A stretch of 64,000 nt of DNA from a virus: positions 1 through 64,000 of IMG/VR virus record IMGVR_UViG_3300032782_000005. The stretch is one strand, 5' to 3'. Positions within the stretch are counted from its first letter, which is position 1, and the number at the start of each line of letters is the position of its first letter. A program made the translations under genes and the position numbers. The notes under the pieces are model-generated. The model was given only the letters and a program-made list of their open reading frames with translations. It had not been told where the DNA came from and did not search any database. Positions 1 through 64,000 of the stretch are shown here, piece by piece.

Positions 1-2
1 CG

Positions 3-230
3 GCCGGGGTCGGGGGAGGGTCGGCGGTCCAGCAGACGCGCGCCGTGGGTTCCGCACCTGCTTCCAGCGGATACAACCAGGGGCCGATCTCCGGCAGGCT
101 TCGCTTCGTCGGCAAAACCTCGCTTGGAAAATCTTCCTCCTCGTCCTCATCGTCCTCATCGTCCTCCGGCCCTTCGCCGGTTCAGCAGGTGACGGCCACG
201 ATCCGCTACTCCATCCTGGGGCTACGCTGA
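3..230 (+). CDS. 5'-truncated protein with poly-Ser linker (probable virion protein)
   Basis: Frame is open from the window edge; run of about 12 Ser; stop overlaps the next ATG (TGATG). Confidence 0.6.
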   Translation, partial: AGVGGGSAVQQTRAVGSAPASSGYNQGPISGRLRFVGKTSLGKSSSSSSSSSSSSGPSPVQQVTATIRYSILGLR

Positions 231-937
231 TGGGCGCCGCGATCCTGGGCACCGATTCGGAAGGTCCGGGTCCGGCGGTCCCCGCGACGGCTCCTTCTTC
301 ATTACTCACCGGCCTCATCGCATGGTGGGACTTGCACGAGGCGCAGGGGACGCCGCGCGACGACGATACGGGCCTGGCGCCAAGTCTTTTGGAGACTGGT
401 GGGCAGGTAGGTTCGGCTTCGGGCCTTCTCGGCAACGCGGCGCAATTCACAGGCGCGGGGACGAATTACCTGTCCGCGACATGGACGCCATCTCAGGCAT
501 CGGCGTTCTCTCTGTCTGCGTGGGTAAAGCCGGCCACCATACTCACGAATAACTACGTCCTGTCGATCACAAGCGCCAATGGTGCGACCATCTATGCAGG
601 TCTGGCCTACGCCCTCGCGTCTTCCAACGGCATTTTCAGGGTGTCGGGAGGGAATGTGGCCCCGGCCAACGGCATTTCCAGCGGCTGGAATCACATGGTC
701 GGGATATATGACGGCGTGAACGCCAAGTATTATTGGAACGGCGCTCTGCTGGCATCGGCGGCGAAGACCGGGGCCGACCTGAGCAACGCCGCGCTGGTTT
801 GCGTGGGGGCGCAGGGCTCCACGAGTGCATTGAGCGGCCTGGCGCAATTGTGCGGCGTCTGGAACCGCGCCCTGTCCGACGGCGAAATCGCTCAGTTGTA
901 TAACGGCGGCTACGGCGCTGATTACCCATTCATCTGA
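230..937 (+). CDS. LamG/concanavalin A-like lectin domain protein
   Basis: GLIAWWDL...FSLSAWVKP...WNHMVGIYDG...YWNG...VWNRALSDGEIAQLYN pattern. Confidence 0.85.
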   Translation: MGAAILGTDSEGPGPAVPATAPSSLLTGLIAWWDLHEAQGTPRDDDTGLAPSLLETGGQVGSASGLLGNAAQFTGAGTNYLSATWTPSQASAFSLSAWVKPATILTNNYVLSITSANGATIYAGLAYALASSNGIFRVSGGNVAPANGISSGWNHMVGIYDGVNAKYYWNGALLASAAKTGADLSNAALVCVGAQGSTSALSGLAQLCGVWNRALSDGEIAQLYNGGYGADYPFI

Positions 938-947
938 GAGGGCCGTC

Positions 948-1871
948 ATGAAGCCAAGATTGGAGCGGCTGGAAGACCGCACGACGCCATCGACGCTGGC
1001 CAATATCGGCGGCGTGCTGACGTATCAGGGAGCGATGGGCGAGGTCAACGCGGTGACGGAGAGTTACGCCGCCGGCCGATACACGATCAGCGACCAGGCC
1101 CCGCCCGGTGCACCGGCCAACCAGATCGAGACAACCTTGCCGGGCTGGACGGTGACGGACACGAGCCGCACTGTCGCGGTATTCCAGTTCGAGAACATCC
1201 CCGGCCAGCCGCAACCCGTCAGCGTCTTCGTGGGCTACTTCCAACAGATCACGTCAACGGCGACCGGCCCGCGAGACGGCTCTTTTGGCAGCATCCTGAT
1301 TCAGACGGCCGATCTGCCGGCGCAGGTGGGCCTGGGGAGCACGGTCAACGTCGAATCCGTCGCCGATCCGCTGACCGTTATCACTGGAGCCGGCGACGCG
1401 GATACGGTCAACGTCTGCTCGACGCCTGCGAACACCGGAAATCTCAACGGCATCCAAGCTCCGGTGAACGTCGTGAGCAATGGCTTTACCAGACTCACGA
1501 TTAGCAACTTCACCGGGACGGCCGGCGACGCCGACGTGATCGTCTCGCAGTATGCCGTCACGGGCTTCGGGGTGCACGCCCAGCCGATCTACTATTCCGG
1601 CCCGCTCAGTCTGCTCTACATCATCGGCAGCAACAGCCGGACGCTGCCGGAGAGTTTCCATATCGAGAGCCTGCCCCGGGCCACGTTCGCCCTGCACACG
1701 GGCAGCGGCGACGATTCGGTATGGATCGACTGCTTACCCTACGTTGGGTTTGGAGCCGAGGTCGTCGGCAGCACCATCGGCACGCACACGCTGCACGCCG
1801 CCTTCATTAACCCCGCGACGATGACGGCGAACGGGTTCCGGTACTTCTGGTTTCAGGATTTCGGAGATTGA
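948..1871 (+). CDS. Secreted/surface beta-rich protein with Planctomycete-type N-terminal motif
   Basis: Begins MKPRLERLEDRTTPS, like the Planctomycete extracellular LE-x-LEDR motif; GxGDD-type turns. Confidence 0.65.
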   Translation: MKPRLERLEDRTTPSTLANIGGVLTYQGAMGEVNAVTESYAAGRYTISDQAPPGAPANQIETTLPGWTVTDTSRTVAVFQFENIPGQPQPVSVFVGYFQQITSTATGPRDGSFGSILIQTADLPAQVGLGSTVNVESVADPLTVITGAGDADTVNVCSTPANTGNLNGIQAPVNVVSNGFTRLTISNFTGTAGDADVIVSQYAVTGFGVHAQPIYYSGPLSLLYIIGSNSRTLPESFHIESLPRATFALHTGSGDDSVWIDCLPYVGFGAEVVGSTIGTHTLHAAFINPATMTANGFRYFWFQDFGD

Positions 1872-1874
1872 GAC

Positions 1875-2018
1875 ATGCCGAAACAATACGAGGCGATCCG
1901 CGACAAGTTCATCAAGGAGGGCATGTCCACCAAGGAGGCCAAGACGCGAGCCGCCAAAATCTTCAACGCGAAGCGGAAGAAGGGCCAGAAGCCCGTCACG
2001 CGCAAGGAACACGAATAA
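1875..2018 (+). CDS. Small basic protein, 47 aa (not in ORF track)
   Basis: MPKQYEAIRDKFIKEGMSTKEAKTRAAKIFNAKRKK...; GGAG upstream. Confidence 0.65.
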   Translation: MPKQYEAIRDKFIKEGMSTKEAKTRAAKIFNAKRKKGQKPVTRKEHE

Positions 2019-2043
2019 AGTATAAGTGAGAGTTTACATTTTC

Positions 2044-2065
2044 CTACTGGAAATTTTACCAGTTG
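2044..2065. repeat. 22-bp palindrome copy 1 (2 mismatches)
   Basis: CTACTGGAAATTTTACCAGTTG; its last 3 nt are the TTG start of the next gene. Confidence 0.85.
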
Positions 2066-2950
2066 CCGCCAATCGTGCTAAACGTGATCCACACACGAGC
2101 CTCCCGAGCGGAGGTCGAGGCGGCGCTGCGCAATCTGCCCAGGCTGACCACAGGCTCGCCGGGAGGGGCTGGGGGGTTTGTCCGCGCGCTACAGGTCAGG
2201 ATCGGGCTGGCCCTCTTGCAGCACATCAAGGACGCCTTCATCGTCAAGGCCAGAGGTGGGACGGATGTGTGCGGGGACAAGTGGGCGCCTCTTTCCAAGC
2301 ACACGATTGCGTACTCGCGTTTACATCCCGACGCGAAGAAGGGAAACGTCGGGATGCGCCGGCACAAATTGCCCGGTGGAGGGACGATCGGTCACAACCC
2401 GGCGCGGCTAAAGGGACTGCTTCATCGCGTCGATTACCTTGGGCGCAAGAACCCCGGCCTGTCCGGTTATCACCCCTCGTGGGAACTGTCGCAAAAGAAC
2501 CGCGAGCGCTGGTGGGCGCTCTACCGGAAATTCAAGGCGAAGTATGGAGGGGATAAGCGAAGGGCCGCCGCCACGGCATGGGTCGTCCTCAAGACCGAGG
2601 GCAAAATCGACACGATCATGAGCAAGTTCGGCAACATGCAGGTAGATATCCTGCGTTCGACCGACCTCCTGTTTAACAGCCTCTCTCCCGGCGCCAAGGC
2701 CGACTCTGCCCCAATGTTCCCTCCCCACGTCGAGAAGCAGGTGTTCCGCAACGAGCCGGGCGACGTGATAGTCGGAACGAACCGGAAGTGGTCGTGGACG
2801 CATCATCACGGCGTCCCCGGCAAAATACCTCAGCGCCGTCTTTGGCCCGATCCCAGCCGTTGGACTGGAGAATGGTGGGCGTCCGTGATAGAACAGGCCC
2901 AGAAAGGCATTGCGGAAATCACGGCATACATCGTGGGGAGGATCAAGTGA
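2063..2950 (+). CDS. Phage virion morphogenesis / tail completion protein (Mu gpG-like)
   Basis: G.KWAPLS..T, IL.ST..L.NSL, VIVGTN.KW...HH.G...IPQR motifs. Confidence 0.7.
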   Translation: MPPIVLNVIHTRASRAEVEAALRNLPRLTTGSPGGAGGFVRALQVRIGLALLQHIKDAFIVKARGGTDVCGDKWAPLSKHTIAYSRLHPDAKKGNVGMRRHKLPGGGTIGHNPARLKGLLHRVDYLGRKNPGLSGYHPSWELSQKNRERWWALYRKFKAKYGGDKRRAAATAWVVLKTEGKIDTIMSKFGNMQVDILRSTDLLFNSLSPGAKADSAPMFPPHVEKQVFRNEPGDVIVGTNRKWSWTHHHGVPGKIPQRRLWPDPSRWTGEWWASVIEQAQKGIAEITAYIVGRIK

Positions 2951-3357
2951 GCGCAGCCAACGGCGAGCGGATTCTGGACGTGGGGAGACAGGGCCGGATC
3001 AAGGTCCACTTCGGCGACGACACGGACCCCACCTTCTACATCGACGCCATCGAGGTCTACAACTCGTTCGCGGAGATGGACATGCAGTTCCGCGACGAGA
3101 AGGGAGAGTTTGACAAGACGAAGACGGCCGACTGGAACAAGGCGTGCTGGGGGTTCGTTCAACAGGTGGTTCTGGACCATCTGGCCGACCAGAAGGCCGC
3201 CGAGAAGATCAACGCCGGCATGTCCCTCACCGACGCCCGCCGGTTCCTCAAGCTGTTGCAGGAGGAGGCTAACAGGCTGATCCCTTTTTTCAGGCTCGAC
3301 TCGGCCGAAAGGCGGTCCTCGCCCGAGAGTTCGCCGACAGTCGCCTACTCCGAGTAG
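2947..3357 (+). CDS. Probable tail assembly chaperone (G-like)
   Basis: GTG start overlaps upstream stop; slippery CCCTTTTTTC near the 3' end. Confidence 0.6.
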   Translation: MSAANGERILDVGRQGRIKVHFGDDTDPTFYIDAIEVYNSFAEMDMQFRDEKGEFDKTKTADWNKACWGFVQQVVLDHLADQKAAEKINAGMSLTDARRFLKLLQEEANRLIPFFRLDSAERRSSPESSPTVAYSE

Positions 3358-3566
3358 ACGCCTTCACGGAGCAGGTGCTGTTCGCGGCGCTCCATCAGGC
3401 GCGAGCGTGGGAAAGACTTCACGACCCCGCGACGATGGGGGCCTACGGGATGAGGAAGGACGCCGTTCTGGAACTTGCGAAGCAGGCTGGCCACACCGAG
3501 GCCGAGGCCCAGAAGATCGCTTCCGACTGGGCGTGGAAGCGGAGCGAGTTGGAGATGCCGCACTGA
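3282..3566 (+). other. -1 programmed frameshift site and extended (GT-like) reading frame
   Basis: In-frame C CCT TTT TTC; -1 frame open from 3288 to TGA at 3566, in frame with ORF 3375..3566. Confidence 0.65.
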
Positions 3567-3862
3567 TGCAGGACGCGAGGATCGGGACGTTCGACGGCCT
3601 CGATAACCGACGCTGGCTCATGGAACAACTGGACGCTCTTGGCCACGGACTTGACGAACGCCGGGCCGGCATGAGGCGAGCTGAGTTCCTGCGGTCGCTC
3701 ATGCCTGTCGCTCATCCTGCATGGCAAGGCCGGCCTGTGAAGATCACGCCCTGCGCGACGGTGGAGGCGTACCACCTTCTGATTGCGATGGTCTCCGGCC
3801 TGGGCGTCATGATGGAGACGGCGGCCAGAAGGCTGGAGGAAGCGGTGAGGGCGCAGCGATGA
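3566..3862 (+). CDS. Hypothetical protein
   Basis: TGATG coupling to the upstream frame. Confidence 0.6.
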   Translation: MQDARIGTFDGLDNRRWLMEQLDALGHGLDERRAGMRRAEFLRSLMPVAHPAWQGRPVKITPCATVEAYHLLIAMVSGLGVMMETAARRLEEAVRAQR

Positions 3863-4050
3863 AGGACGACGACTTCGATGTCTGTATCTTCTGCTGGCGG
3901 CCTCGCCATGCCGAGGTCACGCACAGTTCGCTCGACCGGCCCGTCCCCGTCTGCGGTCATCACGCCCGGATGGTCGTGAGGCATGAGATCACGGCCGAGG
4001 AGCTTCGGGAGCGTCTGAAGGAGTTGAGGGAGATGATGGTGCTGACATGA
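3859..4050 (+). CDS. Small Cys/His protein
   Basis: ATGA coupling; CxxC...CxxH. Confidence 0.55.
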   Translation: MKDDDFDVCIFCWRPRHAEVTHSSLDRPVPVCGHHARMVVRHEITAEELRERLKELREMMVLT

Positions 4051-4433
4051 AACGAAGAAGCTTTTTCGCGTCCTTGCTCGGCCTCTTGGGCGTCGGCGGC
4101 GTCGCCAAATCTGAGGCGTGGAGAATGCCTTCCCATCAGTACGCACCGACGATGCCGGTCTGGTCCTTGGAGCCGATGCCCGTGAAGGTCGTCTGTCTGG
4201 AAGCGTCCTCTTGGCGTTACTGGTTCGGGACAAGGGAGGACGGAATCCAGCACGCTACCGGCTATTTCGTCGTTATCCCGTGCTACAGAATGTTGAAAGA
4301 GGAGGAGATGGGAGACGCGCTGCCGTGGCCTCCGGTAAAAGAAAGATGGTTCAGAAAGCGGAGGACGCTCAAAGCGACTGCCAATCTCGGCATCTATAAA
4401 TACACGGTGACTGATGTGCCAGCGCCGACATAA
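4047..4433 (+). CDS. Hypothetical protein with twin-arginine-like signal
   Basis: MKRRSFFASLLGLLG. Confidence 0.6.
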   Translation: MKRRSFFASLLGLLGVGGVAKSEAWRMPSHQYAPTMPVWSLEPMPVKVVCLEASSWRYWFGTREDGIQHATGYFVVIPCYRMLKEEEMGDALPWPPVKERWFRKRRTLKATANLGIYKYTVTDVPAPT

Positions 4434-4473
4434 AAAAAGAGCCCGCGACGGTCGCCCATCCGTCGCGGGACTC
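4432..4473 (-). terminator. Rho-independent terminator for the minus-strand nuclease gene
   Basis: Stem CCCGCGACGG/CCGTCGCGGG followed by T7 on the minus strand. Confidence 0.75.
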
Positions 4474-4537
4474 AGAAGGTAGAGGGCGGGACGGCTCTCA
4501 AACCTCACCCGTAATCTAAGGTGCGGCGCGTGCCGCG

Positions 4538-5110
4538 TCAATGGGTGAGCGGCGTGTAGCGGCGAGTCGTCATGACGCCAATGGCTTGATAGATATCGGG
4601 ATGGCTGCGAGCCATTCGCTCATATTCGCGTTTTAGTTTCGCTGTGGAGGCGACAGGCCGAACCTGAAGGATTTCGCTGACAAGCCAGCGCTCGATGTCG
4701 CGGAAGTCGCCATTGAGAACGGCATCGTTGGTGAGGCGCGAAGTTGTGACTTTCCAGGCGGTGATGAGTTCCGACCGCCAGCGGTCCTTCTCCTTCGCCA
4801 TACCGCCAGAATGCGATGGGCCGTCGATCTCTACAAGAAGACGGGCGTTGCGGAAGTAAAAGTCTCCGAAGAACACGACGCTGGGGGCGACCTTGAAATA
4901 TTTCTGCCGTGTATATTGCAACGGCGAGGCGCAGCACCTTGGAAGACGCGACCGCATCTTGTCCACGATGCGGCAGAAGGCTCGCTCGGCGGGCGGGAAC
5001 GCCTTGAGCAGTTTCCGCTGGGTCTGAGCGATCCAATCAGAGAAGGCTTGCGTGATCGGCTCGCCGGTTTTAGCGAGTAGCCAAGAGGGGAGGGAAATGA
5101 CTTCGGCCAT
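4538..5110 (-). CDS. DUF559/Vsr-like PD-(D/E)xK endonuclease
   Basis: RQ..F....FFGDFY....LLVEIDGPSH......D..R...I......R.TN..V. Confidence 0.8.
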   Translation of the reverse strand: MAEVISLPSWLLAKTGEPITQAFSDWIAQTQRKLLKAFPPAERAFCRIVDKMRSRLPRCCASPLQYTRQKYFKVAPSVVFFGDFYFRNARLLVEIDGPSHSGGMAKEKDRWRSELITAWKVTTSRLTNDAVLNGDFRDIERWLVSEILQVRPVASTAKLKREYERMARSHPDIYQAIGVMTTRRYTPLTH

Positions 5111-5151
5111 GTTTGCTCCGGATCGACGACCGGGGACGAATGGGCTGAGTC

Positions 5152-5160
5152 ATTATAGCA
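5152..5160 (-). promoter_or_regulatory. Extended -10 promoter
   Basis: TGCTATAAT on the minus strand, about 40 nt upstream of ATG 5110. Confidence 0.65.
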
Positions 5161-5216
5161 CGACGGGCTGAGGATGCCGGTAGGAATGCCCGCATCGTGC
5201 GCCGAGAGGTAGGAAC

Positions 5217-5402
5217 ATGGAAATCAAGATTGGCTCTGTCGTGAAATGCCATTTGCCCGGCAGTTGGGTGGATGGCTTGACCTTCACGGTCGAGGCGCTG
5301 AACGTCACCGCCTCCGACGGCGTGTTTGGCCATCGGCTGCGAGGCAATGGAGGCGTCACCGTAGTCGAGCCGGAGTTTCTTGAGTTGGTCAAAGCGGCAT
5401 GA
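5217..5402 (+). CDS. Small hypothetical protein
   Basis: GAGGTAGGA RBS; coupled to the next gene. Confidence 0.55.
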   Translation: MEIKIGSVVKCHLPGSWVDGLTFTVEALNVTASDGVFGHRLRGNGGVTVVEPEFLELVKAA

Positions 5403-5977
5403 TCGACGCCTTGCTCTACGCCGTCCGCGACGCCTGCCGCAGCCGCAAGGGCTACATGGACGCGGCCCATTGCGAGATCGTCGCCGACCAGGACGGCCAG
5501 CCGCCGGCGCGGTGCGGGGACTGGTTCCTGGCGATCCACCAGGGGGCCTACCGCAGCGTCATGGACAACGCCCTGGACGAATACTTCGGCTTCAACGTCA
5601 CGCTGACGATGCGGTCGGACGTTCCGGTGGACAGGATGGGGGATCAACTGCTGGCCAAGAAGATCGCCGCGGCGCCGGGTCCTGGAGGCTCGCCGAGTTT
5701 CAATCAGCGGGCCAACTTCCTTGGGGCCTACCTGCACATGAACTGGTCGGTAATCGGGAACGCGAACAACTACCTGATTCAGTTGCTCCCCGAGGCCGAG
5801 ACGGTGTACGGGTTTAGCGAGCCGGGACGGTTCAAAGGAATGGAAGTCCCGATGTTCGTCGGTGGCGTGTGGTTTGCCAGCGAACCGGGCGGCGACGAGG
5901 ACGTTCTTGGCCTCAAGGCCACGCTGAGGTTCGAGGACTGCCGGAGGGGGCCGCAGGCGATTGCGGCTTTTTCGTGA
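5399..5977 (+). CDS. Putative tail terminator / tail completion protein
   Basis: Size, alpha/beta pattern and position before the tail tube; no diagnostic motif. Confidence 0.4.
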   Translation: MIDALLYAVRDACRSRKGYMDAAHCEIVADQDGQPPARCGDWFLAIHQGAYRSVMDNALDEYFGFNVTLTMRSDVPVDRMGDQLLAKKIAAAPGPGGSPSFNQRANFLGAYLHMNWSVIGNANNYLIQLLPEAETVYGFSEPGRFKGMEVPMFVGGVWFASEPGGDEDVLGLKATLRFEDCRRGPQAIAAFS

Positions 5978-6189
5978 TGCAGGTCATGGTCCAGGCGGAC
6001 GGCTCGACGATGATCCTCGTCCACTGGGCCTACCTCGATGAACGCTGGCGGATCGCGTGTGCGCCGCACGTCGATCCGAACGGGAACTGGCAGAGGACGG
6101 ACGACCCGAGGGCGGCGAATTGCCCTTACTGCCGCGCGACGGACAGGTGGAAGGCGTCGCCACAGATGAAGCTTCCGTGGGAGAAGTGA
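5977..6189 (+). CDS. Small putative Zn-binding protein (paralog A)
   Basis: VHW...IAC...TDDPRAANCPYCRAT. Confidence 0.6.
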   Translation: MQVMVQADGSTMILVHWAYLDERWRIACAPHVDPNGNWQRTDDPRAANCPYCRATDRWKASPQMKLPWEK

Positions 6190-6548
6190 TGCAGCCGCAG
6201 GTCGTAATCAGGATGCTTCGGGACGCCGACGGGCAACTGCGTCGCGTCCGCATCCACTGGTTCGTCCGCTCGGTCGAGGGGCCTGCCAAGACGCCGGGTC
6301 CTGGCAACTCGCCCGAGGCGTTGGCCGCCTATCCCGGTGGACATCCCCACCTTCCCGGCGCGCGAGGCCACATCGCCTGCCAGAAGGCGCGAACGAGCGT
6401 CGAGCCTGAGTTGCGGAATGGCGTGTGGCATCCGTGCCCGCACAGCGACGATCCTCGCGCCGTCAGTTGCCCGGAGTGTCAGGCGACGCCCGAATTCAAA
6501 ACCATGATGAAGCGTCTGGAAGAACTCGTACCGACGCCTACGGCGTAA
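6189..6548 (+). CDS. Putative Zn-binding protein (paralog B)
   Basis: IHW...IAC...SDDPRAVSCPECQAT. Confidence 0.6.
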   Translation: MQPQVVIRMLRDADGQLRRVRIHWFVRSVEGPAKTPGPGNSPEALAAYPGGHPHLPGARGHIACQKARTSVEPELRNGVWHPCPHSDDPRAVSCPECQATPEFKTMMKRLEELVPTPTA

Positions 6549-6554
6549 AGAAGC

Positions 6555-6619
6555 GAGCGGCAAGCGGGGGCTCAATCCCGCCGGCCGCTCTGACACACCA
6601 ACCTGATGAGGAGGCTGGA
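6555..6619 (+). promoter_or_regulatory. Two-hairpin leader of endonuclease gene 1
   Basis: GAGCGGC..GCCGCTC stem, TGACACA linker, CCAACCT/AGGCTGG stem over the SD, 1 nt, ATG. Confidence 0.6.
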
Positions 6620-7120
6620 ATGCCTAAGAGCGATCCTACGCGACGTGGCACGTTCTGCGGCCTGAAAAACAGGCGGCGCTGCGGCCGATGCAAGAAGGTG
6701 AAGCATTATTCGCAGTTCCACAAGAACAGGGCCAAGAGAGGAGGCATCGGCGGCTATTGCAAGAAGTGCCGCAAGGAAAGATATCAGGAGACAGAAAAGG
6801 GCGCTGGATACGAACAGAGGCGGCGCCATTACTACGAAACGGCCCGATGGAAAAGCCTGCTTTTGCAATATGGAGTTACGCAGGAGCAATATGAGGAGAT
6901 GCACCAGGCTCAAAATGGCCTGTGCGCAATCTGCGGCAAGCCGGAAACGTATCAGTGGAGAGGGACGGTTCGCAGGCTCGCCGTAGATCATGACCACAAG
7001 ACGGGAGCAGCGCGTGGCTTGCTCTGCACGTCCTGTAATCGAGGCATCGGCAACTTGGGAGACGATCCCGAAATGCTGAAGAAAGCGATCGAGTACCTGC
7101 TCTCTTACCAGACGGAGTGA
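6620..7120 (+). CDS. Endonuclease VII-family (HNH-like) free-standing homing endonuclease
   Basis: CxxC...CKKC N-terminus; YG.T...Y..M...Q.G.CAICG...LAVDHDHKTG..RGLLC..CN.GIG. Confidence 0.9.
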   Translation: MPKSDPTRRGTFCGLKNRRRCGRCKKVKHYSQFHKNRAKRGGIGGYCKKCRKERYQETEKGAGYEQRRRHYYETARWKSLLLQYGVTQEQYEEMHQAQNGLCAICGKPETYQWRGTVRRLAVDHDHKTGAARGLLCTSCNRGIGNLGDDPEMLKKAIEYLLSYQTE

Positions 7121-7125
7121 TCCCG

Positions 7126-7665
7126 ATGGCTGCAGCCCTAGTATTGCCCAATTCGGGTCCGTATACGGGCACATGGAACGCCCTCGTTTTGGGAACCCTC
7201 AGCGATGATGGGTACTCGATCTCAGCAACGCCACAAGGACAAGAGATAAATGAGACAGATAGTTATGGCCTAACTCTCGTAGAGGCCATCTATCGTGGAA
7301 TCAATTGGCGCGCTCGCTTCCGCGGCCTCGAATTCAAGTCGGGCCTTCTTGGCGCTCTCCTCGCGTTCGGTTCCACTGCCGCGCAACCAGGCGGCGCCGG
7401 TTTCGGCACTCTGAACCCGACCCTCGCCAACATCGGCGACCGCTGGAGCAAGTACGGCGCGGCGCTGGTGCTGACCGCGATCCTCGCCAACCCCCCGACC
7501 TCTCCTCAGTCGTTGACGGCCTCGACGGCGATTCTCGCGCCGGGCCAGAACACGGAGATGATGTTCACGTCGAAGGTGAAGGAAGTGCCGATTGAGATGG
7601 TGCTTCTCCCCTATGCCTTCGTCATCAACAGCGTCACATATAACCTTCCGTTTTCGGTCACTTAG
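7126..7665 (+). CDS. Probable tail tube (major tail) protein
   Basis: About 180 aa, beta-rich; LGTLSDDGY..S...Q.I..D.YG pattern; precedes the tape-measure-like gene. Confidence 0.55.
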   Translation: MAAALVLPNSGPYTGTWNALVLGTLSDDGYSISATPQGQEINETDSYGLTLVEAIYRGINWRARFRGLEFKSGLLGALLAFGSTAAQPGGAGFGTLNPTLANIGDRWSKYGAALVLTAILANPPTSPQSLTASTAILAPGQNTEMMFTSKVKEVPIEMVLLPYAFVINSVTYNLPFSVT

Positions 7666-7677
7666 AGGATATTAAAG

Positions 7678-9024
7678 GTGGCCGAAGAAGCGGTGATTCG
7701 CATCCGTTTCGAGGGCGACGGCGGCGCACAGACGACCGCCGTTTCCGTCCCGCGTCCGACCACGCAGGTTCCCCCTCCTCCACCGCTGCCTCCTACCGGA
7801 ACTCCACCCGCCGCTCCTGCTGGCGCGCCGACAACACTTCCAAACGTCGGCGCGATGCCCAAGCTTCCAGACATGGTTCGGGAACTGGACCAGTTCTGGA
7901 AAGAGTTGGCGGAACTCAACGCCGCGATGGACCCGGACATCGTGCGGCAGCGCGTCGAGCAGGAGTTGGCGCTGGCCGACGCGCGCAGGGAATTGAACCG
8001 CGTCATGGAGGAAGAGAGGGAGTACCAAAGACCGACGGCGATCCCTGTGCCGGAACCGGCCGGCGAACAAAAATCGGGCCTGGATCGGTTCCTCGACATG
8101 CTTGGGAGTTTCCGGGGAACCATCGGGGCCAGACTCGGACCCACCGCAGGAGGCGGACTAGATATCCTTCAGGCTTTGCGCGGCATGAAGGGACTTGGGG
8201 GCCAAGCCGAGGCCGGCGAAGGCGCTGAGATGGGCGGCGAAGCGGCCGGAGTGGAAGCCGGCGCGGCCGGTGGCCCAATCGGCATTCTCGTCGCACTTGC
8301 CGCGATGGAGGTCGCCAAGGCGGAAAAGGATTTGGCCGAGGCCACGGCGGACGCAAGCAATGGCCTTCAGCAGTTCGCCGCCGTTGCCATGTCCGCAAGC
8401 GCTGATGTAGGAGCGACCTTGCAGGGATTGGGTGGAGGCGTCGCGTCGATGGGCGAGGCCGTGGAGAAAACCTCCTCATCGCTTAACCTTCTCGACCCTC
8501 TTCTGGGGATGCTGGCGGATAAGTTGGGCGCCGGCGTCAAGATATTCGGGCAAGTCCTCGAAGTGCTGGGGAACTTCACGCAGGCGATAGACCAGATCGC
8601 CGACCGCTACTCCGCTTACTCCCCGGAGATCAGCGTGGCCCAGGCTCTCGCCGACGTTTCCCAGACGCTTGGAGACCTGCGCCGCGCTCAGGAGATTGGC
8701 CCGGAGATGGCGCAATTCATCAACGAGGAATCGAAACTGCGACAACAGTTCGAGAACGAGAAGATAAAGATTCTCCGCGCCATTCTTCCGTTCGCCACGG
8801 ACGCCATGCGCCTCCTCAACGACCTGATGCCGTTTCTTGACATGGGCTTCAAGCCAATCCTCGCTCTGCTCGACGCCATCCATCAATTCATGGTTGCGCG
8901 TGGATGGGCACAAGCGAATCAGCCAGACACCGACTTCGACCTGCCGGGCCTCGATATCATGAACATGGGCGCAGGAGCCCTTCGTGGGAACCGCGAAGGC
9001 GTCAACGTCTCGCCGGTCGAATAG
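7678..9024 (+). CDS. Tape-measure-like protein (short, 448 aa)
   Basis: N-terminal VIRIRFEGD strand, then long Ala/Gly-rich amphipathic helices. Confidence 0.55.
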   Translation: MAEEAVIRIRFEGDGGAQTTAVSVPRPTTQVPPPPPLPPTGTPPAAPAGAPTTLPNVGAMPKLPDMVRELDQFWKELAELNAAMDPDIVRQRVEQELALADARRELNRVMEEEREYQRPTAIPVPEPAGEQKSGLDRFLDMLGSFRGTIGARLGPTAGGGLDILQALRGMKGLGGQAEAGEGAEMGGEAAGVEAGAAGGPIGILVALAAMEVAKAEKDLAEATADASNGLQQFAAVAMSASADVGATLQGLGGGVASMGEAVEKTSSSLNLLDPLLGMLADKLGAGVKIFGQVLEVLGNFTQAIDQIADRYSAYSPEISVAQALADVSQTLGDLRRAQEIGPEMAQFINEESKLRQQFENEKIKILRAILPFATDAMRLLNDLMPFLDMGFKPILALLDAIHQFMVARGWAQANQPDTDFDLPGLDIMNMGAGALRGNREGVNVSPVE

Positions 9025-9033
9025 GAGGGCTCC

Positions 9034-10494
9034 ATGCCTGGCACGACTGGACTTGGGCCGCTTCCGGACACCGGGAAACTTCAATACAACGGCGTCACCT
9101 GGAGCGCGCTCTACAAGTCGAAACTGGACGGCAAGGTCGTCATCGACGCCTCCCAGCGCATCACGCGCTACATGCAATGGGAGCTTCAGGTTGACGGGAT
9201 TGTCACGCTGGAGCAGGGCCTTCCCAACACGGATCAGACGTGGGCATTCATCCGGAAGAGTCTAAGCGTCGATGGAGCCGATCTGGTTTACACCGGACAG
9301 GGATTCGGCGGGCTTCAGGTCGGTCCCGGTCAGCCGACTCAGGACGTTGCGTGGGGGCCGATCCCGGAAGTCCTGAGCTTCCAACCTTTGGGCCAAGCGA
9401 GGTCGGCCTTCATCGCGTGGCGGTGCGTCGTTCGGATTCCGGAGTTGTCCACGACTCCCAATACGGTCGTGCAGTTCAGTTACGAATCGGCGCTGAGTTA
9501 CGACGAGGAGGGCTACGCGACCGTATCTCTTCGGGGAACTCTGGAGATCGCCCTTGCGCGAGCCGGCCTGCCCGGCGCCGCCAACAACCGCGTCGTCACT
9601 CAAACCGTCGATAAATTCCGCCAGTTGTGGCTCGACATCGACTTCGATCTCACGAAGTACAAGATCGTGCGCCGCGAGTTTCCTATGACCAGGGACAAGC
9701 GAACTTGCGAGTGGGAATACCAGGCGACCGAGTTGGCCCCGTTCGGATTGCCTCTCGGACACACAGGAGCGCATGGCACGATGAGTTTTCGCCCGATCCG
9801 GCCGGGCGGAGGGCAACAGGGGAAGCTTCTGGCCGTGCCGCGGTGGGTCTGCTCGATGAAGTGTACTTATGCCGTGCGGTCGGACTTCCCCCGGAGAATG
9901 GCCCAATTCGCATTCCTGAGCCTCCTCTGGTATCGCATGTGGTCGTCGCTGAACGGGTCTTTTCCTGTCGGCAATCAGAACGACGTGAACGCCAACGCCA
10001 ATCTACGAGGATTGTTGCGACAGCCATTCAAGCAGGCTGCGGCGGGAGTGCCTGTTCCGGCGCTTCCAAACGTCCCCATCGGCACGGCCGGGGCGTTGAA
10101 GTTTTACCAGCAGTTGGCCGCCAACCAGAAGCAGGTCGCCACGGCGCTGATCCCGGTAATAGCGATCAACGCAGCCGCCAACCCGCTGGCGGGCGTGCTC
10201 ACCGCAACCGCCATGCTCATGGATTTCGGCTTCGACGAGGGGCTGTATGAGGACTCGAAGACGGTGACGTTTCAGGCGGCGTGGTCGTTCTTCAGCACAT
10301 TCGAGACGGTCATGCAGGCCTCTGGGGTCTGGAATTATTCCCAGGACGTGGGTGGGAATGTGTGGTCCACGTCGGTCAAGGATATCATGGGCTGGCGCGG
10401 GCCGTTAGCTGCGCAGATCGACCCCAGCGTCGAAGTCCTTGTTGACATGGGCGGCGGCGCTCCGCTAAGCGGACCCGTGATCGTGGCCGAATGA
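9034..10494 (+). CDS. Putative tail/baseplate protein
   Basis: Strong RBS; beta-rich; follows the tape-measure-like gene. Confidence 0.45.
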   Translation: MPGTTGLGPLPDTGKLQYNGVTWSALYKSKLDGKVVIDASQRITRYMQWELQVDGIVTLEQGLPNTDQTWAFIRKSLSVDGADLVYTGQGFGGLQVGPGQPTQDVAWGPIPEVLSFQPLGQARSAFIAWRCVVRIPELSTTPNTVVQFSYESALSYDEEGYATVSLRGTLEIALARAGLPGAANNRVVTQTVDKFRQLWLDIDFDLTKYKIVRREFPMTRDKRTCEWEYQATELAPFGLPLGHTGAHGTMSFRPIRPGGGQQGKLLAVPRWVCSMKCTYAVRSDFPRRMAQFAFLSLLWYRMWSSLNGSFPVGNQNDVNANANLRGLLRQPFKQAAAGVPVPALPNVPIGTAGALKFYQQLAANQKQVATALIPVIAINAAANPLAGVLTATAMLMDFGFDEGLYEDSKTVTFQAAWSFFSTFETVMQASGVWNYSQDVGGNVWSTSVKDIMGWRGPLAAQIDPSVEVLVDMGGGAPLSGPVIVAE

Positions 10495-10495
10495 C

Positions 10496-11209
10496 ATGGC
10501 GATACGCAATCCAGACGACGTTGACATCCAACCGCAGGACGGCCTGGGGCTGCCGTGGTTCATCCCTGCCGGGTCGGGGTGGTTGGGGAGAAGGGATCAC
10601 GTCGAAATCCTGCTCGACCCCGGCTCAGCCCTGCACAAGACGTTGCCCCAAAGCGACCAGCCGTGGGACACATTGGCGACGCAATTTGTCGAGGGGTATG
10701 GGTTCGTCAATCCGGGCGCAGGGCAGGCTGGAGGTGCTGCCGATGCGGATGCAGTGATCGCCTCCGGCGGCGTCAACCTGAACAGCCAGTCCACGGGATA
10801 CGACACGATCCAGCGGATGGCGACCTCGACCTACCGATTCGTCTTGCGAGGCGAGGCGTGGAGGGTGGGGTATCAGGTTCCCGTTCCCGGCCTCCTGAGC
10901 GTCGGAGGGCAAACGGCTGTCCCGACCTTCCCGCAGTGGAGTTCGGGCAACGTGATCGTGGGCAACCTGCCGGGGCAGATTCCTATATTTTACTGCGCCT
11001 GGGAGCTTCACTACATCGTGGCCGGTCCGTTGAAGGGAAGCGCGCCAATCGTCCCGAATGCGGCCATGCGGATTCGCGCCGACCAGACGTTGCCGGATAT
11101 GGTGCAGGTTCCGTTCGCTCCCGCGGATGCGAACGCTGGCGTCTCGGCGGGAGGCGCTGCCGGCGGCGGCGGACCCAAATTGCCGTTTTTCAAGCGGAGG
11201 GGAAAGTGA
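10496..11209 (+). CDS. Putative virion protein
   Basis: Tightly packed in the structural operon. Confidence 0.45.
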   Translation: MAIRNPDDVDIQPQDGLGLPWFIPAGSGWLGRRDHVEILLDPGSALHKTLPQSDQPWDTLATQFVEGYGFVNPGAGQAGGAADADAVIASGGVNLNSQSTGYDTIQRMATSTYRFVLRGEAWRVGYQVPVPGLLSVGGQTAVPTFPQWSSGNVIVGNLPGQIPIFYCAWELHYIVAGPLKGSAPIVPNAAMRIRADQTLPDMVQVPFAPADANAGVSAGGAAGGGGPKLPFFKRRGK

Positions 11210-12723
11210 ACGAGACTCTGGAACCCACCATCGCCGACCCCCGCTTCTACGTCCCGCGCGAGGACGTGCTGGAGAAGTTGACGCACGCGCTCACGGACGG
11301 TTACAAGCCCACAATCCCCCTCTGGGCGCTGGGTCACGAAAACGAGCCCATGCCCCAATTGTTCCTGTTCCGGGACGTGGAAAGGATGATGATCCACGGT
11401 CATGTCCGGAACTGCTTGGAAATCTACGAGTCGGGGATCGCAGGCGCAGAATTCTGGGGCGGCCCGAATCCTGACATGCCAGACGACCCGGTGGGCCTGC
11501 CGATCTCGGACAACCCGGAAGTCTCGCGCTTCGTCATGTCGCAGGTAAACCGCTTCTGGGACCGTGGCGTCCCCAAGCTTCAGAAGGCTTACCCCTACGG
11601 CTGGATCGGCTGCGAGGCGATGTACGCCCTCGATCAGCAGAATCAACCAGAGTGGGACGATCTGATCGACTTCTCCCCGTGGGACACGTTCATGCTCCTG
11701 ATTGGGGAAAAGCCGGTCGGCGTGCGCGTCAAGCAGGTTCAGTCCCCCGGCGACAAGAAGGATCACGGGGAAGTCAACCTGTGGCTGGCGACGAAGGACG
11801 TTCCGGCAAAAGGAATCTGGTACGCGCATAATCCTCGTTACAACCAGTTCTACGGCCAGAGCCAACTGATCGGGGCGTGGCGCGACTGGAGGCGTCTGGC
11901 GACAAAGGGCGCGGCTGAGACCGTTCTGGACGGAGGGTTCTTCCGACTGGGTTACTGCGCCCCCTTGATCCGTTACCCCAACGAGGACCTTCAGGTCGCT
12001 CAGGCGGTGCCGGGGACCGCCCCGGACTCGCAGGGGCGTCCCCGCCGACCGGCGCGTGATATGGCCCGCATGATAAGCGAGCAGATGCAGGCCGGGGCGG
12101 GGATGGGTATGCCCTCCGATTGTTACGCGCCCGGAACCGGCGGGGAGGGAAAATACAAGTGGGATGCTCAGGAATGGCGCGGCGAATTCGACGGGAGCCA
12201 CATCATCGCCTACTGCGAGCACCTGCACAAGCAGATCGCCAAGGGCATCGGCACGCCATACGAACTCATCGAGGAGACTCAGAGCGGCGGTTCGGGTGGA
12301 GGTTTTTCCGGCAAGATCGTCCCGGTCGAGGCGTTCCTGACCAAGCAGCAAAGGATCGCCGACGCCATGCTCATGCTGTTCATCAAGCAAATCCTTGGCC
12401 CGCTGGTTCAGTGGCGATGGCCGGGCTCGACGTTCAAGGTCGAAGTGAAGAGCCTTCTCCAAACGAAGCGCAAGCAGCAGGCCGGCGGCGACATCTCGAA
12501 CAAGCCAGGCGTGGACCCGAACATGCCGGCGCCGATGCCAGGGACGCATCAGGGCGACTCACACCATCCCTTGCAGGGCCAGAACCCGCCTCCAGGCCAG
12601 ATGGATCAAGGTTTCGCGCCATCCTCGCCGACGCGGGAACTTCCCTTCAGCCTCAACGCGGCGCGTGAGGATCGCGTTGCCAAACTGGCCGCGCTGATCC
12701 GAAGCATAGGGAGGGCAGCGTGA
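11206..12723 (+). CDS. Portal protein (Mu gp29/DUF935-like)
   Basis: About 505 aa; D.E.M..H.HV..CL, A..YGW..CE..Y, N.FYGQS.L..A...W motifs; adjacent to MuF; GTG start with GGAGG. Confidence 0.7.
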   Translation: MNETLEPTIADPRFYVPREDVLEKLTHALTDGYKPTIPLWALGHENEPMPQLFLFRDVERMMIHGHVRNCLEIYESGIAGAEFWGGPNPDMPDDPVGLPISDNPEVSRFVMSQVNRFWDRGVPKLQKAYPYGWIGCEAMYALDQQNQPEWDDLIDFSPWDTFMLLIGEKPVGVRVKQVQSPGDKKDHGEVNLWLATKDVPAKGIWYAHNPRYNQFYGQSQLIGAWRDWRRLATKGAAETVLDGGFFRLGYCAPLIRYPNEDLQVAQAVPGTAPDSQGRPRRPARDMARMISEQMQAGAGMGMPSDCYAPGTGGEGKYKWDAQEWRGEFDGSHIIAYCEHLHKQIAKGIGTPYELIEETQSGGSGGGFSGKIVPVEAFLTKQQRIADAMLMLFIKQILGPLVQWRWPGSTFKVEVKSLLQTKRKQQAGGDISNKPGVDPNMPAPMPGTHQGDSHHPLQGQNPPPGQMDQGFAPSSPTRELPFSLNAAREDRVAKLAALIRSIGRAA

Positions 12724-15230
12724 ACGACTGGCGCACGCAAGGACTGGAATTCGCCGCGCTCCTCTCTCGCGCTGTGCCTCACGCCGAGTCGCTGGAAGAG
12801 GCCGTCGCCGCCGTGGACATGGCGATGGCCAAAAACGGACAAAAGTTGGAGGAAGAAATTCCTACTGGTAATTTTACCAGTAGGCCGCCGTCTGACGTAA
12901 GCCTCGACGCATTCTTCTCTTACGACATTTTCTCCCGTCGCGCCCAGGGCGTTTTGAACCGCGCCATGGCCGCGATGAACGACCTTTCCGCCTCGGCCAG
13001 ACGGGAATTGAAGGCCGCCATCGGCAAGGAAACGCCTGCGGAGATCGGGCAGGCAGTCATTTCGTTCATTCGGCACTATCGCGGTCAACTTGCTGAACTA
13101 TTGGGCGCGACCAACCTGTCTGCCCTTCTGGCAGGGGCGCGGGAAGTGGCCGATAAATTGCCCCCTGTGCCGCTTCCGGGGCTGGGCAAGCCTCCGCCCC
13201 CATCTTTGCCTCCAGACGCGGCAGCGGGCCTCCTGGCGAAACTGGAGGCCATGCCGGAGATGGAGCGCGCGAAGGAGGTCTACAACCTGCCGGCGGATCA
13301 ACAGGAATGGGCCAAGCAGGCGCTGGCCGTCGGTACAGGTCCGCCCATGCCGCCGTTCACTCCGCCCTCGCCTCCGGCGGATTCTCCGGGCGCAATTCAC
13401 TTCCCAACCATCGAGGAGGCCGTCAAGGACTTGTCCGCTCGGAACGTCGTCTCGCGCGACCAGTACGACCGACTGGACGCAGCCGCGAGGCAGAAGGCGT
13501 TCACCGTTGCAGGAGTTGAATCTCAGGAGACGCTGACGAAGATCAGGGACGCCCTGGCCGAGGTCGTCGCCGAGGGCGCGGACGTGGAGGCGTTCCGGCG
13601 GAAGGTCATGGAGAGGGTCGAGCCGAACACTTTCATGAGTCCGGCTCACATGGACGTGGTTGCCAGAAGCAACATCCAGGCGGCGTTCTCGGACGGGCAG
13701 ATGGCAGTCCTGAATACGCCGTTCGTCCGAAGCGGCTTCCCGTACACGATGTACCATGCGATCCACGACGACCGCGTGCGGCACGACCATTTGGAACTGG
13801 AAAAACTCGGCATCCAAGGAACGAATATCTACCGGATTGACGATCCCGTTTTCCAGACGTTCCGCCCGCCTTGGGATTACAACGATAGATGTGGCTTCAC
13901 GCCGATGAGCGTGAAGTTCGCGGCGGAGAAGGGAATTGATGAGGCGAAGCGTTGGCTCGAAACGAACGTCGAGCCCTCCCCTCCCGCCTTCGTCTCCTGG
14001 CCATCTTTCCGCCCCCCGCCCGAGTTCCAGCGCGCCCTGGCCGGCGCGCCCCTGTCGATCCGGCTGTCGTTGCAGCCGATGGAGATCGACCTAGACGATC
14101 TCCGGGATATTGAACTGGCCGTCGGGGACTGGTCCCCACATCACGGAGACAAGGGAGGCGTCGGCTGGAAGAACAGCGCCACGGGAGAAATCCGTTACCA
14201 GAAGAACCGCCCCGGTACGCGAGGAGAGGGCGAGCAGCCAGGCGGAGCGAGGGTCTTTCGCCCGCACGATTACATCAACGCCATCCATCAGCACGTCCAG
14301 TCCGGGGACAAGACGCGGGCTCACAAGTCATGGCAGTCGGTGCCGAGGGAGCAACGTGCCAAGGTCGCGGCCGGGTTATCGTCGGAGGCAAAGAGCGCGA
14401 TCAGGGAAGCGGCTGGAGGAGCGAAGCCGGCTCCAAAGCCACAGCCGGCGCCACAACCGAAAGCTGCGCCACCGCCGGCCCCAAAACCAACTCCGCCGCC
14501 TTCACCACCATCCGCGCCGCCTCCGCAACAGGCGCCACAACCAGGATCGCCTGAGCGGATCAACGAGGCCGTGGCGGCTTCTGGCCTATCTCCGAAGGCA
14601 TCGGAATCGTTGCGCGGCGTGGCAGCGGCCTTGGCGGCGTCGAAGCACCTGACGCCAGAGCAGAGGAATCATTACTATTCAGCAGCGAAATCCGTGCTGT
14701 CCAGAATGACGCCGGCCGCCATAAACCGCTTCAGGGAAGGGGTGAAGCAGGTTGAATTCCATCCAAATTTAGATACTCTTACGGCGTCTTTTACGAAGGT
14801 ATCTGGAAAATCTGTTGAGGGGACTGTTTTAGGTTTTTACGCATGGAAAACACAAATGCTGTCATTGGATGGCGGCAAAGATGTCCAGATGCGAGCAGAA
14901 GACGTGGTGCCAATGACTGGAGAAACGCATCAGACTTATGCTCATGAATTCGGACATGTCATCGACGGACCGCAAGAGGAATACAGCAGCTCAGTTGATT
15001 GGAGGGCGGCATGGTTGCTGGAACTGGTCGCCCCTTCTGCGCCTGAACGCAACATTCTCACCGGGTACGCCACGACGCATCCGGCGGAAGGATTCGCCGA
15101 ATTCAGCCGTTTGCTTCATGGCATTGGCGAGAGGCCGATGAACGCAGCCGAATTGAACGTTGTGGAGTCCGCATTCCCGAGTTGCAGCGCCTTCTGGAAA
15201 GCGAAGGGATTATGGCCGAGCCCCCAGTAA
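12720..15230 (+). CDS. MuF/SPP1 gp7 head morphogenesis protein fused to a C-terminal HExxH metallopeptidase
   Basis: AFTVAG, RSNIQAAFSDG, YHAIHDDRVRHDH, PPWDYNDRC; Pro-rich linker; HEFGH...YATTHPAEGFAE. Confidence 0.85.
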   Translation: MNDWRTQGLEFAALLSRAVPHAESLEEAVAAVDMAMAKNGQKLEEEIPTGNFTSRPPSDVSLDAFFSYDIFSRRAQGVLNRAMAAMNDLSASARRELKAAIGKETPAEIGQAVISFIRHYRGQLAELLGATNLSALLAGAREVADKLPPVPLPGLGKPPPPSLPPDAAAGLLAKLEAMPEMERAKEVYNLPADQQEWAKQALAVGTGPPMPPFTPPSPPADSPGAIHFPTIEEAVKDLSARNVVSRDQYDRLDAAARQKAFTVAGVESQETLTKIRDALAEVVAEGADVEAFRRKVMERVEPNTFMSPAHMDVVARSNIQAAFSDGQMAVLNTPFVRSGFPYTMYHAIHDDRVRHDHLELEKLGIQGTNIYRIDDPVFQTFRPPWDYNDRCGFTPMSVKFAAEKGIDEAKRWLETNVEPSPPAFVSWPSFRPPPEFQRALAGAPLSIRLSLQPMEIDLDDLRDIELAVGDWSPHHGDKGGVGWKNSATGEIRYQKNRPGTRGEGEQPGGARVFRPHDYINAIHQHVQSGDKTRAHKSWQSVPREQRAKVAAGLSSEAKSAIREAAGGAKPAPKPQPAPQPKAAPPPAPKPTPPPSPPSAPPPQQAPQPGSPERINEAVAASGLSPKASESLRGVAAALAASKHLTPEQRNHYYSAAKSVLSRMTPAAINRFREGVKQVEFHPNLDTLTASFTKVSGKSVEGTVLGFYAWKTQMLSLDGGKDVQMRAEDVVPMTGETHQTYAHEFGHVIDGPQEEYSSSVDWRAAWLLELVAPSAPERNILTGYATTHPAEGFAEFSRLLHGIGERPMNAAELNVVESAFPSCSAFWKAKGLWPSPQ
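12862..12883. repeat. 22-bp palindrome copy 2 (exact), inside MuF CDS
   Basis: CTACTGGTAATTTTACCAGTAG. Confidence 0.95.
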
Positions 15231-15526
15231 AGCGACGCCAGATGCTTCAGGAGTTGTTCTCCCGCCGCGTGGAGATTCCCGGCGGCGGCCATGCCGACAT
15301 CGGCTTGGAGTCTCCTGCCGCATCCTTCTCCATCGCCGAACCCGGCGGCAAGGACAAGGACCCCGACCCCGATGAGGCTGATGGCGTCGAATGCGCCATT
15401 TGCGGCAAGACGAAATGCGATCACTGGAAGGACGACGACCTCCCGAAAAAGCCGGACCCAGTGGACGAAGAACTATGGAAACAATGTGTCGCCTGCGCCA
15501 AAACGCCGGCGTCTACGAGCGGCTGA
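15212..15526 (+). CDS. Small acidic Cys-containing protein after the MuF fusion (possible immunity protein)
   Basis: Overlaps the MuF stop; function inferred from position only. Confidence 0.45.
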   Translation: MAEPPVKRRQMLQELFSRRVEIPGGGHADIGLESPAASFSIAEPGGKDKDPDPDEADGVECAICGKTKCDHWKDDDLPKKPDPVDEELWKQCVACAKTPASTSG

Positions 15527-15573
15527 CTTTAGCTGCAACCCCGGATCACCCCGTTCATTTTAGGAGCCTGAAA

Positions 15574-16036
15574 ATGTCCGAACAGATCATCCCTGCGGAT
15601 GTGGAAAAGACGCTCATAGGCAAGGTGGACGGCAAGAGCGTCTTCCTTGTGGACGGGGACGAGATCAAAGTAAAATACGAAATGGACTATCTTTGAAGGC
15701 GGCAATGGCTACCGCTATCCATTCATCCCCAAGGACGAAATCTGGATTGATGGGGTGGAAGTCCAGTCGCAGGACATCGCCTTCATCATCTACCACGAAG
15801 CCTACGAGTCGCGGCTGATAAAGCAGGGCCTCAGTTACGACGATGCCCACAAGCGGGCCAACGGCGTCGAGCGGCAGTTGCGGCTGCGGCAGTTGCGGCA
15901 GCGCGAGGAAGAAGCCTCCGAATACGCCTACGGCACCGAGCCTCCCTCGTCCGGCTGGGAGTGCGTCGGCGAAATGAAATGGCGGCGCACGGGCAAAAGG
16001 ATACAATCGGACGGGACACACGGAGAAAAAACATGA
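15574..16036 (+). CDS. Gene split by a +1 frameshift at CTT-TGA (HExxE-type metal-binding protein); recoded or pseudogene
   Basis: AGGAG RBS; ...VFLVDGDEIKVKYEMDYL* continues in +1 frame as EGGNGYRYPFIPKDEIWID...HEAYE...AH. Confidence 0.7.
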
Positions 16037-16479
16037 CGGCAGTTGCAGAAGTCGAGACGAAGTTCGAGCGGCAACAGGACGGCTCCCTGATCTACAAGCG
16101 CGAGCCCAAGCCCACCGACCCCTCGATCCTCCGCACGGCCCAAAACAACGTCCACATCTTCGAGCGCATCTGCACCAAGCCGCGCCAGACCGGAACGGAC
16201 CCAATGACGCTGGCCGTGCGCATGGCGCCAGGCGTGCCCCGCGAAGAGGCGGAGAAGATGCTTCTCGAACGGATCGAGTCGGCCAAGGCCAAGTACGGCA
16301 AGCTTGTCATCGACGCAGACACCGGCGAGGAGCGCTGCGTCGAGCCGGCCGTCCTGACCTTCGCGCGCGTGGGTCTGAAGGAAGGCTGGGTGATCGCCGA
16401 GTCGGTCTACGCCTCCAGGCAAAAGCCGCTGGAGATTCACGCCGTCGTTCACGCGGACGGGTCCGTCGAGGGGTACTGA
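16033..16479 (+). CDS. Hypothetical protein
   Basis: GGAG RBS; ATGA coupling. Confidence 0.6.
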   Translation: MTAVAEVETKFERQQDGSLIYKREPKPTDPSILRTAQNNVHIFERICTKPRQTGTDPMTLAVRMAPGVPREEAEKMLLERIESAKAKYGKLVIDADTGEERCVEPAVLTFARVGLKEGWVIAESVYASRQKPLEIHAVVHADGSVEGY

Positions 16480-16766
16480 TGGTCTTCTACGACAGGGCGA
16501 CGCGCGTGGTCATGAACGACCACGGCGGCCTCACCCTTCATTTCGACGGCTTCCAGATCAGCAACACCATCGGCGGCGAGTGGTGCATGAGCCGCCCTGA
16601 AGGCAATCGCTGGGTCGAGCAGACGTACCACAAGAGCATCATGGAAGCCTTCTGGGCCGGTATGAAGTGGCCTGAAAATGTTCCGCCCGACCAGTTCATC
16701 ATCGAGCCTCCATGCCAACCAACGCGCTCTTCCAGGCGTACCAACAAGGCGTGCAGGCGGCCGTAA
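16479..16766 (+). CDS. Hypothetical protein
   Basis: TGATG coupling. Confidence 0.5.
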   Translation: MVFYDRATRVVMNDHGGLTLHFDGFQISNTIGGEWCMSRPEGNRWVEQTYHKSIMEAFWAGMKWPENVPPDQFIIEPPCQPTRSSRRTNKACRRP

Positions 16767-17971
16767 CCTTGCCCCTGCAAGACCCGATCCCCGAACGCGC
16801 CAACAGGATTCGCTTCGGACGGGAGAGGGCGCACAGGCTCGAACTGGCGAACTCGCTCTACTGCCCCGCCGGAAGATGGCCGTCACGAGGCTACGTTCTC
16901 GTCCTTCGCAGCGACCTCAACAACGTCCAGAACAAGTACGCCACGAATTTCCAGTTGAACTTCACCGATGTTAAGACCGGAACCTCCCTTACCTTCCAGA
17001 ACCTCTCGATCATCCATGCCTGGTGCGTCAGCCGGGGGAACACCGCCGATCCGGATGCGGTATACCTCGTTGAGTTGACAGACAACCGTGGAATCCTCTG
17101 GTCGCCGTGGTTTCAGTTCCCCACGACAAGTCAATACAACATCGTCGCGCCGGCGTATCCGGGGCAGTATTACTCAGGGTCGATGAACGCGGGAGTTCCG
17201 TGGGACTGGAACGGGATGGTCGGGGACCTGTGGGGCCAGATGGGGACGTTTCTGGGAACTTTTCCGGGGTTGCCTTCGTTTCCCACTGCCACACCGGAAG
17301 GGTTCAGTTTCCCCGGCGTCGGCGCGTGGGACGCCCTGAACCGAATCCTCGAACTGACCGGGATGCAGGTCTCCGCGGATCACACCAACTCCCCTCAGTA
17401 CGGGATCGTCGTCGTCGGCGCGACCGATGCTGCCTTTGCAGGCTTGCAGGCCAAGTACGAGGGGGACGCGATCGAGGACGATTACGAGTACATCGACCTC
17501 GGCGCGGGGCGCGTTCCCGGCAATATCATCGTTCTTTTCCACCGCAGGAATGAATACTACGGGACCGAGGAGACGGTTCGCAGAGACAGCCTCCAGTGGT
17601 GGACGACGCCCTTTCATCAGGAGACGATCACCGCGACGCAGGCCGGTTTCTCTCAATTCGCTTCCGCCCCAGGAACGGAGTATATTTGGGACGACTTCAC
17701 GGTCCGGTTCGACATCGACGGGAATGCCTTGGCGGCTGACGTGGCGCAAGCGAACGCGATAGCGATCCAGAGAGCCGGCCAGTATTACCAGAGGGTCTAC
17801 CGCGGCACGTTCGGTTATCTGCGGCAGGTTTACACGGGCGTCCTTCCATTCATCACCGGCTCGATGGTGGACGGAATAAGGTGGGCGCAGGCTCGGACGG
17901 GGCAAGGGTTCACGACGACAATCACTCGAGGCCCCCAACCGCCGTTCGGGGAGTTGTGGGATGGATCGTGA
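16712..17971 (+). CDS. Putative tail/baseplate hub protein
   Basis: 419 aa, high GC3; YLVELTDNRG pattern; structural context. Confidence 0.5.
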   Translation: MPTNALFQAYQQGVQAAVTLPLQDPIPERANRIRFGRERAHRLELANSLYCPAGRWPSRGYVLVLRSDLNNVQNKYATNFQLNFTDVKTGTSLTFQNLSIIHAWCVSRGNTADPDAVYLVELTDNRGILWSPWFQFPTTSQYNIVAPAYPGQYYSGSMNAGVPWDWNGMVGDLWGQMGTFLGTFPGLPSFPTATPEGFSFPGVGAWDALNRILELTGMQVSADHTNSPQYGIVVVGATDAAFAGLQAKYEGDAIEDDYEYIDLGAGRVPGNIIVLFHRRNEYYGTEETVRRDSLQWWTTPFHQETITATQAGFSQFASAPGTEYIWDDFTVRFDIDGNALAADVAQANAIAIQRAGQYYQRVYRGTFGYLRQVYTGVLPFITGSMVDGIRWAQARTGQGFTTTITRGPQPPFGELWDGS

Positions 17972-18938
17972 CTCGACCAATCTTCAGGCGCCGCGTCTTG
18001 GGCCAACCGCCCCCCTGTATCCGGAGCTTCCCCAACTCTGCGAGGTCAGCGGACCCGTCACCGTCAACAACATCTATCCGGGGTTCGTTCAGCAGTTCTC
18101 ACCGGCCCTGGTTCTGAGACGCCGCGAGGCGTGCTGGGTCCACGAGCCAAACGGACTGCAACTTTATCCCATTCCCGGTCTCTCGCGCCCCGTCTACGAC
18201 TGCCGACTTGTCTCCTCGTATCATGGCCTCCCTCTTTACGTTGCGACCTGTTGCCCGACGCAGGGATTTTCGTCGGCTTCCTCATCCAGTTCCGCCGCGC
18301 CGGTCGCGCGAGCGTCGCTGGGAAAAACTCAAGGAGGCTACCCCGTCCCCGTCTCAACGCTGACGCTTTCCTCACTCACGATCCCCAGCAATTCCCTCCT
18401 CGTCGCCGTCGCAAGCGTCGTCGGCAGCGCCGGTCTGGTCGGATCAGTGCGCTGGGGGCCATACACGCTGGGCGTCGATGCGGAGGCGATCCTGCCCGGC
18501 GCTGCGTCATTGGCCGGCAGTCTGGCGATCCTGTCCGCGACGATTGATTCTGGCGGGACGAACGATCTGGTTCTGACCTCAACGCTGCCCGGCGCGTTGA
18601 CTCTTCAGGCCATGCGCGTCTCCGGCCTTTACGACGACGTGCCGGATCAGTCGGCTTCGGCGACTGGCGTGGCCTCAGCGCCGGATTCCGGCTCGACTGG
18701 AAACACGACCGCCGTTCCCGAATATGTCCAGGGCGCGTTCCTGATGCTCACACCGCCCTCGTGGTCGTGGCTGAATGGGTTTCTGTCCGGCGGGCAGGAT
18801 TTGAGCCAGACCGTGCAGGGCGTCTCGGTCTCGGTCACAGAAGGGTGGAAGCAATTGGCGGCGCTTCAGGCGGTCGATGCCGCGCTGGGCGGCGGGAACG
18901 CGGCGGCGTGGGCCGGGGCTTGCGTCACCTATTTCTGA
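17961..18938 (+). CDS. Virion adhesin-like protein A: shared N-terminal domain, Ser linker, beta domain
   Basis: First ~100 aa are paralogous to the next gene. Confidence 0.6.
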   Translation: MDRDSTNLQAPRLGPTAPLYPELPQLCEVSGPVTVNNIYPGFVQQFSPALVLRRREACWVHEPNGLQLYPIPGLSRPVYDCRLVSSYHGLPLYVATCCPTQGFSSASSSSSAAPVARASLGKTQGGYPVPVSTLTLSSLTIPSNSLLVAVASVVGSAGLVGSVRWGPYTLGVDAEAILPGAASLAGSLAILSATIDSGGTNDLVLTSTLPGALTLQAMRVSGLYDDVPDQSASATGVASAPDSGSTGNTTAVPEYVQGAFLMLTPPSWSWLNGFLSGGQDLSQTVQGVSVSVTEGWKQLAALQAVDAALGGGNAAAWAGACVTYF

Positions 18939-18945
18939 GGTTGCG

Positions 18946-19866
18946 ATGGACGACAACCTCACCGGCATTCGACCGCCCTACCTTGGGCCAATTCCTCCCG
19001 GCTATCCTCCCCTTCGCCAACTCATGCGGGTCACAGGGCCTTCGGTCGGAGGCGTCGCGCCTGCCCTATTGGAACAGTGGGACGACAAGAACCTCGTCCT
19101 GCGCGACCGTGAGCCCGCGTTCGCGTGGGAGCCGAATCTTCTGAGTTTCCCCAAAGGAGTCTTTCAAGGACGCCTCATCTCGACCTGGCAGGGCAAGCCT
19201 CTCTTCGTCGTCAGTCTGGCCTGCTGCGGTGGAATTCCGGCGAGTTCTTCCAGTCCGTCGGTCGCGTCACCCTCGGTTCCGTCTTCAAGTTTTCCATCGT
19301 CGAGGCTGCCGTCGTCTTCCGGCATCCCATCTCCGTCGTCGCCATCCTCGCCGAAGCCGTCGCTCAGTTCCCAACCATCGGTAAGCCTTCCATCTACCAG
19401 TCCGCCGCCAACATCGTCGGTTCAGCCGCCTCCCGTTTCGTCGGCCGCTCCGAGCGCGAGCCCGTCGTCCAGTTCATCTTCCTCATCGAGCGGTTCGAGT
19501 TCTTCCAGTTCGTCATCTGGAATTGCCGGGACGATTTCAACGACGTGCTGCCCGAACCTTCTGCCGACGACGCTTTACGCAACCTTTTCGGGCTTCCTGA
19601 GCGGGACCGTGCCGATTCAATGGGCTGGCGGCCAAACGTGGACCGCAAGCACGACCCTGTGCGGCTTCACGTCGTCGGTTCAGTTGGTGTGCTCCGGAAG
19701 TGTGTGGACGCTGCAAATCTCGGCAGGCGGCGGGTCATCATGCTTCGTGCCTACGACATCAGCCCAGGCTGGAGGAATGTGCCTCCCCTTCATGCAGACG
19801 TTCAACATGACTGGCCTGAGCGGATGCTGCGCCGGCCAGAACTTTACGGTCGTCGTGACTGAGTGA
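18946..19866 (+). CDS. Virion adhesin-like protein B: shared N-terminal domain, long Ser/Pro linker, Cys-rich domain
   Basis: ATG after GAGG; ~95-aa Ser/Pro tract; CC-bounded C-terminal domain. Confidence 0.65.
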   Translation: MDDNLTGIRPPYLGPIPPGYPPLRQLMRVTGPSVGGVAPALLEQWDDKNLVLRDREPAFAWEPNLLSFPKGVFQGRLISTWQGKPLFVVSLACCGGIPASSSSPSVASPSVPSSSFPSSRLPSSSGIPSPSSPSSPKPSLSSQPSVSLPSTSPPPTSSVQPPPVSSAAPSASPSSSSSSSSSGSSSSSSSSGIAGTISTTCCPNLLPTTLYATFSGFLSGTVPIQWAGGQTWTASTTLCGFTSSVQLVCSGSVWTLQISAGGGSSCFVPTTSAQAGGMCLPFMQTFNMTGLSGCCAGQNFTVVVTE

Positions 19867-20239
19867 TCCGGGCCACGACCTTTCTGGTTATGTCCCGGTC
19901 CCCGCGGATGAGCCACGGACCCATGCGAACACCGTCCCAGTCCATGACGTGGCTGGGGCCGATCCGGGAACAACACACGACGCCCTTCCACCGCGACGAG
20001 TCCTCCTCGGAGGTCGTCAAATGATTGAGATCGTCAAAGGGCACGTCGTCAACGCTGAGGTAGAGGCAGGAAGGGCAGACGGAGGAATGGAGGCCGAGAT
20101 CGGAAGTGCGACTGACGAACTCGGCGTAATCGCTCGGCGGATTCTCCCGTGGATGCGCCATCTTCCACGCGGCGGCGAACAGACAGGCTCCGGCCAGCGC
20201 GACCGGGACGAGGACGAAGAGGATATTGCGGCGTTTCAT
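19844..20239 (-). CDS. Hypothetical membrane/secreted protein
   Basis: AGGAGG RBS; MKRRNILFVLVPVALAG. Confidence 0.6.
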   Translation of the reverse strand: MKRRNILFVLVPVALAGACLFAAAWKMAHPRENPPSDYAEFVSRTSDLGLHSSVCPSCLYLSVDDVPFDDLNHLTTSEEDSSRWKGVVCCSRIGPSHVMDWDGVRMGPWLIRGDRDITRKVVARITQSRRP

Positions 20240-20250
20240 GGATGAGCCTC

Positions 20251-20487
20251 CTATCGGATTATACGCGGCAAGCACGGCCCCATCGGCAGGTTCTTCCTCT
20301 CCAGCCTCACCGCCTTCTTCGCCGCCCAGCGCAGGTGCCTCATGGCATAGTCCAGCGGGATGGAGCGCCACTCCTGATCGTCGGGCTGGGTGACGATGCC
20401 GGGGCGCGCCTTGGGGACGAGGTAGTCGAGCCGGTCCATCAGGGACAGGCCCAAAAGGATGTGGGCGGCGCGGCGGGAGAGGATCAT
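20251..20487 (-). CDS. Hypothetical protein
   Basis: AAGGGG RBS. Confidence 0.45.
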   Translation of the reverse strand: MILSRRAAHILLGLSLMDRLDYLVPKARPGIVTQPDDQEWRSIPLDYAMRHLRWAAKKAVRLERKNLPMGPCLPRIIR

Positions 20488-20552
20488 GCGAGCCCCTTTT
20501 GTTCGGCGATCCATTCGGTCACGGAGCGGCGTTAGTCATGGGTGGACTCCTT

Positions 20553-20978
20553 TCAGGAAACGTGAGACGCGGTGATTCCGTAATGGCGGTAAGACGCCGT
20601 GCCGGAGTAGGTTGAGCGAAGCGTCCGAATCAGCCCATCAGGATCGTTTATGTGCGGATAGTTGAGGCTCCCATCTCTATTATTCCGTGGAGACCGACTC
20701 CAATGGCTGTCCGAGAATGGCACCTCGTTTCCTCCCTTGAAGACTCCGCATTCGTGCAGTCGTTTCTTGAGCCACAGACGCCACATTCCCCGGCTCCAGT
20801 AGTGGAAAGCGACGTTCCTCATTTCCGCAAGAACCCGCTCGCAGGCTTGGCCCAGGGCGTGAACGTCAACGCCAACCTGATATTCCCACATGAGGCGCAC
20901 GGCGAGCGTCGGCCAGTCGCGACGGTTGACTTCGTGAAAGATGATGCATTCCGGTCGTTCTGGCGTGAAACTCATCAT
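20553..20978 (-). CDS. Hypothetical protein (lower GC)
   Basis: GAGGAG RBS; codon usage differs from flanking genes. Confidence 0.45.
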   Translation of the reverse strand: MMSFTPERPECIIFHEVNRRDWPTLAVRLMWEYQVGVDVHALGQACERVLAEMRNVAFHYWSRGMWRLWLKKRLHECGVFKGGNEVPFSDSHWSRSPRNNRDGSLNYPHINDPDGLIRTLRSTYSGTASYRHYGITASHVS

Positions 20979-21074
20979 GGGTATTCGACTCCTCTTCTTT
21001 CCACCTGCCCAAGGTGACAACCCATCCCCTAGGCGCATGGAAGTGATTTCACAATCACAACCCGCGTGCCGCTA

Positions 21075-21209
21075 TCACGGACAATGCGGATGGGTGACTA
21101 GCGAAAGTGTACCACTACCGGCTTCCGGCCAGAAGATCGGGGCGATGCCCAGCTCGCACTCTTCCTGAATCAGACAGCAGAGATTGTGGCAGAGGAACTT
21201 GCACAGCAC
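21075..21209 (-). pseudogene. C-terminal remnant of a DDE transposase
   Basis: VLCKFLCHNLCCLIQEECELGIAPIFW resembles the tail of IS4/IS5-like transposases; no catalytic region upstream. Confidence 0.5.
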
Positions 21210-21743
21210 GCGATTCGAGCAACCAGATACTTGAGTTCCCGTTCTAAAAGCTGGGGGCACGGCTCGTGGCCGTGCCCAAGGTGCGTCACAAGTTCTCGGG
21301 AGGGGTGCGCTACGGCGCCAACCATCACGCACACTTCCGAGTAGAGGGACGTAATCTACCATGAAGTGCCGTAAGAAAGCAATCCCGCTTTCGCCGGATG
21401 AAGACCAACTTCTACGTCATTTGTACGTAGAACGACGGATTCCGAGCCGGACGACCCTATCGACGTTCAGGTGGACGTAGTTTGATGACCCCATGCCCAT
21501 CTCCTTCGCTTGTACTCCGAACGAATAGCGCACCTCCCCTACCCCTCCATACTTTTCGCGTGGAATCCATGCGCAGCGGCCTTTCGCCACGTCTCACGAC
21601 GTTGCTGTTTTATCGGTCGTAATTAGCCTTGCCGCTGGCCGTGTCACTTCGCAGACCTCTTGATTCAGCGTTGCCCATCCGGGGGCTATGGCCTAGACGG
21701 CGAGAAGTGCAATTTGATATGCTGATCTCGCCGTCACGTGTTT

Positions 21744-21787
21744 GGCCGTCGAGAAGTCTTGGCAGGCTCTCGGCGGCCTTTTTCTTT
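21744..21787 (+). terminator. Rho-independent terminator
   Basis: GGCCGTCGAGA/TCTCGGCGGCC stem followed by TTTTTCTTT. Confidence 0.6.
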
Positions 21788-21836
21788 CAGGCCCACTCTA
21801 CCGCGCCCGCCCCGAGAATCAAATAGAATCTTCTTC

Positions 21837-23090
21837 ATGAAGCCCTGCGGCCATCCCCCGGACCAGCCCGTCGAATCCTGCCGTGTGTGTTTCTTGTACT
21901 CCACCCGCCTCGACTACCGCGCCCTCTGGGACGCTACTGGTAATTTTACCAGTAGAAAATTGTCGTATCTCAAATGCGCCTTTTTAAGCCGCCGCGCCCG
22001 CAACGAAGACGGCACGGTGAAGACGCGAGCCTGCGCCCCCTGCGGCGGCAAACAACTGGAGGTATTCCGGTGCGTCTGTCCGTCGCTTAGAATCGGCGAA
22101 TCGGATCACGAGACGACGCTGGCCGAATGCGAGACGTGCCCACACAGGACGAGGGGAACGATGCCCGACGCGCGGAAACTGATCCTCAGGAACCACCTTT
22201 CCCCCGGCGACGTTCTCGTGATGACCGCCGCGATCCACTCGCTGCACAAGGCGCACCCCGGAAGGTTCCGGATCGCCGTCGATACAGCCTGCCCGGCGAT
22301 CTTCGAGAACAGCCCGGAGGTCGAGCCGCTGGATAAGGCGCGCGAGGAGAAATGGGAGGAAATGGATACGCATTATCCTTTGGTGAACGAGTGCAACCAG
22401 AGGGGCATCCATTTCATGCAAGCGTACTGCTCATATTTCGAGGACAATCTGCAAGTCCGCGTTCCACTGGCGACGAACAGGCCGATGGTGTGGCTCAGCG
22501 CCGAGGAGAAGGGCTGGATGAATCAGGTCGAGGAGGCGTTCAAATACAAGGGGAGGTTCTGGCTCGTCAACGCCGGGCGAAAGAATGACTACACCTGCAA
22601 GCACTGGGGAACGGAATCCTTCCAGCGCGTCGTCGATTCACTCCGGGGCAAGGTCGTGTTCGTGCAAGTCGGCGCGGCAGAGCATCATCATCCACCGCTC
22701 AGGAACGTCCTGAACCTCGTCGGCAAGACCGACCTGAGGCAATTGATCCGCCTCTGCTGGCACGCGGACGGCGTTCTGTGCGGCGTGACGATGCTCCACC
22801 ATTTGGCGGCGGCCCTGGAAAAACGCTGCGTGACGATCATGGGCGGGCGCGAGCCGGTCCAATGGAACTCGTACCCTCGTTGCCAACTCCTGCACACCAT
22901 CGGCTCGCTCTCCTGCTGTCGAGACGGAGGGTGCTGGAAGTCGCGCGTCATCGCCCTGCCCGACAACGCCGAACAGAACAACTCGCTTTGCGAGCAACCT
23001 CAACCGGGCGACGAACCGATTCCCCGTTGTATGAGCCTTATCCGCCCCGACGACGTGGCGTCGAAGGTCGCGCTCTTGACGACGGCATGA
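21837..23090 (+). CDS. GT9 (ADP-heptose heptosyltransferase-like) glycosyltransferase with Cys-rich N-terminal domain
   Basis: SPGDVLVMTAAIHSL, FVQVG, NLVGKTDLRQLIRL, HLAAALEK..VTI.GG, C-terminal C..CW...C...CM..I.P..V. Confidence 0.85.
   Translation: MKPCGHPPDQPVESCRVCFLYSTRLDYRALWDATGNFTSRKLSYLKCAFLSRRARNEDGTVKTRACAPCGGKQLEVFRCVCPSLRIGESDHETTLAECETCPHRTRGTMPDARKLILRNHLSPGDVLVMTAAIHSLHKAHPGRFRIAVDTACPAIFENSPEVEPLDKAREEKWEEMDTHYPLVNECNQRGIHFMQAYCSYFEDNLQVRVPLATNRPMVWLSAEEKGWMNQVEEAFKYKGRFWLVNAGRKNDYTCKHWGTESFQRVVDSLRGKVVFVQVGAAEHHHPPLRNVLNLVGKTDLRQLIRLCWHADGVLCGVTMLHHLAAALEKRCVTIMGGREPVQWNSYPRCQLLHTIGSLSCCRDGGCWKSRVIALPDNAEQNNSLCEQPQPGDEPIPRCMSLIRPDDVASKVALLTTA
21934..21955. repeat. 22-bp palindrome copy 3 (exact), inside GT9 CDS
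   Basis: CTACTGGTAATTTTACCAGTAG. Confidence 0.95.
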
Positions 23091-23246
23091 GGCCGGGTTA
23101 CTATCCCTCCACATGGGAACCGCGCTGAGGGAATTAAAGACCTGCTTGCGTTGCGGATGGCGCTGGTTTTCGCGCAAGCCGTTCCCGCCGCGCTGTCCGA
23201 ACCCGAAGTGCCGAAGCCCATACTGGAACAAGCCAAAGGCGAAGTT

Positions 23247-23720
23247 ATGATTGCCTCGGAATGCCGCTGCTGCGAAATGAACGCCGCCGACCGCCCTTCA
23301 TGGGGAGACGGTCCGTGGGCCAACGAGCCGGATCGCGCCGAATGGGAACACAATGGTCTGCCTTGCATCACTCACCGTGGCGGAAACGGCGCATGGTGCG
23401 GTTACGTCGGCGTGCCTCCAACTCACCCGTTGCACGGCAAGCGCTACGGCGAGGTTGACTTGGAGGTGCATGGCGGCCTGACCTATTCGGACGCTTGCCA
23501 TGGCCACATCTGCCACACTCCCAAGCCGGGCGAGGGCGACGATGTGTGGTGGTTCGGGTTTGACTGCGCTCATGCCTTTGATCTCTGTCCGACCATCGAC
23601 GCGAAAATGCGAGATTACATCTTCCACGGCATACCAGAAGGCCACTACTGGACGCTGGAAGAGGTCCGCGCCGAAGTGAACCAGCTTGCCGATCAATTGG
23701 CGGCCTTGATGGTGAAGTGA
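23247..23720 (+). CDS. Conserved phage hypothetical protein
   Basis: WCGYVGVP..HP..G, VHGGLTYS, WWFGFDCAH motifs; start uncertain. Confidence 0.75.
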   Translation: MIASECRCCEMNAADRPSWGDGPWANEPDRAEWEHNGLPCITHRGGNGAWCGYVGVPPTHPLHGKRYGEVDLEVHGGLTYSDACHGHICHTPKPGEGDDVWWFGFDCAHAFDLCPTIDAKMRDYIFHGIPEGHYWTLEEVRAEVNQLADQLAALMVK

Positions 23721-23920
23721 TGGGCTACTTCCCCGGCTACGACAACGAACCATGCTGGTTCTGTGGTCGCTCAGACTGCAACGGCAACCATTCAGGACCG
23801 TCGGCTGACGCGGCGCGGGAGAGGATCACGCACTTCGAGCGCGGCTTCGGCCATCCGTCTTGCCCGTGTCAGTCGTGCCGCGAAATGCGTGAACGGGAAG
23901 CGAACCGGAGGAAGGAATGA
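23717..23920 (+). CDS. Small Cys-rich protein
   Basis: Coupled to neighbours on both sides. Confidence 0.5.
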   Translation: MMGYFPGYDNEPCWFCGRSDCNGNHSGPSADAARERITHFERGFGHPSCPCQSCREMREREANRRKE

Positions 23921-24216
23921 AGTCGGACAAGAAGATCATCCCCCTTGGCGACCGCGTTCTCCTGCGTCTATCCGAGCCGCAGAAGCAGCAGGGCCGCATC
24001 CTCCTGCCCGAGAAGTTCGCTCCCAAACCGCAGAGCGGGGAAGTGCTTGCGGTGGGGCCGGACTGCAAGTGCGAAAAGAGCATGAAAGGCGATGAGCAGC
24101 GCATTCGCCCAGAAATGGTCGTCATCTTCAACCAGTACGCCGGCACCACTGTCCCCGGCGACGACACACTCCTTCTGATCCGCGAGGACGAGTTGCTGGG
24201 GGTCATGGAAGCGTGA
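23917..24216 (+). CDS. groES: Co-chaperonin GroES/Cpn10
   Basis: IIPLGDRVLL...GRILLP...GEVLAVGP...F.QYAGT.V...LIREDELLGV. Confidence 0.9.
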   Translation: MKSDKKIIPLGDRVLLRLSEPQKQQGRILLPEKFAPKPQSGEVLAVGPDCKCEKSMKGDEQRIRPEMVVIFNQYAGTTVPGDDTLLLIREDELLGVMEA

Positions 24217-24467
24217 GAAGCCCCGATCTAGCCTCTTGGCATTCCAGTCGGGTCGCTAAACTCGTTGAGGCGGCGCGTTACAACGAGGCTCTTGACGAAG
24301 AAAACGACCGTCTGAAGCCTTCAGGGGAAGAGACGTTGTTCGTGGATGGCCTGCGAGCGCTGGGATTCAGCGACAAGCAGATCAGACTTCTTCATGAGGT
24401 CGATTCCCTGCTCTGCAAGTCATGCCGCGACGACTGGGCAGGTTGCCGTTGCTGGGACGATTCGTAA
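24213..24467 (+). CDS. Hypothetical protein
   Basis: GTGA coupling; C-terminal CxxC..CxC. Confidence 0.5.
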   Translation: MRSPDLASWHSSRVAKLVEAARYNEALDEENDRLKPSGEETLFVDGLRALGFSDKQIRLLHEVDSLLCKSCRDDWAGCRCWDDS

Positions 24468-24480
24468 TCGGAGTCATGGA

Positions 24481-24678
24481 ATGAAACTGACCAAGGGCGA
24501 CTGGCTCCTTCGCCTCACCGAGGTCGAGGACGACCTTCTCCGGGCGCGAGAATGTCGCTTCGGCCATTACCGCGACAGAGACATCATCGCGTTGGAGGCT
24601 TATCTTCAATGGCTCGAGAGCAAGGCACGGAAAGCGGGGTGGGAGAGTCCGACGCAGACCGTTTCGAGGCCGTCCTGA
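24481..24678 (+). CDS. Hypothetical protein
   Basis: GGAG upstream. Confidence 0.45.
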   Translation: MKLTKGDWLLRLTEVEDDLLRARECRFGHYRDRDIIALEAYLQWLESKARKAGWESPTQTVSRPS

Positions 24679-24818
24679 AAGAACTGGTCTCTACCGTCCG
24701 CGAGGCCATCGAGAAACGAAAGAACATGGGCGACCACCGGCAGCGCAAACGGCTGGAGGCCGCGCTGGAGGCGTACACGGTGCTGGTCGAGGAGTTGTAC
24801 GGGAGCGAACGCGAATGA
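24639..24818 (+). CDS. Hypothetical helical protein
   Basis: Stop coupled to the next gene; start uncertain. Confidence 0.4.
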   Translation: MGESDADRFEAVLKELVSTVREAIEKRKNMGDHRQRKRLEAALEAYTVLVEELYGSERE

Positions 24819-26683
24819 GCGTGCTTTATCTGGCCTTTAACGGCCACCCCGACATGGGCCAGTTCCTCGGCGACACCATCGTCTCCGTCAAGGCGGCGTA
24901 CCTGATGGCGCGGGCAACTCCCTGCTCGCGCTACCTGCTCGGCCTCTCCCCCAAATCCCCACTCAACTTCCTCTGGGACAAGTTCATCGAGACCTTCCAC
25001 GTCGAGGTCGTCTACGACACGTTCCATCCGGGGAACATGGACCAACGGTTCGACAGTTGGAACAAGGCGTTCAACCGCCGCGAGATCGACGGGCGGAAAT
25101 TCGACCACTACCGCGAACTCTACCGGCGGATCGACGGAGGCCACAGGCAGGGCGTTCTCTGCGGCGGTGAGCGCGGATTGGGTCGAAAGAACGTCTTCGA
25201 GTACGTCTACTATGGCCAGGAGAACAAGCCAGAAGGGCCATGCGAAGGCGGCGCGGAGTTTGCCGACGACCTGATCGCGCATCCCGTCGTCCCACCAGAA
25301 TACGACGTGCTGATCGCGCCCTATGCCAAATGCCAGGGCAACGGGACGTTCACGTTTGCGTTCTGGGACAGAGTGACTCGCTTGCTTGTGGAGAGCGGCG
25401 TCAAGGTCACGGTCAACCATCACGGAGAGTTCTGCGAGGACCTGAAAGCCGGCGGTCTCTACCGTCGCATCTACCCTCCGTTCAAGGACCTGCTCCCCGA
25501 AGTCTGTCGTCACCGCCTCGTGTCCTGTGGGAACACTGGCGTCGGCTGGGTCGCAGGCGCCTGCGGAATTCCGCTTCTGGCCATGCAGCCGCCCGACTCG
25601 AACATGCAGGACTACCGTTACGAATGGTGCGGCGTGCAATCCCTGCGCGAGTTTGTGGAGGACCCCGATGCCGAGTACGTCGTCAAACGGATTCAGGAGG
25701 AACTGGAAACGAGGACGGTGCTCACCACGGGCTGCTTCGACATACTCCATGCAGGCCACATACGCCACCTTGAGGAATCGCGCTCATTCGGAAATCGTCT
25801 GGTCGTGGCGCTCAATTCCGACGCTTCCGTCCGCTCCCTCAAGGGCGCGGATCGCCCCATACACAATCAGGCCGAAAGGGAATTCGTCTTGAGGGCCATG
25901 CGCTGCGTCGATGACGTTCAGGTCTTCGACGGCGACAACGCCCTTCGTCTGATTCACAAACTTCGCCCCGCGGTCCTGACCAACGGCTCCGACCACAAAC
26001 TGGAAGAGATCGTCGGCAAGGACTTCGTGGAATCCTACGGTGGAAAGGTGGTCGTCACCGACGGCTCGCGCACACAGACTTCAACCAGGATCATCCAGAC
26101 CGTCATCAAGCAGGTGGACGTTCTGACGGCATGTCGGGAGGCCGCCAATCTGAGCCCGAACCCGTTCCCAAAGATGAAGCTCCTGGCCGATCAGTTCCTG
26201 TCGGTGAAGGACTTGCCAGCCGCCGCAGCGGACGTTGGAGCATACCGGGGGGCATGTTCCCTCGTCATGCGGCGGCTGGCGCCGGAGAAGGAGCTGCACC
26301 TGTTCGACACATGGTCGGGCAATCCCCACGAGGACCCGCTATGTCACCACAGAAAAGGGGAATGGGCCGCCGACCTCGCCGAGTGCAAGAAGGTCGTGGG
26401 TTCAGACGCACGAACCCATTACCACGTCGGCGTCTTCCCCGAATCGGTGAATGGCGAATCGTCGGCGAGGTTCTGCTTCGTCGTGATCGACGGCGACACT
26501 TACCAGACCACAAAGGACGCCATCGCCTTCTTCTGGCCCCGCCTAGTCGAGGGCGGGAAGCTGTTCATCGACGATTACGATTGGCAACCATGCGCTGGCG
26601 TCCGCAAGGCCGTGGACGAGGCGTTCACGGACGCACAGCGGACAGTGTTCGGCAGCGAGAAAACCTGCGTGGTGAAGAAATGA
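24815..26683 (+). CDS. Tri-domain fusion: GT9-like + RfaE domain II nucleotidyltransferase + TylF/MycF-type O-methyltransferase
   Basis: LGDTIV...NTGVGWVAGACGIP; TTGCFDILHAGH...VALNSDASVRSLKG.DRPI; DVGAYRG..S, LFDTW.G, IDGDTY..T, GG...IDDY. Confidence 0.85.
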   Translation: MSVLYLAFNGHPDMGQFLGDTIVSVKAAYLMARATPCSRYLLGLSPKSPLNFLWDKFIETFHVEVVYDTFHPGNMDQRFDSWNKAFNRREIDGRKFDHYRELYRRIDGGHRQGVLCGGERGLGRKNVFEYVYYGQENKPEGPCEGGAEFADDLIAHPVVPPEYDVLIAPYAKCQGNGTFTFAFWDRVTRLLVESGVKVTVNHHGEFCEDLKAGGLYRRIYPPFKDLLPEVCRHRLVSCGNTGVGWVAGACGIPLLAMQPPDSNMQDYRYEWCGVQSLREFVEDPDAEYVVKRIQEELETRTVLTTGCFDILHAGHIRHLEESRSFGNRLVVALNSDASVRSLKGADRPIHNQAEREFVLRAMRCVDDVQVFDGDNALRLIHKLRPAVLTNGSDHKLEEIVGKDFVESYGGKVVVTDGSRTQTSTRIIQTVIKQVDVLTACREAANLSPNPFPKMKLLADQFLSVKDLPAAAADVGAYRGACSLVMRRLAPEKELHLFDTWSGNPHEDPLCHHRKGEWAADLAECKKVVGSDARTHYHVGVFPESVNGESSARFCFVVIDGDTYQTTKDAIAFFWPRLVEGGKLFIDDYDWQPCAGVRKAVDEAFTDAQRTVFGSEKTCVVKK

Positions 26684-27303
26684 GCGGCGAAGCCTACGAC
26701 GAGTCGTACTTCCTTCGCGGCAAGGAAACAGGCAAGTCGTGCTACACGAACTACTCATGGATGCCGATGCTGACGATCCCCATGGCGCGGGTGATGGCCG
26801 CCCGGCTGGGGATCAAGCCCGAAGAGACGATCTGCGACTTCGGCGCGGCCAGGGGCTACGTCGTCAAGGCGTTCCGCGAACTCGGCTACACGGCGTTCGG
26901 CGTCGATGCCTCACAATGGGCCGTGGAAAATTGTCACCCCGACGTGAAGCCGTTCCTGACCTGCGACAAGCGGGTGAGCCGTTACTACGACTGGATCATC
27001 GCCAAGGACGTTCTGGAGCATGTCGTCGAACTTGAGGCGACGGTCGAGAACTTGATGCAGAAGGCGCACGTCGGCCTCTTCGTCGTCGTGCCGCTGTCCG
27101 CGAAGGACGGAGAGCGCTACATAGCCGAAGAATATGAACTGGACATGACCCACGTTCACCGACTGACGCTGGCGACATGGGCGGCGATGTTCATTCGCCC
27201 CGGTTGGTCGGTCGAGGCGACCTACCGCGCCAAGGGCATCAAGGACAGTTGGGACCACCTGGGGCCGTGCAACGGATTCTTGGTTGTTAAGAGGAACGGC
27301 TGA
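26680..27303 (+). CDS. Class I SAM-dependent methyltransferase
   Basis: DFGAARGYVV...GVDASQWA...KDVLEHV. Confidence 0.85.
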   Translation: MSGEAYDESYFLRGKETGKSCYTNYSWMPMLTIPMARVMAARLGIKPEETICDFGAARGYVVKAFRELGYTAFGVDASQWAVENCHPDVKPFLTCDKRVSRYYDWIIAKDVLEHVVELEATVENLMQKAHVGLFVVVPLSAKDGERYIAEEYELDMTHVHRLTLATWAAMFIRPGWSVEATYRAKGIKDSWDHLGPCNGFLVVKRNG

Positions 27304-28130
27304 TGAAGACGCTTGGGGCGTGCTTGAACTTTTTTAATGAGGCAGACGCCCTCCCAGGCTGGCTCGAATCCGCTTCGCGCTGGGCCGACGACATTGCCGC
27401 CTACCAGGCCGGTCCGAACGGCGAGGAAAGCGACGATGGCTCCATTGAGATACTGGAAAAGTGGCGCATCCCCATCCACCGCGGCTCGATCAACGAGGGC
27501 TTCGGCATCGTCCGCACGGCGGCTGTCAGAGCCTGCAAGACGGACTACGTGATGCTGCTCGACGCCGACGAACGATTCCTCCACTCGGGCCAGGTTCTGA
27601 CCTGTTCGGGTGAGAACACATCGCTGGAAGTTGAGCAACAGGTCTTGCAGGAGTACGACACCGGCGAGCCGGGCCAATGTCCGGCCAACTGGGAGAACCT
27701 GTCTAAACTGGGCGCGAAACTGTCCGTCTCGTTCGGCGAAGTATACAACCAGGCGGCCTGGGTCAAGGACTTCATCCAGCACGGCGACCTCGACGCCGTG
27801 TGCATGATCCGCCGCCACTGGCACGACTTCACCTTCAAGCGCCCCACGCAGAACTGGCACACGCGGCCGGACTACCAGATTCGGCTGGTGCGCAACCGCG
27901 ACGACGTTCACTGGGACGCCAACACGAAGATGCACGAGACGCTGGTTCCTGGCAACCGGAACATCTACCAGCCCAACCACACCCACGGCCCCTTCTACGA
28001 CCACTTCCACTGCTTCTTCAAGAGGCTGTCTCCCCTCAAGCGCCAGTTCGCCGTGCGCGTTTACCGTGCCATCCATTACGGTCACGCGGTGCCGTCGTGG
28101 AAGGCGTTCAAGAAGGAGTACGGCGGGTGA
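27303..28130 (+). CDS. GT2-family glycosyltransferase
   Basis: NEADALP.WLES, S.DGS.EI, F...R......TDYVMLLDADE, MHE. Confidence 0.8.
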   Translation: MKTLGACLNFFNEADALPGWLESASRWADDIAAYQAGPNGEESDDGSIEILEKWRIPIHRGSINEGFGIVRTAAVRACKTDYVMLLDADERFLHSGQVLTCSGENTSLEVEQQVLQEYDTGEPGQCPANWENLSKLGAKLSVSFGEVYNQAAWVKDFIQHGDLDAVCMIRRHWHDFTFKRPTQNWHTRPDYQIRLVRNRDDVHWDANTKMHETLVPGNRNIYQPNHTHGPFYDHFHCFFKRLSPLKRQFAVRVYRAIHYGHAVPSWKAFKKEYGG

Positions 28131-28792
28131 AGACTTTGCTGCTGACCGGCTACGACGACGCATTCGCGCCGCTGGGTAAACTGACCGAGCCGCTGATGCT
28201 CGCCTATGCCAAGCGCCAAGGCTTCACTTTCGCGTGCATGAGGGAGGGTCTGGGCAACACGGAACACCCGTCGTGGTGGAAGATGCGTCGCCTCCTGAGC
28301 GCCTTCGACCTTCCGCCGAAATCATCCTATTCGCCTTATCACGACGGTTCCGGCCTCTGTGACCACGTGATCTGGATGGACGCCGACATGGTGATAACCA
28401 ACCCCCATTTCGTCCCGCCGGGCGAATCGGGCTATCACTGCTCGCGCGACTGGGGGCAGGACGCGACCGAGCCGTGGATGCTGACCAACTGCTGCTTCGC
28501 CGCCTTCCCCGACAGCCTGCCCCTGATCCGGTGGGTGCTGGAACACAAGGACGATTATTCCTGCGAGTTTCACGAACAGAACCATGTGCGCGAGGCGGCC
28601 AGGGGTCCGTTCAAGGGCGTGATTCACGTCCACCCCAGCCGCGTTTTCTCCGCCGTACCCGTCGAGATTCACCCCAGCGTGCGCGAGCCGTGGCGGCCGG
28701 GGGACTGGGCGGCGCACCTGACGATGGTTCCACTGGCCGAGCGTGTGCGTCTAGCCCGTGAGTTCATCAAACGCACAAAAGGGGCATGGTGA
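28127..28792 (+). CDS. GT34/MNN10-like glycosyltransferase
   Basis: YAKRQG..F, PSWWK, IWMDAD.VITN, EQ, W.PGD..AH. Confidence 0.75.
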   Translation: MKTLLLTGYDDAFAPLGKLTEPLMLAYAKRQGFTFACMREGLGNTEHPSWWKMRRLLSAFDLPPKSSYSPYHDGSGLCDHVIWMDADMVITNPHFVPPGESGYHCSRDWGQDATEPWMLTNCCFAAFPDSLPLIRWVLEHKDDYSCEFHEQNHVREAARGPFKGVIHVHPSRVFSAVPVEIHPSVREPWRPGDWAAHLTMVPLAERVRLAREFIKRTKGAW

Positions 28793-30285
28793 AGCCAGTC
28801 TGCCTCGTCATCCCGCCGTCCTGCTTCCTCCTGGACGAGCGCGTGTTTATGTCGCTCGGCGTCCTGCGCGTCGCCGCCGTCTTGGAACGCGCCGGCGTTC
28901 CCGTCGAGATTCTGGACTTGTCCGGGATTATGAATTACGAGGAAGCCGTCCGATTCCACGCCCGCCACTTTAGCGGGTGGACTTACGGGATCACCGCCAC
29001 GACCCCGCAGATGCCGGCCGTCGCGCGGATCGTCTCCGTGCTGCGGGAGCAGATCGGCCTGCGTCTGATCCTGGGCGGCCCGCACGTCACGCTGGTCCAC
29101 GCGGCCTTCAAGAAAGGCGCCGCCCGCGCCGGCGAAGCGCTGTCGCGGTTGAAAGAGATGTTTGACGTGCTGGTGGCCGGCGATGGAGAGGGGGCTATCT
29201 TTGCCGCCGTCGCGGTCGAAGCGCCCCGCCTGATCGACGCCGACGACCCCAAGGGGCCGTACTTCCTGACCGACGCCCGCTACGAGAGCCTGCCCTGGGC
29301 CGCCCGGCATCTGGTGGACGTGAGGAGTTACCACTACTCCATCGACGGAGTTCCGGCCCTGTCGATGATCGCGCAGCTAGGCTGCCCGTTCGCCTGCGCC
29401 TTCTGCGGAGGGCGCGAGTCGCCCATGCTGCGCCGCATCCGCACGAGGTCCACCGAAAGCATCGTCGCCGAAATGGCGCATTTGCATGAGGCCTACGGCG
29501 TGCGTGGGCTCATGTTCTACGACGACGAGTTGAACGTGAACAGGCAGGTCGTTGAACTCATGGACGCCATCGCCGCGATGGGGATTGACTGGCACTTGCG
29601 CGGCTTCGTCAAGGCGGAACTGTTCACCGACCGTCAGGCCGAGGCCATGTACCGCGCCGGCTTCCGCTGGCTCCTGGTCGGCTTTGAGTCGGGTTCGCCA
29701 CGGGTTCTGGAAAACATCAACAAGAAGGCCACGCGCGAGGACAACACGCGCTGCCTGCGGACGGCGCGAAGGCACGGTCTGAAAGTCAAGGCGCTCATGT
29801 CGCTGGGTCACGCGGGGGAGAGTCTGCGTACGGTTCAGGACACGGAGGATTGGTTGCTGGAAGAAAGGCCGGACGACTTCGACGCCACGGTGATTACCAC
29901 CTACCCCGGAACCCCGTACTACGATCGCGCCGTCGAGACGACGCCCGGAATATGGACATACACCGCCAGGTCGGGGGACCGCCTGCACGCCTGCGAGACG
30001 GACTTCCAGGGAGAGGCGGTCTACTACAAGGGGATTCCGGGGCAATACAAATCCTTCGTCTTCACCGATCATTTGTCGGCCGACGAGATCGTGGCCCTGC
30101 GCGACTGCTTGGAGGCCGACGTGCGGCGTCAACTGGGCGTTCCGTTTAACGCGGGCGCCCCTGGCGTTCGCTATGAGGCGTCGATGGGGATGCTGCCGGG
30201 ACACATCCTGCGGCGGTCGATGACGGATCATGAGCAACAGCGGCTTCTCGATTGGGAGCCGATCCCTGACTTCTGCGGAGATTGA
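28786..30285 (+). CDS. B12-binding radical SAM enzyme (class B methylase-like)
   Basis: LG...VAA.L, ILGGPH.T, GDGE, GCPFACAFC, FYDD, GFESGS..VL..INK. Confidence 0.9.
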   Translation: MVKPVCLVIPPSCFLLDERVFMSLGVLRVAAVLERAGVPVEILDLSGIMNYEEAVRFHARHFSGWTYGITATTPQMPAVARIVSVLREQIGLRLILGGPHVTLVHAAFKKGAARAGEALSRLKEMFDVLVAGDGEGAIFAAVAVEAPRLIDADDPKGPYFLTDARYESLPWAARHLVDVRSYHYSIDGVPALSMIAQLGCPFACAFCGGRESPMLRRIRTRSTESIVAEMAHLHEAYGVRGLMFYDDELNVNRQVVELMDAIAAMGIDWHLRGFVKAELFTDRQAEAMYRAGFRWLLVGFESGSPRVLENINKKATREDNTRCLRTARRHGLKVKALMSLGHAGESLRTVQDTEDWLLEERPDDFDATVITTYPGTPYYDRAVETTPGIWTYTARSGDRLHACETDFQGEAVYYKGIPGQYKSFVFTDHLSADEIVALRDCLEADVRRQLGVPFNAGAPGVRYEASMGMLPGHILRRSMTDHEQQRLLDWEPIPDFCGD

Positions 30286-31349
30286 ACGTGCCTAGGATCG
30301 TCGTCGCCATTACACACAGTTACACGTGGTTCTGGACGCAGGCGTGCTTGGCCGCGCTGAAGCGGACGCTGGCCGAGGGCGCGGCGGACGGCTTCGGCGT
30401 GGAGATCGTGGTCGTCGATAATTCGTGGGAGAATAGTCCGTCCATTTACGGCGTCACGAAGACGCGACTGGGCGAGGGCGTGCGGGTCGTCGAGAACAAG
30501 GTCTTGCACAGCCACTCGGTCGCCATCGACATTGCGTTCAAGTCATCCTGGCCGATGGACTACTTCGTCCCCATCGACAGCGACTGCATCGTCATGCGCC
30601 CGAGTTGGCTCACGGAGTTCCTTTCTCGCCTGCGCCCAACGGACTACGGCATTGGCGCGCTTCACTCCGAACTCGGCGTCTGCTGTTCCTTCGCCTTGTA
30701 CAACGCTCAGGCCGTCAAGCGGATGGCCGATGCGAGCGCCGCGAACCCCGACCGCCATTTCCGGTGGGGCGACGGCTTCGCGCTATCCGAGCCGATCCCA
30801 GATGGTCACGAAGAAATCCTGAAAGGCCCGTTCTCCGACCGGCGCGGCTGGCCGCCCGGAACGGTTCTGAGGGAGAGGCCGGCGGGTTTGACGCGCGGTC
30901 CGGGCTGGTACGAGCCGGGTCAGATGTTCCACTTCTGGGCCTTGGAGGCAGGCTACACTTATTCGATCTGCCCGTCCCGGACGATCCGCGACGACGCGCG
31001 GGGCATACCGCTGGGCACGTTCTACGGCGTCGATCCGGCGCTGCCGATGGGCTACAACGAGTGCCGCGACGCCTGCTGGGCCGTCCACTTCTGGGGCGGG
31101 ACGCGCGCCCAGGATATGGTCAATTTGCAGGGCGGAAGTCTGACCGATCCGGCGATCATCAGCAACATCGGCTTCTGGCTGGAGAGGGAGGCCGGTTGGT
31201 GGATGAATCAGGTCCCCGCCGACGTTCGCGCCGAGACGCTGAACCTCATCAGGGAATACGGGTGGGTGCGCAAGGTGAGGCCGGACGCCCGCCCTGATTC
31301 ACTGACGCGAATGAAGGCGTGGTACAAGGCCGGAGGCGTCGATCTGTGA
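30282..31349 (+). CDS. GT-A fold glycosyltransferase-like protein
   Basis: EIVVVDNS, H...ID, IDSD (DxD), HFWGGTR. Confidence 0.65.
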   Translation: MNVPRIVVAITHSYTWFWTQACLAALKRTLAEGAADGFGVEIVVVDNSWENSPSIYGVTKTRLGEGVRVVENKVLHSHSVAIDIAFKSSWPMDYFVPIDSDCIVMRPSWLTEFLSRLRPTDYGIGALHSELGVCCSFALYNAQAVKRMADASAANPDRHFRWGDGFALSEPIPDGHEEILKGPFSDRRGWPPGTVLRERPAGLTRGPGWYEPGQMFHFWALEAGYTYSICPSRTIRDDARGIPLGTFYGVDPALPMGYNECRDACWAVHFWGGTRAQDMVNLQGGSLTDPAIISNIGFWLEREAGWWMNQVPADVRAETLNLIREYGWVRKVRPDARPDSLTRMKAWYKAGGVDL

Positions 31350-32449
31350 AGCCAATCCCTCTGTTCAAGGTCTTCATGCACCCGGACGCCTCGCCGGCCG
31401 TGGCGAAGGTGCTGGAGAGCGGCTACGTCGGCCAGGGTCCGCGCGTCGAGAAGTTTGAGAACGAATTGCGATGCCACTTCAATTATCCGTGGATCAACAC
31501 GCTCAACAGCGCCACGTCTGGGTTGCAGTTGGCCGTCCACATGCTCAAGGGAACGTACCCTGACACCGAAGTTCTGACGACGCCGCTGACCTGCACGGCG
31601 ACCAGTTTCGCCATTCTTGCCGAAGGGCTGAAGATTCGCTGGGCGGACGTGGACCCTAACACGGGCAACATGGATTTGAACGATGCGTGCCGCAAAATAA
31701 ACGCCAACACGCTCGCCATTATGGTAGTGCATTGGGGTGGATATCCTTGCGACCTTGATCGCATTGAGGCGATTCGCAAAGGGTGCAAGATGATGTTCGT
31801 CATCGAGGACTGCGCCCATGCGTGGGGCGCGACCTATCGAGGCAAGCCCATCGGGGCGCACGGCAACACGGCCGTCTTTTCGTTCCAGGCCATCAAGCAC
31901 CTGACGACCGGCGACGGCGGCTGCATGGTCTCGCCAAATGAGGCCCACTACCGTCGGGCCAAACTCCTCCGCTGGTACGGCCTCGACCGCGACAGCTCCG
32001 CCGACTTCCGCTGCGCCCAGAACGTGAAGGAATGGGGCTTCAAGTTCCACATGAACGACATCGCCGCGAGCATCGGGCTGGCAAACTTTCCATACGTCGA
32101 TGGGTTGGTGGGCGTCCACCGTTCCAATGGCCGCTTCTACAACAAGGCGCTGGCAAGCACGCCCGGCCTGACTCTGATGGAGAACAAGCCGGACCGTGAA
32201 TCCTCCTTCTGGGTCTACACCGTCCGCGTGGAGGACCGAGATGGCTTCGTCCGTAAGATGACGGAGAAGGGAATCGCCGTCAGCCAGGTCCACGCCCGCA
32301 ACGACAAGCACGACTGCGTGAAGGAGTTCCGCTGTCACCTGCCGGGGATGGATATTCTGGAGCGGGAGATGATCTGCATCCCTTGCGGCTGGTGGGTGAC
32401 GGCGGAGGACCGCGAGTACATCGTCGATTGCATCAGGGAGGGATGGTGA
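31346..32449 (+). CDS. DegT/DnrJ/EryC1 PLP-dependent sugar aminotransferase
   Basis: NSATSGL, VVHWGG.PCD, IEDCAHA.GA, FSFQAIKHLTTGDGG. Confidence 0.95.
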   Translation: MKPIPLFKVFMHPDASPAVAKVLESGYVGQGPRVEKFENELRCHFNYPWINTLNSATSGLQLAVHMLKGTYPDTEVLTTPLTCTATSFAILAEGLKIRWADVDPNTGNMDLNDACRKINANTLAIMVVHWGGYPCDLDRIEAIRKGCKMMFVIEDCAHAWGATYRGKPIGAHGNTAVFSFQAIKHLTTGDGGCMVSPNEAHYRRAKLLRWYGLDRDSSADFRCAQNVKEWGFKFHMNDIAASIGLANFPYVDGLVGVHRSNGRFYNKALASTPGLTLMENKPDRESSFWVYTVRVEDRDGFVRKMTEKGIAVSQVHARNDKHDCVKEFRCHLPGMDILEREMICIPCGWWVTAEDREYIVDCIREGW

Positions 32450-33030
32450 TGGAATACCTCTACCGACACCGGAACGGCATCCTGTTCCGCCGCGTCAATG
32501 CGGGCGACCTGTCGGACCTGACCGACCTCAAGAACGAGAGTTGGTTCGGCACGCACCGCATCTCCTTCGTCAGCGCGGACAGTCAGAGGCGATGGCTGGA
32601 GGCGCTGGACCGCGAGAACGTTCACGCCCCCGGCAATCTAGTCCTCGTGGCCTGTACGGACGAGCCGGCAGACGACATGCCCGCCCCGGCGCCGCGTCCG
32701 AACCACGCCGGCCTGAGCAACGTCGGGGTGTTCAAGATACTAGGCATCGACTGGCAATCCCGCCGCGCCTCTGTCGGCTGGGACATTTACCGCCCCTATC
32801 GAGGCGAGGGCCTGGGCAAGAATCTGGTCGAGGCGGGAATCGCTTTCTGCTTCAACGTCCTGAACCTTCACCGTCTTCAGGCCGACGTGCTGGACACCAA
32901 CCACGCCTCGCAGAAGTGCGCACTGGCCGCCGGCTTCATCAAGGAAGGCTTCCAGCCCAGGTGCATCCTGCGGGGCGGGAAGTGGATCGACAACGTGATC
33001 TATGGGATCGTGGCCCCGGAACCGGAGTGA
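32449..33030 (+). CDS. GNAT N-acetyltransferase (RimJ/PseH-like)
   Basis: YRGEGLGK, FNVLNLHRL...V..TN.AS, GF.KEG. Confidence 0.85.
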   Translation: MEYLYRHRNGILFRRVNAGDLSDLTDLKNESWFGTHRISFVSADSQRRWLEALDRENVHAPGNLVLVACTDEPADDMPAPAPRPNHAGLSNVGVFKILGIDWQSRRASVGWDIYRPYRGEGLGKNLVEAGIAFCFNVLNLHRLQADVLDTNHASQKCALAAGFIKEGFQPRCILRGGKWIDNVIYGIVAPEPE

Positions 33031-33033
33031 GGC

Positions 33034-33318
33034 ATGACGGACGCTGAGCGCACGGCTGAATGGAAGCGGCAGGAATTGGCGAAGTTGGATTCCGTGGGCT
33101 GGCCCCCAAACGTGAAGGATGCTCTTGCCGATGCCTGCGTGGCACTTCGTAAGTATCGCAGTGATCTCGACCAGCCCTGTCATACAAGTGCCTATGCCAG
33201 CGGTCATGCACTGGATGATGCAATGAGGCGCTTGCTTTCGTTGCGTTCGCCGAGCGATTACGGGTTGATGCAAGCGTTCCTTGAAATGATTCCCGAAGAC
33301 GAAAGGGACGAACTGTGA
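33034..33318 (+). CDS. Hypothetical protein
   Basis: RBS and stop/start coupling. Confidence 0.5.
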   Translation: MTDAERTAEWKRQELAKLDSVGWPPNVKDALADACVALRKYRSDLDQPCHTSAYASGHALDDAMRRLLSLRSPSDYGLMQAFLEMIPEDERDEL

Positions 33319-34478
33319 AGACCGCGCTGCCGCTGAAGGACACGTTCACGTCCACGGGGCACAAATTTTTTGCCCATCAGGAAACGATGCGCAACTTGCG
33401 GAACGGCAAGGGTCAGCCGGTCGTCACGCACTTGATGCCCACATCGGTCTGCGCTCACTCTTGCGCCTTCTGCTCCGTCCATCATCGCCCGCACGAGGTT
33501 CTGCCGCTGGCCGACATGACGACCTATCTCGACATCCTGCTCCGCTACGGCCTGAAGGCGGTCATCATCAGTGGCGGCGGCAACCCGATCTTATACAGGT
33601 GCCCCGACACGGGAGCCGACTTCAACCGGCTTGTCGATGAGGTCTATCGGCGGGGACTGGAGATCGGCGTCATCAGCGACGGAATGCCATTGCGAGTTGA
33701 CGAGCCGACGATGCGGCAGATGTGGAAGGCTGTGCATCCGGAGACAATCGACAAGTTGACTTGGCTGCGGATCAGCATGGCCGGCTTGGATCACCAGGAG
33801 AACTGCGTCCACGTCCCAGACGTGGACCCGTCACGGACGACGCTGGGCTTTTCCTACGTCCTGCATGACATCTATGACGAACCGGCGGATAAGGCTCACG
33901 GCAAAGTATCCACGCCAGCCGACCTCATCACCGTCGGTTACGAACGACTGCATAACGACAACATTAAGCCAGTTCGGTTCGCCGAGGACCGCGTTCCGGT
34001 GCTGACCAGCCAGATCGACGAGATCGTGCGGAAGTACAAACCGACCTATGTTCGATTGCTCCCGAACTGCTTGCAACCGGAGCTGATCCAGCAGCGGTGC
34101 GATCTGCTCCAACGGATGGCCGACGCCATCGACCCGGACGTGGTGTTCGTGCAGTACAAGCCGCCGGCCGCGCCGAATGTATGCCTGCTCGGCAGCATTC
34201 ATCCAGTCCTCAATACAGATGGTTTTTGTTATCCTTGCGACAGCTGTGTATTAAACGACTCAGCAGGTCACAAATTCGCCAACCCATGGAGGATGTGTCA
34301 CTGGAGCGAGATCGCCAGCATCTACGAAAGACCGCTCCGCAGCCTGATAGATAACCCACATGAGAGATGTCCAGGGTGCGTATTTACCCAAAGCAACCTC
34401 TTGCTGGAAAAGGTGTGGAAGGGCGAGGTCGAGCCGACGCCTCCGGTCGAGACGCCGGAGCACGTCAACTTCGTCTAA
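33315..34478 (+). CDS. Radical SAM enzyme with SPASM/twitch-like C-terminus
   Basis: CAHSCAFC, ISGGGNP, C...DG..YPC...CPGC. Confidence 0.85.
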   Translation: MKTALPLKDTFTSTGHKFFAHQETMRNLRNGKGQPVVTHLMPTSVCAHSCAFCSVHHRPHEVLPLADMTTYLDILLRYGLKAVIISGGGNPILYRCPDTGADFNRLVDEVYRRGLEIGVISDGMPLRVDEPTMRQMWKAVHPETIDKLTWLRISMAGLDHQENCVHVPDVDPSRTTLGFSYVLHDIYDEPADKAHGKVSTPADLITVGYERLHNDNIKPVRFAEDRVPVLTSQIDEIVRKYKPTYVRLLPNCLQPELIQQRCDLLQRMADAIDPDVVFVQYKPPAAPNVCLLGSIHPVLNTDGFCYPCDSCVLNDSAGHKFANPWRMCHWSEIASIYERPLRSLIDNPHERCPGCVFTQSNLLLEKVWKGEVEPTPPVETPEHVNFV

Positions 34479-34506
34479 AGAAGTATAATAGCTATCGTTA
34501 AATTTC

Positions 34507-34528
34507 CTACTGGTAAAATTACCAGTAG
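34507..34528. repeat. 22-bp palindrome copy 4 (exact, opposite core orientation)
   Basis: CTACTGGTAAAATTACCAGTAG. Confidence 0.95.
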
Positions 34529-34554
34529 CCGAGGCCAGTCATGGAAGCCGCCTA

Positions 34555-34623
34555 TAGAATAATGAAGCCGGAGCGCGCGACCGCCCCGGCTTCCAGACAC
34601 AGCGAACCATGTGGGGGTCCGCC
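34555..34623 (+). promoter_or_regulatory. -10 box plus two-hairpin leader of endonuclease gene 2
   Basis: TAGAAT; GAAGCCGG/CCGGCTTC stem; CAGACACA; GCGAACC/GGTCCGC stem; 1 nt; ATG. Confidence 0.65.
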
Positions 34624-35301
34624 ATGCCGAAGAAAAGCCTATCCGTTCGCACCGATCTTGTCCACCGGCCTCCCCCTCCAGATGAAAACATCTCTGGCAA
34701 GGAATTCGGTCAGTGGAAAGTTCTTGAGTATGCCGGATCGAAACAGGGTCGGTGGTATCGCTGCCGCTGCTCATGCGGTTACATTGCCGTCGTTCATGGT
34801 GGAGAGTTAAAAGGAGGCCGTTCTTTGAGTTGCGGGCATGATGGATCGACTTACAGGCATGGCCATGGAAGTCGCGCGCATGAGAAAAGGCCAGCAGAAT
34901 ACAATGTGTGGGTTCTGATGCGTGACCGCTGCAATAACACAAACTCAAGGCACTACAAGAACTATGGTGGCCGTGGAATCAAAGTGTGTGAGCGATGGGA
35001 CGACTTCGCTGCCTTCCTCGCCGACATGGGGCCGCGCCCATCGCCGCAACACACCATCGACAGAATCAACAACGACGGCAACTACGAGCCAAGTAACTGC
35101 CGATGGGCGACGAGGGCTGAGCAGGCGAGGAACAAGAGAACGAACATCCAAATCTCGCACAATGGCACGGTCTTGTGTCTTGCGGAGTGGTGCAAGAAAT
35201 TGAATCTTCCTTATCTGCGGTCTTATCGTCGCCTCCGTAATGGCGAGAGCGTGACTGCAGTATTTGCTGAGAAAGGAGGTCAACCAAGCCATGACGACTG
35301 A
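34624..35301 (+). CDS. HNH homing endonuclease
   Basis: CRCSCG, SCG, W..M..RC.N....Y..YGGRGIKVCERW..F..F..DMG.RP....IDRINNDGNYEP.NCRWAT..EQ..N. Confidence 0.9.
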   Translation: MPKKSLSVRTDLVHRPPPPDENISGKEFGQWKVLEYAGSKQGRWYRCRCSCGYIAVVHGGELKGGRSLSCGHDGSTYRHGHGSRAHEKRPAEYNVWVLMRDRCNNTNSRHYKNYGGRGIKVCERWDDFAAFLADMGPRPSPQHTIDRINNDGNYEPSNCRWATRAEQARNKRTNIQISHNGTVLCLAEWCKKLNLPYLRSYRRLRNGESVTAVFAEKGGQPSHDD

Positions 35302-36641
35302 AAAACCAGTCCGCATCCTGCTCTCGCTGAGAGGAGGGTATGGCTTGGGTTGAGGGCGATGTCGTGACATTTGGCGTTATCCTGAAACACCTGCGAAAAC
35401 ACCGCCCCAACTGGCTTATCGACGTGGCCGCCCCGCGCGGTTCTCACTCCGCCCTCTTCGGCCTTTGCAACCGCGTCCTCTATCACGGCGAGCCGGAAGG
35501 CAAGTACGACAAGGCGGTGGACCTTGACCTGGAGGACTCCTACGTCCACTTCAAGGACCGTCCCAGCAGCAAGACCGTCTTCAACCTGCGTCTTCAGTTC
35601 GGTCTGGAATACGACCCGGAGTGCGGGGGCTACGAGATCGCTGTTGGGCCAGAGGCGACGGATCGCGCCGAGCGATGGCTGCGGAGCGTCATCAGTCCGA
35701 CGCCCGGCGTGTTCTCGCCGTATCCGGCGGTCGTCCTCCACTACCGCGGTGGCTCCAGCAAGGCTCGCAAGGACCTCGAACACTGGCAGGGCGAGGTTCT
35801 GGTCAACGCCATCCGCCAATCCGGACGCACGCCGATCCTTCTGGACTGGTCCGACTCTCCCATGGACGCCGTGCGCGTCCCCGACAAGGTGTGGGGAGGT
35901 TTCGGAAACGGCGACGCCGAGACGATGGCCGCCCTGATTAGGCTCTCGGAAGCCTTCATTGGCATCGACTCCGGGCCTGGCAAGGTTGCCTCGGCGACGG
36001 ACACGCCAAGCCTGATCGTCTGGACCAAGCATCATCCGGCGCGTTACCACGACCCTGCTCCGAACACCGAACATCTGATCCCGCACGACTGGCGGGGAAT
36101 GCAGCCGATCGAGTGGGACGCCGAACGGGAGAAATTCTTCACGGAGAACTACCGCTTCCGGACATACGCCGGCGAGCACGGTCTTGTGGGCGAGATCATC
36201 CAGTGGCTTCAGAAGACTCTGCGCTGGGAAGGCTGGCTCGACCCCGGCGTGAAGTTCGTGATCCCGGCTCGAATCGAATCGGCGGCGTGGGTGATGGCGA
36301 AGATCAGGAACATCGCCGGGAAGCGCGTCGCCGACTGCATCGTGTCGGCTCAGCCCGGCGACAGCGAGGGCCTGAAGGTTGTGGAGTTTGTGCGAAGCTT
36401 CGGCTTCTTCCGCGACGTGCGAGTTCTTCCCATTGCGGTGCATCAGGGTCCGGAGAAGCCACGGGACACGCGCGGACGCTATCTCTACGTCTCCGACGGT
36501 TTGAGGGACGGCTACCATTACCTCGTGCCGGATACCGTGTCCCAGTTAGGGAAGCCGTTGGCCGACTGGTTGCCGGACGTTCCGGCTGACTTCGAGATGG
36601 TCAAGAGGGCGGAGGAATGGCTGCAATTGACGAATGCTTGA
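35291..36641 (+). CDS. GT9 glycosyltransferase, interrupted after codon 20 by GGT-TGA (7 extra nt)
   Basis: AAGGAGGT RBS at 35291; ILL....GLG*/GDVV...LKHL; FIGIDSGP...A.AT.TP. Confidence 0.75.
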
Positions 36642-36816
36642 GGCCCATCATGTTCGGGGCCAAATGCTCGCGCTGCCCTTATTGGGTGAATATTTCAGCA
36701 AACGCGACTCATGAAGTGCGAGATTATTTGGTCGATAGCGGCTGGGAAATTCTGACGCAGCCAGTGCAATTGCTCTGTCCATGGTGCGTTGACAAAAAGA
36801 GGGCCAAGGAAAAGCC

Positions 36817-38175
36817 ATGACTCCCATCGACCGACTGATCCAGTCCACGCAGGCGACCGAGAAGCGCATCGTCGTCCTCGGCGACTCGATGCGCGACGTT
36901 CATGTCCATGGCGACCTTCTCCCTTCCCAGGACGGCGTGCAGAAATTCGTGGAACGCCGCCGTCTTGAGACTCCCGGCGGCGCAGCGGGGGCGGCGCGGC
37001 AACTTTGCCGGTGGAGCGCGGAGACAATTCTGCTATCGGTCGGTCACTGTGGCGATCCTCCATACCACGAATCATGGAACGCTGTTGACTGGTCGCATTG
37101 CATGATGAGTCGTCGTATGCCCGAAAAGCACCGCTTCCTCGACGACTCCGGGCGCATCCTCTGGAGACACGACAAGGACCACGGCTACGGCGCTGACGCG
37201 AACCTGATGGAGTCGTGGCGGAAGACGATCCTGGAGCGGCTGTACGAGTTGGCCCCGGACGCCGTGCTGATTTCCGATTACGACAAGGGCTTCCTGACGG
37301 AGGCGATGATCCGCGAAGTCATCGGGTGGTGCAATGAGAAGGGCGTCCCGATTGTAGCGGACGCGAAGCGCGAGCCGAAAGTATACGACGGCGCGATCTT
37401 GAAATTCAACCACGACTATTGGCTCAACCACACGACAACAGGTAAGAGCGAAGTGATAACCTTGGGGGCCGAGCCTCCTGGGGTCAATGGCCGGGTGCTT
37501 CCTAAGATGGCCATTGGCGGCATTGTTTGCAAAAATCACGTCGGAGCTGGCGATTGCTTTTCCGCCACGCTCGCACTCGCCCTGGCTCACGGCTTCTCAT
37601 TGGAGGACGCCGCCGCCATCGCCCATTCCGCCGGACGCATTTACGTCCAGCATCTTCACGGTCGTCCGCCATGGCCTTTTGAGATTCGGCGCGACCTAAA
37701 TCCGGTCGGGGGAAAGGTCTTATCAGCGTTCGACCTCGCCGCCTTGTGTAGGGCGGCCCCCGGCCGGATTTGCTGGGCCAACGGGTGCTTTGACCTCCTC
37801 GGCCCACACCACGTCCAGTTCCTCCAGAATGCCCGCAGACAGGGCGATCTCCTGGTGGTCGGGCTGAACGACGACCAGAGCGTGAGGCGGCTTAAAGGGC
37901 CAAAACGCCCCATCATGGCCCTTCCCGAACGGACTGCCATGCTGGCAGCGCTCGATTGCGTGGATTGGGTCGTGCCGTTCTCCGCCGACGCCCCCGTGGA
38001 AGAACTGTCGGCGCTGCGTCCCCATGTGCGCGTCTGCGCCGACATTCCGGATCGCAACGGCGCCGGGGACGAATACGCAGGCGAGGTCAAACTGCTCCCG
38101 ATGGTTCCGCAGGCTTCAACCACGGCGATGGTGGAGAGGATAATCCGGTTGCAGCGAACCCCGTCTCCGGCGTAG
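36817..38175 (+). CDS. hldE: Bifunctional heptose-7-P kinase / heptose-1-P adenylyltransferase (HldE/RfaE-like)
   Basis: IVVLGD.M.D, PGGAA, VLISDYDKG, GAGD; NGCFDLL..HH, VVGLN.D.SVRRLKG..RPI. Confidence 0.85.
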   Translation: MTPIDRLIQSTQATEKRIVVLGDSMRDVHVHGDLLPSQDGVQKFVERRRLETPGGAAGAARQLCRWSAETILLSVGHCGDPPYHESWNAVDWSHCMMSRRMPEKHRFLDDSGRILWRHDKDHGYGADANLMESWRKTILERLYELAPDAVLISDYDKGFLTEAMIREVIGWCNEKGVPIVADAKREPKVYDGAILKFNHDYWLNHTTTGKSEVITLGAEPPGVNGRVLPKMAIGGIVCKNHVGAGDCFSATLALALAHGFSLEDAAAIAHSAGRIYVQHLHGRPPWPFEIRRDLNPVGGKVLSAFDLAALCRAAPGRICWANGCFDLLGPHHVQFLQNARRQGDLLVVGLNDDQSVRRLKGPKRPIMALPERTAMLAALDCVDWVVPFSADAPVEELSALRPHVRVCADIPDRNGAGDEYAGEVKLLPMVPQASTTAMVERIIRLQRTPSPA

Positions 38176-38179
38176 ACTG

Positions 38180-38596
38180 ATGCTGCATTGCAGATCGGAG
38201 GACGCTTTGCTCGCTCAAATACCCGCCCCTCCAACCGATTTTTTCAGCAACTCGATTCTGTTTGTGATCGCTGGCATCTTCATCGCGGATCGTGGGTTGT
38301 CGGTGTTCATTCAACTTCGGGCGCTGATCGGCTCCGGCGACAGCAGGTTGGCGACCAAGGGAGACGTGAAGGAGGCTCGAACTGAAGTAGTGGGCGACCT
38401 GGAGTTGCACAAGCGCGAGGATTCCAAGCATTTTGGCGAGGTCAAGGAGGAGATCAAGGGCGTCAAGGCTGACATCAAGGAAGTGCGAGAGGCAGTGAAC
38501 GAAACGCGGATCAGCACGGCGGAAATCGCGGCGGCATTGCGCGAGCATTTCAACATGACGCCATCACGGGTGGGGAGAAAGGACGGGGCGAAATGA
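38180..38596 (+). CDS. Membrane-anchored coiled-coil protein (holin-like)
   Basis: One hydrophobic segment, then heptad repeats. Confidence 0.5.
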   Translation: MLHCRSEDALLAQIPAPPTDFFSNSILFVIAGIFIADRGLSVFIQLRALIGSGDSRLATKGDVKEARTEVVGDLELHKREDSKHFGEVKEEIKGVKADIKEVREAVNETRISTAEIAAALREHFNMTPSRVGRKDGAK

Positions 38597-38898
38597 CGCC
38601 AGTGCGGAACGGTCTGGTGATGGTGGAGCGTCCGCCGACCGCAGAGAAAACACTGTCTCGCTTCGCGCTGTGGGTGCAGATCGTCATTGCCATCCTGTTC
38701 GCTGGGGCGTGGTTGCAATTGGAATTCTTCACGTTGCCGCGACTCGACGCCGCCTCGGCTGAATTGCAACAAGACAAGCAGCACCGGATGGAAATGCAAA
38801 CCGTCCGCGACGGCGAGATCAAGCAGAACGCCGACATCTTGCTCCAACTGGAACAGGAGCGGCGAATCCTCAAAGCCATGCAGGAGACTAAACCGTGA
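38593..38898 (+). CDS. Membrane-anchored coiled-coil protein
   Basis: FALWVQIVIAILFAGAWL transmembrane segment. Confidence 0.55.
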   Translation: MTPVRNGLVMVERPPTAEKTLSRFALWVQIVIAILFAGAWLQLEFFTLPRLDAASAELQQDKQHRMEMQTVRDGEIKQNADILLQLEQERRILKAMQETKP

Positions 38899-39095
38899 GT
38901 GGAGCCCAGCAAGTTTGGCAGGCGTATGTGGCGCTGGCGGCGGCTCAAAAGACATGGCGGCTGGCGATGCAAGCTTACGCCACGGCTCAGACGCAGCAGA
39001 ACGCGGCGAGCCTGAATGCGGCGGAGCAAGCTGTCGAGGTTGCCGACTCGTACTACCAGGCGGCGCTGAACAACTGGGCCAATGGCGGACATTAA
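38895..39095 (+). CDS. Small helical protein
   Basis: AGGAG RBS; coupled start. Confidence 0.55.
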   Translation: MSGAQQVWQAYVALAAAQKTWRLAMQAYATAQTQQNAASLNAAEQAVEVADSYYQAALNNWANGGH

Positions 39096-39112
39096 CGATA
39101 GGAGCCTGTTCA

Positions 39113-39394
39113 ATGAAGAACGAAACCGCGCAGGAAGTGAACCCCTCATGGCTGCTGGCCGCTATCGTCGCCGTCTGCATCGGCACGCTCATCGTATGCG
39201 TGATCCTCGACGTGACGGGGAACCAGGATCAAGTGCCGGTTGTCATGACCTTCGTAGTCCCCATCGCATCCGGCCTCATCGCGTGGAAGATCGACCTCAA
39301 CCGCCGCATCAGTCAGGCGGGGCAGCAGATCATTGAGAGCAAGGTCAACGGCCAGCGGGAACGGATTGAGGCGCTTGAGAAAAAGGTGAAGTGA
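39113..39394 (+). CDS. Two-TM holin-like protein
   Basis: Two hydrophobic helices and a charged tail; AGGAG RBS. Confidence 0.55.
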   Translation: MKNETAQEVNPSWLLAAIVAVCIGTLIVCVILDVTGNQDQVPVVMTFVVPIASGLIAWKIDLNRRISQAGQQIIESKVNGQRERIEALEKKVK

Positions 39395-39493
39395 TACACA
39401 CGGGGCGGGTGACGGGCCGGCTGGGAGGGGCGACCCGCCGGAGGCGTGAAGAGCGCCGCCCGCCCCACCTTTTACGGAGAGCGAGGAAACACA

Positions 39494-39805
39494 ATGCAAC
39501 TGGACGAAGCTAGAGGATTCGCGGCACATGCGTGGTGCGAAGACGCCAACAGCGGCAAGGTCTTAGACGTGGACTTAGCCGAGTCGTTCGCTCATATCCT
39601 GATGACGCGAGTGAACGAGGCAGTGCAGTCGCACAAGATCAGGGAAGCCCGTCGCGTCATGCGGTCGGCGTTGGCTGGGGACGCTGGATTCCGGCAGGGA
39701 TACATCGCCAACGTCGCCATGCTGTTGCACGACCACTATGGCATCACGGACTACGAAAAGCGGAACAAGGCCGCTGAGGAAATTCTCGACCTGATCTTCG
39801 GATGA
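39494..39805 (+). CDS. Hypothetical phage protein flanked by 15-nt direct repeats
   Basis: GAGGA RBS; TTTTACGGAGAGCGA at 39470 and 39808. Confidence 0.6.
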   Translation: MQLDEARGFAAHAWCEDANSGKVLDVDLAESFAHILMTRVNEAVQSHKIREARRVMRSALAGDAGFRQGYIANVAMLLHDHYGITDYEKRNKAAEEILDLIFG

Positions 39806-39823
39806 CTTTTTACGGAGAGCGAC

Positions 39824-40072
39824 ATGGGAGTCGCAATACGCCGGCTGAGGAACAAGACGGCCGAGGAGTGCCTGCTGCGGGCCGTCTCTCGGCGTGTGAA
39901 CTATCGACGCTTTATTGCCGCCACGGAGTTGTTGGCGGGGATGCTCTCCAACCCGGAAGTGGTGTCCGCTCGTGCGATGGGCGAGAACCGTGCCGACGCC
40001 GCCCTTGACCGGCTCGCCGATACGGCATGGCGACTGGTGGGGCGGCTGATGGGAAAGGCGGGGGTGATATGA
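39824..40072 (+). CDS. Hypothetical protein
   Basis: GGAG RBS. Confidence 0.5.
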   Translation: MGVAIRRLRNKTAEECLLRAVSRRVNYRRFIAATELLAGMLSNPEVVSARAMGENRADAALDRLADTAWRLVGRLMGKAGVI

Positions 40073-40218
40073 ACGACCTCTGGACCGTGATGCAGAACAA
40101 CCTCATCGTTCGCGCCGGCCTGCCCAAGGACGTGGCCGAAAAGGAACGGGACAAGCTCCAGGAGGCGGCCGGCAATATTGCCGTGACGTACTGGATCACT
40201 CCTACGGAGAAACCATGA
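40069..40218 (+). CDS. Small hypothetical protein
   Basis: ATGA coupling on both sides. Confidence 0.5.
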   Translation: MNDLWTVMQNNLIVRAGLPKDVAEKERDKLQEAAGNIAVTYWITPTEKP

Positions 40219-41618
40219 AGCGACTCCTCTATCTTCTGCCTATTCTGTTCGGCCTCGCCGCCGTGGCATCTATCCCGGCCGCCGATCCGCCGGACGCGCC
40301 GCCGGCGCCGGTTCACCATCCGCGCGGCTACAAACCTCTTCTCGCCGAGCAGGCCAAGGCCCTTCATGACGCCGCCTTCAAACGCCACGGATATCTGATG
40401 GCGTGGTTGGCCAAGCGTGCAACCCCGCCGGCCGTGTTCGACGCCGTCACGCAGGGATGGGTGCAGCCGATCGTGGATCAAGGCCAGTGCGGGGATTGCT
40501 ACGGGGTAAGTGCATCCGACGCGGTGACGGGCAGTTTCATCAAGGCCGGCTGGGGAAAGAACGACGGCAGTTTCAAGCTGAGCGACCAGTACGGCCTCGA
40601 CTGCGGCATGTACGAGGGAGGCTGCAACGGCGGCGACGAGGCCCAGGTGATCGACGCATACAAATCGAAGGGAGGCCCAGCCGAGCACTACGTCGATGCC
40701 AGCGGCAAGGCCGTTTCGGACTATGGCCCTTACACGGCAAACCCCGGCTCGTGCAAGCTAAAGGCCGGTGCGAAACTGTGGCAGGTTCAGGATTGGGGTT
40801 ATGTCGCGGGAGATCAGGGACAGGGGCCGGCGTCGCTGGCGGCGTACAAGGCCGCCCTGATGCAATACGGCCAGCTATCCATCGCCCTCGACGCCTCCAG
40901 TTTCGACAATTACAACAGCGGCGTCATCACGAACCTCGGCAACTCCATCGATCATGCGATTACCTGCGTGGGGTGGGACGATACTAAGCAGGCCCTTCAC
41001 TGCCGCAACAACTGGGGAACGTCGTGGGGCGAGCAAGGCTACTGCTGGATCAGCTACAAGGCAGTTCCGCAGATCGTGGAACCGATCTGGATTCTGGCTC
41101 CGGCCGTGACGCCTCCGCCAGTGCCGCCGCCTCCGGGGCCGACACCACCGCCGACGCCCAGCGGCAACCTCTACACCATGACGACCGATCCGACGACGGG
41201 GGTTATCAGCTTCACGCCGACCACGACGCCGACGCCGGCCGGGAGCGTCACGCTGACGCCGGATCAGGTGAAGCAATTGCAGCAATGGTTGGGTGGGCAG
41301 AACAAGGAGGCGCCTCTGCCGCCGCCTGAGCAGAAGAAGCCTGCCAAGCCGATGCCTCCGCCCGAGCCGCCGGAGTCGTTGGAATGGCGTCGGCCGCGCG
41401 ACCCCAGCATCACCAACGCGGCGGAGTTGTGGAGTCCGACGGCTCTCCGAGGTGAATGGATCACGCATCCCGGTGTGTATCTGCCTCGCCGGGGCGACGG
41501 CTGGGGCGAGGCATCTGAACCTCCCATCCCACCACCCGATAGTCGATGGGACCACAACCATTCGTATGTTTGGCAGACGCCGGGAGGACGCATCCCGGTG
41601 TCGGAGTTGAGACCTTAA
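40215..41618 (+). CDS. Secreted papain-family (C1A) cysteine peptidase with Pro-rich tail
   Basis: Signal peptide; DQGQCGDCY (catalytic Cys), DHAI..VGW (His), RNNWGTSWGEQGY (Asn). Confidence 0.9.
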   Translation: MKRLLYLLPILFGLAAVASIPAADPPDAPPAPVHHPRGYKPLLAEQAKALHDAAFKRHGYLMAWLAKRATPPAVFDAVTQGWVQPIVDQGQCGDCYGVSASDAVTGSFIKAGWGKNDGSFKLSDQYGLDCGMYEGGCNGGDEAQVIDAYKSKGGPAEHYVDASGKAVSDYGPYTANPGSCKLKAGAKLWQVQDWGYVAGDQGQGPASLAAYKAALMQYGQLSIALDASSFDNYNSGVITNLGNSIDHAITCVGWDDTKQALHCRNNWGTSWGEQGYCWISYKAVPQIVEPIWILAPAVTPPPVPPPPGPTPPPTPSGNLYTMTTDPTTGVISFTPTTTPTPAGSVTLTPDQVKQLQQWLGGQNKEAPLPPPEQKKPAKPMPPPEPPESLEWRRPRDPSITNAAELWSPTALRGEWITHPGVYLPRRGDGWGEASEPPIPPPDSRWDHNHSYVWQTPGGRIPVSELRP

Positions 41619-41623
41619 CGTAT

Positions 41624-41731
41624 TTCGGCGGCTGCGGCCGAATCCGCATCCAGGGAAGCGGCTTCGACTCGCACGGGCAACTGTGCGGGCGGCAGAAAAC
41701 TCGAAGGAAACCTGATCGGCCAGCCGCCGAA
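41624..41731 (+). ncRNA. Candidate structured RNA (long rod with GCAA tetraloop)
   Basis: 11-bp perfect terminal stem, nested GCCGA/TCGGC, CAGG/CCTG, TTCGA/TCGAA and GCACGG-GCAA-CTGTGC. Confidence 0.45.
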
Positions 41732-41768
41732 CCTTACACCTTCGCCCCTCTCACGGGAGACCTGTTTC

Positions 41769-41981
41769 ATGAGTCTGCTTCTGAAAATCCTGGCCCTGCT
41801 GTCGCAGCTCCAAAACCTCCAGCTGGTGCAGGACATTGAACAGTGCGTCATCACCAACACGTCGGCCGCCGCGATCTGGGCGTGCATCCTCGGCAAGCTG
41901 AACGGCCATCCAACCGTGACGGCGCACGACATGGCCCACATCGAGGCGGCGAAGACGTTGGCGACTGCGGCGAAGCTGTAA
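41769..41981 (+). CDS. Small hypothetical protein
   Basis: GGGAG RBS. Confidence 0.5.
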   Translation: MSLLLKILALLSQLQNLQLVQDIEQCVITNTSAAAIWACILGKLNGHPTVTAHDMAHIEAAKTLATAAKL

Positions 41982-42013
41982 CCGCCGATGTTTGACCACG
42001 AGGAGGGCGTGCC

Positions 42014-42136
42014 GTGTGGCAGCGCATCCAAAACTCCATCACGACCGTCCTCCTCGTGCTGTTCGGCGTCTTCATGATCGTGGGCGACTGGCTCGCCCGC
42101 AGCCTCGGATATGATCCGTGGAAGGGGAAAAAATGA
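42014..42136 (+). CDS. Small single-TM protein, 40 aa (not in ORF track)
   Basis: GAGGAGG RBS; VLLVLFGVFMIVG. Confidence 0.5.
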   Translation: MWQRIQNSITTVLLVLFGVFMIVGDWLARSLGYDPWKGKK

Positions 42137-42468
42137 GCGCTCCTACCGTGCAACTCAGAGGCGTCTGGCTACGGCGTGAAGGAAATTACGCCGTGGTAGA
42201 GGCATGGATGCCGGACGGCAGTTATCGGGAGATTATCCGCGAGCCGCTTGACTCGCCATTTTCCCATTGCGTTCACGCGGGCGGCATCAAAACGAGCCGG
42301 GTTGTCCGATCCACTTGCGCCGACTGCGGCGCGACCTTCGTTGGTTGGCCTCCGGGCCTTTGCTCCGCGTGCGCCCAGAAGGCATACGACACTACCGAAC
42401 CTGTTCCGATGTCCGAGAAGCGGATTCAGGAGATCGTTGACTACGCCGTGAGCAAGGAGCATTCATGA
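42133..42468 (+). CDS. Hypothetical Zn-ribbon protein
   Basis: CADC...CSAC. Confidence 0.55.
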   Translation: MSAPTVQLRGVWLRREGNYAVVEAWMPDGSYREIIREPLDSPFSHCVHAGGIKTSRVVRSTCADCGATFVGWPPGLCSACAQKAYDTTEPVPMSEKRIQEIVDYAVSKEHS

Positions 42469-43136
42469 GCAAGATTCTAATCGCCATCGTCCTCTTGTCC
42501 GCCGCCCTCCCTTCGGCCCGCGCCGACTCACTCTCCGACGCGCTATACGCCGTGGAGGTCCGGGGCGTCCACTACTTCAACGCGGGCGACGTGGCGACGT
42601 GCAGGAGCGAGTACCACGCGGCCCTCGAGGTCGCCGGCCCGAAGCTGCCGCCCGATCTCCAAGCCGTGGTCGCCGACGCCCTGGCCCGTGAGCAGGGTGA
42701 GCCGACCGATGAGGATGCCGCGTTCTTGTTGCGGGCGACGATTGACAAAGTGCGGAAGGGGCTGAAGGCTCCTATCATCCACCTCGACGCGACCCCGCTC
42801 AAAACCACCTGCCTCTGTCAGCAGGGCGGGCAATGCTTGTGCTTGCAGGCCGGTCTCGCTTGTCATTGCAACTCGGCTCACTCGCACGTGTTCACGTCGG
42901 CCCGTTACCGCTGGTCCATACATGGCGATTGGGCCGAACTGATCGACGCGGGGACGGGCAAGCAGGTTGGCGGGCTTATGTTCGACACGGGGCACTTTTT
43001 CCCCTACGTCGATGGCGTCTGGGGCGCGGCGTGCGAGCCGCCGATTGCGGCGCCGGCCAAGCCGCAGGTCAGCGTGGCCGCACCAATGCCAGTCATGACA
43101 ATGCGGAGCGTGCGCGGGTGTGCGTCGGGGACGTGA
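42465..43136 (+). CDS. Secreted Cys-rich protein
   Basis: Signal peptide; CLC..GQCLC..ACHC. Confidence 0.6.
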   Translation: MSKILIAIVLLSAALPSARADSLSDALYAVEVRGVHYFNAGDVATCRSEYHAALEVAGPKLPPDLQAVVADALAREQGEPTDEDAAFLLRATIDKVRKGLKAPIIHLDATPLKTTCLCQQGGQCLCLQAGLACHCNSAHSHVFTSARYRWSIHGDWAELIDAGTGKQVGGLMFDTGHFFPYVDGVWGAACEPPIAAPAKPQVSVAAPMPVMTMRSVRGCASGT

Positions 43137-43285
43137 AGGTGAACCAAGAGCCCCCGTGCGGGGCTGGAGGGAACGATGATCCTAACCCCCAACTACGCCA
43201 TGTCGCCCTTCTTCTGGCTCTCCGGCGGCCCGTGGAGCTGCTGGCACAGCGAACCGCCGCGAAGGATGATGGTGAAGGGAAGGCC

Positions 43286-43507
43286 ATGAGAAGCCACAAG
43301 TGTGAACAGTGCGGCGAGTTCTTCACGGCGCTAGATTCACCTCGCCTGTGTCCGGCGTGCGAGGAATATGAGGCGCTCATAGCTGACGATCTTCCCGAAT
43401 TGACCGATGAGGAGCGAGTCGCCATGAACTCGCTGCCGCCTGAGTTTGTGGAGCGAATTCTGCGAGGCGAGCGGCCTTTAACCGATCCAAAGACGTTTGC
43501 GAACTGA
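43286..43507 (+). CDS. Small Zn-ribbon protein
   Basis: CEQC...CPAC. Confidence 0.5.
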   Translation: MRSHKCEQCGEFFTALDSPRLCPACEEYEALIADDLPELTDEERVAMNSLPPEFVERILRGERPLTDPKTFAN

Positions 43508-43534
43508 TTCGCCCCCTACTCATGGAGGTCCGAA

Positions 43535-43771
43535 ATGAAAACCCTTGTGTCCGCCGCCCTCGCCCTCTGTCTGCTGTGTCTCGTGGCCTGCTTCGCGCGA
43601 GCCGACTGCCGCAACGGCTCCTGCTCTGCTCCGCCGACGTACACCTACGTCCAGACCAGCGGTGTCGTGGTGCAGGTCACGACCTCGGCTCCAGTTGGAT
43701 TTCGTCAGCGTCACCTGCAACGCCGCATCGACCGGCTGAATCGGCGGGCGGTGCGAGTGGCGGCGAGGTAA
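43535..43771 (+). CDS. Small secreted protein
   Basis: GGAGGT RBS; signal peptide then DCRNGSC; Arg-rich tail. Confidence 0.6.
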   Translation: MKTLVSAALALCLLCLVACFARADCRNGSCSAPPTYTYVQTSGVVVQVTTSAPVGFRQRHLQRRIDRLNRRAVRVAAR

Positions 43772-43871
43772 GGATGATCTTTCGGGGTGGGGTCGCAAAA
43801 ACCTCGTGGGAGCGACAACGTGTCGTAGGATTCTTTCCCATTGAACGAGGCTGGGTGCCCCGCCCCGATTC

Positions 43872-43893
43872 CTACTGGTAAAATTACCAGTAG
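43872..43893. repeat. 22-bp palindrome copy 5 (exact, opposite core orientation)
   Basis: CTACTGGTAAAATTACCAGTAG. Confidence 0.95.
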
Positions 43894-43932
43894 AAAATTA
43901 TCCCCTCTCATTTATAGCACATCAAGCTCCTC

Positions 43933-43960
43933 TTGCCTGCATCTACCAGGACGCTATCAT
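43933..43960 (+). promoter_or_regulatory. Sigma70-like promoter, probably leaderless
   Basis: TTGCCT-16-TATCAT, ATG 7 nt later, no SD. Confidence 0.5.
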
Positions 43961-43967
43961 GTAACGC

Positions 43968-44162
43968 ATGGACGCCACCAATCTGCGACCGACAAGCTTC
44001 CGCTTCGACCCTAAGTTTCTGGCCGAGCTAAAAGAACTGACTGATCTGTTGAGCAGCGGGGACGCCGGGCGTCTGACGCGCACGCAGGTCATCAGGGTTG
44101 CGGTCAGGCGACAACTCGATTTCGAGAAAGCCCGAAGGAAAAATTTCTCAAAATCGGATTGA
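43968..44162 (+). CDS. Ribbon-helix-helix (CopG/Arc-like) regulator
   Basis: PTSFRFD strand, helix, TRTQVIRVAV helix. Confidence 0.65.
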   Translation: MDATNLRPTSFRFDPKFLAELKELTDLLSSGDAGRLTRTQVIRVAVRRQLDFEKARRKNFSKSD

Positions 44163-44187
44163 CATTTCGCTATGCGGTAGCGAAGAT
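44159..44187 (+). promoter_or_regulatory. Promoter with inverted-repeat operator
   Basis: TTGACA then TTCGCTA-5-TAGCGAA across the spacer; weak -10. Confidence 0.55.
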
Positions 44188-44223
44188 GAGGATGTGGACG
44201 GAAGGCTCAACAAAGGAGACGCA

Positions 44224-44400
44224 ATGTTTCAGGGCTTTTTCGCCTGGCTCCGCAACCGCGTCAAGCAGGCGGTCGTGGCCGGCGTGCAGGAGGCGATGGA
44301 CGAACTGGCGACGGCGAAGGTGCAGGACGCGCCCGCCGAGCCGCAGTTGTTGACGTTCAAGGAGTCGGAAACGCCGGCCAAGCGCCGCAAGGCCGAGTGA
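44224..44400 (+). CDS. Small hypothetical protein
   Basis: AAAGGAG RBS. Confidence 0.6.
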   Translation: MFQGFFAWLRNRVKQAVVAGVQEAMDELATAKVQDAPAEPQLLTFKESETPAKRRKAE

Positions 44401-44423
44401 TCGTCCCAAAGGGAGGACGGGCG

Positions 44424-44579
44424 ATGTATTACATGTACGACGACGGGCAGTACATCATCTGCACACGTCTAGCGCCGCAAACGGCGCGAGCGGCGCAGGA
44501 TTGTCTTGCGGGGCCACTCACACTGGAGCAGGCCCGCGAATGGGCTTCTGCGGAAGAACGGTCGGTTATTTGGCGCTGA
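44424..44579 (+). CDS. Small hypothetical protein
   Basis: GGGAGG RBS. Confidence 0.5.
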   Translation: MYYMYDDGQYIICTRLAPQTARAAQDCLAGPLTLEQAREWASAEERSVIWR

Positions 44580-44603
44580 CGCACACAAGCAAAGGGGAAC
44601 GCA

Positions 44604-45044
44604 ATGCCTCTCACCAAGTACCAAGAAGACGAACGTATTCGCTGGCTCGACAGCCTGCGAGCCATGATCGAGTACGCCGAGGCGCATCCAGAGATGCCCG
44701 CGCCGGCGTGCTGGGACATGGCAAGCTTCTTCCCGAAAACGCGGGAGGAAATGGCCGAAGTCGCCCGTTATCACGCTCCGGTCGAAAAGGTTTTCTCCGG
44801 TCCACTTGAGGATGACTGGTTCTATATCAGGAAGAAAATCGGTGGCATCCAGCTTCGGTTCAATATGAGACGTGGAGAGGTCTGCACGAAGGTTCCGACT
44901 GGCGTGAAGAAACTGACCGTTCCCGCCGAGCCGGCCAAACCCGCGCGTGAAATTGAAATCGAACAGTACGAGTGGCGGTGCGACGCCATCCTCGCTCCGA
45001 GCGGCGAAGATGCGACGCCGGTTCCGGCCGAACACGCCATTTGA
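44604..45044 (+). CDS. Hypothetical phage protein
   Basis: AAAGGGG RBS; VCTKVPTG...EWRC. Confidence 0.65.
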   Translation: MPLTKYQEDERIRWLDSLRAMIEYAEAHPEMPAPACWDMASFFPKTREEMAEVARYHAPVEKVFSGPLEDDWFYIRKKIGGIQLRFNMRRGEVCTKVPTGVKKLTVPAEPAKPAREIEIEQYEWRCDAILAPSGEDATPVPAEHAI

Positions 45045-45059
45045 TGGAGCATCGCCGCC

Positions 45060-45413
45060 ATGCGCATCCTCGAAAACCGCTTTGATATCGAAGTCGAGAC
45101 GTGGGACGACCCAGGAGACTATCCAAACGCGCTCGCCGCCGGACCGCTGCCGTCTTACCAGTATGTCTGCGAAGTGCCAGGTCGGCTGATAGTCCAACTG
45201 GAGTTTGGCGATGACGATCCGGGCGAGGAGGCGGTGGAGATCGCACAAGAACACGCCGACTTGCCCGATGGCGTCACGGTCACGAAATGGGACATGCAGC
45301 GCGACGGCGACAAACTGACCTTCGAGGTCGCGGACTTCGAGGCAGAACGGCCAGAGCGGGAAGGCCCGGACCCGGACGAGTTGCGCGATGCGTGGCTGGA
45401 TCGGAATTACTGA
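45060..45413 (+). CDS. Acidic hypothetical protein
   Basis: GGAG RBS; very Asp/Glu rich. Confidence 0.65.
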   Translation: MRILENRFDIEVETWDDPGDYPNALAAGPLPSYQYVCEVPGRLIVQLEFGDDDPGEEAVEIAQEHADLPDGVTVTKWDMQRDGDKLTFEVADFEAERPEREGPDPDELRDAWLDRNY

Positions 45414-45421
45414 GGCAAGTT

Positions 45422-45508
45422 GGGAGCAATCACCGCAGTACAGGGTCAAAGGCTGCGACGGGATCGGGCATAACGTCCCGGAAGCGGGTTCGAGCCCCGC
45501 TGCTCCCC
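45422..45508 (+). tRNA. Degenerate tRNA-like element, CAT in the anticodon position
   Basis: GGGAGCA/TGCTCCC acceptor; GCGGG-TTCGAGC-CCCGC T-arm; 7-nt loop GGCATAA; oversized D-arm; no U33 or CCA. Confidence 0.5.
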
Positions 45509-45511
45509 CTG

Positions 45512-45663
45512 AATGCGTCTGCGGCGTGGAAGGACACGCAAAACTGTTCGCCGGGAAGCCGAATAGGAATCGAGGCGGCGAACCTGGACCTTTAGCTGCG
45601 TGGGCTATTTCCTCGATACCTAGACCCGGCGGCAGCCGGTACTCAAGCCCGGCCGGACGCATT
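45512..45663 (+). ncRNA. Second tRNA-like fold with a long stem replacing the anticodon arm
   Basis: AATGCGTCTG/CGGACGCATT terminal stem; GCGTG-GAAGGA-CACGC; GCCGG-loop-CCGGC; internal ATCGAGG/CCTCGAT. Confidence 0.45.
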
Positions 45664-45684
45664 CACAAACCAAGGGAGACACAA

Positions 45685-46395
45685 ATGTCCACGGCCATCG
45701 AGCCGTCCGCAATCACGCCGCTTTCCATCCTCCATGAAGCGATGGAGCGAGGCGTCAGTCCCGACCATCTGGAACGCCTTCTAGACTTGCAGGAGCGGTG
45801 GGAGAAGAACCGCGCCGCCGAGGCGTTCGCCACCGCGATCACCGGCTTTCAAGCCGAGTGCCCGACCGTCTTCAAGTCGCGTCAGGCAGGCAAGGAAGGC
45901 GACAAGATGCGGTACAAGTTCGCCTCTTTTGACGACGTGATGCAGCAGGCGGCGCCGCTCCTCTCGAAGTGGAAGATCGCCGTCTCCTTCCGCACCGAGC
46001 AGGCCCAGGCCGCCCTCAAGGTCATCTGCCGCGTCCGGGTCGGCATCCACTACGAGGATCACGAGTTCACGACGCCCATCCCGGCCATGTCCGTCAACGA
46101 CACGCAGAAGTTCGGGGCGGCCCTGTCCTACGCCAAGCGCTACTGTTTCTGCGCCGCCCTGAACATCGTGACGACCGACCGCGACACGGACGCCGCCGGC
46201 CTGATGGAGATGATCGGCGGCGACGAGATCGCCGTCATCAACGGCCTTCTGGAGAAGCATGGACGCGAGTTGGACGCCTTTCTGGCGTGGGCGAGCAAGG
46301 CGGCCGGCTTCGAGATCGAGTCGCTGGATAAGTTGCCCAAGGCGATTTACGCCAAGGCCGTTGACGTGCTGAGCCGCGCGGCGAGGAGGGCATAA
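45685..46395 (+). CDS. ERF-family ssDNA annealing protein
   Basis: LERLLDLQERWE...AF..A...FQ, YKFA..DDV, Q..GAALSYAKRY...AALNI...D.D. Confidence 0.85.
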   Translation: MSTAIEPSAITPLSILHEAMERGVSPDHLERLLDLQERWEKNRAAEAFATAITGFQAECPTVFKSRQAGKEGDKMRYKFASFDDVMQQAAPLLSKWKIAVSFRTEQAQAALKVICRVRVGIHYEDHEFTTPIPAMSVNDTQKFGAALSYAKRYCFCAALNIVTTDRDTDAAGLMEMIGGDEIAVINGLLEKHGRELDAFLAWASKAAGFEIESLDKLPKAIYAKAVDVLSRAARRA

Positions 46396-46400
46396 ATTCA

Positions 46401-46468
46401 TAGAATGGTAGAGCCGGATGGCTGGAACCACCCGGCTCACGAACACAACCCGCTGTCAGGAGCGAGTC
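46401..46468 (+). promoter_or_regulatory. -10 box plus two-hairpin leader of endonuclease gene 3
   Basis: TAGAAT; GAGCCGG/CCGGCTC stem; ACGAACACA; ACCCGCT/AGCGAGT stem; 1 nt; ATG. Confidence 0.65.
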
Positions 46469-47032
46469 ATGTCCGAAAGCCATTCTACCGAAACTTGGCG
46501 TCCGGTCGTCGGTTACGAAGGCTTCTACGAGGTCTCAGATCGCGGCCGCATTCGCGGCGTGGACAGGTTGGTTGGGAGCAAAATACCCGGAACACTCAAG
46601 CCGTGGAAAGGAAAGATTTTGGCTCCTGGCGTCACAGAGACGGGACGCCTGCGCATAAGGCTGATGAAGTATGGTAAATCGAAAATGGAATTCGTTCATC
46701 GTCTCGTTCTTCTCGCTTTCGTTGGCCCATGCCCAGAAGGAATGGAAGCGTGCCATGATCCAGACCCAGACCCAAGCAATTGCCGACTCAATAATCTCCG
46801 CTGGGACACGCATATTGCGAACAAAGTGGATCAAATGCGCCATGGAAGGGGAACGAGTGGTGAGCGTCATGGCATGGCAAAACTGACGACGGTACAGGTT
46901 GAAGTAATCCGTCGGGAATACAGAAGGACGCATTACCATCGGTCTAATGCAAAGGAATTAGCAGCCCGCTATGGAGTTACGGTTGATATGGTGGGCCGCA
47001 TTCTAAGAGGCGATAACTGGCGAAAAACATGA
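46469..47032 (+). CDS. NUMOD4-HNH homing endonuclease
   Basis: ETWRPVVGYEGFYEVSDRGRIR; VHRLVLLAFVGPCP...CH...N..L.NLRWDT...N. Confidence 0.92.
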   Translation: MSESHSTETWRPVVGYEGFYEVSDRGRIRGVDRLVGSKIPGTLKPWKGKILAPGVTETGRLRIRLMKYGKSKMEFVHRLVLLAFVGPCPEGMEACHDPDPDPSNCRLNNLRWDTHIANKVDQMRHGRGTSGERHGMAKLTTVQVEVIRREYRRTHYHRSNAKELAARYGVTVDMVGRILRGDNWRKT

Positions 47033-47658
47033 AGATAATTGAGTGCGAGCAGGGCAGTTCTGAGTGGTTTGAGGCTCGAAAAGGCGTTCCGACAGCTTCA
47101 AGATTCGGCATGGTCCTGACTGCGAAGACGATGCGCTTATCGGCCCAGGCCGACGAACTCATAAACCAACTTATAGGAGAAAAGTTATCTCTGATTCCGC
47201 CCGAAGGCGTTGAGCATTTTACAAATCGCGCTATACGCTGGGGCGAGCAGACCGAGGACGAGGCGCGCGCTTGGTATTCGCTAGAGACGAACCATGATGT
47301 GCAGCAGGTCGGCTTTTGCCTCACCGACGACGGACGTTTCGGCTGTTCGCCTGACGGCCTGATTGGCGACGACGGCGTTTTGGAGTTGAAGTGCCCCCAG
47401 GCGGCGACCCAGGTGTCCTATCTGCTGGCAGGCGGCCTTCCCAGCGAATATCGCGCCCAGTGCGCCGGCGCGTTGATCGTCACAGGCCGTCCATGGCTCC
47501 ATTTTGTCTCGTACTCGCCCGGCCTGCCGCCATTGCTCGTCAAGGTCCAACGGGACGAATACGTGGAAAAACTCGCCGCCGCCCTGGAGGAATTCCACAT
47601 CCGCTACCAGGACGCCCTCGAACGCATCACGTCGATGGGTGGAGGGAGGGGCGAATGA
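47029..47658 (+). CDS. YqaJ / lambda exonuclease family protein
   Basis: EQGS.EW...RKG..TAS, G...E..AR, GCSPDGL, LELKCP, Y..Q. Confidence 0.92.
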   Translation: MKIIECEQGSSEWFEARKGVPTASRFGMVLTAKTMRLSAQADELINQLIGEKLSLIPPEGVEHFTNRAIRWGEQTEDEARAWYSLETNHDVQQVGFCLTDDGRFGCSPDGLIGDDGVLELKCPQAATQVSYLLAGGLPSEYRAQCAGALIVTGRPWLHFVSYSPGLPPLLVKVQRDEYVEKLAAALEEFHIRYQDALERITSMGGGRGE

Positions 47659-48041
47659 ACGTCGGCGATCTGACCCACCGGCAGCGCGAATTCCTGTGCG
47701 CCATCTGGGATTTTCTCGTCTACCAGGGCGAGTATCCCACCGTGCGGCAACTATGCGATCTCCTAGACATCAATTCGCCCAACGGCGTCATGAGTCACAT
47801 CATGTATTTGAAGAAAAAGGGCTTTGTGGAATGGCACGGCAAACATCGTGGCGTCGGCGATGGGCGGCCTTCACGGGCGCGCTGCGTCCGCCTCAGCGGC
47901 GTTCGGATGAGACCCGTTTTTGACGACACATTGGATGGCCAGGAGATGCGCAAGGTGATCTGCGAGCCTGTCTGCGCAGCAACCGCTGGCCCTCATGAGT
48001 CGTCAGCGTCGGCCATGACAGGAGAACCCGAATTAGCTTAA
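47655..48041 (+). CDS. LexA-type winged-HTH regulator lacking the peptidase domain
   Basis: LTHRQREFL......G.YPTVRQL...L.I.SPNGV..H...L.KKG. Confidence 0.85.
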   Translation: MNVGDLTHRQREFLCAIWDFLVYQGEYPTVRQLCDLLDINSPNGVMSHIMYLKKKGFVEWHGKHRGVGDGRPSRARCVRLSGVRMRPVFDDTLDGQEMRKVICEPVCAATAGPHESSASAMTGEPELA

Positions 48042-48100
48042 AGTCGTCCATACACAAATGATACGAACCGTGTCTAGTAGGTTCACAAGGGAGCGAAGCG

Positions 48101-49159
48101 ATGGCAGTTGCAGCACGATCGGTGCCGATCTCCAAAATTCGTCTCAGCGACGGTACGCAGACGCGCGTGAAGACCGACCCGGATGTCGTGGCGGACTACG
48201 CGGAACACGCGCAGGAGCTTCCGCAGGCCGAGGGCGAGGACCCCATCGTTCTCTTCACCGAGGACGAGGAGGCGTACTGGCCCGGCGCGGGTCATCACCG
48301 CATCCCGGCTCTGGCAAGCGCCGGCTACGAACACATCAAGGCCGACGTGCGCAAAGGGACGCAAAGGGACGCAAAGCTCTACAGCCTGGGCTCCAACGCC
48401 GCCCACGGCCTTCAACGGACGCGCGCCGACAAGCGCCACATGATCGAAGCCTTGTTGGAAGACGACGAGTGGTCGCAATGGTCCAGCCGCGCCATCGCCG
48501 ATCACCTGCACGTCTCCCACCCTCTCGTCGAGGAAGTCCGGGCTGGCAAAAATGGACAAATGGGAGAGGATAAAAAATCAACTGGTAAAATTTCCAGCAC
48601 CCGCACCTCCAAGTCGGGGAAGCAGGTGCCGGCCTCGCGCGGCCCAAAATGCCCGAAGTGCGCCAAGGCAAAGGAGCGCGACCCCAACTGCGCCGCGTGC
48701 AAGAAGCTTCAGGACGAGGCGGAGAAGAAGCGGACGGCCGCTCAGTTCGAGAAGGACCGCCTCAAGCAGGAGCAGGCTGAGAAGAAGGCCCAACGCGAGC
48801 GAGCTGCGCGCGAGGTCAAGGAGCGTCGGGAGGCTGAGAAGGAAAAGAAGGCCGAGGCCCGGCGTCTCGCAGCCGAGCAGAAGGCGCGCGAACGCGAGGA
48901 GGAGAAAACCCGCAAGGAGGTCGCCAAGGCGCAAAGGGAACTGGCCGCCGAAACGCGCCGCAAGGAACGAGAGGCGATGGCGACGGGCAAACCGATTTAC
49001 GACGACCCCAAGGTCCACGCCGCGATCATCGGCCTGTCCCGCCTGTTCAACGACCGGGCTACGGCGTTGAAACAGCAGAAATCCCTCCTGTTCGCCGCCG
49101 TGCGGCAGGGGATGGACATTGTTCTAAAGGCGTGGGAAGCGTGGAGGAAGGCCAAATGA
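48101..49159 (+). CDS. ParB/Srx-like protein: ParB N-domain, HTH, CxxC pair, long coiled coil
   Basis: V.I..I....TQ.R, V..YA, PIVLF, GHHR (GxxR), N..HGL..T.ADKR, WSSRAIA..L.VSH..V...R. Confidence 0.85.
   Translation: MAVAARSVPISKIRLSDGTQTRVKTDPDVVADYAEHAQELPQAEGEDPIVLFTEDEEAYWPGAGHHRIPALASAGYEHIKADVRKGTQRDAKLYSLGSNAAHGLQRTRADKRHMIEALLEDDEWSQWSSRAIADHLHVSHPLVEEVRAGKNGQMGEDKKSTGKISSTRTSKSGKQVPASRGPKCPKCAKAKERDPNCAACKKLQDEAEKKRTAAQFEKDRLKQEQAEKKAQRERAAREVKERREAEKEKKAEARRLAAEQKAREREEEKTRKEVAKAQRELAAETRRKEREAMATGKPIYDDPKVHAAIIGLSRLFNDRATALKQQKSLLFAAVRQGMDIVLKAWEAWRKAK
48579..48600. repeat. 22-bp palindrome copy 6 (4 mismatches), inside the ParB-like CDS
   Basis: CAACTGGTAAAATTTCCAGCAC; its reverse complement shares 19 contiguous nt with copy 1. 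Confidence 0.75.
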
Positions 49160-49404
49160 GTTGCCCGACGTGCGATCACACGATGCACAACCTCGGCGTC
49201 ACGTATTACTGGTGTCCGCGCTGCGGGACGATACAGCAGTCGCTGGACTTCAAGCCGTTCAACGTCAATGTTCCGAAACTGGTGGGTCGGTGCCGACAAT
49301 ATGAGTGCATTCCTGTTCCGTTCAACGTGCAACCACTGCTCGCATCCGAGTGGCAGCGCCTGGGAATCGCGGAGTCGATCAACAAGCCGGAGGACAGGTC
49401 GTGA
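49156..49404 (+). CDS. Zn-ribbon protein
   Basis: CPTC...WCPRCGT. Confidence 0.6.
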   Translation: MSCPTCDHTMHNLGVTYYWCPRCGTIQQSLDFKPFNVNVPKLVGRCRQYECIPVPFNVQPLLASEWQRLGIAESINKPEDRS

Positions 49405-50954
49405 GCGACGCCCGCGAGCGATGGACCCATCAGAAATTTGCCCTCGCCGAGGCCATGCGCCGCATGGAAGCAGGAGCGAAGAGAATCTGCGTTACAACCC
49501 CCACCGGCGGCGGCAAGAGCCTCATAATCTGCGACCTGATCGAGCAGGCCGTCGCAAGAGAATGCAAGGCCGTGCTTTACACCAACCGGAGACTCCTCAT
49601 CAACCAGTTGGAGCGGGTTCTGGAAGGCCACGGCATCCGCTTCGGCGTCCGGGCTGCCGGGCATGAGGATCGGCGCGAGTTGGACGTGCAGGTGTCCTCG
49701 CTTCCGACCGAGAACGCCCGCGTGTTCAAGAGCGAGAAGTGGGACCTGCATGGGAACGGCAAGCCGATCCTCGTGATCGTTGACGAGGCGCATTTGAACA
49801 AGGGCGAGGTCGCTCAAAAAGTCCTGAACAGGCACGTCGAGGACGGGAGCGCCTGCATCGGCTTCACGGCGACGCCAATTGGGCTGAAAGGCGTCTACGA
49901 CGAACTGGTGATCGCCGGCACGCCGTCAGAACTCCGCCAGTGCGGCGCCCTGGTCCCCGCTTATCACTACGGCATCGACGAGCCGGACATGAGCAACTTT
50001 CGGCAGAACGTGAAGACGGGGGAATTCTCCGAAGGGGACGTGCGCAAGGCCATCATGACCAAGTGCATCTTCGGCCGCGTCCTCGAACACTACCGAGCCT
50101 TGAACCCGGACGGCAGGCCGACGATCCTGTTCGCGCCCGGCGTGAAAGAGAGCGTCTGGTTCGCGCAACAACTGTGCGAGGCCGGCGTCAGGGCCGCGCA
50201 CATCGACGGGGAAGGAGTTTGGGCCGACGGGGAATACGAGCGCGGCGGCGACCGGGAGCGAATCCTGCGCGCTTGCATGGGCGGCGAGGTCGTTCTGTGC
50301 AACCGCTTCGTGGCCCGCGAAGGGCTGGACCTGAAGCCGGTGAGCCATTGCATCCTTGCGACCGTGATGGGCTCGCTCCAGTCGTATTTGCAAAGCGTGG
50401 GGCGCGTCTTACGAGCCTGCCAGGGCAAGGAGCGGGCAAGTATCCAAGATCATGGCGGCCACTTCTGGCGGCATGGCAGCGTCAACGCCGACCGCGAATG
50501 GAAACTGGAGTACACCGAGAACATCCTGTCCGGCATGAGGGCGGAGCGGTTCACGGAGAAGAAAGAGCCCGAGCCGATCCGCTGCCCCAAGTGCGGCCTG
50601 GTCCGCGCCGCCGGCCCCCTGTGCAAGGGTTGCGGCTTCGAGTCCACCAAACGGACGCGGATGGTCATGCAGCAGGACGGGACGCTCGTGGAGCACGAAG
50701 GCGACATCTTCAAGCCGAGGCGCGTCAAGCAATTCCAGAACACGGAGCAAATCTGGATCAGGTGCTACTACCGGGCGAAGAACTCGAAGAACCGGATGAC
50801 CTTCAGGCAGGCGGCTTCACTCATGAATTACGAGGAGCATTACTGGCCTCCCAACAACCTGCGCTTCATGCCCAAGGAAGCGCTGGATTGGTACAACGCC
50901 GTCGCCGATGTGCCTGTCGAGCGCCTGATCGGCGGCAAACAGGAGGCAGGATGA
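49401..50954 (+). CDS. SF2 DEAH helicase with C-terminal Zn finger
   Basis: PTGGGKS, DEAH, TATP, EGLD, QSVGRVLR, CPKC...C.GCG. Confidence 0.93.
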   Translation: MSDARERWTHQKFALAEAMRRMEAGAKRICVTTPTGGGKSLIICDLIEQAVARECKAVLYTNRRLLINQLERVLEGHGIRFGVRAAGHEDRRELDVQVSSLPTENARVFKSEKWDLHGNGKPILVIVDEAHLNKGEVAQKVLNRHVEDGSACIGFTATPIGLKGVYDELVIAGTPSELRQCGALVPAYHYGIDEPDMSNFRQNVKTGEFSEGDVRKAIMTKCIFGRVLEHYRALNPDGRPTILFAPGVKESVWFAQQLCEAGVRAAHIDGEGVWADGEYERGGDRERILRACMGGEVVLCNRFVAREGLDLKPVSHCILATVMGSLQSYLQSVGRVLRACQGKERASIQDHGGHFWRHGSVNADREWKLEYTENILSGMRAERFTEKKEPEPIRCPKCGLVRAAGPLCKGCGFESTKRTRMVMQQDGTLVEHEGDIFKPRRVKQFQNTEQIWIRCYYRAKNSKNRMTFRQAASLMNYEEHYWPPNNLRFMPKEALDWYNAVADVPVERLIGGKQEAG

Positions 50955-51151
50955 AGACTGAGCAGGAAATACGCAAGGTGATGGCCGATTTGCGGGACAT
51001 AATCAGCAGATGTCCCTGTGATGCGAGTAAGTGCGAGCCATGCCAAATCAAGGCTGCATTTCTATGCGCCTTGGAATGGGTTCTCGATGAGGCCGGCGTT
51101 GTAGGAGATTCGGCCATAGAAAAAGTCGCCGCCATGGCGAGGCGCACATGA
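50951..51151 (+). CDS. Small hypothetical protein
   Basis: AGGAGG RBS; ALEWVL motif. Confidence 0.55.
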   Translation: MKTEQEIRKVMADLRDIISRCPCDASKCEPCQIKAAFLCALEWVLDEAGVVGDSAIEKVAAMARRT

Positions 51152-51393
51152 AAACGCCCGAGGACCTTCTATCCGCCTTCTCCGACGAACTCTACGGCTT
51201 CGCGCTGTCGGCGTTCGCCGAGGAGCACGCGACGCGCGGCAACCTTTCGGCTCAGGGCCGATGGATGAAGCAGCGGATGATTCAGGCGAGAAGCCTGCTC
51301 CTGCGCATCCACGCCTTCGTCACGGAATCAAAACCCGAACCCAAGCCGGCTCCCAGCGGGACGCCGGCTCAAACCCCAGCGAGGAAAACATGA
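51148..51393 (+). CDS. Hypothetical protein
   Basis: ATGA coupling. Confidence 0.55.
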   Translation: MKTPEDLLSAFSDELYGFALSAFAEEHATRGNLSAQGRWMKQRMIQARSLLLRIHAFVTESKPEPKPAPSGTPAQTPARKT

Positions 51394-51583
51394 AACAGGC
51401 AGTAGAGGAAAAGCCCAAGGGCGCCGTCGTCACCGACCCCGAAGCCGTGGCCCTGGCCCGGATCGCCAAGGCGTTGCAAGCCGAGCAGACGGAGAAGGTG
51501 AATGGACTCGACCCGCGCGACTGAGGGACATGATGCAAGGACGCTGGTTTTCGTGGGACGACCTCGCCAAGAAGGATGATGAG

Positions 51584-51802
51584 ATGACAACGCAAACTCG
51601 CCAATGCCCATTTGACGGCTGTGCAAGGCGAATTCGGCCAGAGATTTTCGCCTGCCGCTCTCACTGGTTCAGTCTCAATGGGCGCCAGAAGGCGGCGATC
51701 TGGTCCGCCTATGAAGCATGGAAAACTGGAAATATTGACGGAGACGAGTTGCGCCGTCGCCAAAAGGCGGTACTTGATGAAGTTCAGGGAAAGGCATCAT
51801 GA
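51584..51802 (+). CDS. Small Cys/His phage protein
   Basis: CP..GC...I.....C..HW..L; start uncertain. Confidence 0.6.
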   Translation: MTTQTRQCPFDGCARRIRPEIFACRSHWFSLNGRQKAAIWSAYEAWKTGNIDGDELRRRQKAVLDEVQGKAS

Positions 51803-52158
51803 ATCGTCGCCACTGGATGCGAAAAAAGCCTCGACGAAAGAACAGGGGTGTCGTGCCGGACAACGAGGCGCTGCTGGACGAGTTCCGCTTCAAGCCGCGT
51901 TGCGAATGGTGCGGGCGTCTCATGTGCAACGAGCGCCTGCACCCCCACCACATCTTCGGTCGGGGAATGGGCGGCTGGTCGCGGATGGATGTTCGGATCA
52001 ACCTTGTGGGGCTGTGCGCGGAAGACCACGCCGCGCACCATAACGGCCAGCGCCCCTTGACCATCGACCTCTTGGCCATCGTCGCGGCCAGAGAGAAGAC
52101 GACGCAAGACGCCATCCGCGACGAGATCAACTGCCTGCGCTGGGGGAGGCGAGCATGA
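51799..52158 (+). CDS. HNH-like nuclease (DUF968/Ref-like)
   Basis: CEWCG....HPHHI.GRGMGG....NLVGLC..DH...H. Confidence 0.7.
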   Translation: MNRRHWMRKKPRRKNRGVVPDNEALLDEFRFKPRCEWCGRLMCNERLHPHHIFGRGMGGWSRMDVRINLVGLCAEDHAAHHNGQRPLTIDLLAIVAAREKTTQDAIRDEINCLRWGRRA

Positions 52159-52460
52159 GCGTGTTCGCCGCCGCCTGTGAGGCAGCCGGACTGTCGCGCC
52201 CTGAGCCGGAATACCGCTTCTGCAAGGATCGCCGATGGAGGGCGGATTGGGCCTTCCTCAAAGAGAAGGTCGCCGTGGAGATTCAAGGCGGTCTCCACGT
52301 TGGCGGCCGACATACCAGAGGAGCCGCGCTGGAGCGCGAGTACGAGAAACTGAACGAGTTGGCGATCATGGGCTTCCGGGTGCTGCTCGTGACGCCGGAA
52401 CAGTTCGAGCGCGGCGATGTCGTCGGACTTGTTGCCCGAGCCGTCTGCGCCAAGGAGTAA
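52155..52460 (+). CDS. PD-(D/E)xK endonuclease (possible resolvase)
   Basis: PEYRF...RRWRADWA....VAVEIQGG....RH......D/EYEK.N....G..V. Confidence 0.8.
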   Translation: MSVFAAACEAAGLSRPEPEYRFCKDRRWRADWAFLKEKVAVEIQGGLHVGGRHTRGAALEREYEKLNELAIMGFRVLLVTPEQFERGDVVGLVARAVCAKE

Positions 52461-52465
52461 TCACG

Positions 52466-52666
52466 ATGCCCCAGAATGCAGAGGGCGCCATTGCCGGTCA
52501 TTATCGCGCTAGACTGGCGATTCGCTCCCAGGCAGAGATCGCAGCCTCTTGGGGCGTCTCGCGGGCGCGCGTGGAGCAGATCGAGCAGACGGCGCTCGCC
52601 AAACTCCGTCGGCATCCGGTGATGCGAAGATTGGCGAAAGAGTACGGAATCGAAATACAGGAGTGA
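52466..52666 (+). CDS. Sigma70 region 4-like HTH protein
   Basis: SQAEIA..WGVSRARVEQIE..ALAKLR. Confidence 0.8.
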   Translation: MPQNAEGAIAGHYRARLAIRSQAEIAASWGVSRARVEQIEQTALAKLRRHPVMRRLAKEYGIEIQE

Positions 52667-52669
52667 CCC

Positions 52670-52912
52670 ATGCGAGCCTTCTGGACCCCGCCCTTCCTGT
52701 TCGACCCGATCCCCGTCAACCTCGTCGGCAAGGAGTTGGTCGGGGAGTTCGGAGTCGTGCCGCTCAACGAGGAAATCGTGGTCGTCAGGGACGTTTCGGG
52801 TGGTGAGGAGGAGCCTTGGCGCGACCTGCATCTCCTGATCGACAAAGGCTACTGGAACACCCGCATCGCCCTGGAGTCTGAAATCAGCAAAGGAGTCTTC
52901 CCATGCGTCTGA
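52670..52912 (+). CDS. Hypothetical protein
   Basis: AGGAG RBS. Confidence 0.5.
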   Translation: MRAFWTPPFLFDPIPVNLVGKELVGEFGVVPLNEEIVVVRDVSGGEEEPWRDLHLLIDKGYWNTRIALESEISKGVFPCV

Positions 52913-54033
52913 GCATTCCCCGCGCGCTCCTGGCCAAGGCCGTCGGGCTTGTGGCCCGAGCGCTGCCGTCCAAGTCCATCAAGCCGATCCTCGACGGCAT
53001 CCTGATCCGGGCCACCGATAAACTCTCTCTCTTCGCCACCGACCTCGAAATCGGCTGCCGCGCCGAGACATTCGTACTGGAGGTCGAGGAGCCCGGCGAG
53101 CCCGGCGAGGCAATTCTTCCAGGCGAGCAGATCGTCAAACTTCTCTCCGAAACGGACGACGAGCGCGTCAGGATCGAGGCCAACGAGAAGGACGTTCGCG
53201 TCGTGACGGACTCGGCGGACTTCCACCTGCCCGCGAGCAATCCAGCGGACTTCCCGCTCTGGCCCGATTTCCCGACCGAGAAGCGTCACGAAATCGCCGC
53301 CGACGAATTGGCGACCTTGATCCGCCATGCCATATTCGCGGCAGCGAAGAAGGGAGGCGCGGTCGGCGCGTTCGCCTTCACTGGCGTCGGCTGGAGTTGC
53401 GGAGAAGGGAAACTGGAACTGGCGGCGATGGACAGATACCGCTGCGCCGTGGATGAGCGCCCCTGCGCGGCGTTCAACGGCCATAGACCGGAAAAGATTC
53501 CGGTCGTGCCAAGAAAAGCGATGGACCTGCTCGCCTTGATGGTCAGCAATGCCGAGAAGGATGATGTCGCCTCGGTGAGTTTCCGCCCTAACGACGCACT
53601 CTTCCGCTGCGGCGGCTTCTCGGTTTACACGAGGCTGATCGCCGGCTGCTTCATTGAAGTAGCGAGGCAACTACCAAAGGGAAAGCACGACGAGGCTGTC
53701 ATCAACGCTGCCGCACTCGCCAAAGCATTGAAACAGGCCCGCCTTACGACCGGCGCAGAATGGGACAACCGCGTCGTCTTCTCGTTCGCGAAGAACCGGC
53801 TTACGCTGGAGAGTCAGGGTAAAGGCCGCTCCAAGATCGAACTGGCCTGTGGTTGGACTTCCAAGGACATGAAGGTCGCCATCCCGCCCGAGCGCGTCTC
53901 CGACTTTCTCGCCATCCTCGATGAAGGCGCGGAGATCAGGATGCAGATATTCTCCCCCGACGCGCCCATCCTCTGCCGGGTCGGGGAAACGCACCGATTC
54001 TTGGTCTCCCCATTGGCCATGACGAAATCCTGA
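52903..54033 (+). CDS. dnaN: DNA polymerase III beta sliding clamp
   Basis: KPIL.GILI.A...LFATDLEI, DFP, AA.D.YR, VVP.KA, TRLI.G.F, C-terminal LV.P; 376 aa. Confidence 0.88.
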   Translation: MRLSIPRALLAKAVGLVARALPSKSIKPILDGILIRATDKLSLFATDLEIGCRAETFVLEVEEPGEPGEAILPGEQIVKLLSETDDERVRIEANEKDVRVVTDSADFHLPASNPADFPLWPDFPTEKRHEIAADELATLIRHAIFAAAKKGGAVGAFAFTGVGWSCGEGKLELAAMDRYRCAVDERPCAAFNGHRPEKIPVVPRKAMDLLALMVSNAEKDDVASVSFRPNDALFRCGGFSVYTRLIAGCFIEVARQLPKGKHDEAVINAAALAKALKQARLTTGAEWDNRVVFSFAKNRLTLESQGKGRSKIELACGWTSKDMKVAIPPERVSDFLAILDEGAEIRMQIFSPDAPILCRVGETHRFLVSPLAMTKS

Positions 54034-54070
54034 TTGCACCGACCCCCCATTCTCGCCTATCCTCTCTCTC

Positions 54071-54274
54071 ATGCACCAACCGCGCCTGGACGTGAGCGTC
54101 GTGGCTGAAAGAAGGCCCGATGGACGGTACGAGGTCTTCTTGTACGACCCAGGAGACCATCGCGCCGCCAAGATTGGGCACGTCGTCGAGCCGTGGGAAA
54201 AGGACGCGACGATGGCCAGGATCGCGGATCAGGCGCGGGCCAACGGAATGCGCGTCACGTTCCGAACCGTATAG
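54071..54274 (+). CDS. Small hypothetical protein, probably leaderless
   Basis: TTGCAC-18-TATCCT, ATG 7 nt later. Confidence 0.5.
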   Translation: MHQPRLDVSVVAERRPDGRYEVFLYDPGDHRAAKIGHVVEPWEKDATMARIADQARANGMRVTFRTV

Positions 54275-54294
54275 CACTTCTTCAAGGAGCCTCT

Positions 54295-54582
54295 ATGCAG
54301 CAGCGACTTGATCTCGTTTTCACCGTCCCCGTGGCCGGTCTATTGACTGAGTCGCAATTCACCGTCCCCACGCAGGAACCGAACGCTGGCTCCTACCAAC
54401 TGCCCTCGCCGACTGGCGGCGTCGCACCATACTCATGGGGCATCACGCCTGGCCAGACGCCGCCGACGGGCTGGGCGATCTCCGCAAGCGGTCTGCTATC
54501 GTGGACGGCCGCCGCCGGTGCTGCCGCCGCCGGCACGACCGTTACCGTGAACTGGGTCAGCGTCTACGACAGCGGGAGTTGA
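54295..54582 (+). CDS. Single Ig-like (He_PIG-type) domain protein
   Basis: TGGVAPYSW.I.....P.GW.IS.SG.LSW. Confidence 0.65.
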   Translation: MQQRLDLVFTVPVAGLLTESQFTVPTQEPNAGSYQLPSPTGGVAPYSWGITPGQTPPTGWAISASGLLSWTAAAGAAAAGTTVTVNWVSVYDSGS

Positions 54583-54583
54583 C

Positions 54584-55957
54584 ATGCGACAGCGCCATGA
54601 CCTGTCGCCGTTTGGTGTGGCATTCGCAAGCGGCGGCAAGCCGCTGCTCCAGCCGTCCGACTTTACCTATCTCGGCTCCTATCCCGTAGCCGGCGGGGGC
54701 GGCGTCGGCAACGGGTTGGGGTCGGGCAATGGGTTGGTGCTGCGCTACGTCGGTGGGCAGTTGCGGTTTCTGACGCAGGCGTACAACGGCGGTGCTTACG
54801 ATCTCGTGGAGTTCACGCTGCCGGGCTCCTTCGGCACGTATATCAATAGTCGCGTCACGCGCTGGGCCGGGGCGGGACTGTGGGCAAAAACGCCTGACAA
54901 CCAATCTCCGCGAGCGGCGACAGGTTTATTCTGGGACCCGAACACGGCGGGGCTTCTGTGGAGCGTCTGGGGGCCGGACTATCCCAGCAGCACTTACCAC
55001 GAGAATGACCCGAGCAATAACAACTACTACTGGTCTGTGCAGACCCGGCAATTGACGGACGGCAACCCCGGCACGGTCTCCGGGTTGACTGGCCTGTTCG
55101 GCTTCACCGGGATCAATAGCCGCTTCGTCAAGGGCGGCGTTCAGCCCGTGCCGTCCTGGGTGCAGACGCAGTACGGCGTCGGGCCTTACGCCTACGGCTG
55201 GGGCGGCTACCAATCGACGAAGACGGTCGGCCCGGTCTCTTTTGGTCTGGCGATGCTGCTGGGCAAGGCCATCACGACTTACAGCAATCCCAACACTCTG
55301 ATTCCGACGGTCGACTTCAAGATCGCCGCGGATCACCGTGCGGCGGCCATAACAGGCGACTGGTACACGAACCCCGGCAGTCCGTCTCAACTGGACCGAG
55401 GCCAGCGGGCGTCGGACGTATTGAATTACTTCAACGATCCCAGCTATCCGAGCAACCCGGCGACGTTCCCGGCCGGCTACGGCAATCCTCACACCGGCTC
55501 GCAATGGCTTTCCCCGGCTCCCGATGGGCAGGGGCGTTGGGTGGATGGCGACAACTACTGGTCCACGGGCGTCAGCATCGACGGCCCGAACAAGCAGGGG
55601 TTCTTGGCGGTCGGCTGGACCAGCACGGGCAAGGCGTATTACGCCGGCTCGACCATCAATTTTGACGGCAAACATGCCGAGCTGCATTGCTTCGATTGGA
55701 ACATGTTGGGCAAGGCGGCGACGGGACAACTCAACCCGTGGAACGTGCAGCCGTCGTGGGCGAAGCTTCTGGACGCCGACCTGAAACCGCTGGGGCCGCA
55801 AGTGCTGACGGCCGGCTACCAGAGTGGGCTGGGTGGACCTGGAACAGGGGTCGGGGCTGCGGTATTCGACCCGACGACGAAGCGGCTGTACGCGTGGATT
55901 CCGGCGGCGCAGACCAGCGGGGATTGCGCCTTGGCGTGCTACTCCGTGAACTGCTGA
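54584..55957 (+). CDS. Beta-rich putative virion/adhesin protein
   Basis: LLQPSDFTYLG...GAAVFDP..KRLY termini; rich in G, T, N, Y, W. Confidence 0.6.
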   Translation: MRQRHDLSPFGVAFASGGKPLLQPSDFTYLGSYPVAGGGGVGNGLGSGNGLVLRYVGGQLRFLTQAYNGGAYDLVEFTLPGSFGTYINSRVTRWAGAGLWAKTPDNQSPRAATGLFWDPNTAGLLWSVWGPDYPSSTYHENDPSNNNYYWSVQTRQLTDGNPGTVSGLTGLFGFTGINSRFVKGGVQPVPSWVQTQYGVGPYAYGWGGYQSTKTVGPVSFGLAMLLGKAITTYSNPNTLIPTVDFKIAADHRAAAITGDWYTNPGSPSQLDRGQRASDVLNYFNDPSYPSNPATFPAGYGNPHTGSQWLSPAPDGQGRWVDGDNYWSTGVSIDGPNKQGFLAVGWTSTGKAYYAGSTINFDGKHAELHCFDWNMLGKAATGQLNPWNVQPSWAKLLDADLKPLGPQVLTAGYQSGLGGPGTGVGAAVFDPTTKRLYAWIPAAQTSGDCALACYSVNC

Positions 55958-55963
55958 GGCAGC

Positions 55964-57862
55964 ATGGGCTTTCCGGGAACAGGTCCGTTCGCGCACAAGG
56001 GGGCGGCGTCCTCTAACACGAACAACGTCACGACGGCCGGCATCGACACGACCGGGGCCGATCTTTTGATCTGCCTTGTGGCGACATACATCGGAGGCCC
56101 TTCGCCGACGTTGACGGATTCGGTCGGCGGCAACAGCAATAGCTGGACAAAGTACGGCGAACACACTGGCGGCGGCGGCAACGACGCGGGCCGCATCACG
56201 ATATTTTACTGCCAGGCCCCGGCCCACGTCGGCTCGGGGCACACGTTCACGGCGACCTCTACAGGCGGCTACCCGGCGATCAACGTGCAGGCGTGGACGG
56301 GCAGTGCATCAACTCCTGCGGACGGAACCAACGGGGCGACGGGCGCTGGCATCACGTCGCTGGCCACGGGCAACGTGTCGCCGACTCAGGACGGCGATTT
56401 ATTGGTGTCCGGCTGCTGCATCGGCAGCAGTCTGGCTCCCACGTCCATCGACAGCGGCTTTACCTACATCACCGCCGATAAGATCACGAACGCCGGAAAC
56501 AACGAGGGCTTGGGCGGGGCGTGGCTGGTGCAAGGGGCGCATGCAACGGTCAATCCGACATGGAGTTTCAGCACCGCAAATCAGGTCGCTGTGAACGTGG
56601 CGGCGTTCAAGGGATCGCCAGCGGCAAGCAGTTCTTCCGTTTTGAGCAGCAGTTCGTCGATTAGGGCGTCCCCGTCATCCTCGCCATCTTCGTCCCTTTC
56701 GGTCGCGCCGCCGTCCTCAAGTCCTTCGCCATCCGCCAGCGTCCTTCCATCAAGTAGCCCTTCCAGCGCATTGCCGTCCGCATCACCAAGCCCATCGAGC
56801 AGCATTGCGGTTTCGCCGTCGCCAAGCGCTTCCCCAAGTCCATCCAGCAGCGGGCCATCCTTAACAAGCCCAGCCATTGCGCCGTCGAGCAGTCCAAGCC
56901 CATCGCCTTCTCCGTCGAGCCCTTCTCCTTCTGCGAGCGCTTCGCCCAGCGCAGCGAAGAGTCCGTCAGCATCGCCATCAGTCAGTCCTTCGTCGTCGCC
57001 ATCGACTAGTCCGTCGGTCAGCGCATCCGTATCAACTTCAGCGTCTCTAAATCCGTCTGTGAGCGCCGCGCCGTCCGTTTCTTCCTCGTCGTCGCTGAGC
57101 AGTTCCCTGATCGTCTCGGCGAGTCCCCGGGTCAGTTCATCGTCGCCTAGTCCATCATCGAGCCTCGGTCCATCTGCGTCGGCCAGCGCATCTCCGAGCA
57201 AGAGCGTGGCGCCATCTTCCTCAGCGAGTCTGTCGTCATCCCTGTTCGTGGCCCCATCTGTTTCATCCAGCAGTGGACCGTCTCCGTCCGTCTCGATCAG
57301 CGCCTCTGTCGCATCCTCACGCGCCCCGAGCAGCCTGTCGTCAATTATCTCAATCTCATCGAGTGTTTCGCCAAGTGCGTCGGTCAGCCCATCGGCCAGC
57401 GCCTCGGCTTCACCCTCAGTCTCGTCGGCTAAAAGCCCGTCAGCGAGTCCATTCGCCTCGTCGTCGCCGTCTGTCGTGGCATCGTCCGGCTCTCCATCAC
57501 CGTTTTCCAGCAAGATAAGCCCGTCGAGCAGCCTGAGCAGCATCTTCGCCGTCCCAAGTTCATCGCTGCTGTCGAGCCTGAGTCCGTTCAGCCTTAGCAT
57601 TTCCTCGCTGAGTCCGTCTCCGCGCTCGTCGCCATCTATTTCCCCAAGCAGTCGGTCGCCGGCCTCGCTCCCCTCGATCTCACCTGTCTCATCCTCAGCC
57701 GCCTCGGCGTCGAGCGCGCAGCCCGTGATCCTCATTGGAGCCCTCGTTCTGGATAAGCTATATTTCGATTCTGTCGTGGTGGACCATGGGAAGTTCGAGA
57801 CGCCGGTGCTCGACAAGGCGGCGTTCGTCTCGACCATTGTTGACAGGGCCAAACTACCCTAA
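55964..57862 (+). CDS. Putative virion protein with ~365-aa mucin-like Ser/Pro/Ala stalk
   Basis: N-terminal beta domain (IDTTGADLL...), long low-complexity Ser tract, short C-terminal (V)D-K/H repeats. Confidence 0.7.
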   Translation: MGFPGTGPFAHKGAASSNTNNVTTAGIDTTGADLLICLVATYIGGPSPTLTDSVGGNSNSWTKYGEHTGGGGNDAGRITIFYCQAPAHVGSGHTFTATSTGGYPAINVQAWTGSASTPADGTNGATGAGITSLATGNVSPTQDGDLLVSGCCIGSSLAPTSIDSGFTYITADKITNAGNNEGLGGAWLVQGAHATVNPTWSFSTANQVAVNVAAFKGSPAASSSSVLSSSSSIRASPSSSPSSSLSVAPPSSSPSPSASVLPSSSPSSALPSASPSPSSSIAVSPSPSASPSPSSSGPSLTSPAIAPSSSPSPSPSPSSPSPSASASPSAAKSPSASPSVSPSSSPSTSPSVSASVSTSASLNPSVSAAPSVSSSSSLSSSLIVSASPRVSSSSPSPSSSLGPSASASASPSKSVAPSSSASLSSSLFVAPSVSSSSGPSPSVSISASVASSRAPSSLSSIISISSSVSPSASVSPSASASASPSVSSAKSPSASPFASSSPSVVASSGSPSPFSSKISPSSSLSSIFAVPSSSLLSSLSPFSLSISSLSPSPRSSPSISPSSRSPASLPSISPVSSSAASASSAQPVILIGALVLDKLYFDSVVVDHGKFETPVLDKAAFVSTIVDRAKLP

Positions 57863-57890
57863 AGGGGCACAATAGCTATCTCACAATTTC

Positions 57891-57912
57891 CTACTGGTAA
57901 TTTTACCAGTAG
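57891..57912. repeat. 22-bp palindrome copy 7 (exact)
   Basis: CTACTGGTAATTTTACCAGTAG. Confidence 0.95.
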
Positions 57913-57925
57913 CGGAGAGAACCTT

Positions 57926-58240
57926 ATGCAAACGGGCGCAACTACAACAGGGCTAAGGGATTTCGCCATCGGCTCGGTCGAGAAATTCGTGCTGTCGGTG
58001 GACCTGAACGGCCTGCCGAACAGTCTGGCGGGAGGGTCGGCGACGATCACGTTCGCTGACCCGGCGGCGAATCTTTATGGCCCATTCGCGGCGAGCATCG
58101 TGGGGGATGATGCTCAGTATACGTTCATGATCATTGGGCCGTCGGGGGGATGGGCACGGAGTTGGACTTTCACGGATGCGAACGGAGTGCATCAGGTGTC
58201 CCTGCCCATACCTTTCGATGTTGTCAGCAGTCCGGTGTGA
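57926..58240 (+). CDS. Small beta-sandwich protein (BppU-N-like)
   Basis: AT.TF.DP...Y......G.W...W...D...S....F.V pattern. Confidence 0.5.
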   Translation: MQTGATTTGLRDFAIGSVEKFVLSVDLNGLPNSLAGGSATITFADPAANLYGPFAASIVGDDAQYTFMIIGPSGGWARSWTFTDANGVHQVSLPIPFDVVSSPV

Positions 58241-58313
58241 ATTTCCCTTGTTTTCCTGCGATTTTTGCCTAGAATCGTGCTTAGACCGCTCAAGCAGCGG
58301 ATCGGAGGTTCCT

Positions 58314-58505
58314 GTGGCGAAGCGCGACCGTGCGACCAACCTGAAATTGGCGGCCCAGATGCTTGGCAAGAGGGGCGGCAAGAAGGGCGGACCAGCCCGC
58401 GCCAGAATGCTGACACATGACGAAAGAGTCAAGATTGCCTCGGCGGGCGGCCATGCCAAGGCGGCACAGCACGGCGGCAAGAAAAAGGGAGATGCGGACA
58501 AATGA
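58314..58505 (+). CDS. Small basic protein with G..GG.KGG.ARA..LT..ER..IA motif
   Basis: GGAGGT RBS; TAGAAT upstream. Confidence 0.7.
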   Translation: MAKRDRATNLKLAAQMLGKRGGKKGGPARARMLTHDERVKIASAGGHAKAAQHGGKKKGDADK

Positions 58506-58837
58506 CGTTCGACGAGGAGAAGGAAGGCAAGATCGGCCTCAAGATATGGATGGAAAAGGCCGAACGAGAAATCTGCGAGAAGGCGGCGACGCTCGCCGGC
58601 CTTGACCTATGGGAGTGGGCCAAGAGGGAAATGCTGAGCGCAGCGCTGAGAACGTTCAAGCAGCCGGTTCTTTTTCCGGGCTGCGAGCCGGACAAGAACG
58701 CCGCAGCCATCGGCAGCGTGGGCGGCAAGCGCCGGGCCGAGAAGTTGACCGCCGAACAGAGAAGCGAAATCGCGCGGCTGGGCGGAAAGGCGCGGGCTGC
58801 TAAGAACGCTCAAGCAAACGGCAATTTTCCCCAATAG
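58502..58837 (+). CDS. RHH-like domain plus GGK.RA..LT.E.RSEIA motif
   Basis: ATGA coupling; motif shared with the previous gene. Confidence 0.65.
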   Translation: MTFDEEKEGKIGLKIWMEKAEREICEKAATLAGLDLWEWAKREMLSAALRTFKQPVLFPGCEPDKNAAAIGSVGGKRRAEKLTAEQRSEIARLGGKARAAKNAQANGNFPQ

Positions 58838-58847
58838 GAGCGGACCC

Positions 58848-59144
58848 ATGCCCCCCAAAGTCGTCTACCACCTGCCCGCCGCGACGGCCGCCCAACTCCG
58901 CGCCCTCGCTGAGCGCTGGGGCCAAGTGAGCGCCGGCGCCGTCATCTGCAACCTTGCCGCGGAAGCATGCGCGAGAGAAGGGATAGACCTTCCCCCTGGT
59001 ATCGTTCACAAGTCCGGGCGTCCCCGTATCCACCCTATCATTCCCCCCGAACTCCGGCGCCGGCCCGGCAGACCGCGCATCCGACCGATTCCGACCGGTC
59101 CTAAGCGCCGTCCAGGGCGCCCGCGCAAACATCCGGCCGCATAG
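58848..59144 (+). CDS. RHH-like protein with three AT-hook-like GRPR repeats
   Basis: SGRPRIHP, PGRPRIRP, PGRPRKHP; AGGAG RBS. Confidence 0.6.
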   Translation: MPPKVVYHLPAATAAQLRALAERWGQVSAGAVICNLAAEACAREGIDLPPGIVHKSGRPRIHPIIPPELRRRPGRPRIRPIPTGPKRRPGRPRKHPAA

Positions 59145-59379
59145 GTCGCAGATTGCACCATTTGCCCTAGGACGGCCGATCTGCCTTCAACCCGCCCTAT
59201 CCCCCATCCGCTCGCCCCGTCAGCGTAGGAGCCAATTCCCGCTCTGTTCACTACTTCCACTGTACGCCACGTGAAGAATTGATGAAATCAAGAAAAACGC
59301 GGATTTTCATTGCAACCTTTCGGCCAGTTCGGCGTATATATAGGTGTAGACTCGCCCGCGACACACAAGAGGGACGGTC

Positions 59380-59559
59380 ATGCAGGCGGAAAGTAAAGAT
59401 CGGGATGCCCGCCCGATCTTCCGTTGGCGTATGTACGTCATCGGGCGCCGCCTTGCATCGGTGACGTGGGCCGCAACGGCGGACGAGGCAAGGCGGCGCT
59501 GCGAAGCGCGCGGCCTAAAAGTGGTCCGCATCGAACCGGCCGGCGGAATGTTGGACTAA
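59380..59559 (+). CDS. Small early-type protein, 59 aa (not in ORF track)
   Basis: Motif and RBS; promoter-like TTGCAA...TATATA upstream. Confidence 0.55.
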   Translation: MQAESKDRDARPIFRWRMYVIGRRLASVTWAATADEARRRCEARGLKVVRIEPAGGMLD

Positions 59560-59592
59560 TGAGACTGACTCGCCCGCAAAGGGGAATGACCA

Positions 59593-59787
59593 ATGGCCAA
59601 TGCAACAATCGACCTGGCAACGCCGACGGAGGAAGTCGCACGCAGCGCCTACTTGACGTTGGCGCGACTTTGGCAAGCGGCGCGCGACCGCGCCCATGCG
59701 CGGGGCGAGCACTTGGAAGCGCTCACCTACGCCAATCGCGCCGCCGACGCAGCGTATCACGCTCACACAATTCGCCCGCTGTACTGA
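59593..59787 (+). CDS. Small early-type protein
   Basis: Motif and RBS. Confidence 0.6.
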   Translation: MANATIDLATPTEEVARSAYLTLARLWQAARDRAHARGEHLEALTYANRAADAAYHAHTIRPLY

Positions 59788-59817
59788 GCACGAGTGGTCG
59801 CCCTGGAGGACTGAGAC

Positions 59818-60381
59818 ATGGCGCAGACGACGGAAAGGGTCATCGGATTGTGGCTGGATTGCGACAGTGGCGATGAGCCGGGCTGGATCGTGTCGGCCGA
59901 CGAAGTGAATGAGGCACTGGAGACGCAGCACACCACCACACTGGCCGTCTACGGCGAGGACGAGGCGGATGAGGCGCGGGCGCATGCCGTGCGGATCGGT
60001 CAAGAGCGCGGGCTGCGCGTGCTGGAGATGTCGGATGCGGCTGGCGGATTCCGCAATCGGGTCATTGACGCGCGGGGAAAAATCATGGCGTTGAAACCTG
60101 GCGAACATTATGGCCTGCCCAATAGGGGCTGGCCGCCTTCCACGGTCTTTCGGGATACGGAGGGCAATTACTGGCTCTCCCGTCTGACAAAAGACCTGCG
60201 CTCCGAGCGACGCGAGCCGCTCACGAAGGAGCAGGCTGAGGCGCTGATAGAGGATGACGGTGACACGCCCTTGCAGCCAGCGATCTGCTGCTATTGCGGC
60301 GGTAAGAATCCGGATGCGCCGGCCACAGGCTCATTCGCATGCTGGTGCTGCGGCCAAACCGTCACAATCGACCCGTCGTGA
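59818..60381 (+). CDS. Early-type protein with C-terminal Zn ribbon
   Basis: GGAGG RBS; CCYCG...CWCCG. Confidence 0.6.
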   Translation: MAQTTERVIGLWLDCDSGDEPGWIVSADEVNEALETQHTTTLAVYGEDEADEARAHAVRIGQERGLRVLEMSDAAGGFRNRVIDARGKIMALKPGEHYGLPNRGWPPSTVFRDTEGNYWLSRLTKDLRSERREPLTKEQAEALIEDDGDTPLQPAICCYCGGKNPDAPATGSFACWCCGQTVTIDPS

Positions 60382-60486
60382 CCGACCACAGCAAGCGGCG
60401 CCCCGGACGTTCCGGGCGCCGCAAATGAAACGACCGGAGCGCCGCTTACGACGGCGCTCCGGTCTGAACAGCAAAGGAGTCAGCAC

Positions 60487-60711
60487 ATGCAAGCTATCCT
60501 ATCTGCCGCGCCCTGGATACCCCCGATTCTCCTTTCCGCCGGCGCCGCCCTCATGATCGGCCTGGCAATCGCCGCGGATCGTTGCGCCGCTGCCCTGTCC
60601 CGCAAGTGGGATGCGCGGCCCCAGTGGCGCGCCGAACAGCTCGCCCGAACTCGCCCCGGATGGACGCCGGCCTTTCCGCCCCCTCCGTCCAATCCCTTCC
60701 CCTGTCCCTGA
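60487..60711 (+). CDS. Small membrane protein
   Basis: AAAGGAG RBS; preceded by a perfect 13-bp inverted repeat at 60432-60464. Confidence 0.55.
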   Translation: MQAILSAAPWIPPILLSAGAALMIGLAIAADRCAAALSRKWDARPQWRAEQLARTRPGWTPAFPPPPSNPFPCP

Positions 60712-60742
60712 CCGCGACCTTCGCCCGCAAAGGAGCAAAACC

Positions 60743-61126
60743 ATGGCTGATGCAGACTTCCGGCGGCGCTGGCAATTCTTTCTTGAACATGCCGGATACT
60801 GTACTCCTCCGGGGCGCGCCGCCTGCGCCCTGTCTCTCGCCCGTGCGGAACGGGACGCGGAGTTTCACGAACTGGCGTTTCGCTGGGAAGATGATGCGGA
60901 CGGCTGGAGTGATATTCGATGCGACGAAAAGCGCTGGCCCGGCAAAGGTCCGCGCGAAACGTGCGAGAGTTGCGGATGCTACGATCCGGACGGCGTTTAC
61001 TTGACTGGACTCGGCGGAATATGGGATGCGGACGCCGATTACCGCCGAGTCATCCAGGCTCAACTCGCCCTTGAAGCGCTGGACGAACTGGTTTTCACAA
61101 TTGCCGAAACTGTCCCGCAAATCTGA
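60743..61126 (+). CDS. Early-type hypothetical protein
   Basis: Motif and RBS; FFLEHAGY, LGGI...YRRV..A.LA.EAL. Confidence 0.7.
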   Translation: MADADFRRRWQFFLEHAGYCTPPGRAACALSLARAERDAEFHELAFRWEDDADGWSDIRCDEKRWPGKGPRETCESCGCYDPDGVYLTGLGGIWDADADYRRVIQAQLALEALDELVFTIAETVPQI

Positions 61127-61156
61127 ACCCCGCTCGCCCGCAAGAGGATGCAGAAC

Positions 61157-61600
61157 ATGCCGCAACACAAACCGTTTCCGTACACTTTGGACCCCGAGCA
61201 AATCCCCACGAAGAAAAACCTGGACATGACACGCGCCGATTATGAAGGCGGCCCGTGCGTGCGTTACTCCTGCCCGGATGCGTGCTGGAAAGAGCACGTG
61301 GACGCATGGGTCCGCGAGAGACGCAAGGGAAACAATACTTCCCCCTGTCCCGAGCCTTACGGCCATTGCATGTTCATTCGCCCCGTCGGCTATGGCATGG
61401 TTCCCTACGGATGCACCGATCCCGCGACAATCCGCGCTGCCTGGGAATCGCACGTCCGCGCCATGCTCTCGGGTGGATGGGACCGCGACGTGAGCAAGGA
61501 GCAACTGGACAAGATCATCAACGCCACGGTTGAAGCGAAAATGAACGGCAAGGACATAGGCGCTGCTCCCTTCATGGCATGCGTCATGGCAACAATCTAG
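61157..61600 (+). CDS. Early-type hypothetical protein
   Basis: Motif and RBS. Confidence 0.6.
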   Translation: MPQHKPFPYTLDPEQIPTKKNLDMTRADYEGGPCVRYSCPDACWKEHVDAWVRERRKGNNTSPCPEPYGHCMFIRPVGYGMVPYGCTDPATIRAAWESHVRAMLSGGWDRDVSKEQLDKIINATVEAKMNGKDIGAAPFMACVMATI

Positions 61601-61676
61601 GCCACGGCGCCGCGGACGGAACGATAACCGGCTTTCGACGGCCGGCGGCGCACTCGCCCGGAAAGGGGAAACGATC

Positions 61677-62006
61677 ATGACGAAACGGGAGTATGCGGCA
61701 TACGTCGAACGGGTGGAATTCTATCTGAAAGGTCTGGAGTTCGTTTCGACCGGACCTTGCCCTGGATGCGAGGAATGCGCCGAATTCTTTCCGGACGGAC
61801 AGGACGGCGAATCGGTCTGCGAGCCGTGGTTTTCATGGTCGCCTTGCGAAATCTGCAATCGACCGCTCGGAGGGAACCGCGAACCATGGCACGGAGTTCT
61901 GGACGGCGAAATCGTTCATGGTTCGTGCTGCGTCGATTGCGTTTACTTCCTCAATTATGGCCAACTGGACGATATGACGATGGATGAAATCGAATCGTCC
62001 AACTAA
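61677..62006 (+). CDS. Early-type Cys-rich protein
   Basis: CPGC..C, FSWSPCEIC..PLGG.R, C.DC. Confidence 0.7.
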   Translation: MTKREYAAYVERVEFYLKGLEFVSTGPCPGCEECAEFFPDGQDGESVCEPWFSWSPCEICNRPLGGNREPWHGVLDGEIVHGSCCVDCVYFLNYGQLDDMTMDEIESSN

Positions 62007-62029
62007 TCCGCCCTGGCAAAGGAGAAGCG

Positions 62030-62425
62030 ATGATACTTCACCCACCATTCAAGATCGGCTCGCGCTTGCTGCCTTCCTTGGAAGTTGGGGGCGCATGGAT
62101 TTCGTTGGAACACGTCGGATACAGCAACAGCGGGCGCGACGTGTTCCGATGGTACATAGACCTCGCGGACGGAACCGAGTACAGCGCTGCGGACCTACGC
62201 AGCGGCTGCCAAGGATGCACAACGCAAGAGGCTTTCGGGACGTTGCTGGCGTTCCTTGATGCCTACGCCGAAGCGATTGCCTGGAAAGAGCGGACCGGCC
62301 GCGACTCGGAAAACGCGGATATCTTTCCGCCTGGCATGCGGCAGTGGGCGCGCGAGAACGCGGACGAACTCGGGATGCTGCGGTTAGAGATTGAAGAATC
62401 CGGCGCCGTCCTAATGGAGGAATGA
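62030..62425 (+). CDS. Early-type hypothetical protein
   Basis: AAAGGAG RBS; DLRSG...F..LL.FL.A.AEA. Confidence 0.7.
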   Translation: MILHPPFKIGSRLLPSLEVGGAWISLEHVGYSNSGRDVFRWYIDLADGTEYSAADLRSGCQGCTTQEAFGTLLAFLDAYAEAIAWKERTGRDSENADIFPPGMRQWARENADELGMLRLEIEESGAVLMEE

Positions 62426-62685
62426 CGATGGGCGCCCGCGCGGAAACATCATCAACCTTGGGATATCTGCTTATTCACGCGGACAACTCCCACTACTGGG
62501 ATGGGCAGACTTGGCGCCGGATATCCGGGCGCATCAATGGGGCGGAGTTCTTGGTGCGGACCCCCGTCGATCCGCTCACCAAACTGTATTCCGACCAAAA
62601 GACCGCGACGGCGGCCGCGCTCACCCTGGCCAAGCAACGGGGCGAGCACGCGCGGCCTTGCAGACTGCGTTTTGTGTGTCAGTAA
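62422..62685 (+). CDS. Hypothetical protein
   Basis: GGAGG RBS; ATGA coupling. Confidence 0.5.
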   Translation: MTMGARAETSSTLGYLLIHADNSHYWDGQTWRRISGRINGAEFLVRTPVDPLTKLYSDQKTATAAALTLAKQRGEHARPCRLRFVCQ

Positions 62686-62710
62686 CTCGCCCGCAAAGGA
62701 GCAAAGACCA

Positions 62711-63229
62711 ATGGCCGAAACAACCGCCTACGCTGCCGCAATCGCGGGAATCGCGCCCGACTTGTCCTACTCCGCCGAGTTCGTTCCGTGGAAACTGTCC
62801 CGGAACGCCGGAGAGAAATCGCCGTCCTTGAACTGGAAAATCACCCTGAAAACCCCGCGCGGTTCGCTCACAACGGACTACATGCAAGGAATTGGGCATT
62901 TGCCCGGATACAAGCATGGCCCCAAAAGCATCATGCAAGACGAACTGGAGCGCGTCGCCGCAGACTCGGGAAAGCTTCCGGGGCGCGGCGTGTTTGCCAA
63001 ACCGCTCGCCGCGCCCGCCCTGGCCGACGTGCTCCATTCGCTGCTCCTTGACGCCGAAGCGCTGGACTCCGCGACCTTTGAAGATTGGGCATGCGATCTC
63101 GGGTATGACACCGATTCCCGCAAGGCGGAATCCATCTATCGCGCGTGCCTTGCAATCGGCTTGAAACTGCGTCGGATGCTTGGCGACGAAACGATAGCAG
63201 CGCTCCGTGAAGCGCTGCGCGACCTGTAA
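62711..63229 (+). CDS. Early-type hypothetical protein
   Basis: Motif and RBS; DVL.SLL.DA....FEDWA.DLGYD.DSRKAE.IY.AC. Confidence 0.75.
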   Translation: MAETTAYAAAIAGIAPDLSYSAEFVPWKLSRNAGEKSPSLNWKITLKTPRGSLTTDYMQGIGHLPGYKHGPKSIMQDELERVAADSGKLPGRGVFAKPLAAPALADVLHSLLLDAEALDSATFEDWACDLGYDTDSRKAESIYRACLAIGLKLRRMLGDETIAALREALRDL

Positions 63230-63262
63230 CCCATCCCCCCTTCGCCCGGAGGTAAACGAACG

Positions 63263-63547
63263 ATGGCACACCGAACCTTCCCGACTCTGAAAGTCATCGG
63301 CTGCGACATATTCGACGATGACGCAAATCCAATTGCGCACATCGACCCACAAGAGGAGCAACCCTCTCAGACCGTTGCGGCCTATGCCAGACTATTCAGC
63401 GCCGCCCCGGAACTCCTCGCAGCGCTGCAAGCGCTGGCCAATGCGTGCCACGAAGCGCGAAAGCATCTCATTCTGGATGATGACAAGAAAACAGTGGAGG
63501 CGCTGAAGTCAGCCCGCGCCGCAATCCGCAAGGCGACAGGAGAGTAA
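63263..63547 (+). CDS. Early-type protein of the common phage AAPELLAAL family
   Basis: ARL..AAPELLAAL...ARAAI.KATG. Confidence 0.75.
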   Translation: MAHRTFPTLKVIGCDIFDDDANPIAHIDPQEEQPSQTVAAYARLFSAAPELLAALQALANACHEARKHLILDDDKKTVEALKSARAAIRKATGE

Positions 63548-63607
63548 CCCACAATCGCCGCACGGACCGCAACGCGCGGCCAGCTCGCCCGCACAAAGGA
63601 GCAAGCA

Positions 63608-63856
63608 ATGCGAAGGTACACAACGGTCGGGAATGTTCGCGGTTCATGCGGCCATCACCACCAGACCATCGAGAGCGCCGTGCGCTGCATGCAGCGCGAT
63701 CAGGCGGATTGTAAACGTCAAGGCGGTTATTCCGATCGCAATCTAATCGCCTTGGAGGACGGCCGGCGCGTCCCCTTGAAAGAGGCGGAATATCTGTATT
63801 CCGTCTCGGATGAATGCGACCGAAGAATCCATTCTCACAGACGCCGCCGCACCTAA
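63608..63856 (+). CDS. Early-type hypothetical protein
   Basis: Motif and RBS; G.VRGSCGH.H.T...A..C...D...C...GGYSDR. Confidence 0.7.
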   Translation: MRRYTTVGNVRGSCGHHHQTIESAVRCMQRDQADCKRQGGYSDRNLIALEDGRRVPLKEAEYLYSVSDECDRRIHSHRRRRT

Positions 63857-64000
63857 CATGTTCTTGGAGCGCCGCACGGAAAGCAAACGTGCGGCGTTTC
63901 CATGCGCCAACCCGTCCAGGATGCCCTAGAATCGCCGATCGTCGCGCCGGCCGGTCTATCGTGCGTGCGAAGTGAGCGGCCCGTAGGCGCAAAGACCGGA

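Follow-up and report, generated by a model that had tools for sequence, protein, structure and literature searches.

On balance, comparative sequence evidence favours the 22-bp palindrome that recurs along the genome of an uncultured wetland phage (IMGVR_UViG_3300032782_000005; full record 79,484 bp) being the cognate site of a ParB-like protein encoded by the same phage, here called p48101, with the sites acting as dispersed, origin-like docking sites and not in partition. The window, i.e., the whole stretch of DNA that was analysed, comprises bases 1-64000 of this record.

A sequence scan of the window located the palindrome, CTACTGGTAATTTTACCAGTAG, as exact copies at 12862, 21934 and 57891, an AA-centred form that is exact at 34507 and 43872, and degenerate copies at 2044 (2 mismatches) and 48579 (4 mismatches). 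This reproduces the positions, mismatch counts and gaps (10.8, 9.1, 12.6, 9.4, 4.7 and 9.3 kb) of the original prediction, which had also proposed scanning the complete record and comparing the spacing with random placement. The full-record scan added two copies beyond the window, at genome positions 64659 (2 mismatches, 3' end) and 70236 (exact), giving a total of nine copies, seven of them in the window. No further copy with up to 5 mismatches was found in the full record, and 100 dinucleotide shuffles returned no match, i.e., zero copies are expected by chance versus nine observed. The spacing is far more regular than random. The nine gaps on a 79,357-bp circle have a coefficient of variation (CV) of 0.28, versus a random mean of 0.86 (P = 4e-4), and both the smallest gap (4.7 kb, P = 0.002) and the largest (12.6 kb, P = 0.001) are unusual. 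The only strong palindromes in the genome are these 22-mers and one distinct palindrome at genome position 71105, which is carried by a second ParB-like gene of the same phage.

The repeat unit is a directional cassette of ~54 bp, consisting of the palindrome and a 32-nt AT-rich arm on one side (66% AT in the conserved-arm flank versus 37% in the opposite flank). The seven copies in the window are:

2012..2065, plus strand: cassette copy 1, with the arm at 2012-2043 and the palindrome at 2044-2065 (2 mismatches), after the stop of gene 1875-2018 and before the next gene; the same junction in relative L131 reads TAAATG, without the cassette
12830..12883, plus strand: cassette copy 2, exact, in frame within the MuF-like gene 12720-15230, in its N-terminal part, where it encodes the peptide AKNGQKLEEEIPTGNFTSR
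21934..21987, minus strand: cassette copy 3, inverted, its arm to the right of an exact palindrome at 21934-21955; the low-coding sequence around it separates a cluster of leftward genes, which ends at 21533, from the probable true GT9 start (~22158)
34475..34528, plus strand: cassette copy 4, exact, intergenic, following directly on the radical-SAM gene 33315-34478 and preceding the HNH endonuclease gene 34609-35301
43872..43925, minus strand: cassette copy 5, exact and inverted, within ~700 bp of low coding content before the recombination/replication module
48547..48600, plus strand: cassette copy 6, with 4 mismatches the most degenerate among all nine, in frame in this phage's own ParB-like gene
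57859..57912, plus strand: cassette copy 7, exact and intergenic; the ATG of gene 57926-58240 follows 13 nt downstream

Across copies the palindrome hardly varies while the arm drifts, forming subfamilies (34507 and 57891 share 24/32 positions; 12862 and 48579 share 22/32). The arm of copy 5 is the only one that meets the sigma-70 consensus (TTGATG-17-GATAAT, minus strand). In all contexts the palindrome folds into a stem of 9 bp with a 4-nt loop, and neither an Rfam match nor a consistent structure was found in the arm. The cassettes are oriented 6:3 and do not track gene direction. Codon-usage gene calls place six or seven of the nine copies between genes (binomial P of ~2e-4 at 12.5% non-coding), so that placement is not independent of gene boundaries. 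Three copies had been assigned to coding regions; those in the MuF-like gene (12862) and the ParB-like gene (48579) are the only clearly intragenic ones, and in both the 54-nt cassette is in frame, but the supposed GT9 copy precedes the likely true start of the glycosyltransferase by ~70 codons. L131 is the only relative that allows a comparison at cassette junctions, and at both comparable junctions the cassette is absent and the genes abut. Judged by this comparison, the cassette was inserted where two genes abut. The mutated last three nucleotides of copy 1 (TTG) are probably the start codon of the next gene.

The intragenic copy 6 lies in a locus with three genes relevant to the interpretation of the palindrome:

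47655..48041, plus strand: a rival candidate binder of 128 aa, encoded immediately upstream of the ParB-like gene, with a LexA-type winged-helix DNA-binding domain but no peptidase domain
48101..49159, plus strand: p48101, with a ParB/Srx-fold N-domain, an HTH, a linker encoded by the cassette, a Cys4 motif, a long coiled coil and a helix at the C-terminus
49401..50954, plus strand: SF2 helicase (ResIII/DEAD/Helicase_C), encoded downstream of the ParB-like gene as a conserved feature of that family

The sequence of p48101 itself has no Pfam match at E<=0.1 and no PHROG match. The family profile matches sulfiredoxin (4.6e-5) and ParB chains (2e-3), homologues carry PF02195, and phrog_1033 is matched by 8 of 9 aligned family members. 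The AlphaFold2 (AF2) model (pLDDT 84.6) aligns in Foldseek with Noc, ParB-CDP, KorB and Caulobacter ParB with a probability of 1.0 over ~145-150 columns. As judged from this model, p48101 is a protein with a ParB/Noc/KorB-like N-domain and an HTH (helices 129-136 and 140-150), as originally predicted. Its conserved N-domain residues are Q20, R22, G64-H-H-R67 and N99, and the Box I-III-like residues Q20, R22, G64/R67 and N99 are invariant in the family. Box II reads G64-H-H-R67-..-A70, versus the canonical GERRxRA; ParB folds have been reported as binding CTP, ATP or GTP (PMC12704722). Copy 6 encodes a disordered linker just past the HTH (residues ~149-167), and the cassette-encoded residues 153-169 have a pLDDT below 50 in the model.

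A palindrome in this position is a recurrent feature of the family. A palindrome with a score of at least 9 was found just after the HTH in 38 of 80 homologous loci, compared to 1 of 456 random control windows. The reading frame of the left arm differs among the homologues, which indicates that the DNA and not the peptide is conserved. The family palindromes are perfect through their centre, and many relatives have CTG-N11-CAG spacing. Covariation of the motif with the HTH across relatives, which had been suggested as a check, is present. Residue 140, the first of the recognition helix, predicts the first inner base next to CTG, with D/E paired with C in 11/11 cases, Q with A in 4/4, R with G in 2/2, and H with G in 19/22. 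Homologues with (D/H)KT at residues 140-142 have (C/G)GGAA in 9/9 cases, while their outer arms vary, and column 141 has the highest mutual information among 95 columns. On the N-domain tree the residue-base classes show the same scatter as shuffled labels, and in five sister pairs the residue and the base change together. The helix of p48101 (S-H-P-L) groups with homologues that have CTG-GTAAC or CTG-GAAAC sites. A link between the p48101 family and palindromes of this type is thus supported by comparison, and p48101 is most likely the protein that would bind the 22-bp palindrome. Caution is required as the HTH and the palindrome are less than 100 nt apart and could have been inherited or recombined jointly without any functional link. 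That the residue-base pairs make chemical sense speaks against this, without excluding it.

The SF2 helicase gene lies directly downstream of the ParB-like gene in 47 of 48 loci and is followed by a Toprim gene, while genes for a PD-(D/E)XK exonuclease, AAA_24, DUF669 and RusA are found upstream. Relatives mostly have one or two sites. One extra exact site was found in the full records of 3 of 6 relatives, located 12-24 kb away in an intergenic position by TerL or portal. The AT-rich arm is absent from relatives and present in this phage only. The apparent lack of ParA, earlier remarked on for the window, extends to the complete 79-kb record, in which PF13614 and PF01656 had no match at E<=1 (controls matched 14/14 genomes). 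The partition or condensation role originally proposed fits poorly with a gene family that sits in replication modules upstream of SF2 helicase and Toprim genes.

Docking of an origin type is preferred over partition or condensation because of these replication modules and because the one or two sites of relatives resemble SPP1 oriL/oriR. We infer that p48101 binds its site, presumably as a dimer via the predicted coiled coil, that it has a role in replication, and that it may be subject to an NTP switch. The family default would be a single site within the gene, in the DNA for the floppy post-HTH linker, with one more copy in the packaging region of some relatives, similar to SPP1 oriR. In this phage the ~54-bp cassette would have been copied to eight further places, mostly exactly between genes, at ~1 per 9 kb, and the one-sided AT-rich arm could serve as an unwinding element. 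The sites may then be distributed docking or loading points at which p48101 nucleates the assembly of a helicase or replisome, or brings forks to a halt. Against the origin reading, a 79-kb genome has no obvious need of nine origins, the sites are single palindromes and not iteron arrays, and intergenic placement suits transcriptional control equally well. The degenerate state of the copy in the phage's own gene, the lack of Pfam and PHROG matches for p48101 itself, and the small number of sites and missing arm in relatives also count against it. A wider reading, which we regard as speculative and rather unlikely, is that a single origin-type site was multiplied into a genome-wide lattice on which a nucleotide-switched clamp loads every ~9 kb and covers the chromosome without ParA, to organise, replicate or shield it; a large undescribed phage ParB-fold family may, on the same reading, carry its recognition palindrome in the gene with a readable residue-to-base code.

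The same protein could instead be a KorB-like or "stoperator" repressor that silences or blocks the operons next to its sites, or a sliding clamp, switched by NTP, that covers the genome, which we consider possible but doubtful. KorB, whose OB operators are dispersed round RK2 (12 on a ~60-kb plasmid), is among the best structural matches of p48101, most sites are intergenic, and the regular spacing fits whole-genome coverage. Two sites separate genes that are translationally coupled in L131, where a roadblock would split the operon. KorB acts as a CTP-dependent clamp (PMC11790492), and the invariant Box I-III-like residues would suit such an activity in the p48101 family, but its Box II is GHHR, not GERR. 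This reading is further weakened by the single arm with a sigma-70 match, the 6:3 orientation independent of gene direction, the failure to identify a KorA- or TrbA-like partner, and the location of the relatives' one or two sites in replication and packaging modules. We consider it quite improbable that the palindromes are operators of the small LexA-type protein (47655-48041), or of host LexA, in a phage-wide repressor regulon. The motif TACTG-N10-CAGTA has SOS-box architecture, a LexA_DNA_bind protein (E=1.5e-12) is encoded beside the ParB-like gene, and the majority of sites are intergenic. However, the half-site is CTGG (box CTGG-N8-CCAG), not the CTGT (CTGT-N8-ACAG) that is regarded as invariant in SOS boxes, the 128-aa protein lacks an S24 peptidase domain and has no homologue in the 80 loci related by the ParB-like gene (phmmer E<1), many relatives have the CTG-N11-CAG spacing, and it is with the ParB-like HTH that the sites co-vary.

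The insertion of the cassette at two junctions relative to L131, the subfamilies of its arms, its in-frame presence in two genes and the stem-loop that folds everywhere would all fit a selfish MITE/REP-like element, or an RNA hairpin acting in mRNA stability or processing, that spreads by copy-paste without a protein partner and owes its spacing to the purging of close copies. This is nevertheless very unlikely, as a near-invariant palindrome beside a drifting arm argues for selection on the 22 bp, and purging cannot explain that even the largest gap is smaller than expected (P=0.001). No target-site duplication was evident at the two L131-comparable junctions (read by eye), and no transposase was identified among the annotated genes. 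A hairpin loop would not require family palindromes to be perfect through the centre, and the arm lacks an Rfam match or consistent structure. The least probable explanation, to which we give very little credence, is a true partition centromere, in which dispersed parS sites and a host or undetected ParA would segregate an extrachromosomal prophage. The candidate binder has a ParB fold, and dispersed centromere repeats are known from N15, a linear plasmid-prophage. However, the complete record has no match to ParA/AAA_31/CbiA, the annotated genes include no recognised integrase, protelomerase or plasmid replicon, and members of the gene family lie within lytic replication modules.

ParB-fold proteins are now regarded as general nucleotide-switched DNA clamps. 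Here, a protein and its likely site are paired in a directly testable form, with a predicted code between residue 140 and the base beside CTG. The family comprises at least 282 phage loci, with the site within the gene and the SF2 helicase adjacent, and in one of its genomes the site has multiplied to form a regular lattice. Binding, if confirmed, would connect the ParB fold with the initiation of phage replication or with the organisation of the whole genome.

The N-domain and HTH fold of p48101 resembles Spo0J/ParB and Noc; in B. subtilis parS occurs inside spo0J, and Noc binds many dispersed palindromes (NBS). Unlike ParABS, where parS is 16 bp and clustered near parB or the origin, this phage has a 22-bp CTG-N10-CAG site in nine copies spread genome-wide, no ParA, and GHHR in place of GERRxRA. 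KorB/OB of IncP-1 RK2 is similar in combining a ParB-fold HTH protein with one palindrome dispersed round a replicon of ~60-80 kb. In partition KorB is also a partner of the ParA-type IncC, and its OB operators are 13 bp long. KorB works with KorA or TrbA at promoters (PMC11790492), unlike p48101, which is encoded in a replication module and has a 22-bp site, a differing Box II and no ParA or KorA-like partner. Ori-lambda lies within gene O, whose product, lambda O, binds it. In SPP1, oriL is inside gene 38, which encodes the replisome organiser G38P (gp38), and oriR is in the late region (PMC6316719). The phage described here differs from both in the ParB/Srx and HTH fold of p48101, in having one long palindrome per site and not tandem direct repeats or iterons, in an SF2 and not a DnaB-type helicase, and in nine regularly spaced copies and not one or two. 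As with SPP1 gp38 and lambda O, the candidate site of a replication-module DNA-binding protein lies within its own coding sequence, in a linker, with a helicase gene next in the replication module; the second site of relatives is 12-24 kb off among packaging and head genes, like SPP1 oriR, and an AT-rich stretch resembling a DNA unwinding element adjoins each site in this phage.

The 22-bp palindrome has the form CTACTGGTAA-WW-TTACCAGTAG, with 10-bp arms around a centre of AA or TT. In agreement with the original prediction, it is exact at 12862, 21934, 34507, 43872 and 57891, and occurs with two mismatches at 2044 and four at 48579 (copies are named by the start of the palindrome). The window covers the initial 64 kb of an IMG/VR virus record of 79,484 bp. 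A scan of the whole record identified two further copies, at 64659 and 70236, bringing the total to nine, and no others with five or fewer mismatches; 100 dinucleotide shuffles yielded zero matches. The record has a 127-bp terminal repeat, which looks like an assembler overlap. On a circle of 79,357 bp the nine gaps are 10.8, 9.1, 12.6, 9.4, 4.7, 9.3, 6.8, 5.6 and 11.2 kb. The predicted even spacing held up against random points (CV 0.28 vs. 0.86, P = 4e-4), with unusual values at both extremes (smallest gap, P = 0.002; largest gap, P = 0.001), and the outcome was unchanged when random sites were drawn solely from gene junctions. The regularity of the gaps by each of these measures therefore indicates that the lattice is real.

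One flank of each copy, and not the other, is a conserved arm of approximately 32 nt that follows the pattern AAAa.gG.a.AAt.G.ga..g.a.AATTTc. The AT content of this arm is 66%, compared to 37% for the opposite flank and 38% for the genome, and 47% of positions are common among the arms vs. 27% for the opposite flank. Two subfamilies of arms can be recognised (34507 and 57891, with 24/32 positions in common; 12862 and 48579, with 22/32). As the conserved arm is found on a single side of the palindrome, the unit is a directional cassette of approximately 54 bp, pointing rightward at six copies and leftward at three; the AA or TT centre is independent of arm direction. We rejected a promoter reading of the arm, as the sigma-70 consensus is met by one of the nine arms and strong promoters are few genome-wide. 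A terminator or RNA reading was also rejected, as the hairpin is not followed by a T-run, the arm does not fold consistently and Rfam returned no matches.

Gene calls were made with a codon-usage script written for this analysis, not a standard gene finder, and give a coding share of 87.5% of the genome, with nearly all genes on the + strand. Six copies are intergenic on this map (2044, 34507, 43872, 57891, 64659 and 70236; binomial P ~2e-4 for at least six of nine copies in the 12.5% of non-coding DNA). Three copies had been placed in coding regions: those at 12862 (in a MuF-like gene) and 48579 (in the ParB-like gene) are indeed in frame, but the GT9 gene probably begins only downstream of the copy at 21934.

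The copies at 21934 and 34507 flank a large sugar-pathway block (window 21800-38200) with a GT9, an aminotransferase, a radical-SAM enzyme and, twice, heptose kinase/adenylyltransferase-like domains. Copy 64659 is contained in a low-coding region of ~1.7 kb before the packaging genes (genome 63550-65250; L130:3550-5250 in the part of the record beyond the window), which also has a 29-nt direct repeat and two GAATTGACGG boxes accompanied by sigma-70-like promoters; it may be a region for regulation or for a packaging signal. Which strand is coding is uncertain at window 55964-57862, where a long, Ser-rich putative + strand ORF (GC2 0.71) is overlapped by a 423-aa minus-strand ORF (56581-57852) with a good codon-usage score, and where GC skew and AT skew both take negative values.

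A single genomic relative was found, a 20-kb contig (L131), which encodes a TerL with 62% identity and is syntenic through the head genes; a blastn search of 7.9 kb of the phage against 50,697 phage records returned no match. A motif scan of L131 found zero copies. The junction equivalent to site 2044 is TAAATG in L131, whereas here the stop codon is separated from a TTG by 47 nt of arm and palindrome. This TTG is made by an A-to-T change in the last palindrome arm (window 2063-2065) and corresponds in the alignment to the initiating ATG of the L131 homologue, so the start codon seems to be supplied by the cassette. The junction equivalent to site 70236 is an ATGA overlap in L131, with a palindrome and arm here instead. 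Judged from these alignments, the cassettes are insertions relative to L131 at the two compared junctions. A 2.2-kb block with the ParB-like genes 70750-71535 and 71544-72356 is also missing from L131. The phage has several HNH endonuclease genes (PHROG 374/1271; NUMOD4 + HNH_3), as follows.

genome 76568-77446 (minus strand): HNH endonuclease gene, between conserved head genes; missing from L131
window 34609-35301 and 46418-47032: HNH endonuclease genes

The HNH gene at 34609-35301 comes directly after cassette copy 34507, and the absence from L131 of the gene at 76568-77446 is consistent with homing insertions.

The proposed binder of the palindrome, p48101 (48101-49159), falls below every Pfam and PHROG threshold when its own sequence is searched. 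Its ParB-like identity is borne out by an AlphaFold model (pLDDT 84.6), which resembles Noc, ParB-CDP and KorB over the N-domain and HTH. PF02195 is present in homologues, which also match phrog_1033 (annotated 'ParB-like partition protein'). A profile of the family matches sulfiredoxin and ParB chains, and the C-terminal part of some members matches DnaD-like or O-like families. The sole disordered stretch of the model, residues 153-169, is the cassette-encoded part; the two closest homologues (P0002 and P0007) encode peptides of the STGNISS/PTGNISS type. A back-translated pattern retrieved 282 related loci from IMG/VR, 80 of which are covered by our counts of in-gene palindromes. A palindrome scoring at least 9 (19-29 bp) is present in 38/80 loci, a few codons past the HTH and in the position of site 48579, compared to 1/456 random windows from the same loci. 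These sites have in common CTG-N10/11-CAG with outer arms of TCA or TAT; their inner bases vary between homologues yet remain symmetric through the centre. Homologues differ in the frame in which the left arm is read, so it is the DNA rather than the peptide that is conserved, as had been proposed.

Covariation of the motif with the HTH recognition helix was also recovered across relatives. Residue 140, the first of the recognition helix, predicts the base beside CTG (D/E with C in 11/11, Q with A in 4/4, R with G in 2/2 and H with G in 19/22), and a (D/H)KT triplet is paired with (C/G)GGAA in 9/9 irrespective of the outer arm. Mutual information peaks at column 141 among the 95 variable columns. 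The pairs found are classical amino acid-base preferences. The HTH and the in-gene site are physically near, so linkage alone could carry both together. In a tree of the N-domain only, the scatter of the classes is on a par with that of shuffled labels (22 changes vs. a shuffled mean of 20.9), and residue and base switch jointly in five sister pairs. The recognition helix of this phage, S-H-P-L, clusters with homologues that have CTG-GTAAC or CTG-GAAAC sites.

A second ParB-like gene, ParB1 (genome 70750-71535; PHROG 4715/12047), is followed by a third at 71544-72356. ParB1 contains a 26-bp palindrome, CACTTCCGGCAAATTTACCGGAAGTG (genome 71105-71130), between its N-domain and HTH, which resembles the 22-mer in general type, with 6 mismatches over 22. 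The 22-mers and the ParB1 palindrome are the only palindromes in the genome scoring at least 10.

An SF2 helicase gene lies directly downstream of the ParB-like gene in 47/48 loci, followed by a Toprim gene, and a PD-(D/E)XK exonuclease, AAA_24, DUF669 and RusA are encoded upstream. This neighbourhood is a replication/recombination module. In the full records of six relatives, each one's own palindrome is present 2, 1, 1, 1, 2 and 2 times, respectively. Every extra copy matches exactly and lies between genes at a distance of 12-24 kb, one of them adjoining TerL and another the portal gene; an AT-rich flank was not found beside the relatives' palindromes. Near the second copy, the G005 record has three GTTTSGA heptads directly upstream (L217:1977-2006), and the G001 record has a further palindrome, GTCTATCTCGTTTGGAGATAGAC, ~60 nt upstream (L214:1965-1990). 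The phage genome lacks a ParA gene, extending the earlier observation for the window. The replication-module setting, a layout like that of SPP1 and the lack of ParA led us to read the palindrome as a candidate origin-type docking site for the ParB-like protein. The AT-rich arm may then be an unwinding element, and the nine copies would be a lineage-specific expansion.

The same protein could instead exert KorB-like control or coat the genome, which agrees with the intergenic placement, the structural resemblance of the p48101 model to KorB and genome coverage by the sites (PMC11790492 for KorB); however, a single arm resembles a sigma-70 promoter and cassette orientation is independent of gene direction. 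The absence of ParA argues against a true centromere. The palindromes might otherwise be sites of the LexA-type protein, whose gene adjoins the ParB-like gene, and their TACTG-N10-CAGTA architecture does resemble an SOS box, but the half-site reads CTGG, the spacing is N11 in many relatives and none of the 80 related loci encodes a homologue of the LexA-type protein (47655-48041).

A selfish or RNA-hairpin element would agree with the insertions and with the stable hairpin that is formed. It leaves unexplained why the 22 bp hardly vary, why the symmetry extends through the centre, why the largest gap is so small and why residue and base covary, and the Rfam search gave no match.

The phage is known only from a single wetland metagenome, possibly its source, and no RNA sequencing run is listed as containing it. 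The exact 22-mer was present in only one of the JGI metagenome contigs scanned, an unrelated one of 36% GC, and motif scans of IMG/VR found single chance copies except in one unrelated 40%-GC, 58-kb phage fragment (IMGVR_UViG_3300009787_000008; L029/L044/L069). This fragment has 11 exact dispersed copies of CTGGTAAATTTACCAG, a 16-bp core identical to that of this phage, which sits within a longer palindrome (aacctt...aaggtt), with gaps of 0.1 to 9 kb. It had no match to the ParB-like profile, an uninformative absence as the record is only 45% complete.

Our literature search returned no description of a helicase-linked ParB-like phage family that has an in-gene site, and the matched passages of a survey of the ParB-CTPase fold mention neither an in-gene site nor a helicase-linked phage family (PMC12704722). 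The finding brings a testable protein-site code. In SPP1, the sites bound by gp38 are oriL, within gene 38, and oriR, in the late region, and an AT-rich unwinding element accompanies each of them (PMC6316719); the in-gene site and distant packaging-region copy of the relatives match this oriL/oriR layout. We class the finding as a variant of two known kinds, an initiator with an origin in its own gene and KorB/OB.

What the first reader, a model, noticed from the sequence alone, without database searches (positions are those of the whole stretch)
6555..46468. Three unrelated homing endonuclease genes share one two-hairpin 5' leader
Seen before EndoVII-type (ATG 6620), HNH (ATG 34624) and NUMOD4-HNH (ATG 46469). 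P1 is a GC-rich stem with an internal A/C-type mismatch (GAAGCCGG-A-GCG..CGC-C-CCGGCTTC; GAGCCGG-A-TGG..CCA-C-CCGGCTC; GAGCGGC-AA-GCGGG..CCCGC-CG-GCCGCTC). A linker ending in ACACA follows. P2 is a 7-bp stem with one mismatch that covers the SD. Then exactly 1 nt and ATG. Sequences differ but pairing is kept, which looks like covariation. Two have TAGAAT 3-4 nt before P1. Known: T4-like homing endonucleases are translationally repressed by RBS-sequestering hairpins. Inference: a shared cis-regulatory RNA class, possibly protein-bound at ACACA, that travels with diverse endonucleases. A related hairpin at 60432-60464 precedes an early gene.
Basis: partly seen in the sequence, partly recalled or inferred. 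Interest (0 to 1): 0.75.

Follow-up and report, generated by a model that had tools for sequence, protein, structure and literature searches.

The report
Antisense RNA cassette heading homing endonucleases
The shared "two-hairpin leader" in front of three unrelated phage DNA-cutting-enzyme genes is real, but its conserved fold, promoter box and terminator fit the opposite strand, so it is most likely a small SymR-like antisense RNA gene that covers the nuclease's ribosome site and holds nuclease production down.

Summary
All three elements are present as described. A covariance model built from two of them finds the third and nothing else in the 79.5-kb phage genome.

The reading needs a strand flip:
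- The - strand folds into two clean hairpins (z -5 to -6.6; + strand -1.4 to -3).
- "ACACA" is the complement of UGUGU, which pairs with the complement of the start codon.
- A TAnnnT box lies at ORF +13/14..+19, and a U-rich tail follows the second hairpin.

This is the geometry of E. coli SymR/symE:
- Rfam's symR model hits relatives at 44 bits, below its 61-bit cut-off.
- My phage-only model finds the E. coli symE leader (E 1e-5).
- One DNA pattern retrieves about 65 phage cassettes, mostly before HNH, EndoVII or GIY-YIG genes. In bacteria it retrieves SymE toxin genes (7 of 40 ORFs).
- An independent set of 69 elements shows strong - strand covariation.

No expression data exist. Promoter and terminator consensus is weak in two of the three window copies. 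Earlier follow-ups of this scan reached the same reading on other genomes. I found no paper describing it.

The parts
6542..6625 (-). Predicted antisense sRNA 1 (about 84 nt). It is complementary to the 5' UTR, SD, ATG and first 6 nt of the EndoVII-type gene.
   Evidence: MFE -44.4 kcal/mol with z -5.07, against z -2.99 for the + strand. R3 scores 57.5 bits. Best Rfam hit is PtaRNA1 on the - strand, 21.2 bits, below its cut-off.
6633..6638 (-). -10-like box TAGGAT of sRNA 1, inside the ORF at +14..+19.
   Evidence: Sequence. Same position as the TAGAAT of E. coli symR. Positional enrichment: 16/21 members vs 1/112 own-genome genes.
6592..6624 (-). Hairpin H1 of sRNA 1. The stem includes the complement of the ATG and the loop CCUCAUC carries the anti-SD.
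   Evidence: 9 WC, 3 G.U and 1 mismatch on the - strand. Fold.
6555..6590 (-).
   Evidence: The tail does not pass the consensus terminator rule.
6620..7120 (+). EndoVII-type endonuclease gene (166 aa), the presumed target.
   Evidence: Pfam PF02945, E 2.6e-27. It is the only Endonuclease_7 match in the genome.
34552..34628 (-). Predicted antisense sRNA 2 (about 77 nt), opposite the start of the HNH gene.
   Evidence: MFE -44.8 with z -6.56 and ensemble frequency 0.84; the + strand gives -26.4 with z -1.37. R3 scores 58.7 bits.
34636..34641 (-). -10-like box TAGGCT of sRNA 2 (ORF +13..+18). A -35-like TGGACA lies at 34659-34664 with a 17-nt spacer.
   Evidence: Sequence. It fails the strict two-hexamer consensus scan.
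34596..34628 (-). H1 of sRNA 2: a 13-bp stem (9 WC + 4 G.U) with loop CCCACAU.
34564..34593 (-). H2 of sRNA 2 (12 bp, 1 G.U) plus the tail AUUAUUCUAU at 34552-34563; terminator-like.
   Evidence: It passes the consensus terminator scan on the - strand.
34624..35301 (+). HNH endonuclease gene (225 aa, phrog_374 type), the presumed target.
   Evidence: PHROG phrog_374, E 2.8e-62.
46399..46475 (-). Predicted antisense sRNA 3 (about 77 nt), opposite the start of the NUMOD4-HNH gene.
   Evidence: MFE -44.4 with z -6.31; the + strand gives -28.1 with z -2.90. R3 scores 62.9 bits.
46482..46487 (-). -10-like box TAGAAT of sRNA 3 (ORF +14..+19). The hexamer is identical to that of E. coli symR.
46440..46475 (-). 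H1 of sRNA 3: a 15-bp stem (11 WC + 4 G.U) with loop CCUGAC.
46411..46438 (-). H2 of sRNA 3 (12 bp, 2 G.U) plus the tail UACCAUUCUAUG at 46399-46410.
   Evidence: The tail does not pass the consensus terminator rule.
46469..47032 (+). NUMOD4 + HNH_3 endonuclease gene (187 aa) between the Erf-like and RecE-like genes; the presumed target.
   Evidence: Pfam PF07463 and PF13392. Neighbours identified. It is the only HNH_3 match in the genome.
60417..60508 (-). Weak, partial relative: an H2-like perfect hairpin plus the tail GUUUCAUUU, and TAGGAT at ORF +10..+15, but no H1. It precedes a 74-aa hydrophobic ORF at 60487-60711.
   Evidence: R3 14.9 bits, E 0.044. Folds. No Pfam or PHROG family.

Best explanation
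Each 'leader' is the DNA of a compact, cis-encoded antisense small-RNA gene on the strand opposite the endonuclease gene. It has the SymR/symE kind of layout.

Shown by sequence:
- A -10-like box TAnnnT lies inside the endonuclease ORF at +13/14..+18/19.
- Seven nucleotides downstream of that box, on the - strand, a 13-15-bp hairpin (H1) begins. Its 5' arm is the complement of codon 2 and the start codon.
- The H1 loop carries the anti-Shine-Dalgarno sequence.
- One to three bases later comes a second, near-perfect 12-14-bp hairpin (H2, the complement of P1) with a U-rich tail.

Inferred:
- A roughly 75-85-nt RNA is transcribed from about ORF +5/+6 and ends after H2.
- It pairs with the whole 5' UTR, SD and AUG of the endonuclease mRNA, probably starting by loop-loop contact with the weak P2 hairpin that presents the SD.
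- It blocks ribosome binding, as SymR does for symE, and so keeps a potentially toxic nuclease low.
- The + strand TAGAAT just before P1 may be the endonuclease's own -10. That would give face-to-face promoters.

The cassette, including the first six or seven codons, is portable. It has been joined to unrelated nuclease ORFs.
For: 1. Strand asymmetry in the window. The three copies have 15 G.U vs 1 A.C on the - strand. The - strand folds at -44.4 to -44.8 kcal/mol with z -5.1 to -6.6. The + strand gives z -1.4 to -3.0.

2. Strand asymmetry in relatives. The - strand was the more stable in 20 of 21 members found with a + strand model. It was also the more stable in 69 of 74 sites found by a pattern that does not include H2, with a mean difference of -10.3 kcal/mol.

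3. A strand-neutral helix finder on independent members gives 124 G.U vs 24 A.C in H2 (p 2e-17).

4. Covariation in 69 independent elements. 91.9% of cells are paired against 64% when shuffled and 33-47% when slid. 524 cells have changes on both sides against 169 in shuffles, and 0 of 500 shuffles reach that. 13 of 14 H2 pairs show compensatory change.

5. The -10 box. 16 of 21 members found by a model that stops at the ATG have a - strand TAnnnT at +13/14. In this genome 1 of 112 genes does (p 1e-25). Inner positions lean to T/A/A, and G occurs at -14 in 35 of 52.

6. Link to SymR. The Rfam symR model hits relatives full length on the antisense strand at 43.6 and 44.1 bits (E 2e-5 and 5e-5). 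The phage-only model R2 finds the E. coli K-12 symE leader as the top hit, in register with the ATG (19.7 bits, E 1.1e-5). Annotated symR starts 6 nt inside symE and has TAGAAT at symE +14..+19.

7. The same DNA pattern in bacterial genomes gives cassettes before SymE_toxin genes (7 of 40 ORFs).

8. Established knowledge. The symR promoter lies inside the symE ORF. Mutating its -10 abolishes SymR and raises SymE protein more than 7-fold (PMC1891008).

9. Association with nucleases. In this genome the cassette precedes three of the four endonuclease-type genes identified and no other gene.
Against: - No transcript evidence. No RNA run is listed for this DNA.
- By a strict sigma-70 consensus scan, none of the three - strand promoters passes. 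Only the H2 and tail of copy 2 pass the terminator rule.
- The -35 signal across the family is weak (mean 2.9 of 6 against 2.2-2.6 at shifted positions).
- The window copies get no symR hit in Rfam at E<10. Relatives stay below the 61-bit gathering score.
- The window-only model R1 reaches the E. coli locus with only 9.7 bits, E 0.053.
- Any cis-antisense RNA over a translation start shares an anti-SD, a CAU and a terminal hairpin. Part of the likeness to SymR could therefore be convergence.
- The alignment used for covariation was fitted to the model, and many members are related to each other.
- A fourth HNH-like gene of the phage (genome 76568-77446, - strand) lacks the hairpins.
Confidence: 0.75

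Rival explanations
1. The element works on the + strand as an mRNA leader: P1 stabilises or insulates the transcript, a protein binds ACACA, and P2 sequesters the ribosome site in cis, as in T4 I-TevI, segB or Aeh1 mobE.
For: P1 and P2 do form in + strand folds of copies 2 and 3. RBS-sequestering hairpins are the established control of T4-type homing endonucleases (PMC2988022). A -10-like TAGAAT sits 3-4 nt before P1 in two copies. The target mRNA of an antisense RNA necessarily carries mirror-image hairpins, so P2 may still help by presenting the SD.
Against: Selection keeps the - strand helices. Wobble pairs on the - strand outnumber those on the + strand 124:24 in an unbiased finder and 15:1 in the window. 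The + strand z-scores are only -1.4 to -3.0, and P2 is missing from the L1 minimum-energy fold. ACACA is explained by pairing on the - strand and covaries with codon 2. A conserved TAnnnT inside the ORF has no role in this model. No late-type promoter lies inside the hairpin as it does in T4.
Confidence: 0.1
2. The - strand hairpins act only as a one-way terminator or insulator against antisense transcription entering from the inserted endonuclease cassette. They could instead serve as a DNA-level recombination or cassette boundary. No regulatory sRNA is made.
For: H2 with its U-rich tail looks like a - strand terminator. All other genes of this phage are on the + strand. Short conserved cassette ends could aid illegitimate recombination. 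The partial copy at 60417-60508 keeps only H2.
Against: This model does not explain H1, which spans exactly the SD and ATG complement with compensatory changes. It does not explain the fixed -10 box 7 nt upstream of H1. It does not explain the match to the expressed SymR RNA. G.U-dependent helices argue for RNA, not duplex DNA.
Confidence: 0.08
3. The three copies are merely recent duplicates of one stretch of DNA with no RNA function, and the apparent structure is chance in a GC-rich genome.
For: The genome is 61.6% GC and is full of stable hairpins (508 windows at -17 kcal/mol or below). L2 and L3 share identical outer stem sequence.
Against: The element recurs with the same architecture in contigs of 32-65% GC. 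There are hundreds of compensated changes. It sits at a fixed register to start codons of unrelated genes.
Confidence: 0.02

Closest known systems
SymR / symE of Escherichia coli (type I toxin-antitoxin-like locus; Rfam RF01809; Kawano, Aravind and Storz 2007, PMC1891008)
   Same: - A cis-antisense RNA of about 77 nt covers the SD and start codon, and its 5' end lies 6 nt inside the ORF.
- Its -10 box TAGAAT sits at ORF +14..+19.
- It has two hairpins joined by ..GUGAUUAG.. (GUGGUUAG in phages).
- The first codons are alike: symE begins ATG ACT GAC ACG CAT TCT ATT, and many phage nucleases begin M-[ATS]-[DE]-x-x-S-[IT].
- The models detect each other.
- One DNA pattern finds both phage nuclease cassettes and bacterial SymE_toxin genes.
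   Different: - The targets here are DNA endonucleases of homing type (EndoVII, two kinds of HNH), not the AbrB-fold SymE.
- The carrier is a virulent-looking phage genome, not a chromosomal restriction island.
- The window copies are GC-rich, have GACACA instead of CTAACCAC, and are not detected by the Rfam model. Relatives score 28-44 bits against a cut-off of 61.
- No LexA box was seen here.
- Expression is untested.
T4-type translational control of homing endonucleases (I-TevI, I-TevII, I-TevIII, segB, Aeh1 mobE; PMC2988022)
   Same: The purpose is the same: restrain translation of a selfish nuclease at its ribosome binding site. The position is the same, immediately upstream of the ATG. 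The mRNA can form a hairpin that includes the SD.
   Different: In T4 a very stable hairpin on the mRNA itself hides the SD, and a late promoter inside it gives transcripts that lack the 5' arm. Here the mRNA hairpin is weak and mismatched. The conserved helices are on the other strand, and the conserved promoter box points the other way.
Other cis-antisense controllers of a translation start: PtaRNA1 (RF01811), plasmid countertranscripts (ctRNA_pGA1, R1162), IS10 RNA-OUT/RNA-IN
   Same: Each is a small RNA read opposite the 5' end of a potentially harmful or dosage-sensitive gene, with an anti-SD or anti-AUG in or next to a stem-loop and a terminal hairpin. The - strand of L1 aligns full length to PtaRNA1 (21.2 bits) and to ctRNA_pGA1 (15.6 bits).
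   Different: All scores are far below the gathering cut-offs (47 and 45 bits) and are not significant (E 0.11 and 2.6). The R1162 model matched the mRNA-sense strand of three relatives, also below threshold. These are analogies of layout, not shown homology. IS10 was not tested here.

Membership tests
SymR antisense RNA (Rfam RF01809) | Scores at or above the Rfam gathering cut-off (61 bits). | tested here: not met
   The window has no hit at gathering or at E<10. Relatives score 43.6 (L080), 44.1 (L276) and 28.1 (L335) bits.
SymR antisense RNA (Rfam RF01809) | Encoded opposite the 5' end of its target, spanning SD and start codon, with its 5' end a few nt inside the ORF. | tested here: met
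   This is shown by sequence geometry only. H1 begins at ORF +5/+7 and covers the ATG and SD complement in all three copies. E. coli symR starts at symE +6. The real 5' end is not measured.
SymR antisense RNA (Rfam RF01809) | Promoter -10 embedded in the target ORF. | tested here: met
   TAGGAT, TAGGCT and TAGAAT lie at +13/14..+18/19, and E. coli has TAGAAT at +14..+19. 16 of 21 members have the box against 1 of 112 background genes. The boxes fail a strict two-hexamer scan.
SymR antisense RNA (Rfam RF01809) | Detected reciprocally by an independent model built without E. coli sequence. | tested here: met
   R2 finds the symE leader as top hit, 19.7 bits, E 1.1e-5, full length. The window-only model R1 gives only 9.7 bits, E 0.053.
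SymR antisense RNA (Rfam RF01809) | The target gene encodes SymE (PF08845). | tested here: not met
   The targets are PF02945, phrog_374 HNH, and PF07463+PF13392. In bacteria the same pattern precedes PF08845 in 7 of 40 ORFs.
SymR antisense RNA (Rfam RF01809) | The RNA is made and represses translation of the target. | not testable with these tools
   No RNA run is listed for this DNA.
T4-type RBS-sequestering hairpin with internal late promoter | A very stable mRNA hairpin that buries the SD. | tested here: not met
   P2 is 7 bp with an A.C mismatch. It is absent from the minimum-energy fold of L1. The + strand z-scores are -1.4 to -3.0.
T4-type RBS-sequestering hairpin with internal late promoter | A promoter placed so that late transcripts lack the 5' arm of the hairpin. 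| tested here: not met
   The only + strand -10-like box (TAGAAT) lies upstream of P1 and P2. Consensus scans find none inside.
PtaRNA1 (Rfam RF01811) | Scores at or above the gathering cut-off (47 bits). | tested here: not met
   L1 - strand scores 21.2 bits, E 0.11.
Intrinsic (Rho-independent) terminator, - strand | A GC-rich hairpin followed by a U-rich run. | tested here: inconclusive
   Copy 2 passes the consensus rule. Copies 1 and 3 do not. Family-wide, the tail is T-rich (positions 3-9 are T in 24-34 of 53).

The most novel reading that the evidence does not exclude
One portable SymR-type module has been grafted repeatedly onto unrelated nuclease genes in phages (EndoVII, several HNH lineages, GIY-YIG) and onto SymE toxins in bacteria. 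The module consists of facing promoters, a roughly 75-nt 5' UTR, an antisense RNA and the first six or seven codons. On this reading many free-standing homing endonucleases are run as type-I-toxin-antitoxin-like units, and the E. coli symER locus is one domesticated member of a much larger, largely phage-borne family.
Probability: 0.55. Interest if true: 0.8.

Novelty: new variant of a known kind. Interest (0 to 1): 0.7.

Why it matters
Homing endonucleases are the commonest selfish genes of phages. The known way they are kept harmless is an mRNA hairpin plus a late promoter, worked out in T4. A conserved antisense-RNA gene built into the first codons would be a second, widespread control.

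It would have several consequences:
- It would explain the odd shared N-termini of unrelated nucleases.
- It would show that a regulatory cassette, not just the nuclease ORF, is the mobile unit.
- It would tie the orphan E. coli SymR/SymE pair to a large family.
- It would supply a ready-made, compact antisense switch for tool building.
- It warns annotators that 'leaders' with A.C mismatches should be read on the other strand.

All of this is directly testable with a Northern blot and a reporter.

Tried and rejected
- **Rfam at gathering scores.** No hit in the window. At E<10 over the whole window there were only chance-level hits: sul1, CRISPR-DR20 and two eukaryotic models.
- **Close relatives of the phage.** Megablast of 34000-37000 against GenBank phages found nothing. 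Erf homologues in IMG/VR are only about 30% identical. I therefore could not compare an empty site with a filled one to see whether the cassette arrives together with the nuclease.
- **Expression.** No RNA holder is listed.
- **P1 as a + strand terminator.** Rejected because no U run follows it on the + strand.
- **Linker as an rrn-type boxA after a boxB-like hairpin.** This was considered by eye and dropped. Half of the motif is inside the stem, and pairing on the - strand explains it fully.
- **Strict sigma-70 scan.** No promoter passed in any of the three copies. I keep the -10 claim on positional conservation only.
- **The -35 element.** Only a weak TTG signal at 17-nt spacing.
- **R1162 plasmid antisense model.** It gave sub-threshold hits on the mRNA-sense strand of three relatives. 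I treat these as two-hairpin look-alikes.
- **The hairpin at 60432-60464.** It is not a full member because it has no H1.
- **H1 wobble statistics.** The outer H1 wobble counts in the pattern-derived set are forced by the pattern, so I rely on H2 and the inner part of H1 only.
- **Literature.** Searches for SymR with HNH or phage, and for antisense RNA with homing endonuclease, found no description of this cassette. The nearest is the unrelated CfrI asRNA of cyanophage S-PM2.

Full report
**What is there**

The window is the first 64 kb of a complete 79,484-bp phage genome with direct terminal repeats, assembled from a wetland metagenome. It is 61.6% GC, and essentially all genes lie on the + strand.

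- 6620-7120 is an Endonuclease_7 protein (Pfam E 2.6e-27).
- 34624-35301 is an HNH endonuclease of phrog_374 type (E 2.8e-62).
- 46469-47032 is NUMOD4 plus HNH_3.

The third gene sits between an Erf-like annealing protein and a RecE-like exonuclease. All three are poorer in GC (52-56%) than the genome, as expected for acquired selfish genes.

**Checking the observation**

P1, the ACACA linker, the 7-bp P2 that ends 1 nt before the ATG, and TAGAAT before two of the copies are all in the sequence.

A covariance model built from copies 2 and 3 only (R1) finds copy 1 as the next best hit in the entire genome on both strands. The hit is 24.8 bits, E 3e-6, full length and in register with the ATG. 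Nothing else exceeds 11 bits. The repeat is therefore real and specific.

Family searches of the whole genome find exactly one HNH_3 gene, one Endonuclease_7 gene, no PF01844 and no GIY-YIG. A fourth HNH-like ORF lies on the - strand outside the window (genome 76568-77446). It has only a CCTAACAC-SD-ATG remnant after a TATAAT and no hairpins. So three of four nuclease genes carry the element, and none of the roughly 110 other genes does.

**It is a family**

The same model finds the element immediately upstream of homologues of the HNH gene in unrelated IMG/VR contigs of 42-62% GC.

A second model (R2) finds it before EndoVII homologues (L188, L195/196, L205) and a few other ORFs. Most relatives have CTAACC(A/G)C where the window has GACACA.

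**The strand**

I folded -80..+8 on both strands for 21 members found with the + strand models. The - strand was the more stable in 20 of them, often by 15-25 kcal/mol.

The - strand fold is always the same:
- H1, a long hairpin whose 5' arm is the complement of codon 2 and the ATG. Its loop is the anti-SD. Its 3' arm is the complement of the 'linker'.
- One to three unpaired bases.
- H2, a near-perfect hairpin that is the complement of P1.
- A U-rich tail.

It covaries with codon 2: ATGGCT goes with AACCAC, ATGCCK with GACAC, and ATGTCC with GAACAC.

For the three window copies the predicted RNAs compare as follows:

| Copy | - strand MFE (kcal/mol) | - strand z | + strand z |
|---|---|---|---|
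| 1 | -44.4 | -5.1 | -3.0 |
| 2 | -44.8 | -6.6 | -1.4 |
| 3 | -44.4 | -6.3 | -2.9 |

Ensemble frequencies of the - strand folds are 0.5-0.8. A strand-neutral helix finder counts 15 G.U against 1 A.C on the - strand.

**A promoter box in the ORF**

All three copies have a - strand TAnnnT at ORF +13/14..+18/19: TAGGAT, TAGGCT and TAGAAT. Each lies 7 nt before the base of H1.

The models R1 and R2 stop at the ATG, so this feature is independent of how the members were found. 16 of 21 members have it. In this genome 1 of 112 genes has it, and about 1.5% is expected by chance (p 1e-25).

In a larger set the inner positions lean to T/A/A. G is at -14 in 35 of 52. There is a weak TTG at 17-nt spacing.

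**An independent set**

I scanned IMG/VR for CTAACCAC-N18-34-ATGGCT-N6-8-ANNNTA, a pattern that contains nothing of H2 and little of H1.

Of 74 unique sites, 69 fold better on the - strand, with a mean difference of -10.3 kcal/mol. About 65 show the full two-hairpin architecture with tails such as CGUAUUUUA.

With A.C and G.U scored alike, H2 has 124 G.U against 24 A.C on the - strand (p 2e-17). The 12 nt after H2 are T-rich.

A - strand model (R3, built from the first 21 members plus E. coli) confirms 69 elements in these loci, including second copies not found by the pattern. On their alignment:
- 91.9% of cells are paired, against 64% when shuffled and 33-47% when slid.
- 524 cells have changes on both sides, against 169 in shuffles (0 of 500 shuffles reach it).
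- 13 of 14 H2 pairs show compensatory change.

Read on the + strand, the same columns pair less well (H2 83% against 95%). That alignment is fitted to the - strand model, so I rest the strand call on the neutral finder.

**What follows the cassette**

Of 58 downstream ORFs in phage contigs, Pfam names 16 HNH_3, 4 Endonuclease_7, 4 HNH, 3 HNH_5, 5 AP2, 1 GIY-YIG and 1 T5orf172. PHROGs adds 11 of the phrog_374 HNH type and 9 of an EndoVII type. A minority are Bro-N, Rha, Dam or unknown.

**Comparison with what is known**

Rfam has no hit at its curated thresholds. At relaxed thresholds the SymR antitoxin model (RF01809, cut-off 61 bits) matches relatives full length on the antisense strand: L080 at 43.6 bits (E 2e-5), L276 at 44.1 bits (E 5e-5) and L335 at 28.1 bits.

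The - strand of window copy 1 aligns best to PtaRNA1, another type I antitoxin RNA. The score is 21.2 bits against a cut-off of 47, so it is not significant.

In the other direction, the phage-only model R2 picks the E. coli K-12 symE leader as the top hit in a 6-kb region, in register with the symE ATG (19.7 bits, E 1.1e-5). The window-only model R1 also ranks it first, but weakly (9.7 bits, E 0.053).

In the RefSeq annotation symR starts 6 nt inside symE. The sequence shows TAGAAT at symE +14..+19 and ..GUGAUUAG.. between two hairpins.

Kawano et al. showed three things (PMC1891008; review PMC4147584):
- The symR promoter lies in the symE ORF.
- Its -10 mutant loses SymR.
- SymE protein then rises more than 7-fold, with only a 3-fold change in mRNA.

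The same DNA pattern in bacterial genomes gives 57 of 81 sites with the full architecture, across Proteobacteria, Acidobacteriota and Actinobacteria. 7 of 40 downstream ORFs are SymE_toxin.

So the phage nuclease cassettes and symER are the same kind of module and very probably related. By Rfam's own threshold, and by target protein, the window copies are not members of RF01809.

The T4 literature describes mRNA hairpins with late promoters for homing endonucleases and mentions no antisense RNA control (PMC2988022). My literature searches found none either.

**Mechanism proposed (inferred)**

- A roughly 75-85-nt RNA starts at about ORF +5/+6 and ends after H2.
- It pairs with the complete 5' UTR, SD and AUG of the nuclease mRNA and blocks initiation.
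- The weak P2 hairpin of the mRNA, which shows the SD in its loop, may be the first contact for the anti-SD loop of H1.
- The + strand TAGAAT just before P1 occupies the place where the symE promoter region lies in E. coli. It may be the nuclease's own -10, which would give facing promoters about 100 bp apart.

**Weak points**

- There is no expression evidence.
- No copy passes a strict sigma-70 scan. Only copy 2 passes a terminator rule.
- The host, and therefore its promoter consensus, is unknown.
- Part of the likeness to SymR may be convergent.
- Members are partly related to each other.
- E-values from my models are rough.

**Earlier work of this scan**

After I had reached this reading, the notebook of the scan showed that earlier follow-ups had reported the same antisense cassette before homing endonucleases on at least eight other genomes, several naming SymR. 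These are unchecked AI notes and are not independent evidence. My tests above were made on this window and on loci fetched here.

**Verdict**

The best explanation is a SymR-like cis-antisense sRNA cassette (confidence 0.75), a new variant of a known kind.

Noticed in passing
L119 16568-17446 (- strand) = genome 76568-77446, outside the window: This is the only clear - strand gene of the phage: a 292-aa HNH-like ORF (phrog_1271 E 7.5e-11, phrog_374 E 6e-10). Upstream it has TATAAT, then CCTAACAC, GAGGA and ATG, but neither hairpin. It may be a stripped or decayed version of the cassette.
   Followed up: partly
window 60395-60464: Two tandem GC-rich perfect hairpins (60395-60422 and 60432-60464) lie before a 74-aa hydrophobic ORF (60487-60711) with no family match. 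The second hairpin, with its - strand tail GUUUCAUUU and a TAGGAT at ORF +10..+15, scores weakly with the antisense model (14.9 bits) but lacks H1.
   Followed up: partly
window 34479-34551: An AT-rich spacer lies between the upstream gene and cassette 2. It holds a perfect TATAAT (34484-34489) and a perfect 9-bp palindrome CTACTGGTA-AAAT-TACCAGTAG (34507-34528). It could be a promoter and operator for the HNH gene, or part of the inserted DNA.
   Followed up: no
window 6620-7120, 34624-35301, 46469-47032: The three nuclease genes have 52-56% GC and GC3 of 0.51-0.68. The genome has 61.6% GC and neighbouring genes have GC3 of 0.7-0.85. This is consistent with recent acquisition.
   Followed up: partly
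L378-L457 (bacterial genome contigs): The same cassette pattern is common in bacterial genomes, including Dyella, Enterobacter, Klebsiella, Paraburkholderia, Rhizobium, Acinetobacter, Thalassomonas, Acidobacteriota and Thermoleophilia. It mostly precedes short ORFs of 40-180 aa. Only 7 of 40 are recognised as SymE_toxin. The rest have no Pfam family and may be unrecognised toxins.
   Followed up: partly
L274 2967-3035 (- strand): An int-alpA RNA (RF02996) match above its gathering score (39.3 against 35.8 bits) lies next to a cassette-bearing HNH gene in an IMG/VR contig.
   Followed up: no
L064 614-689 and 2200-2275; G002 (contig of L115), several sites: Some phage contigs carry two to four copies of the cassette before different nuclease genes, as this window does.
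   Followed up: partly
window 40270-40294: Sub-threshold match to sul1 RNA (26.4 against 36.2 bits, E 0.99). It is a short GC hairpin inside a gene and probably chance.
   Followed up: no
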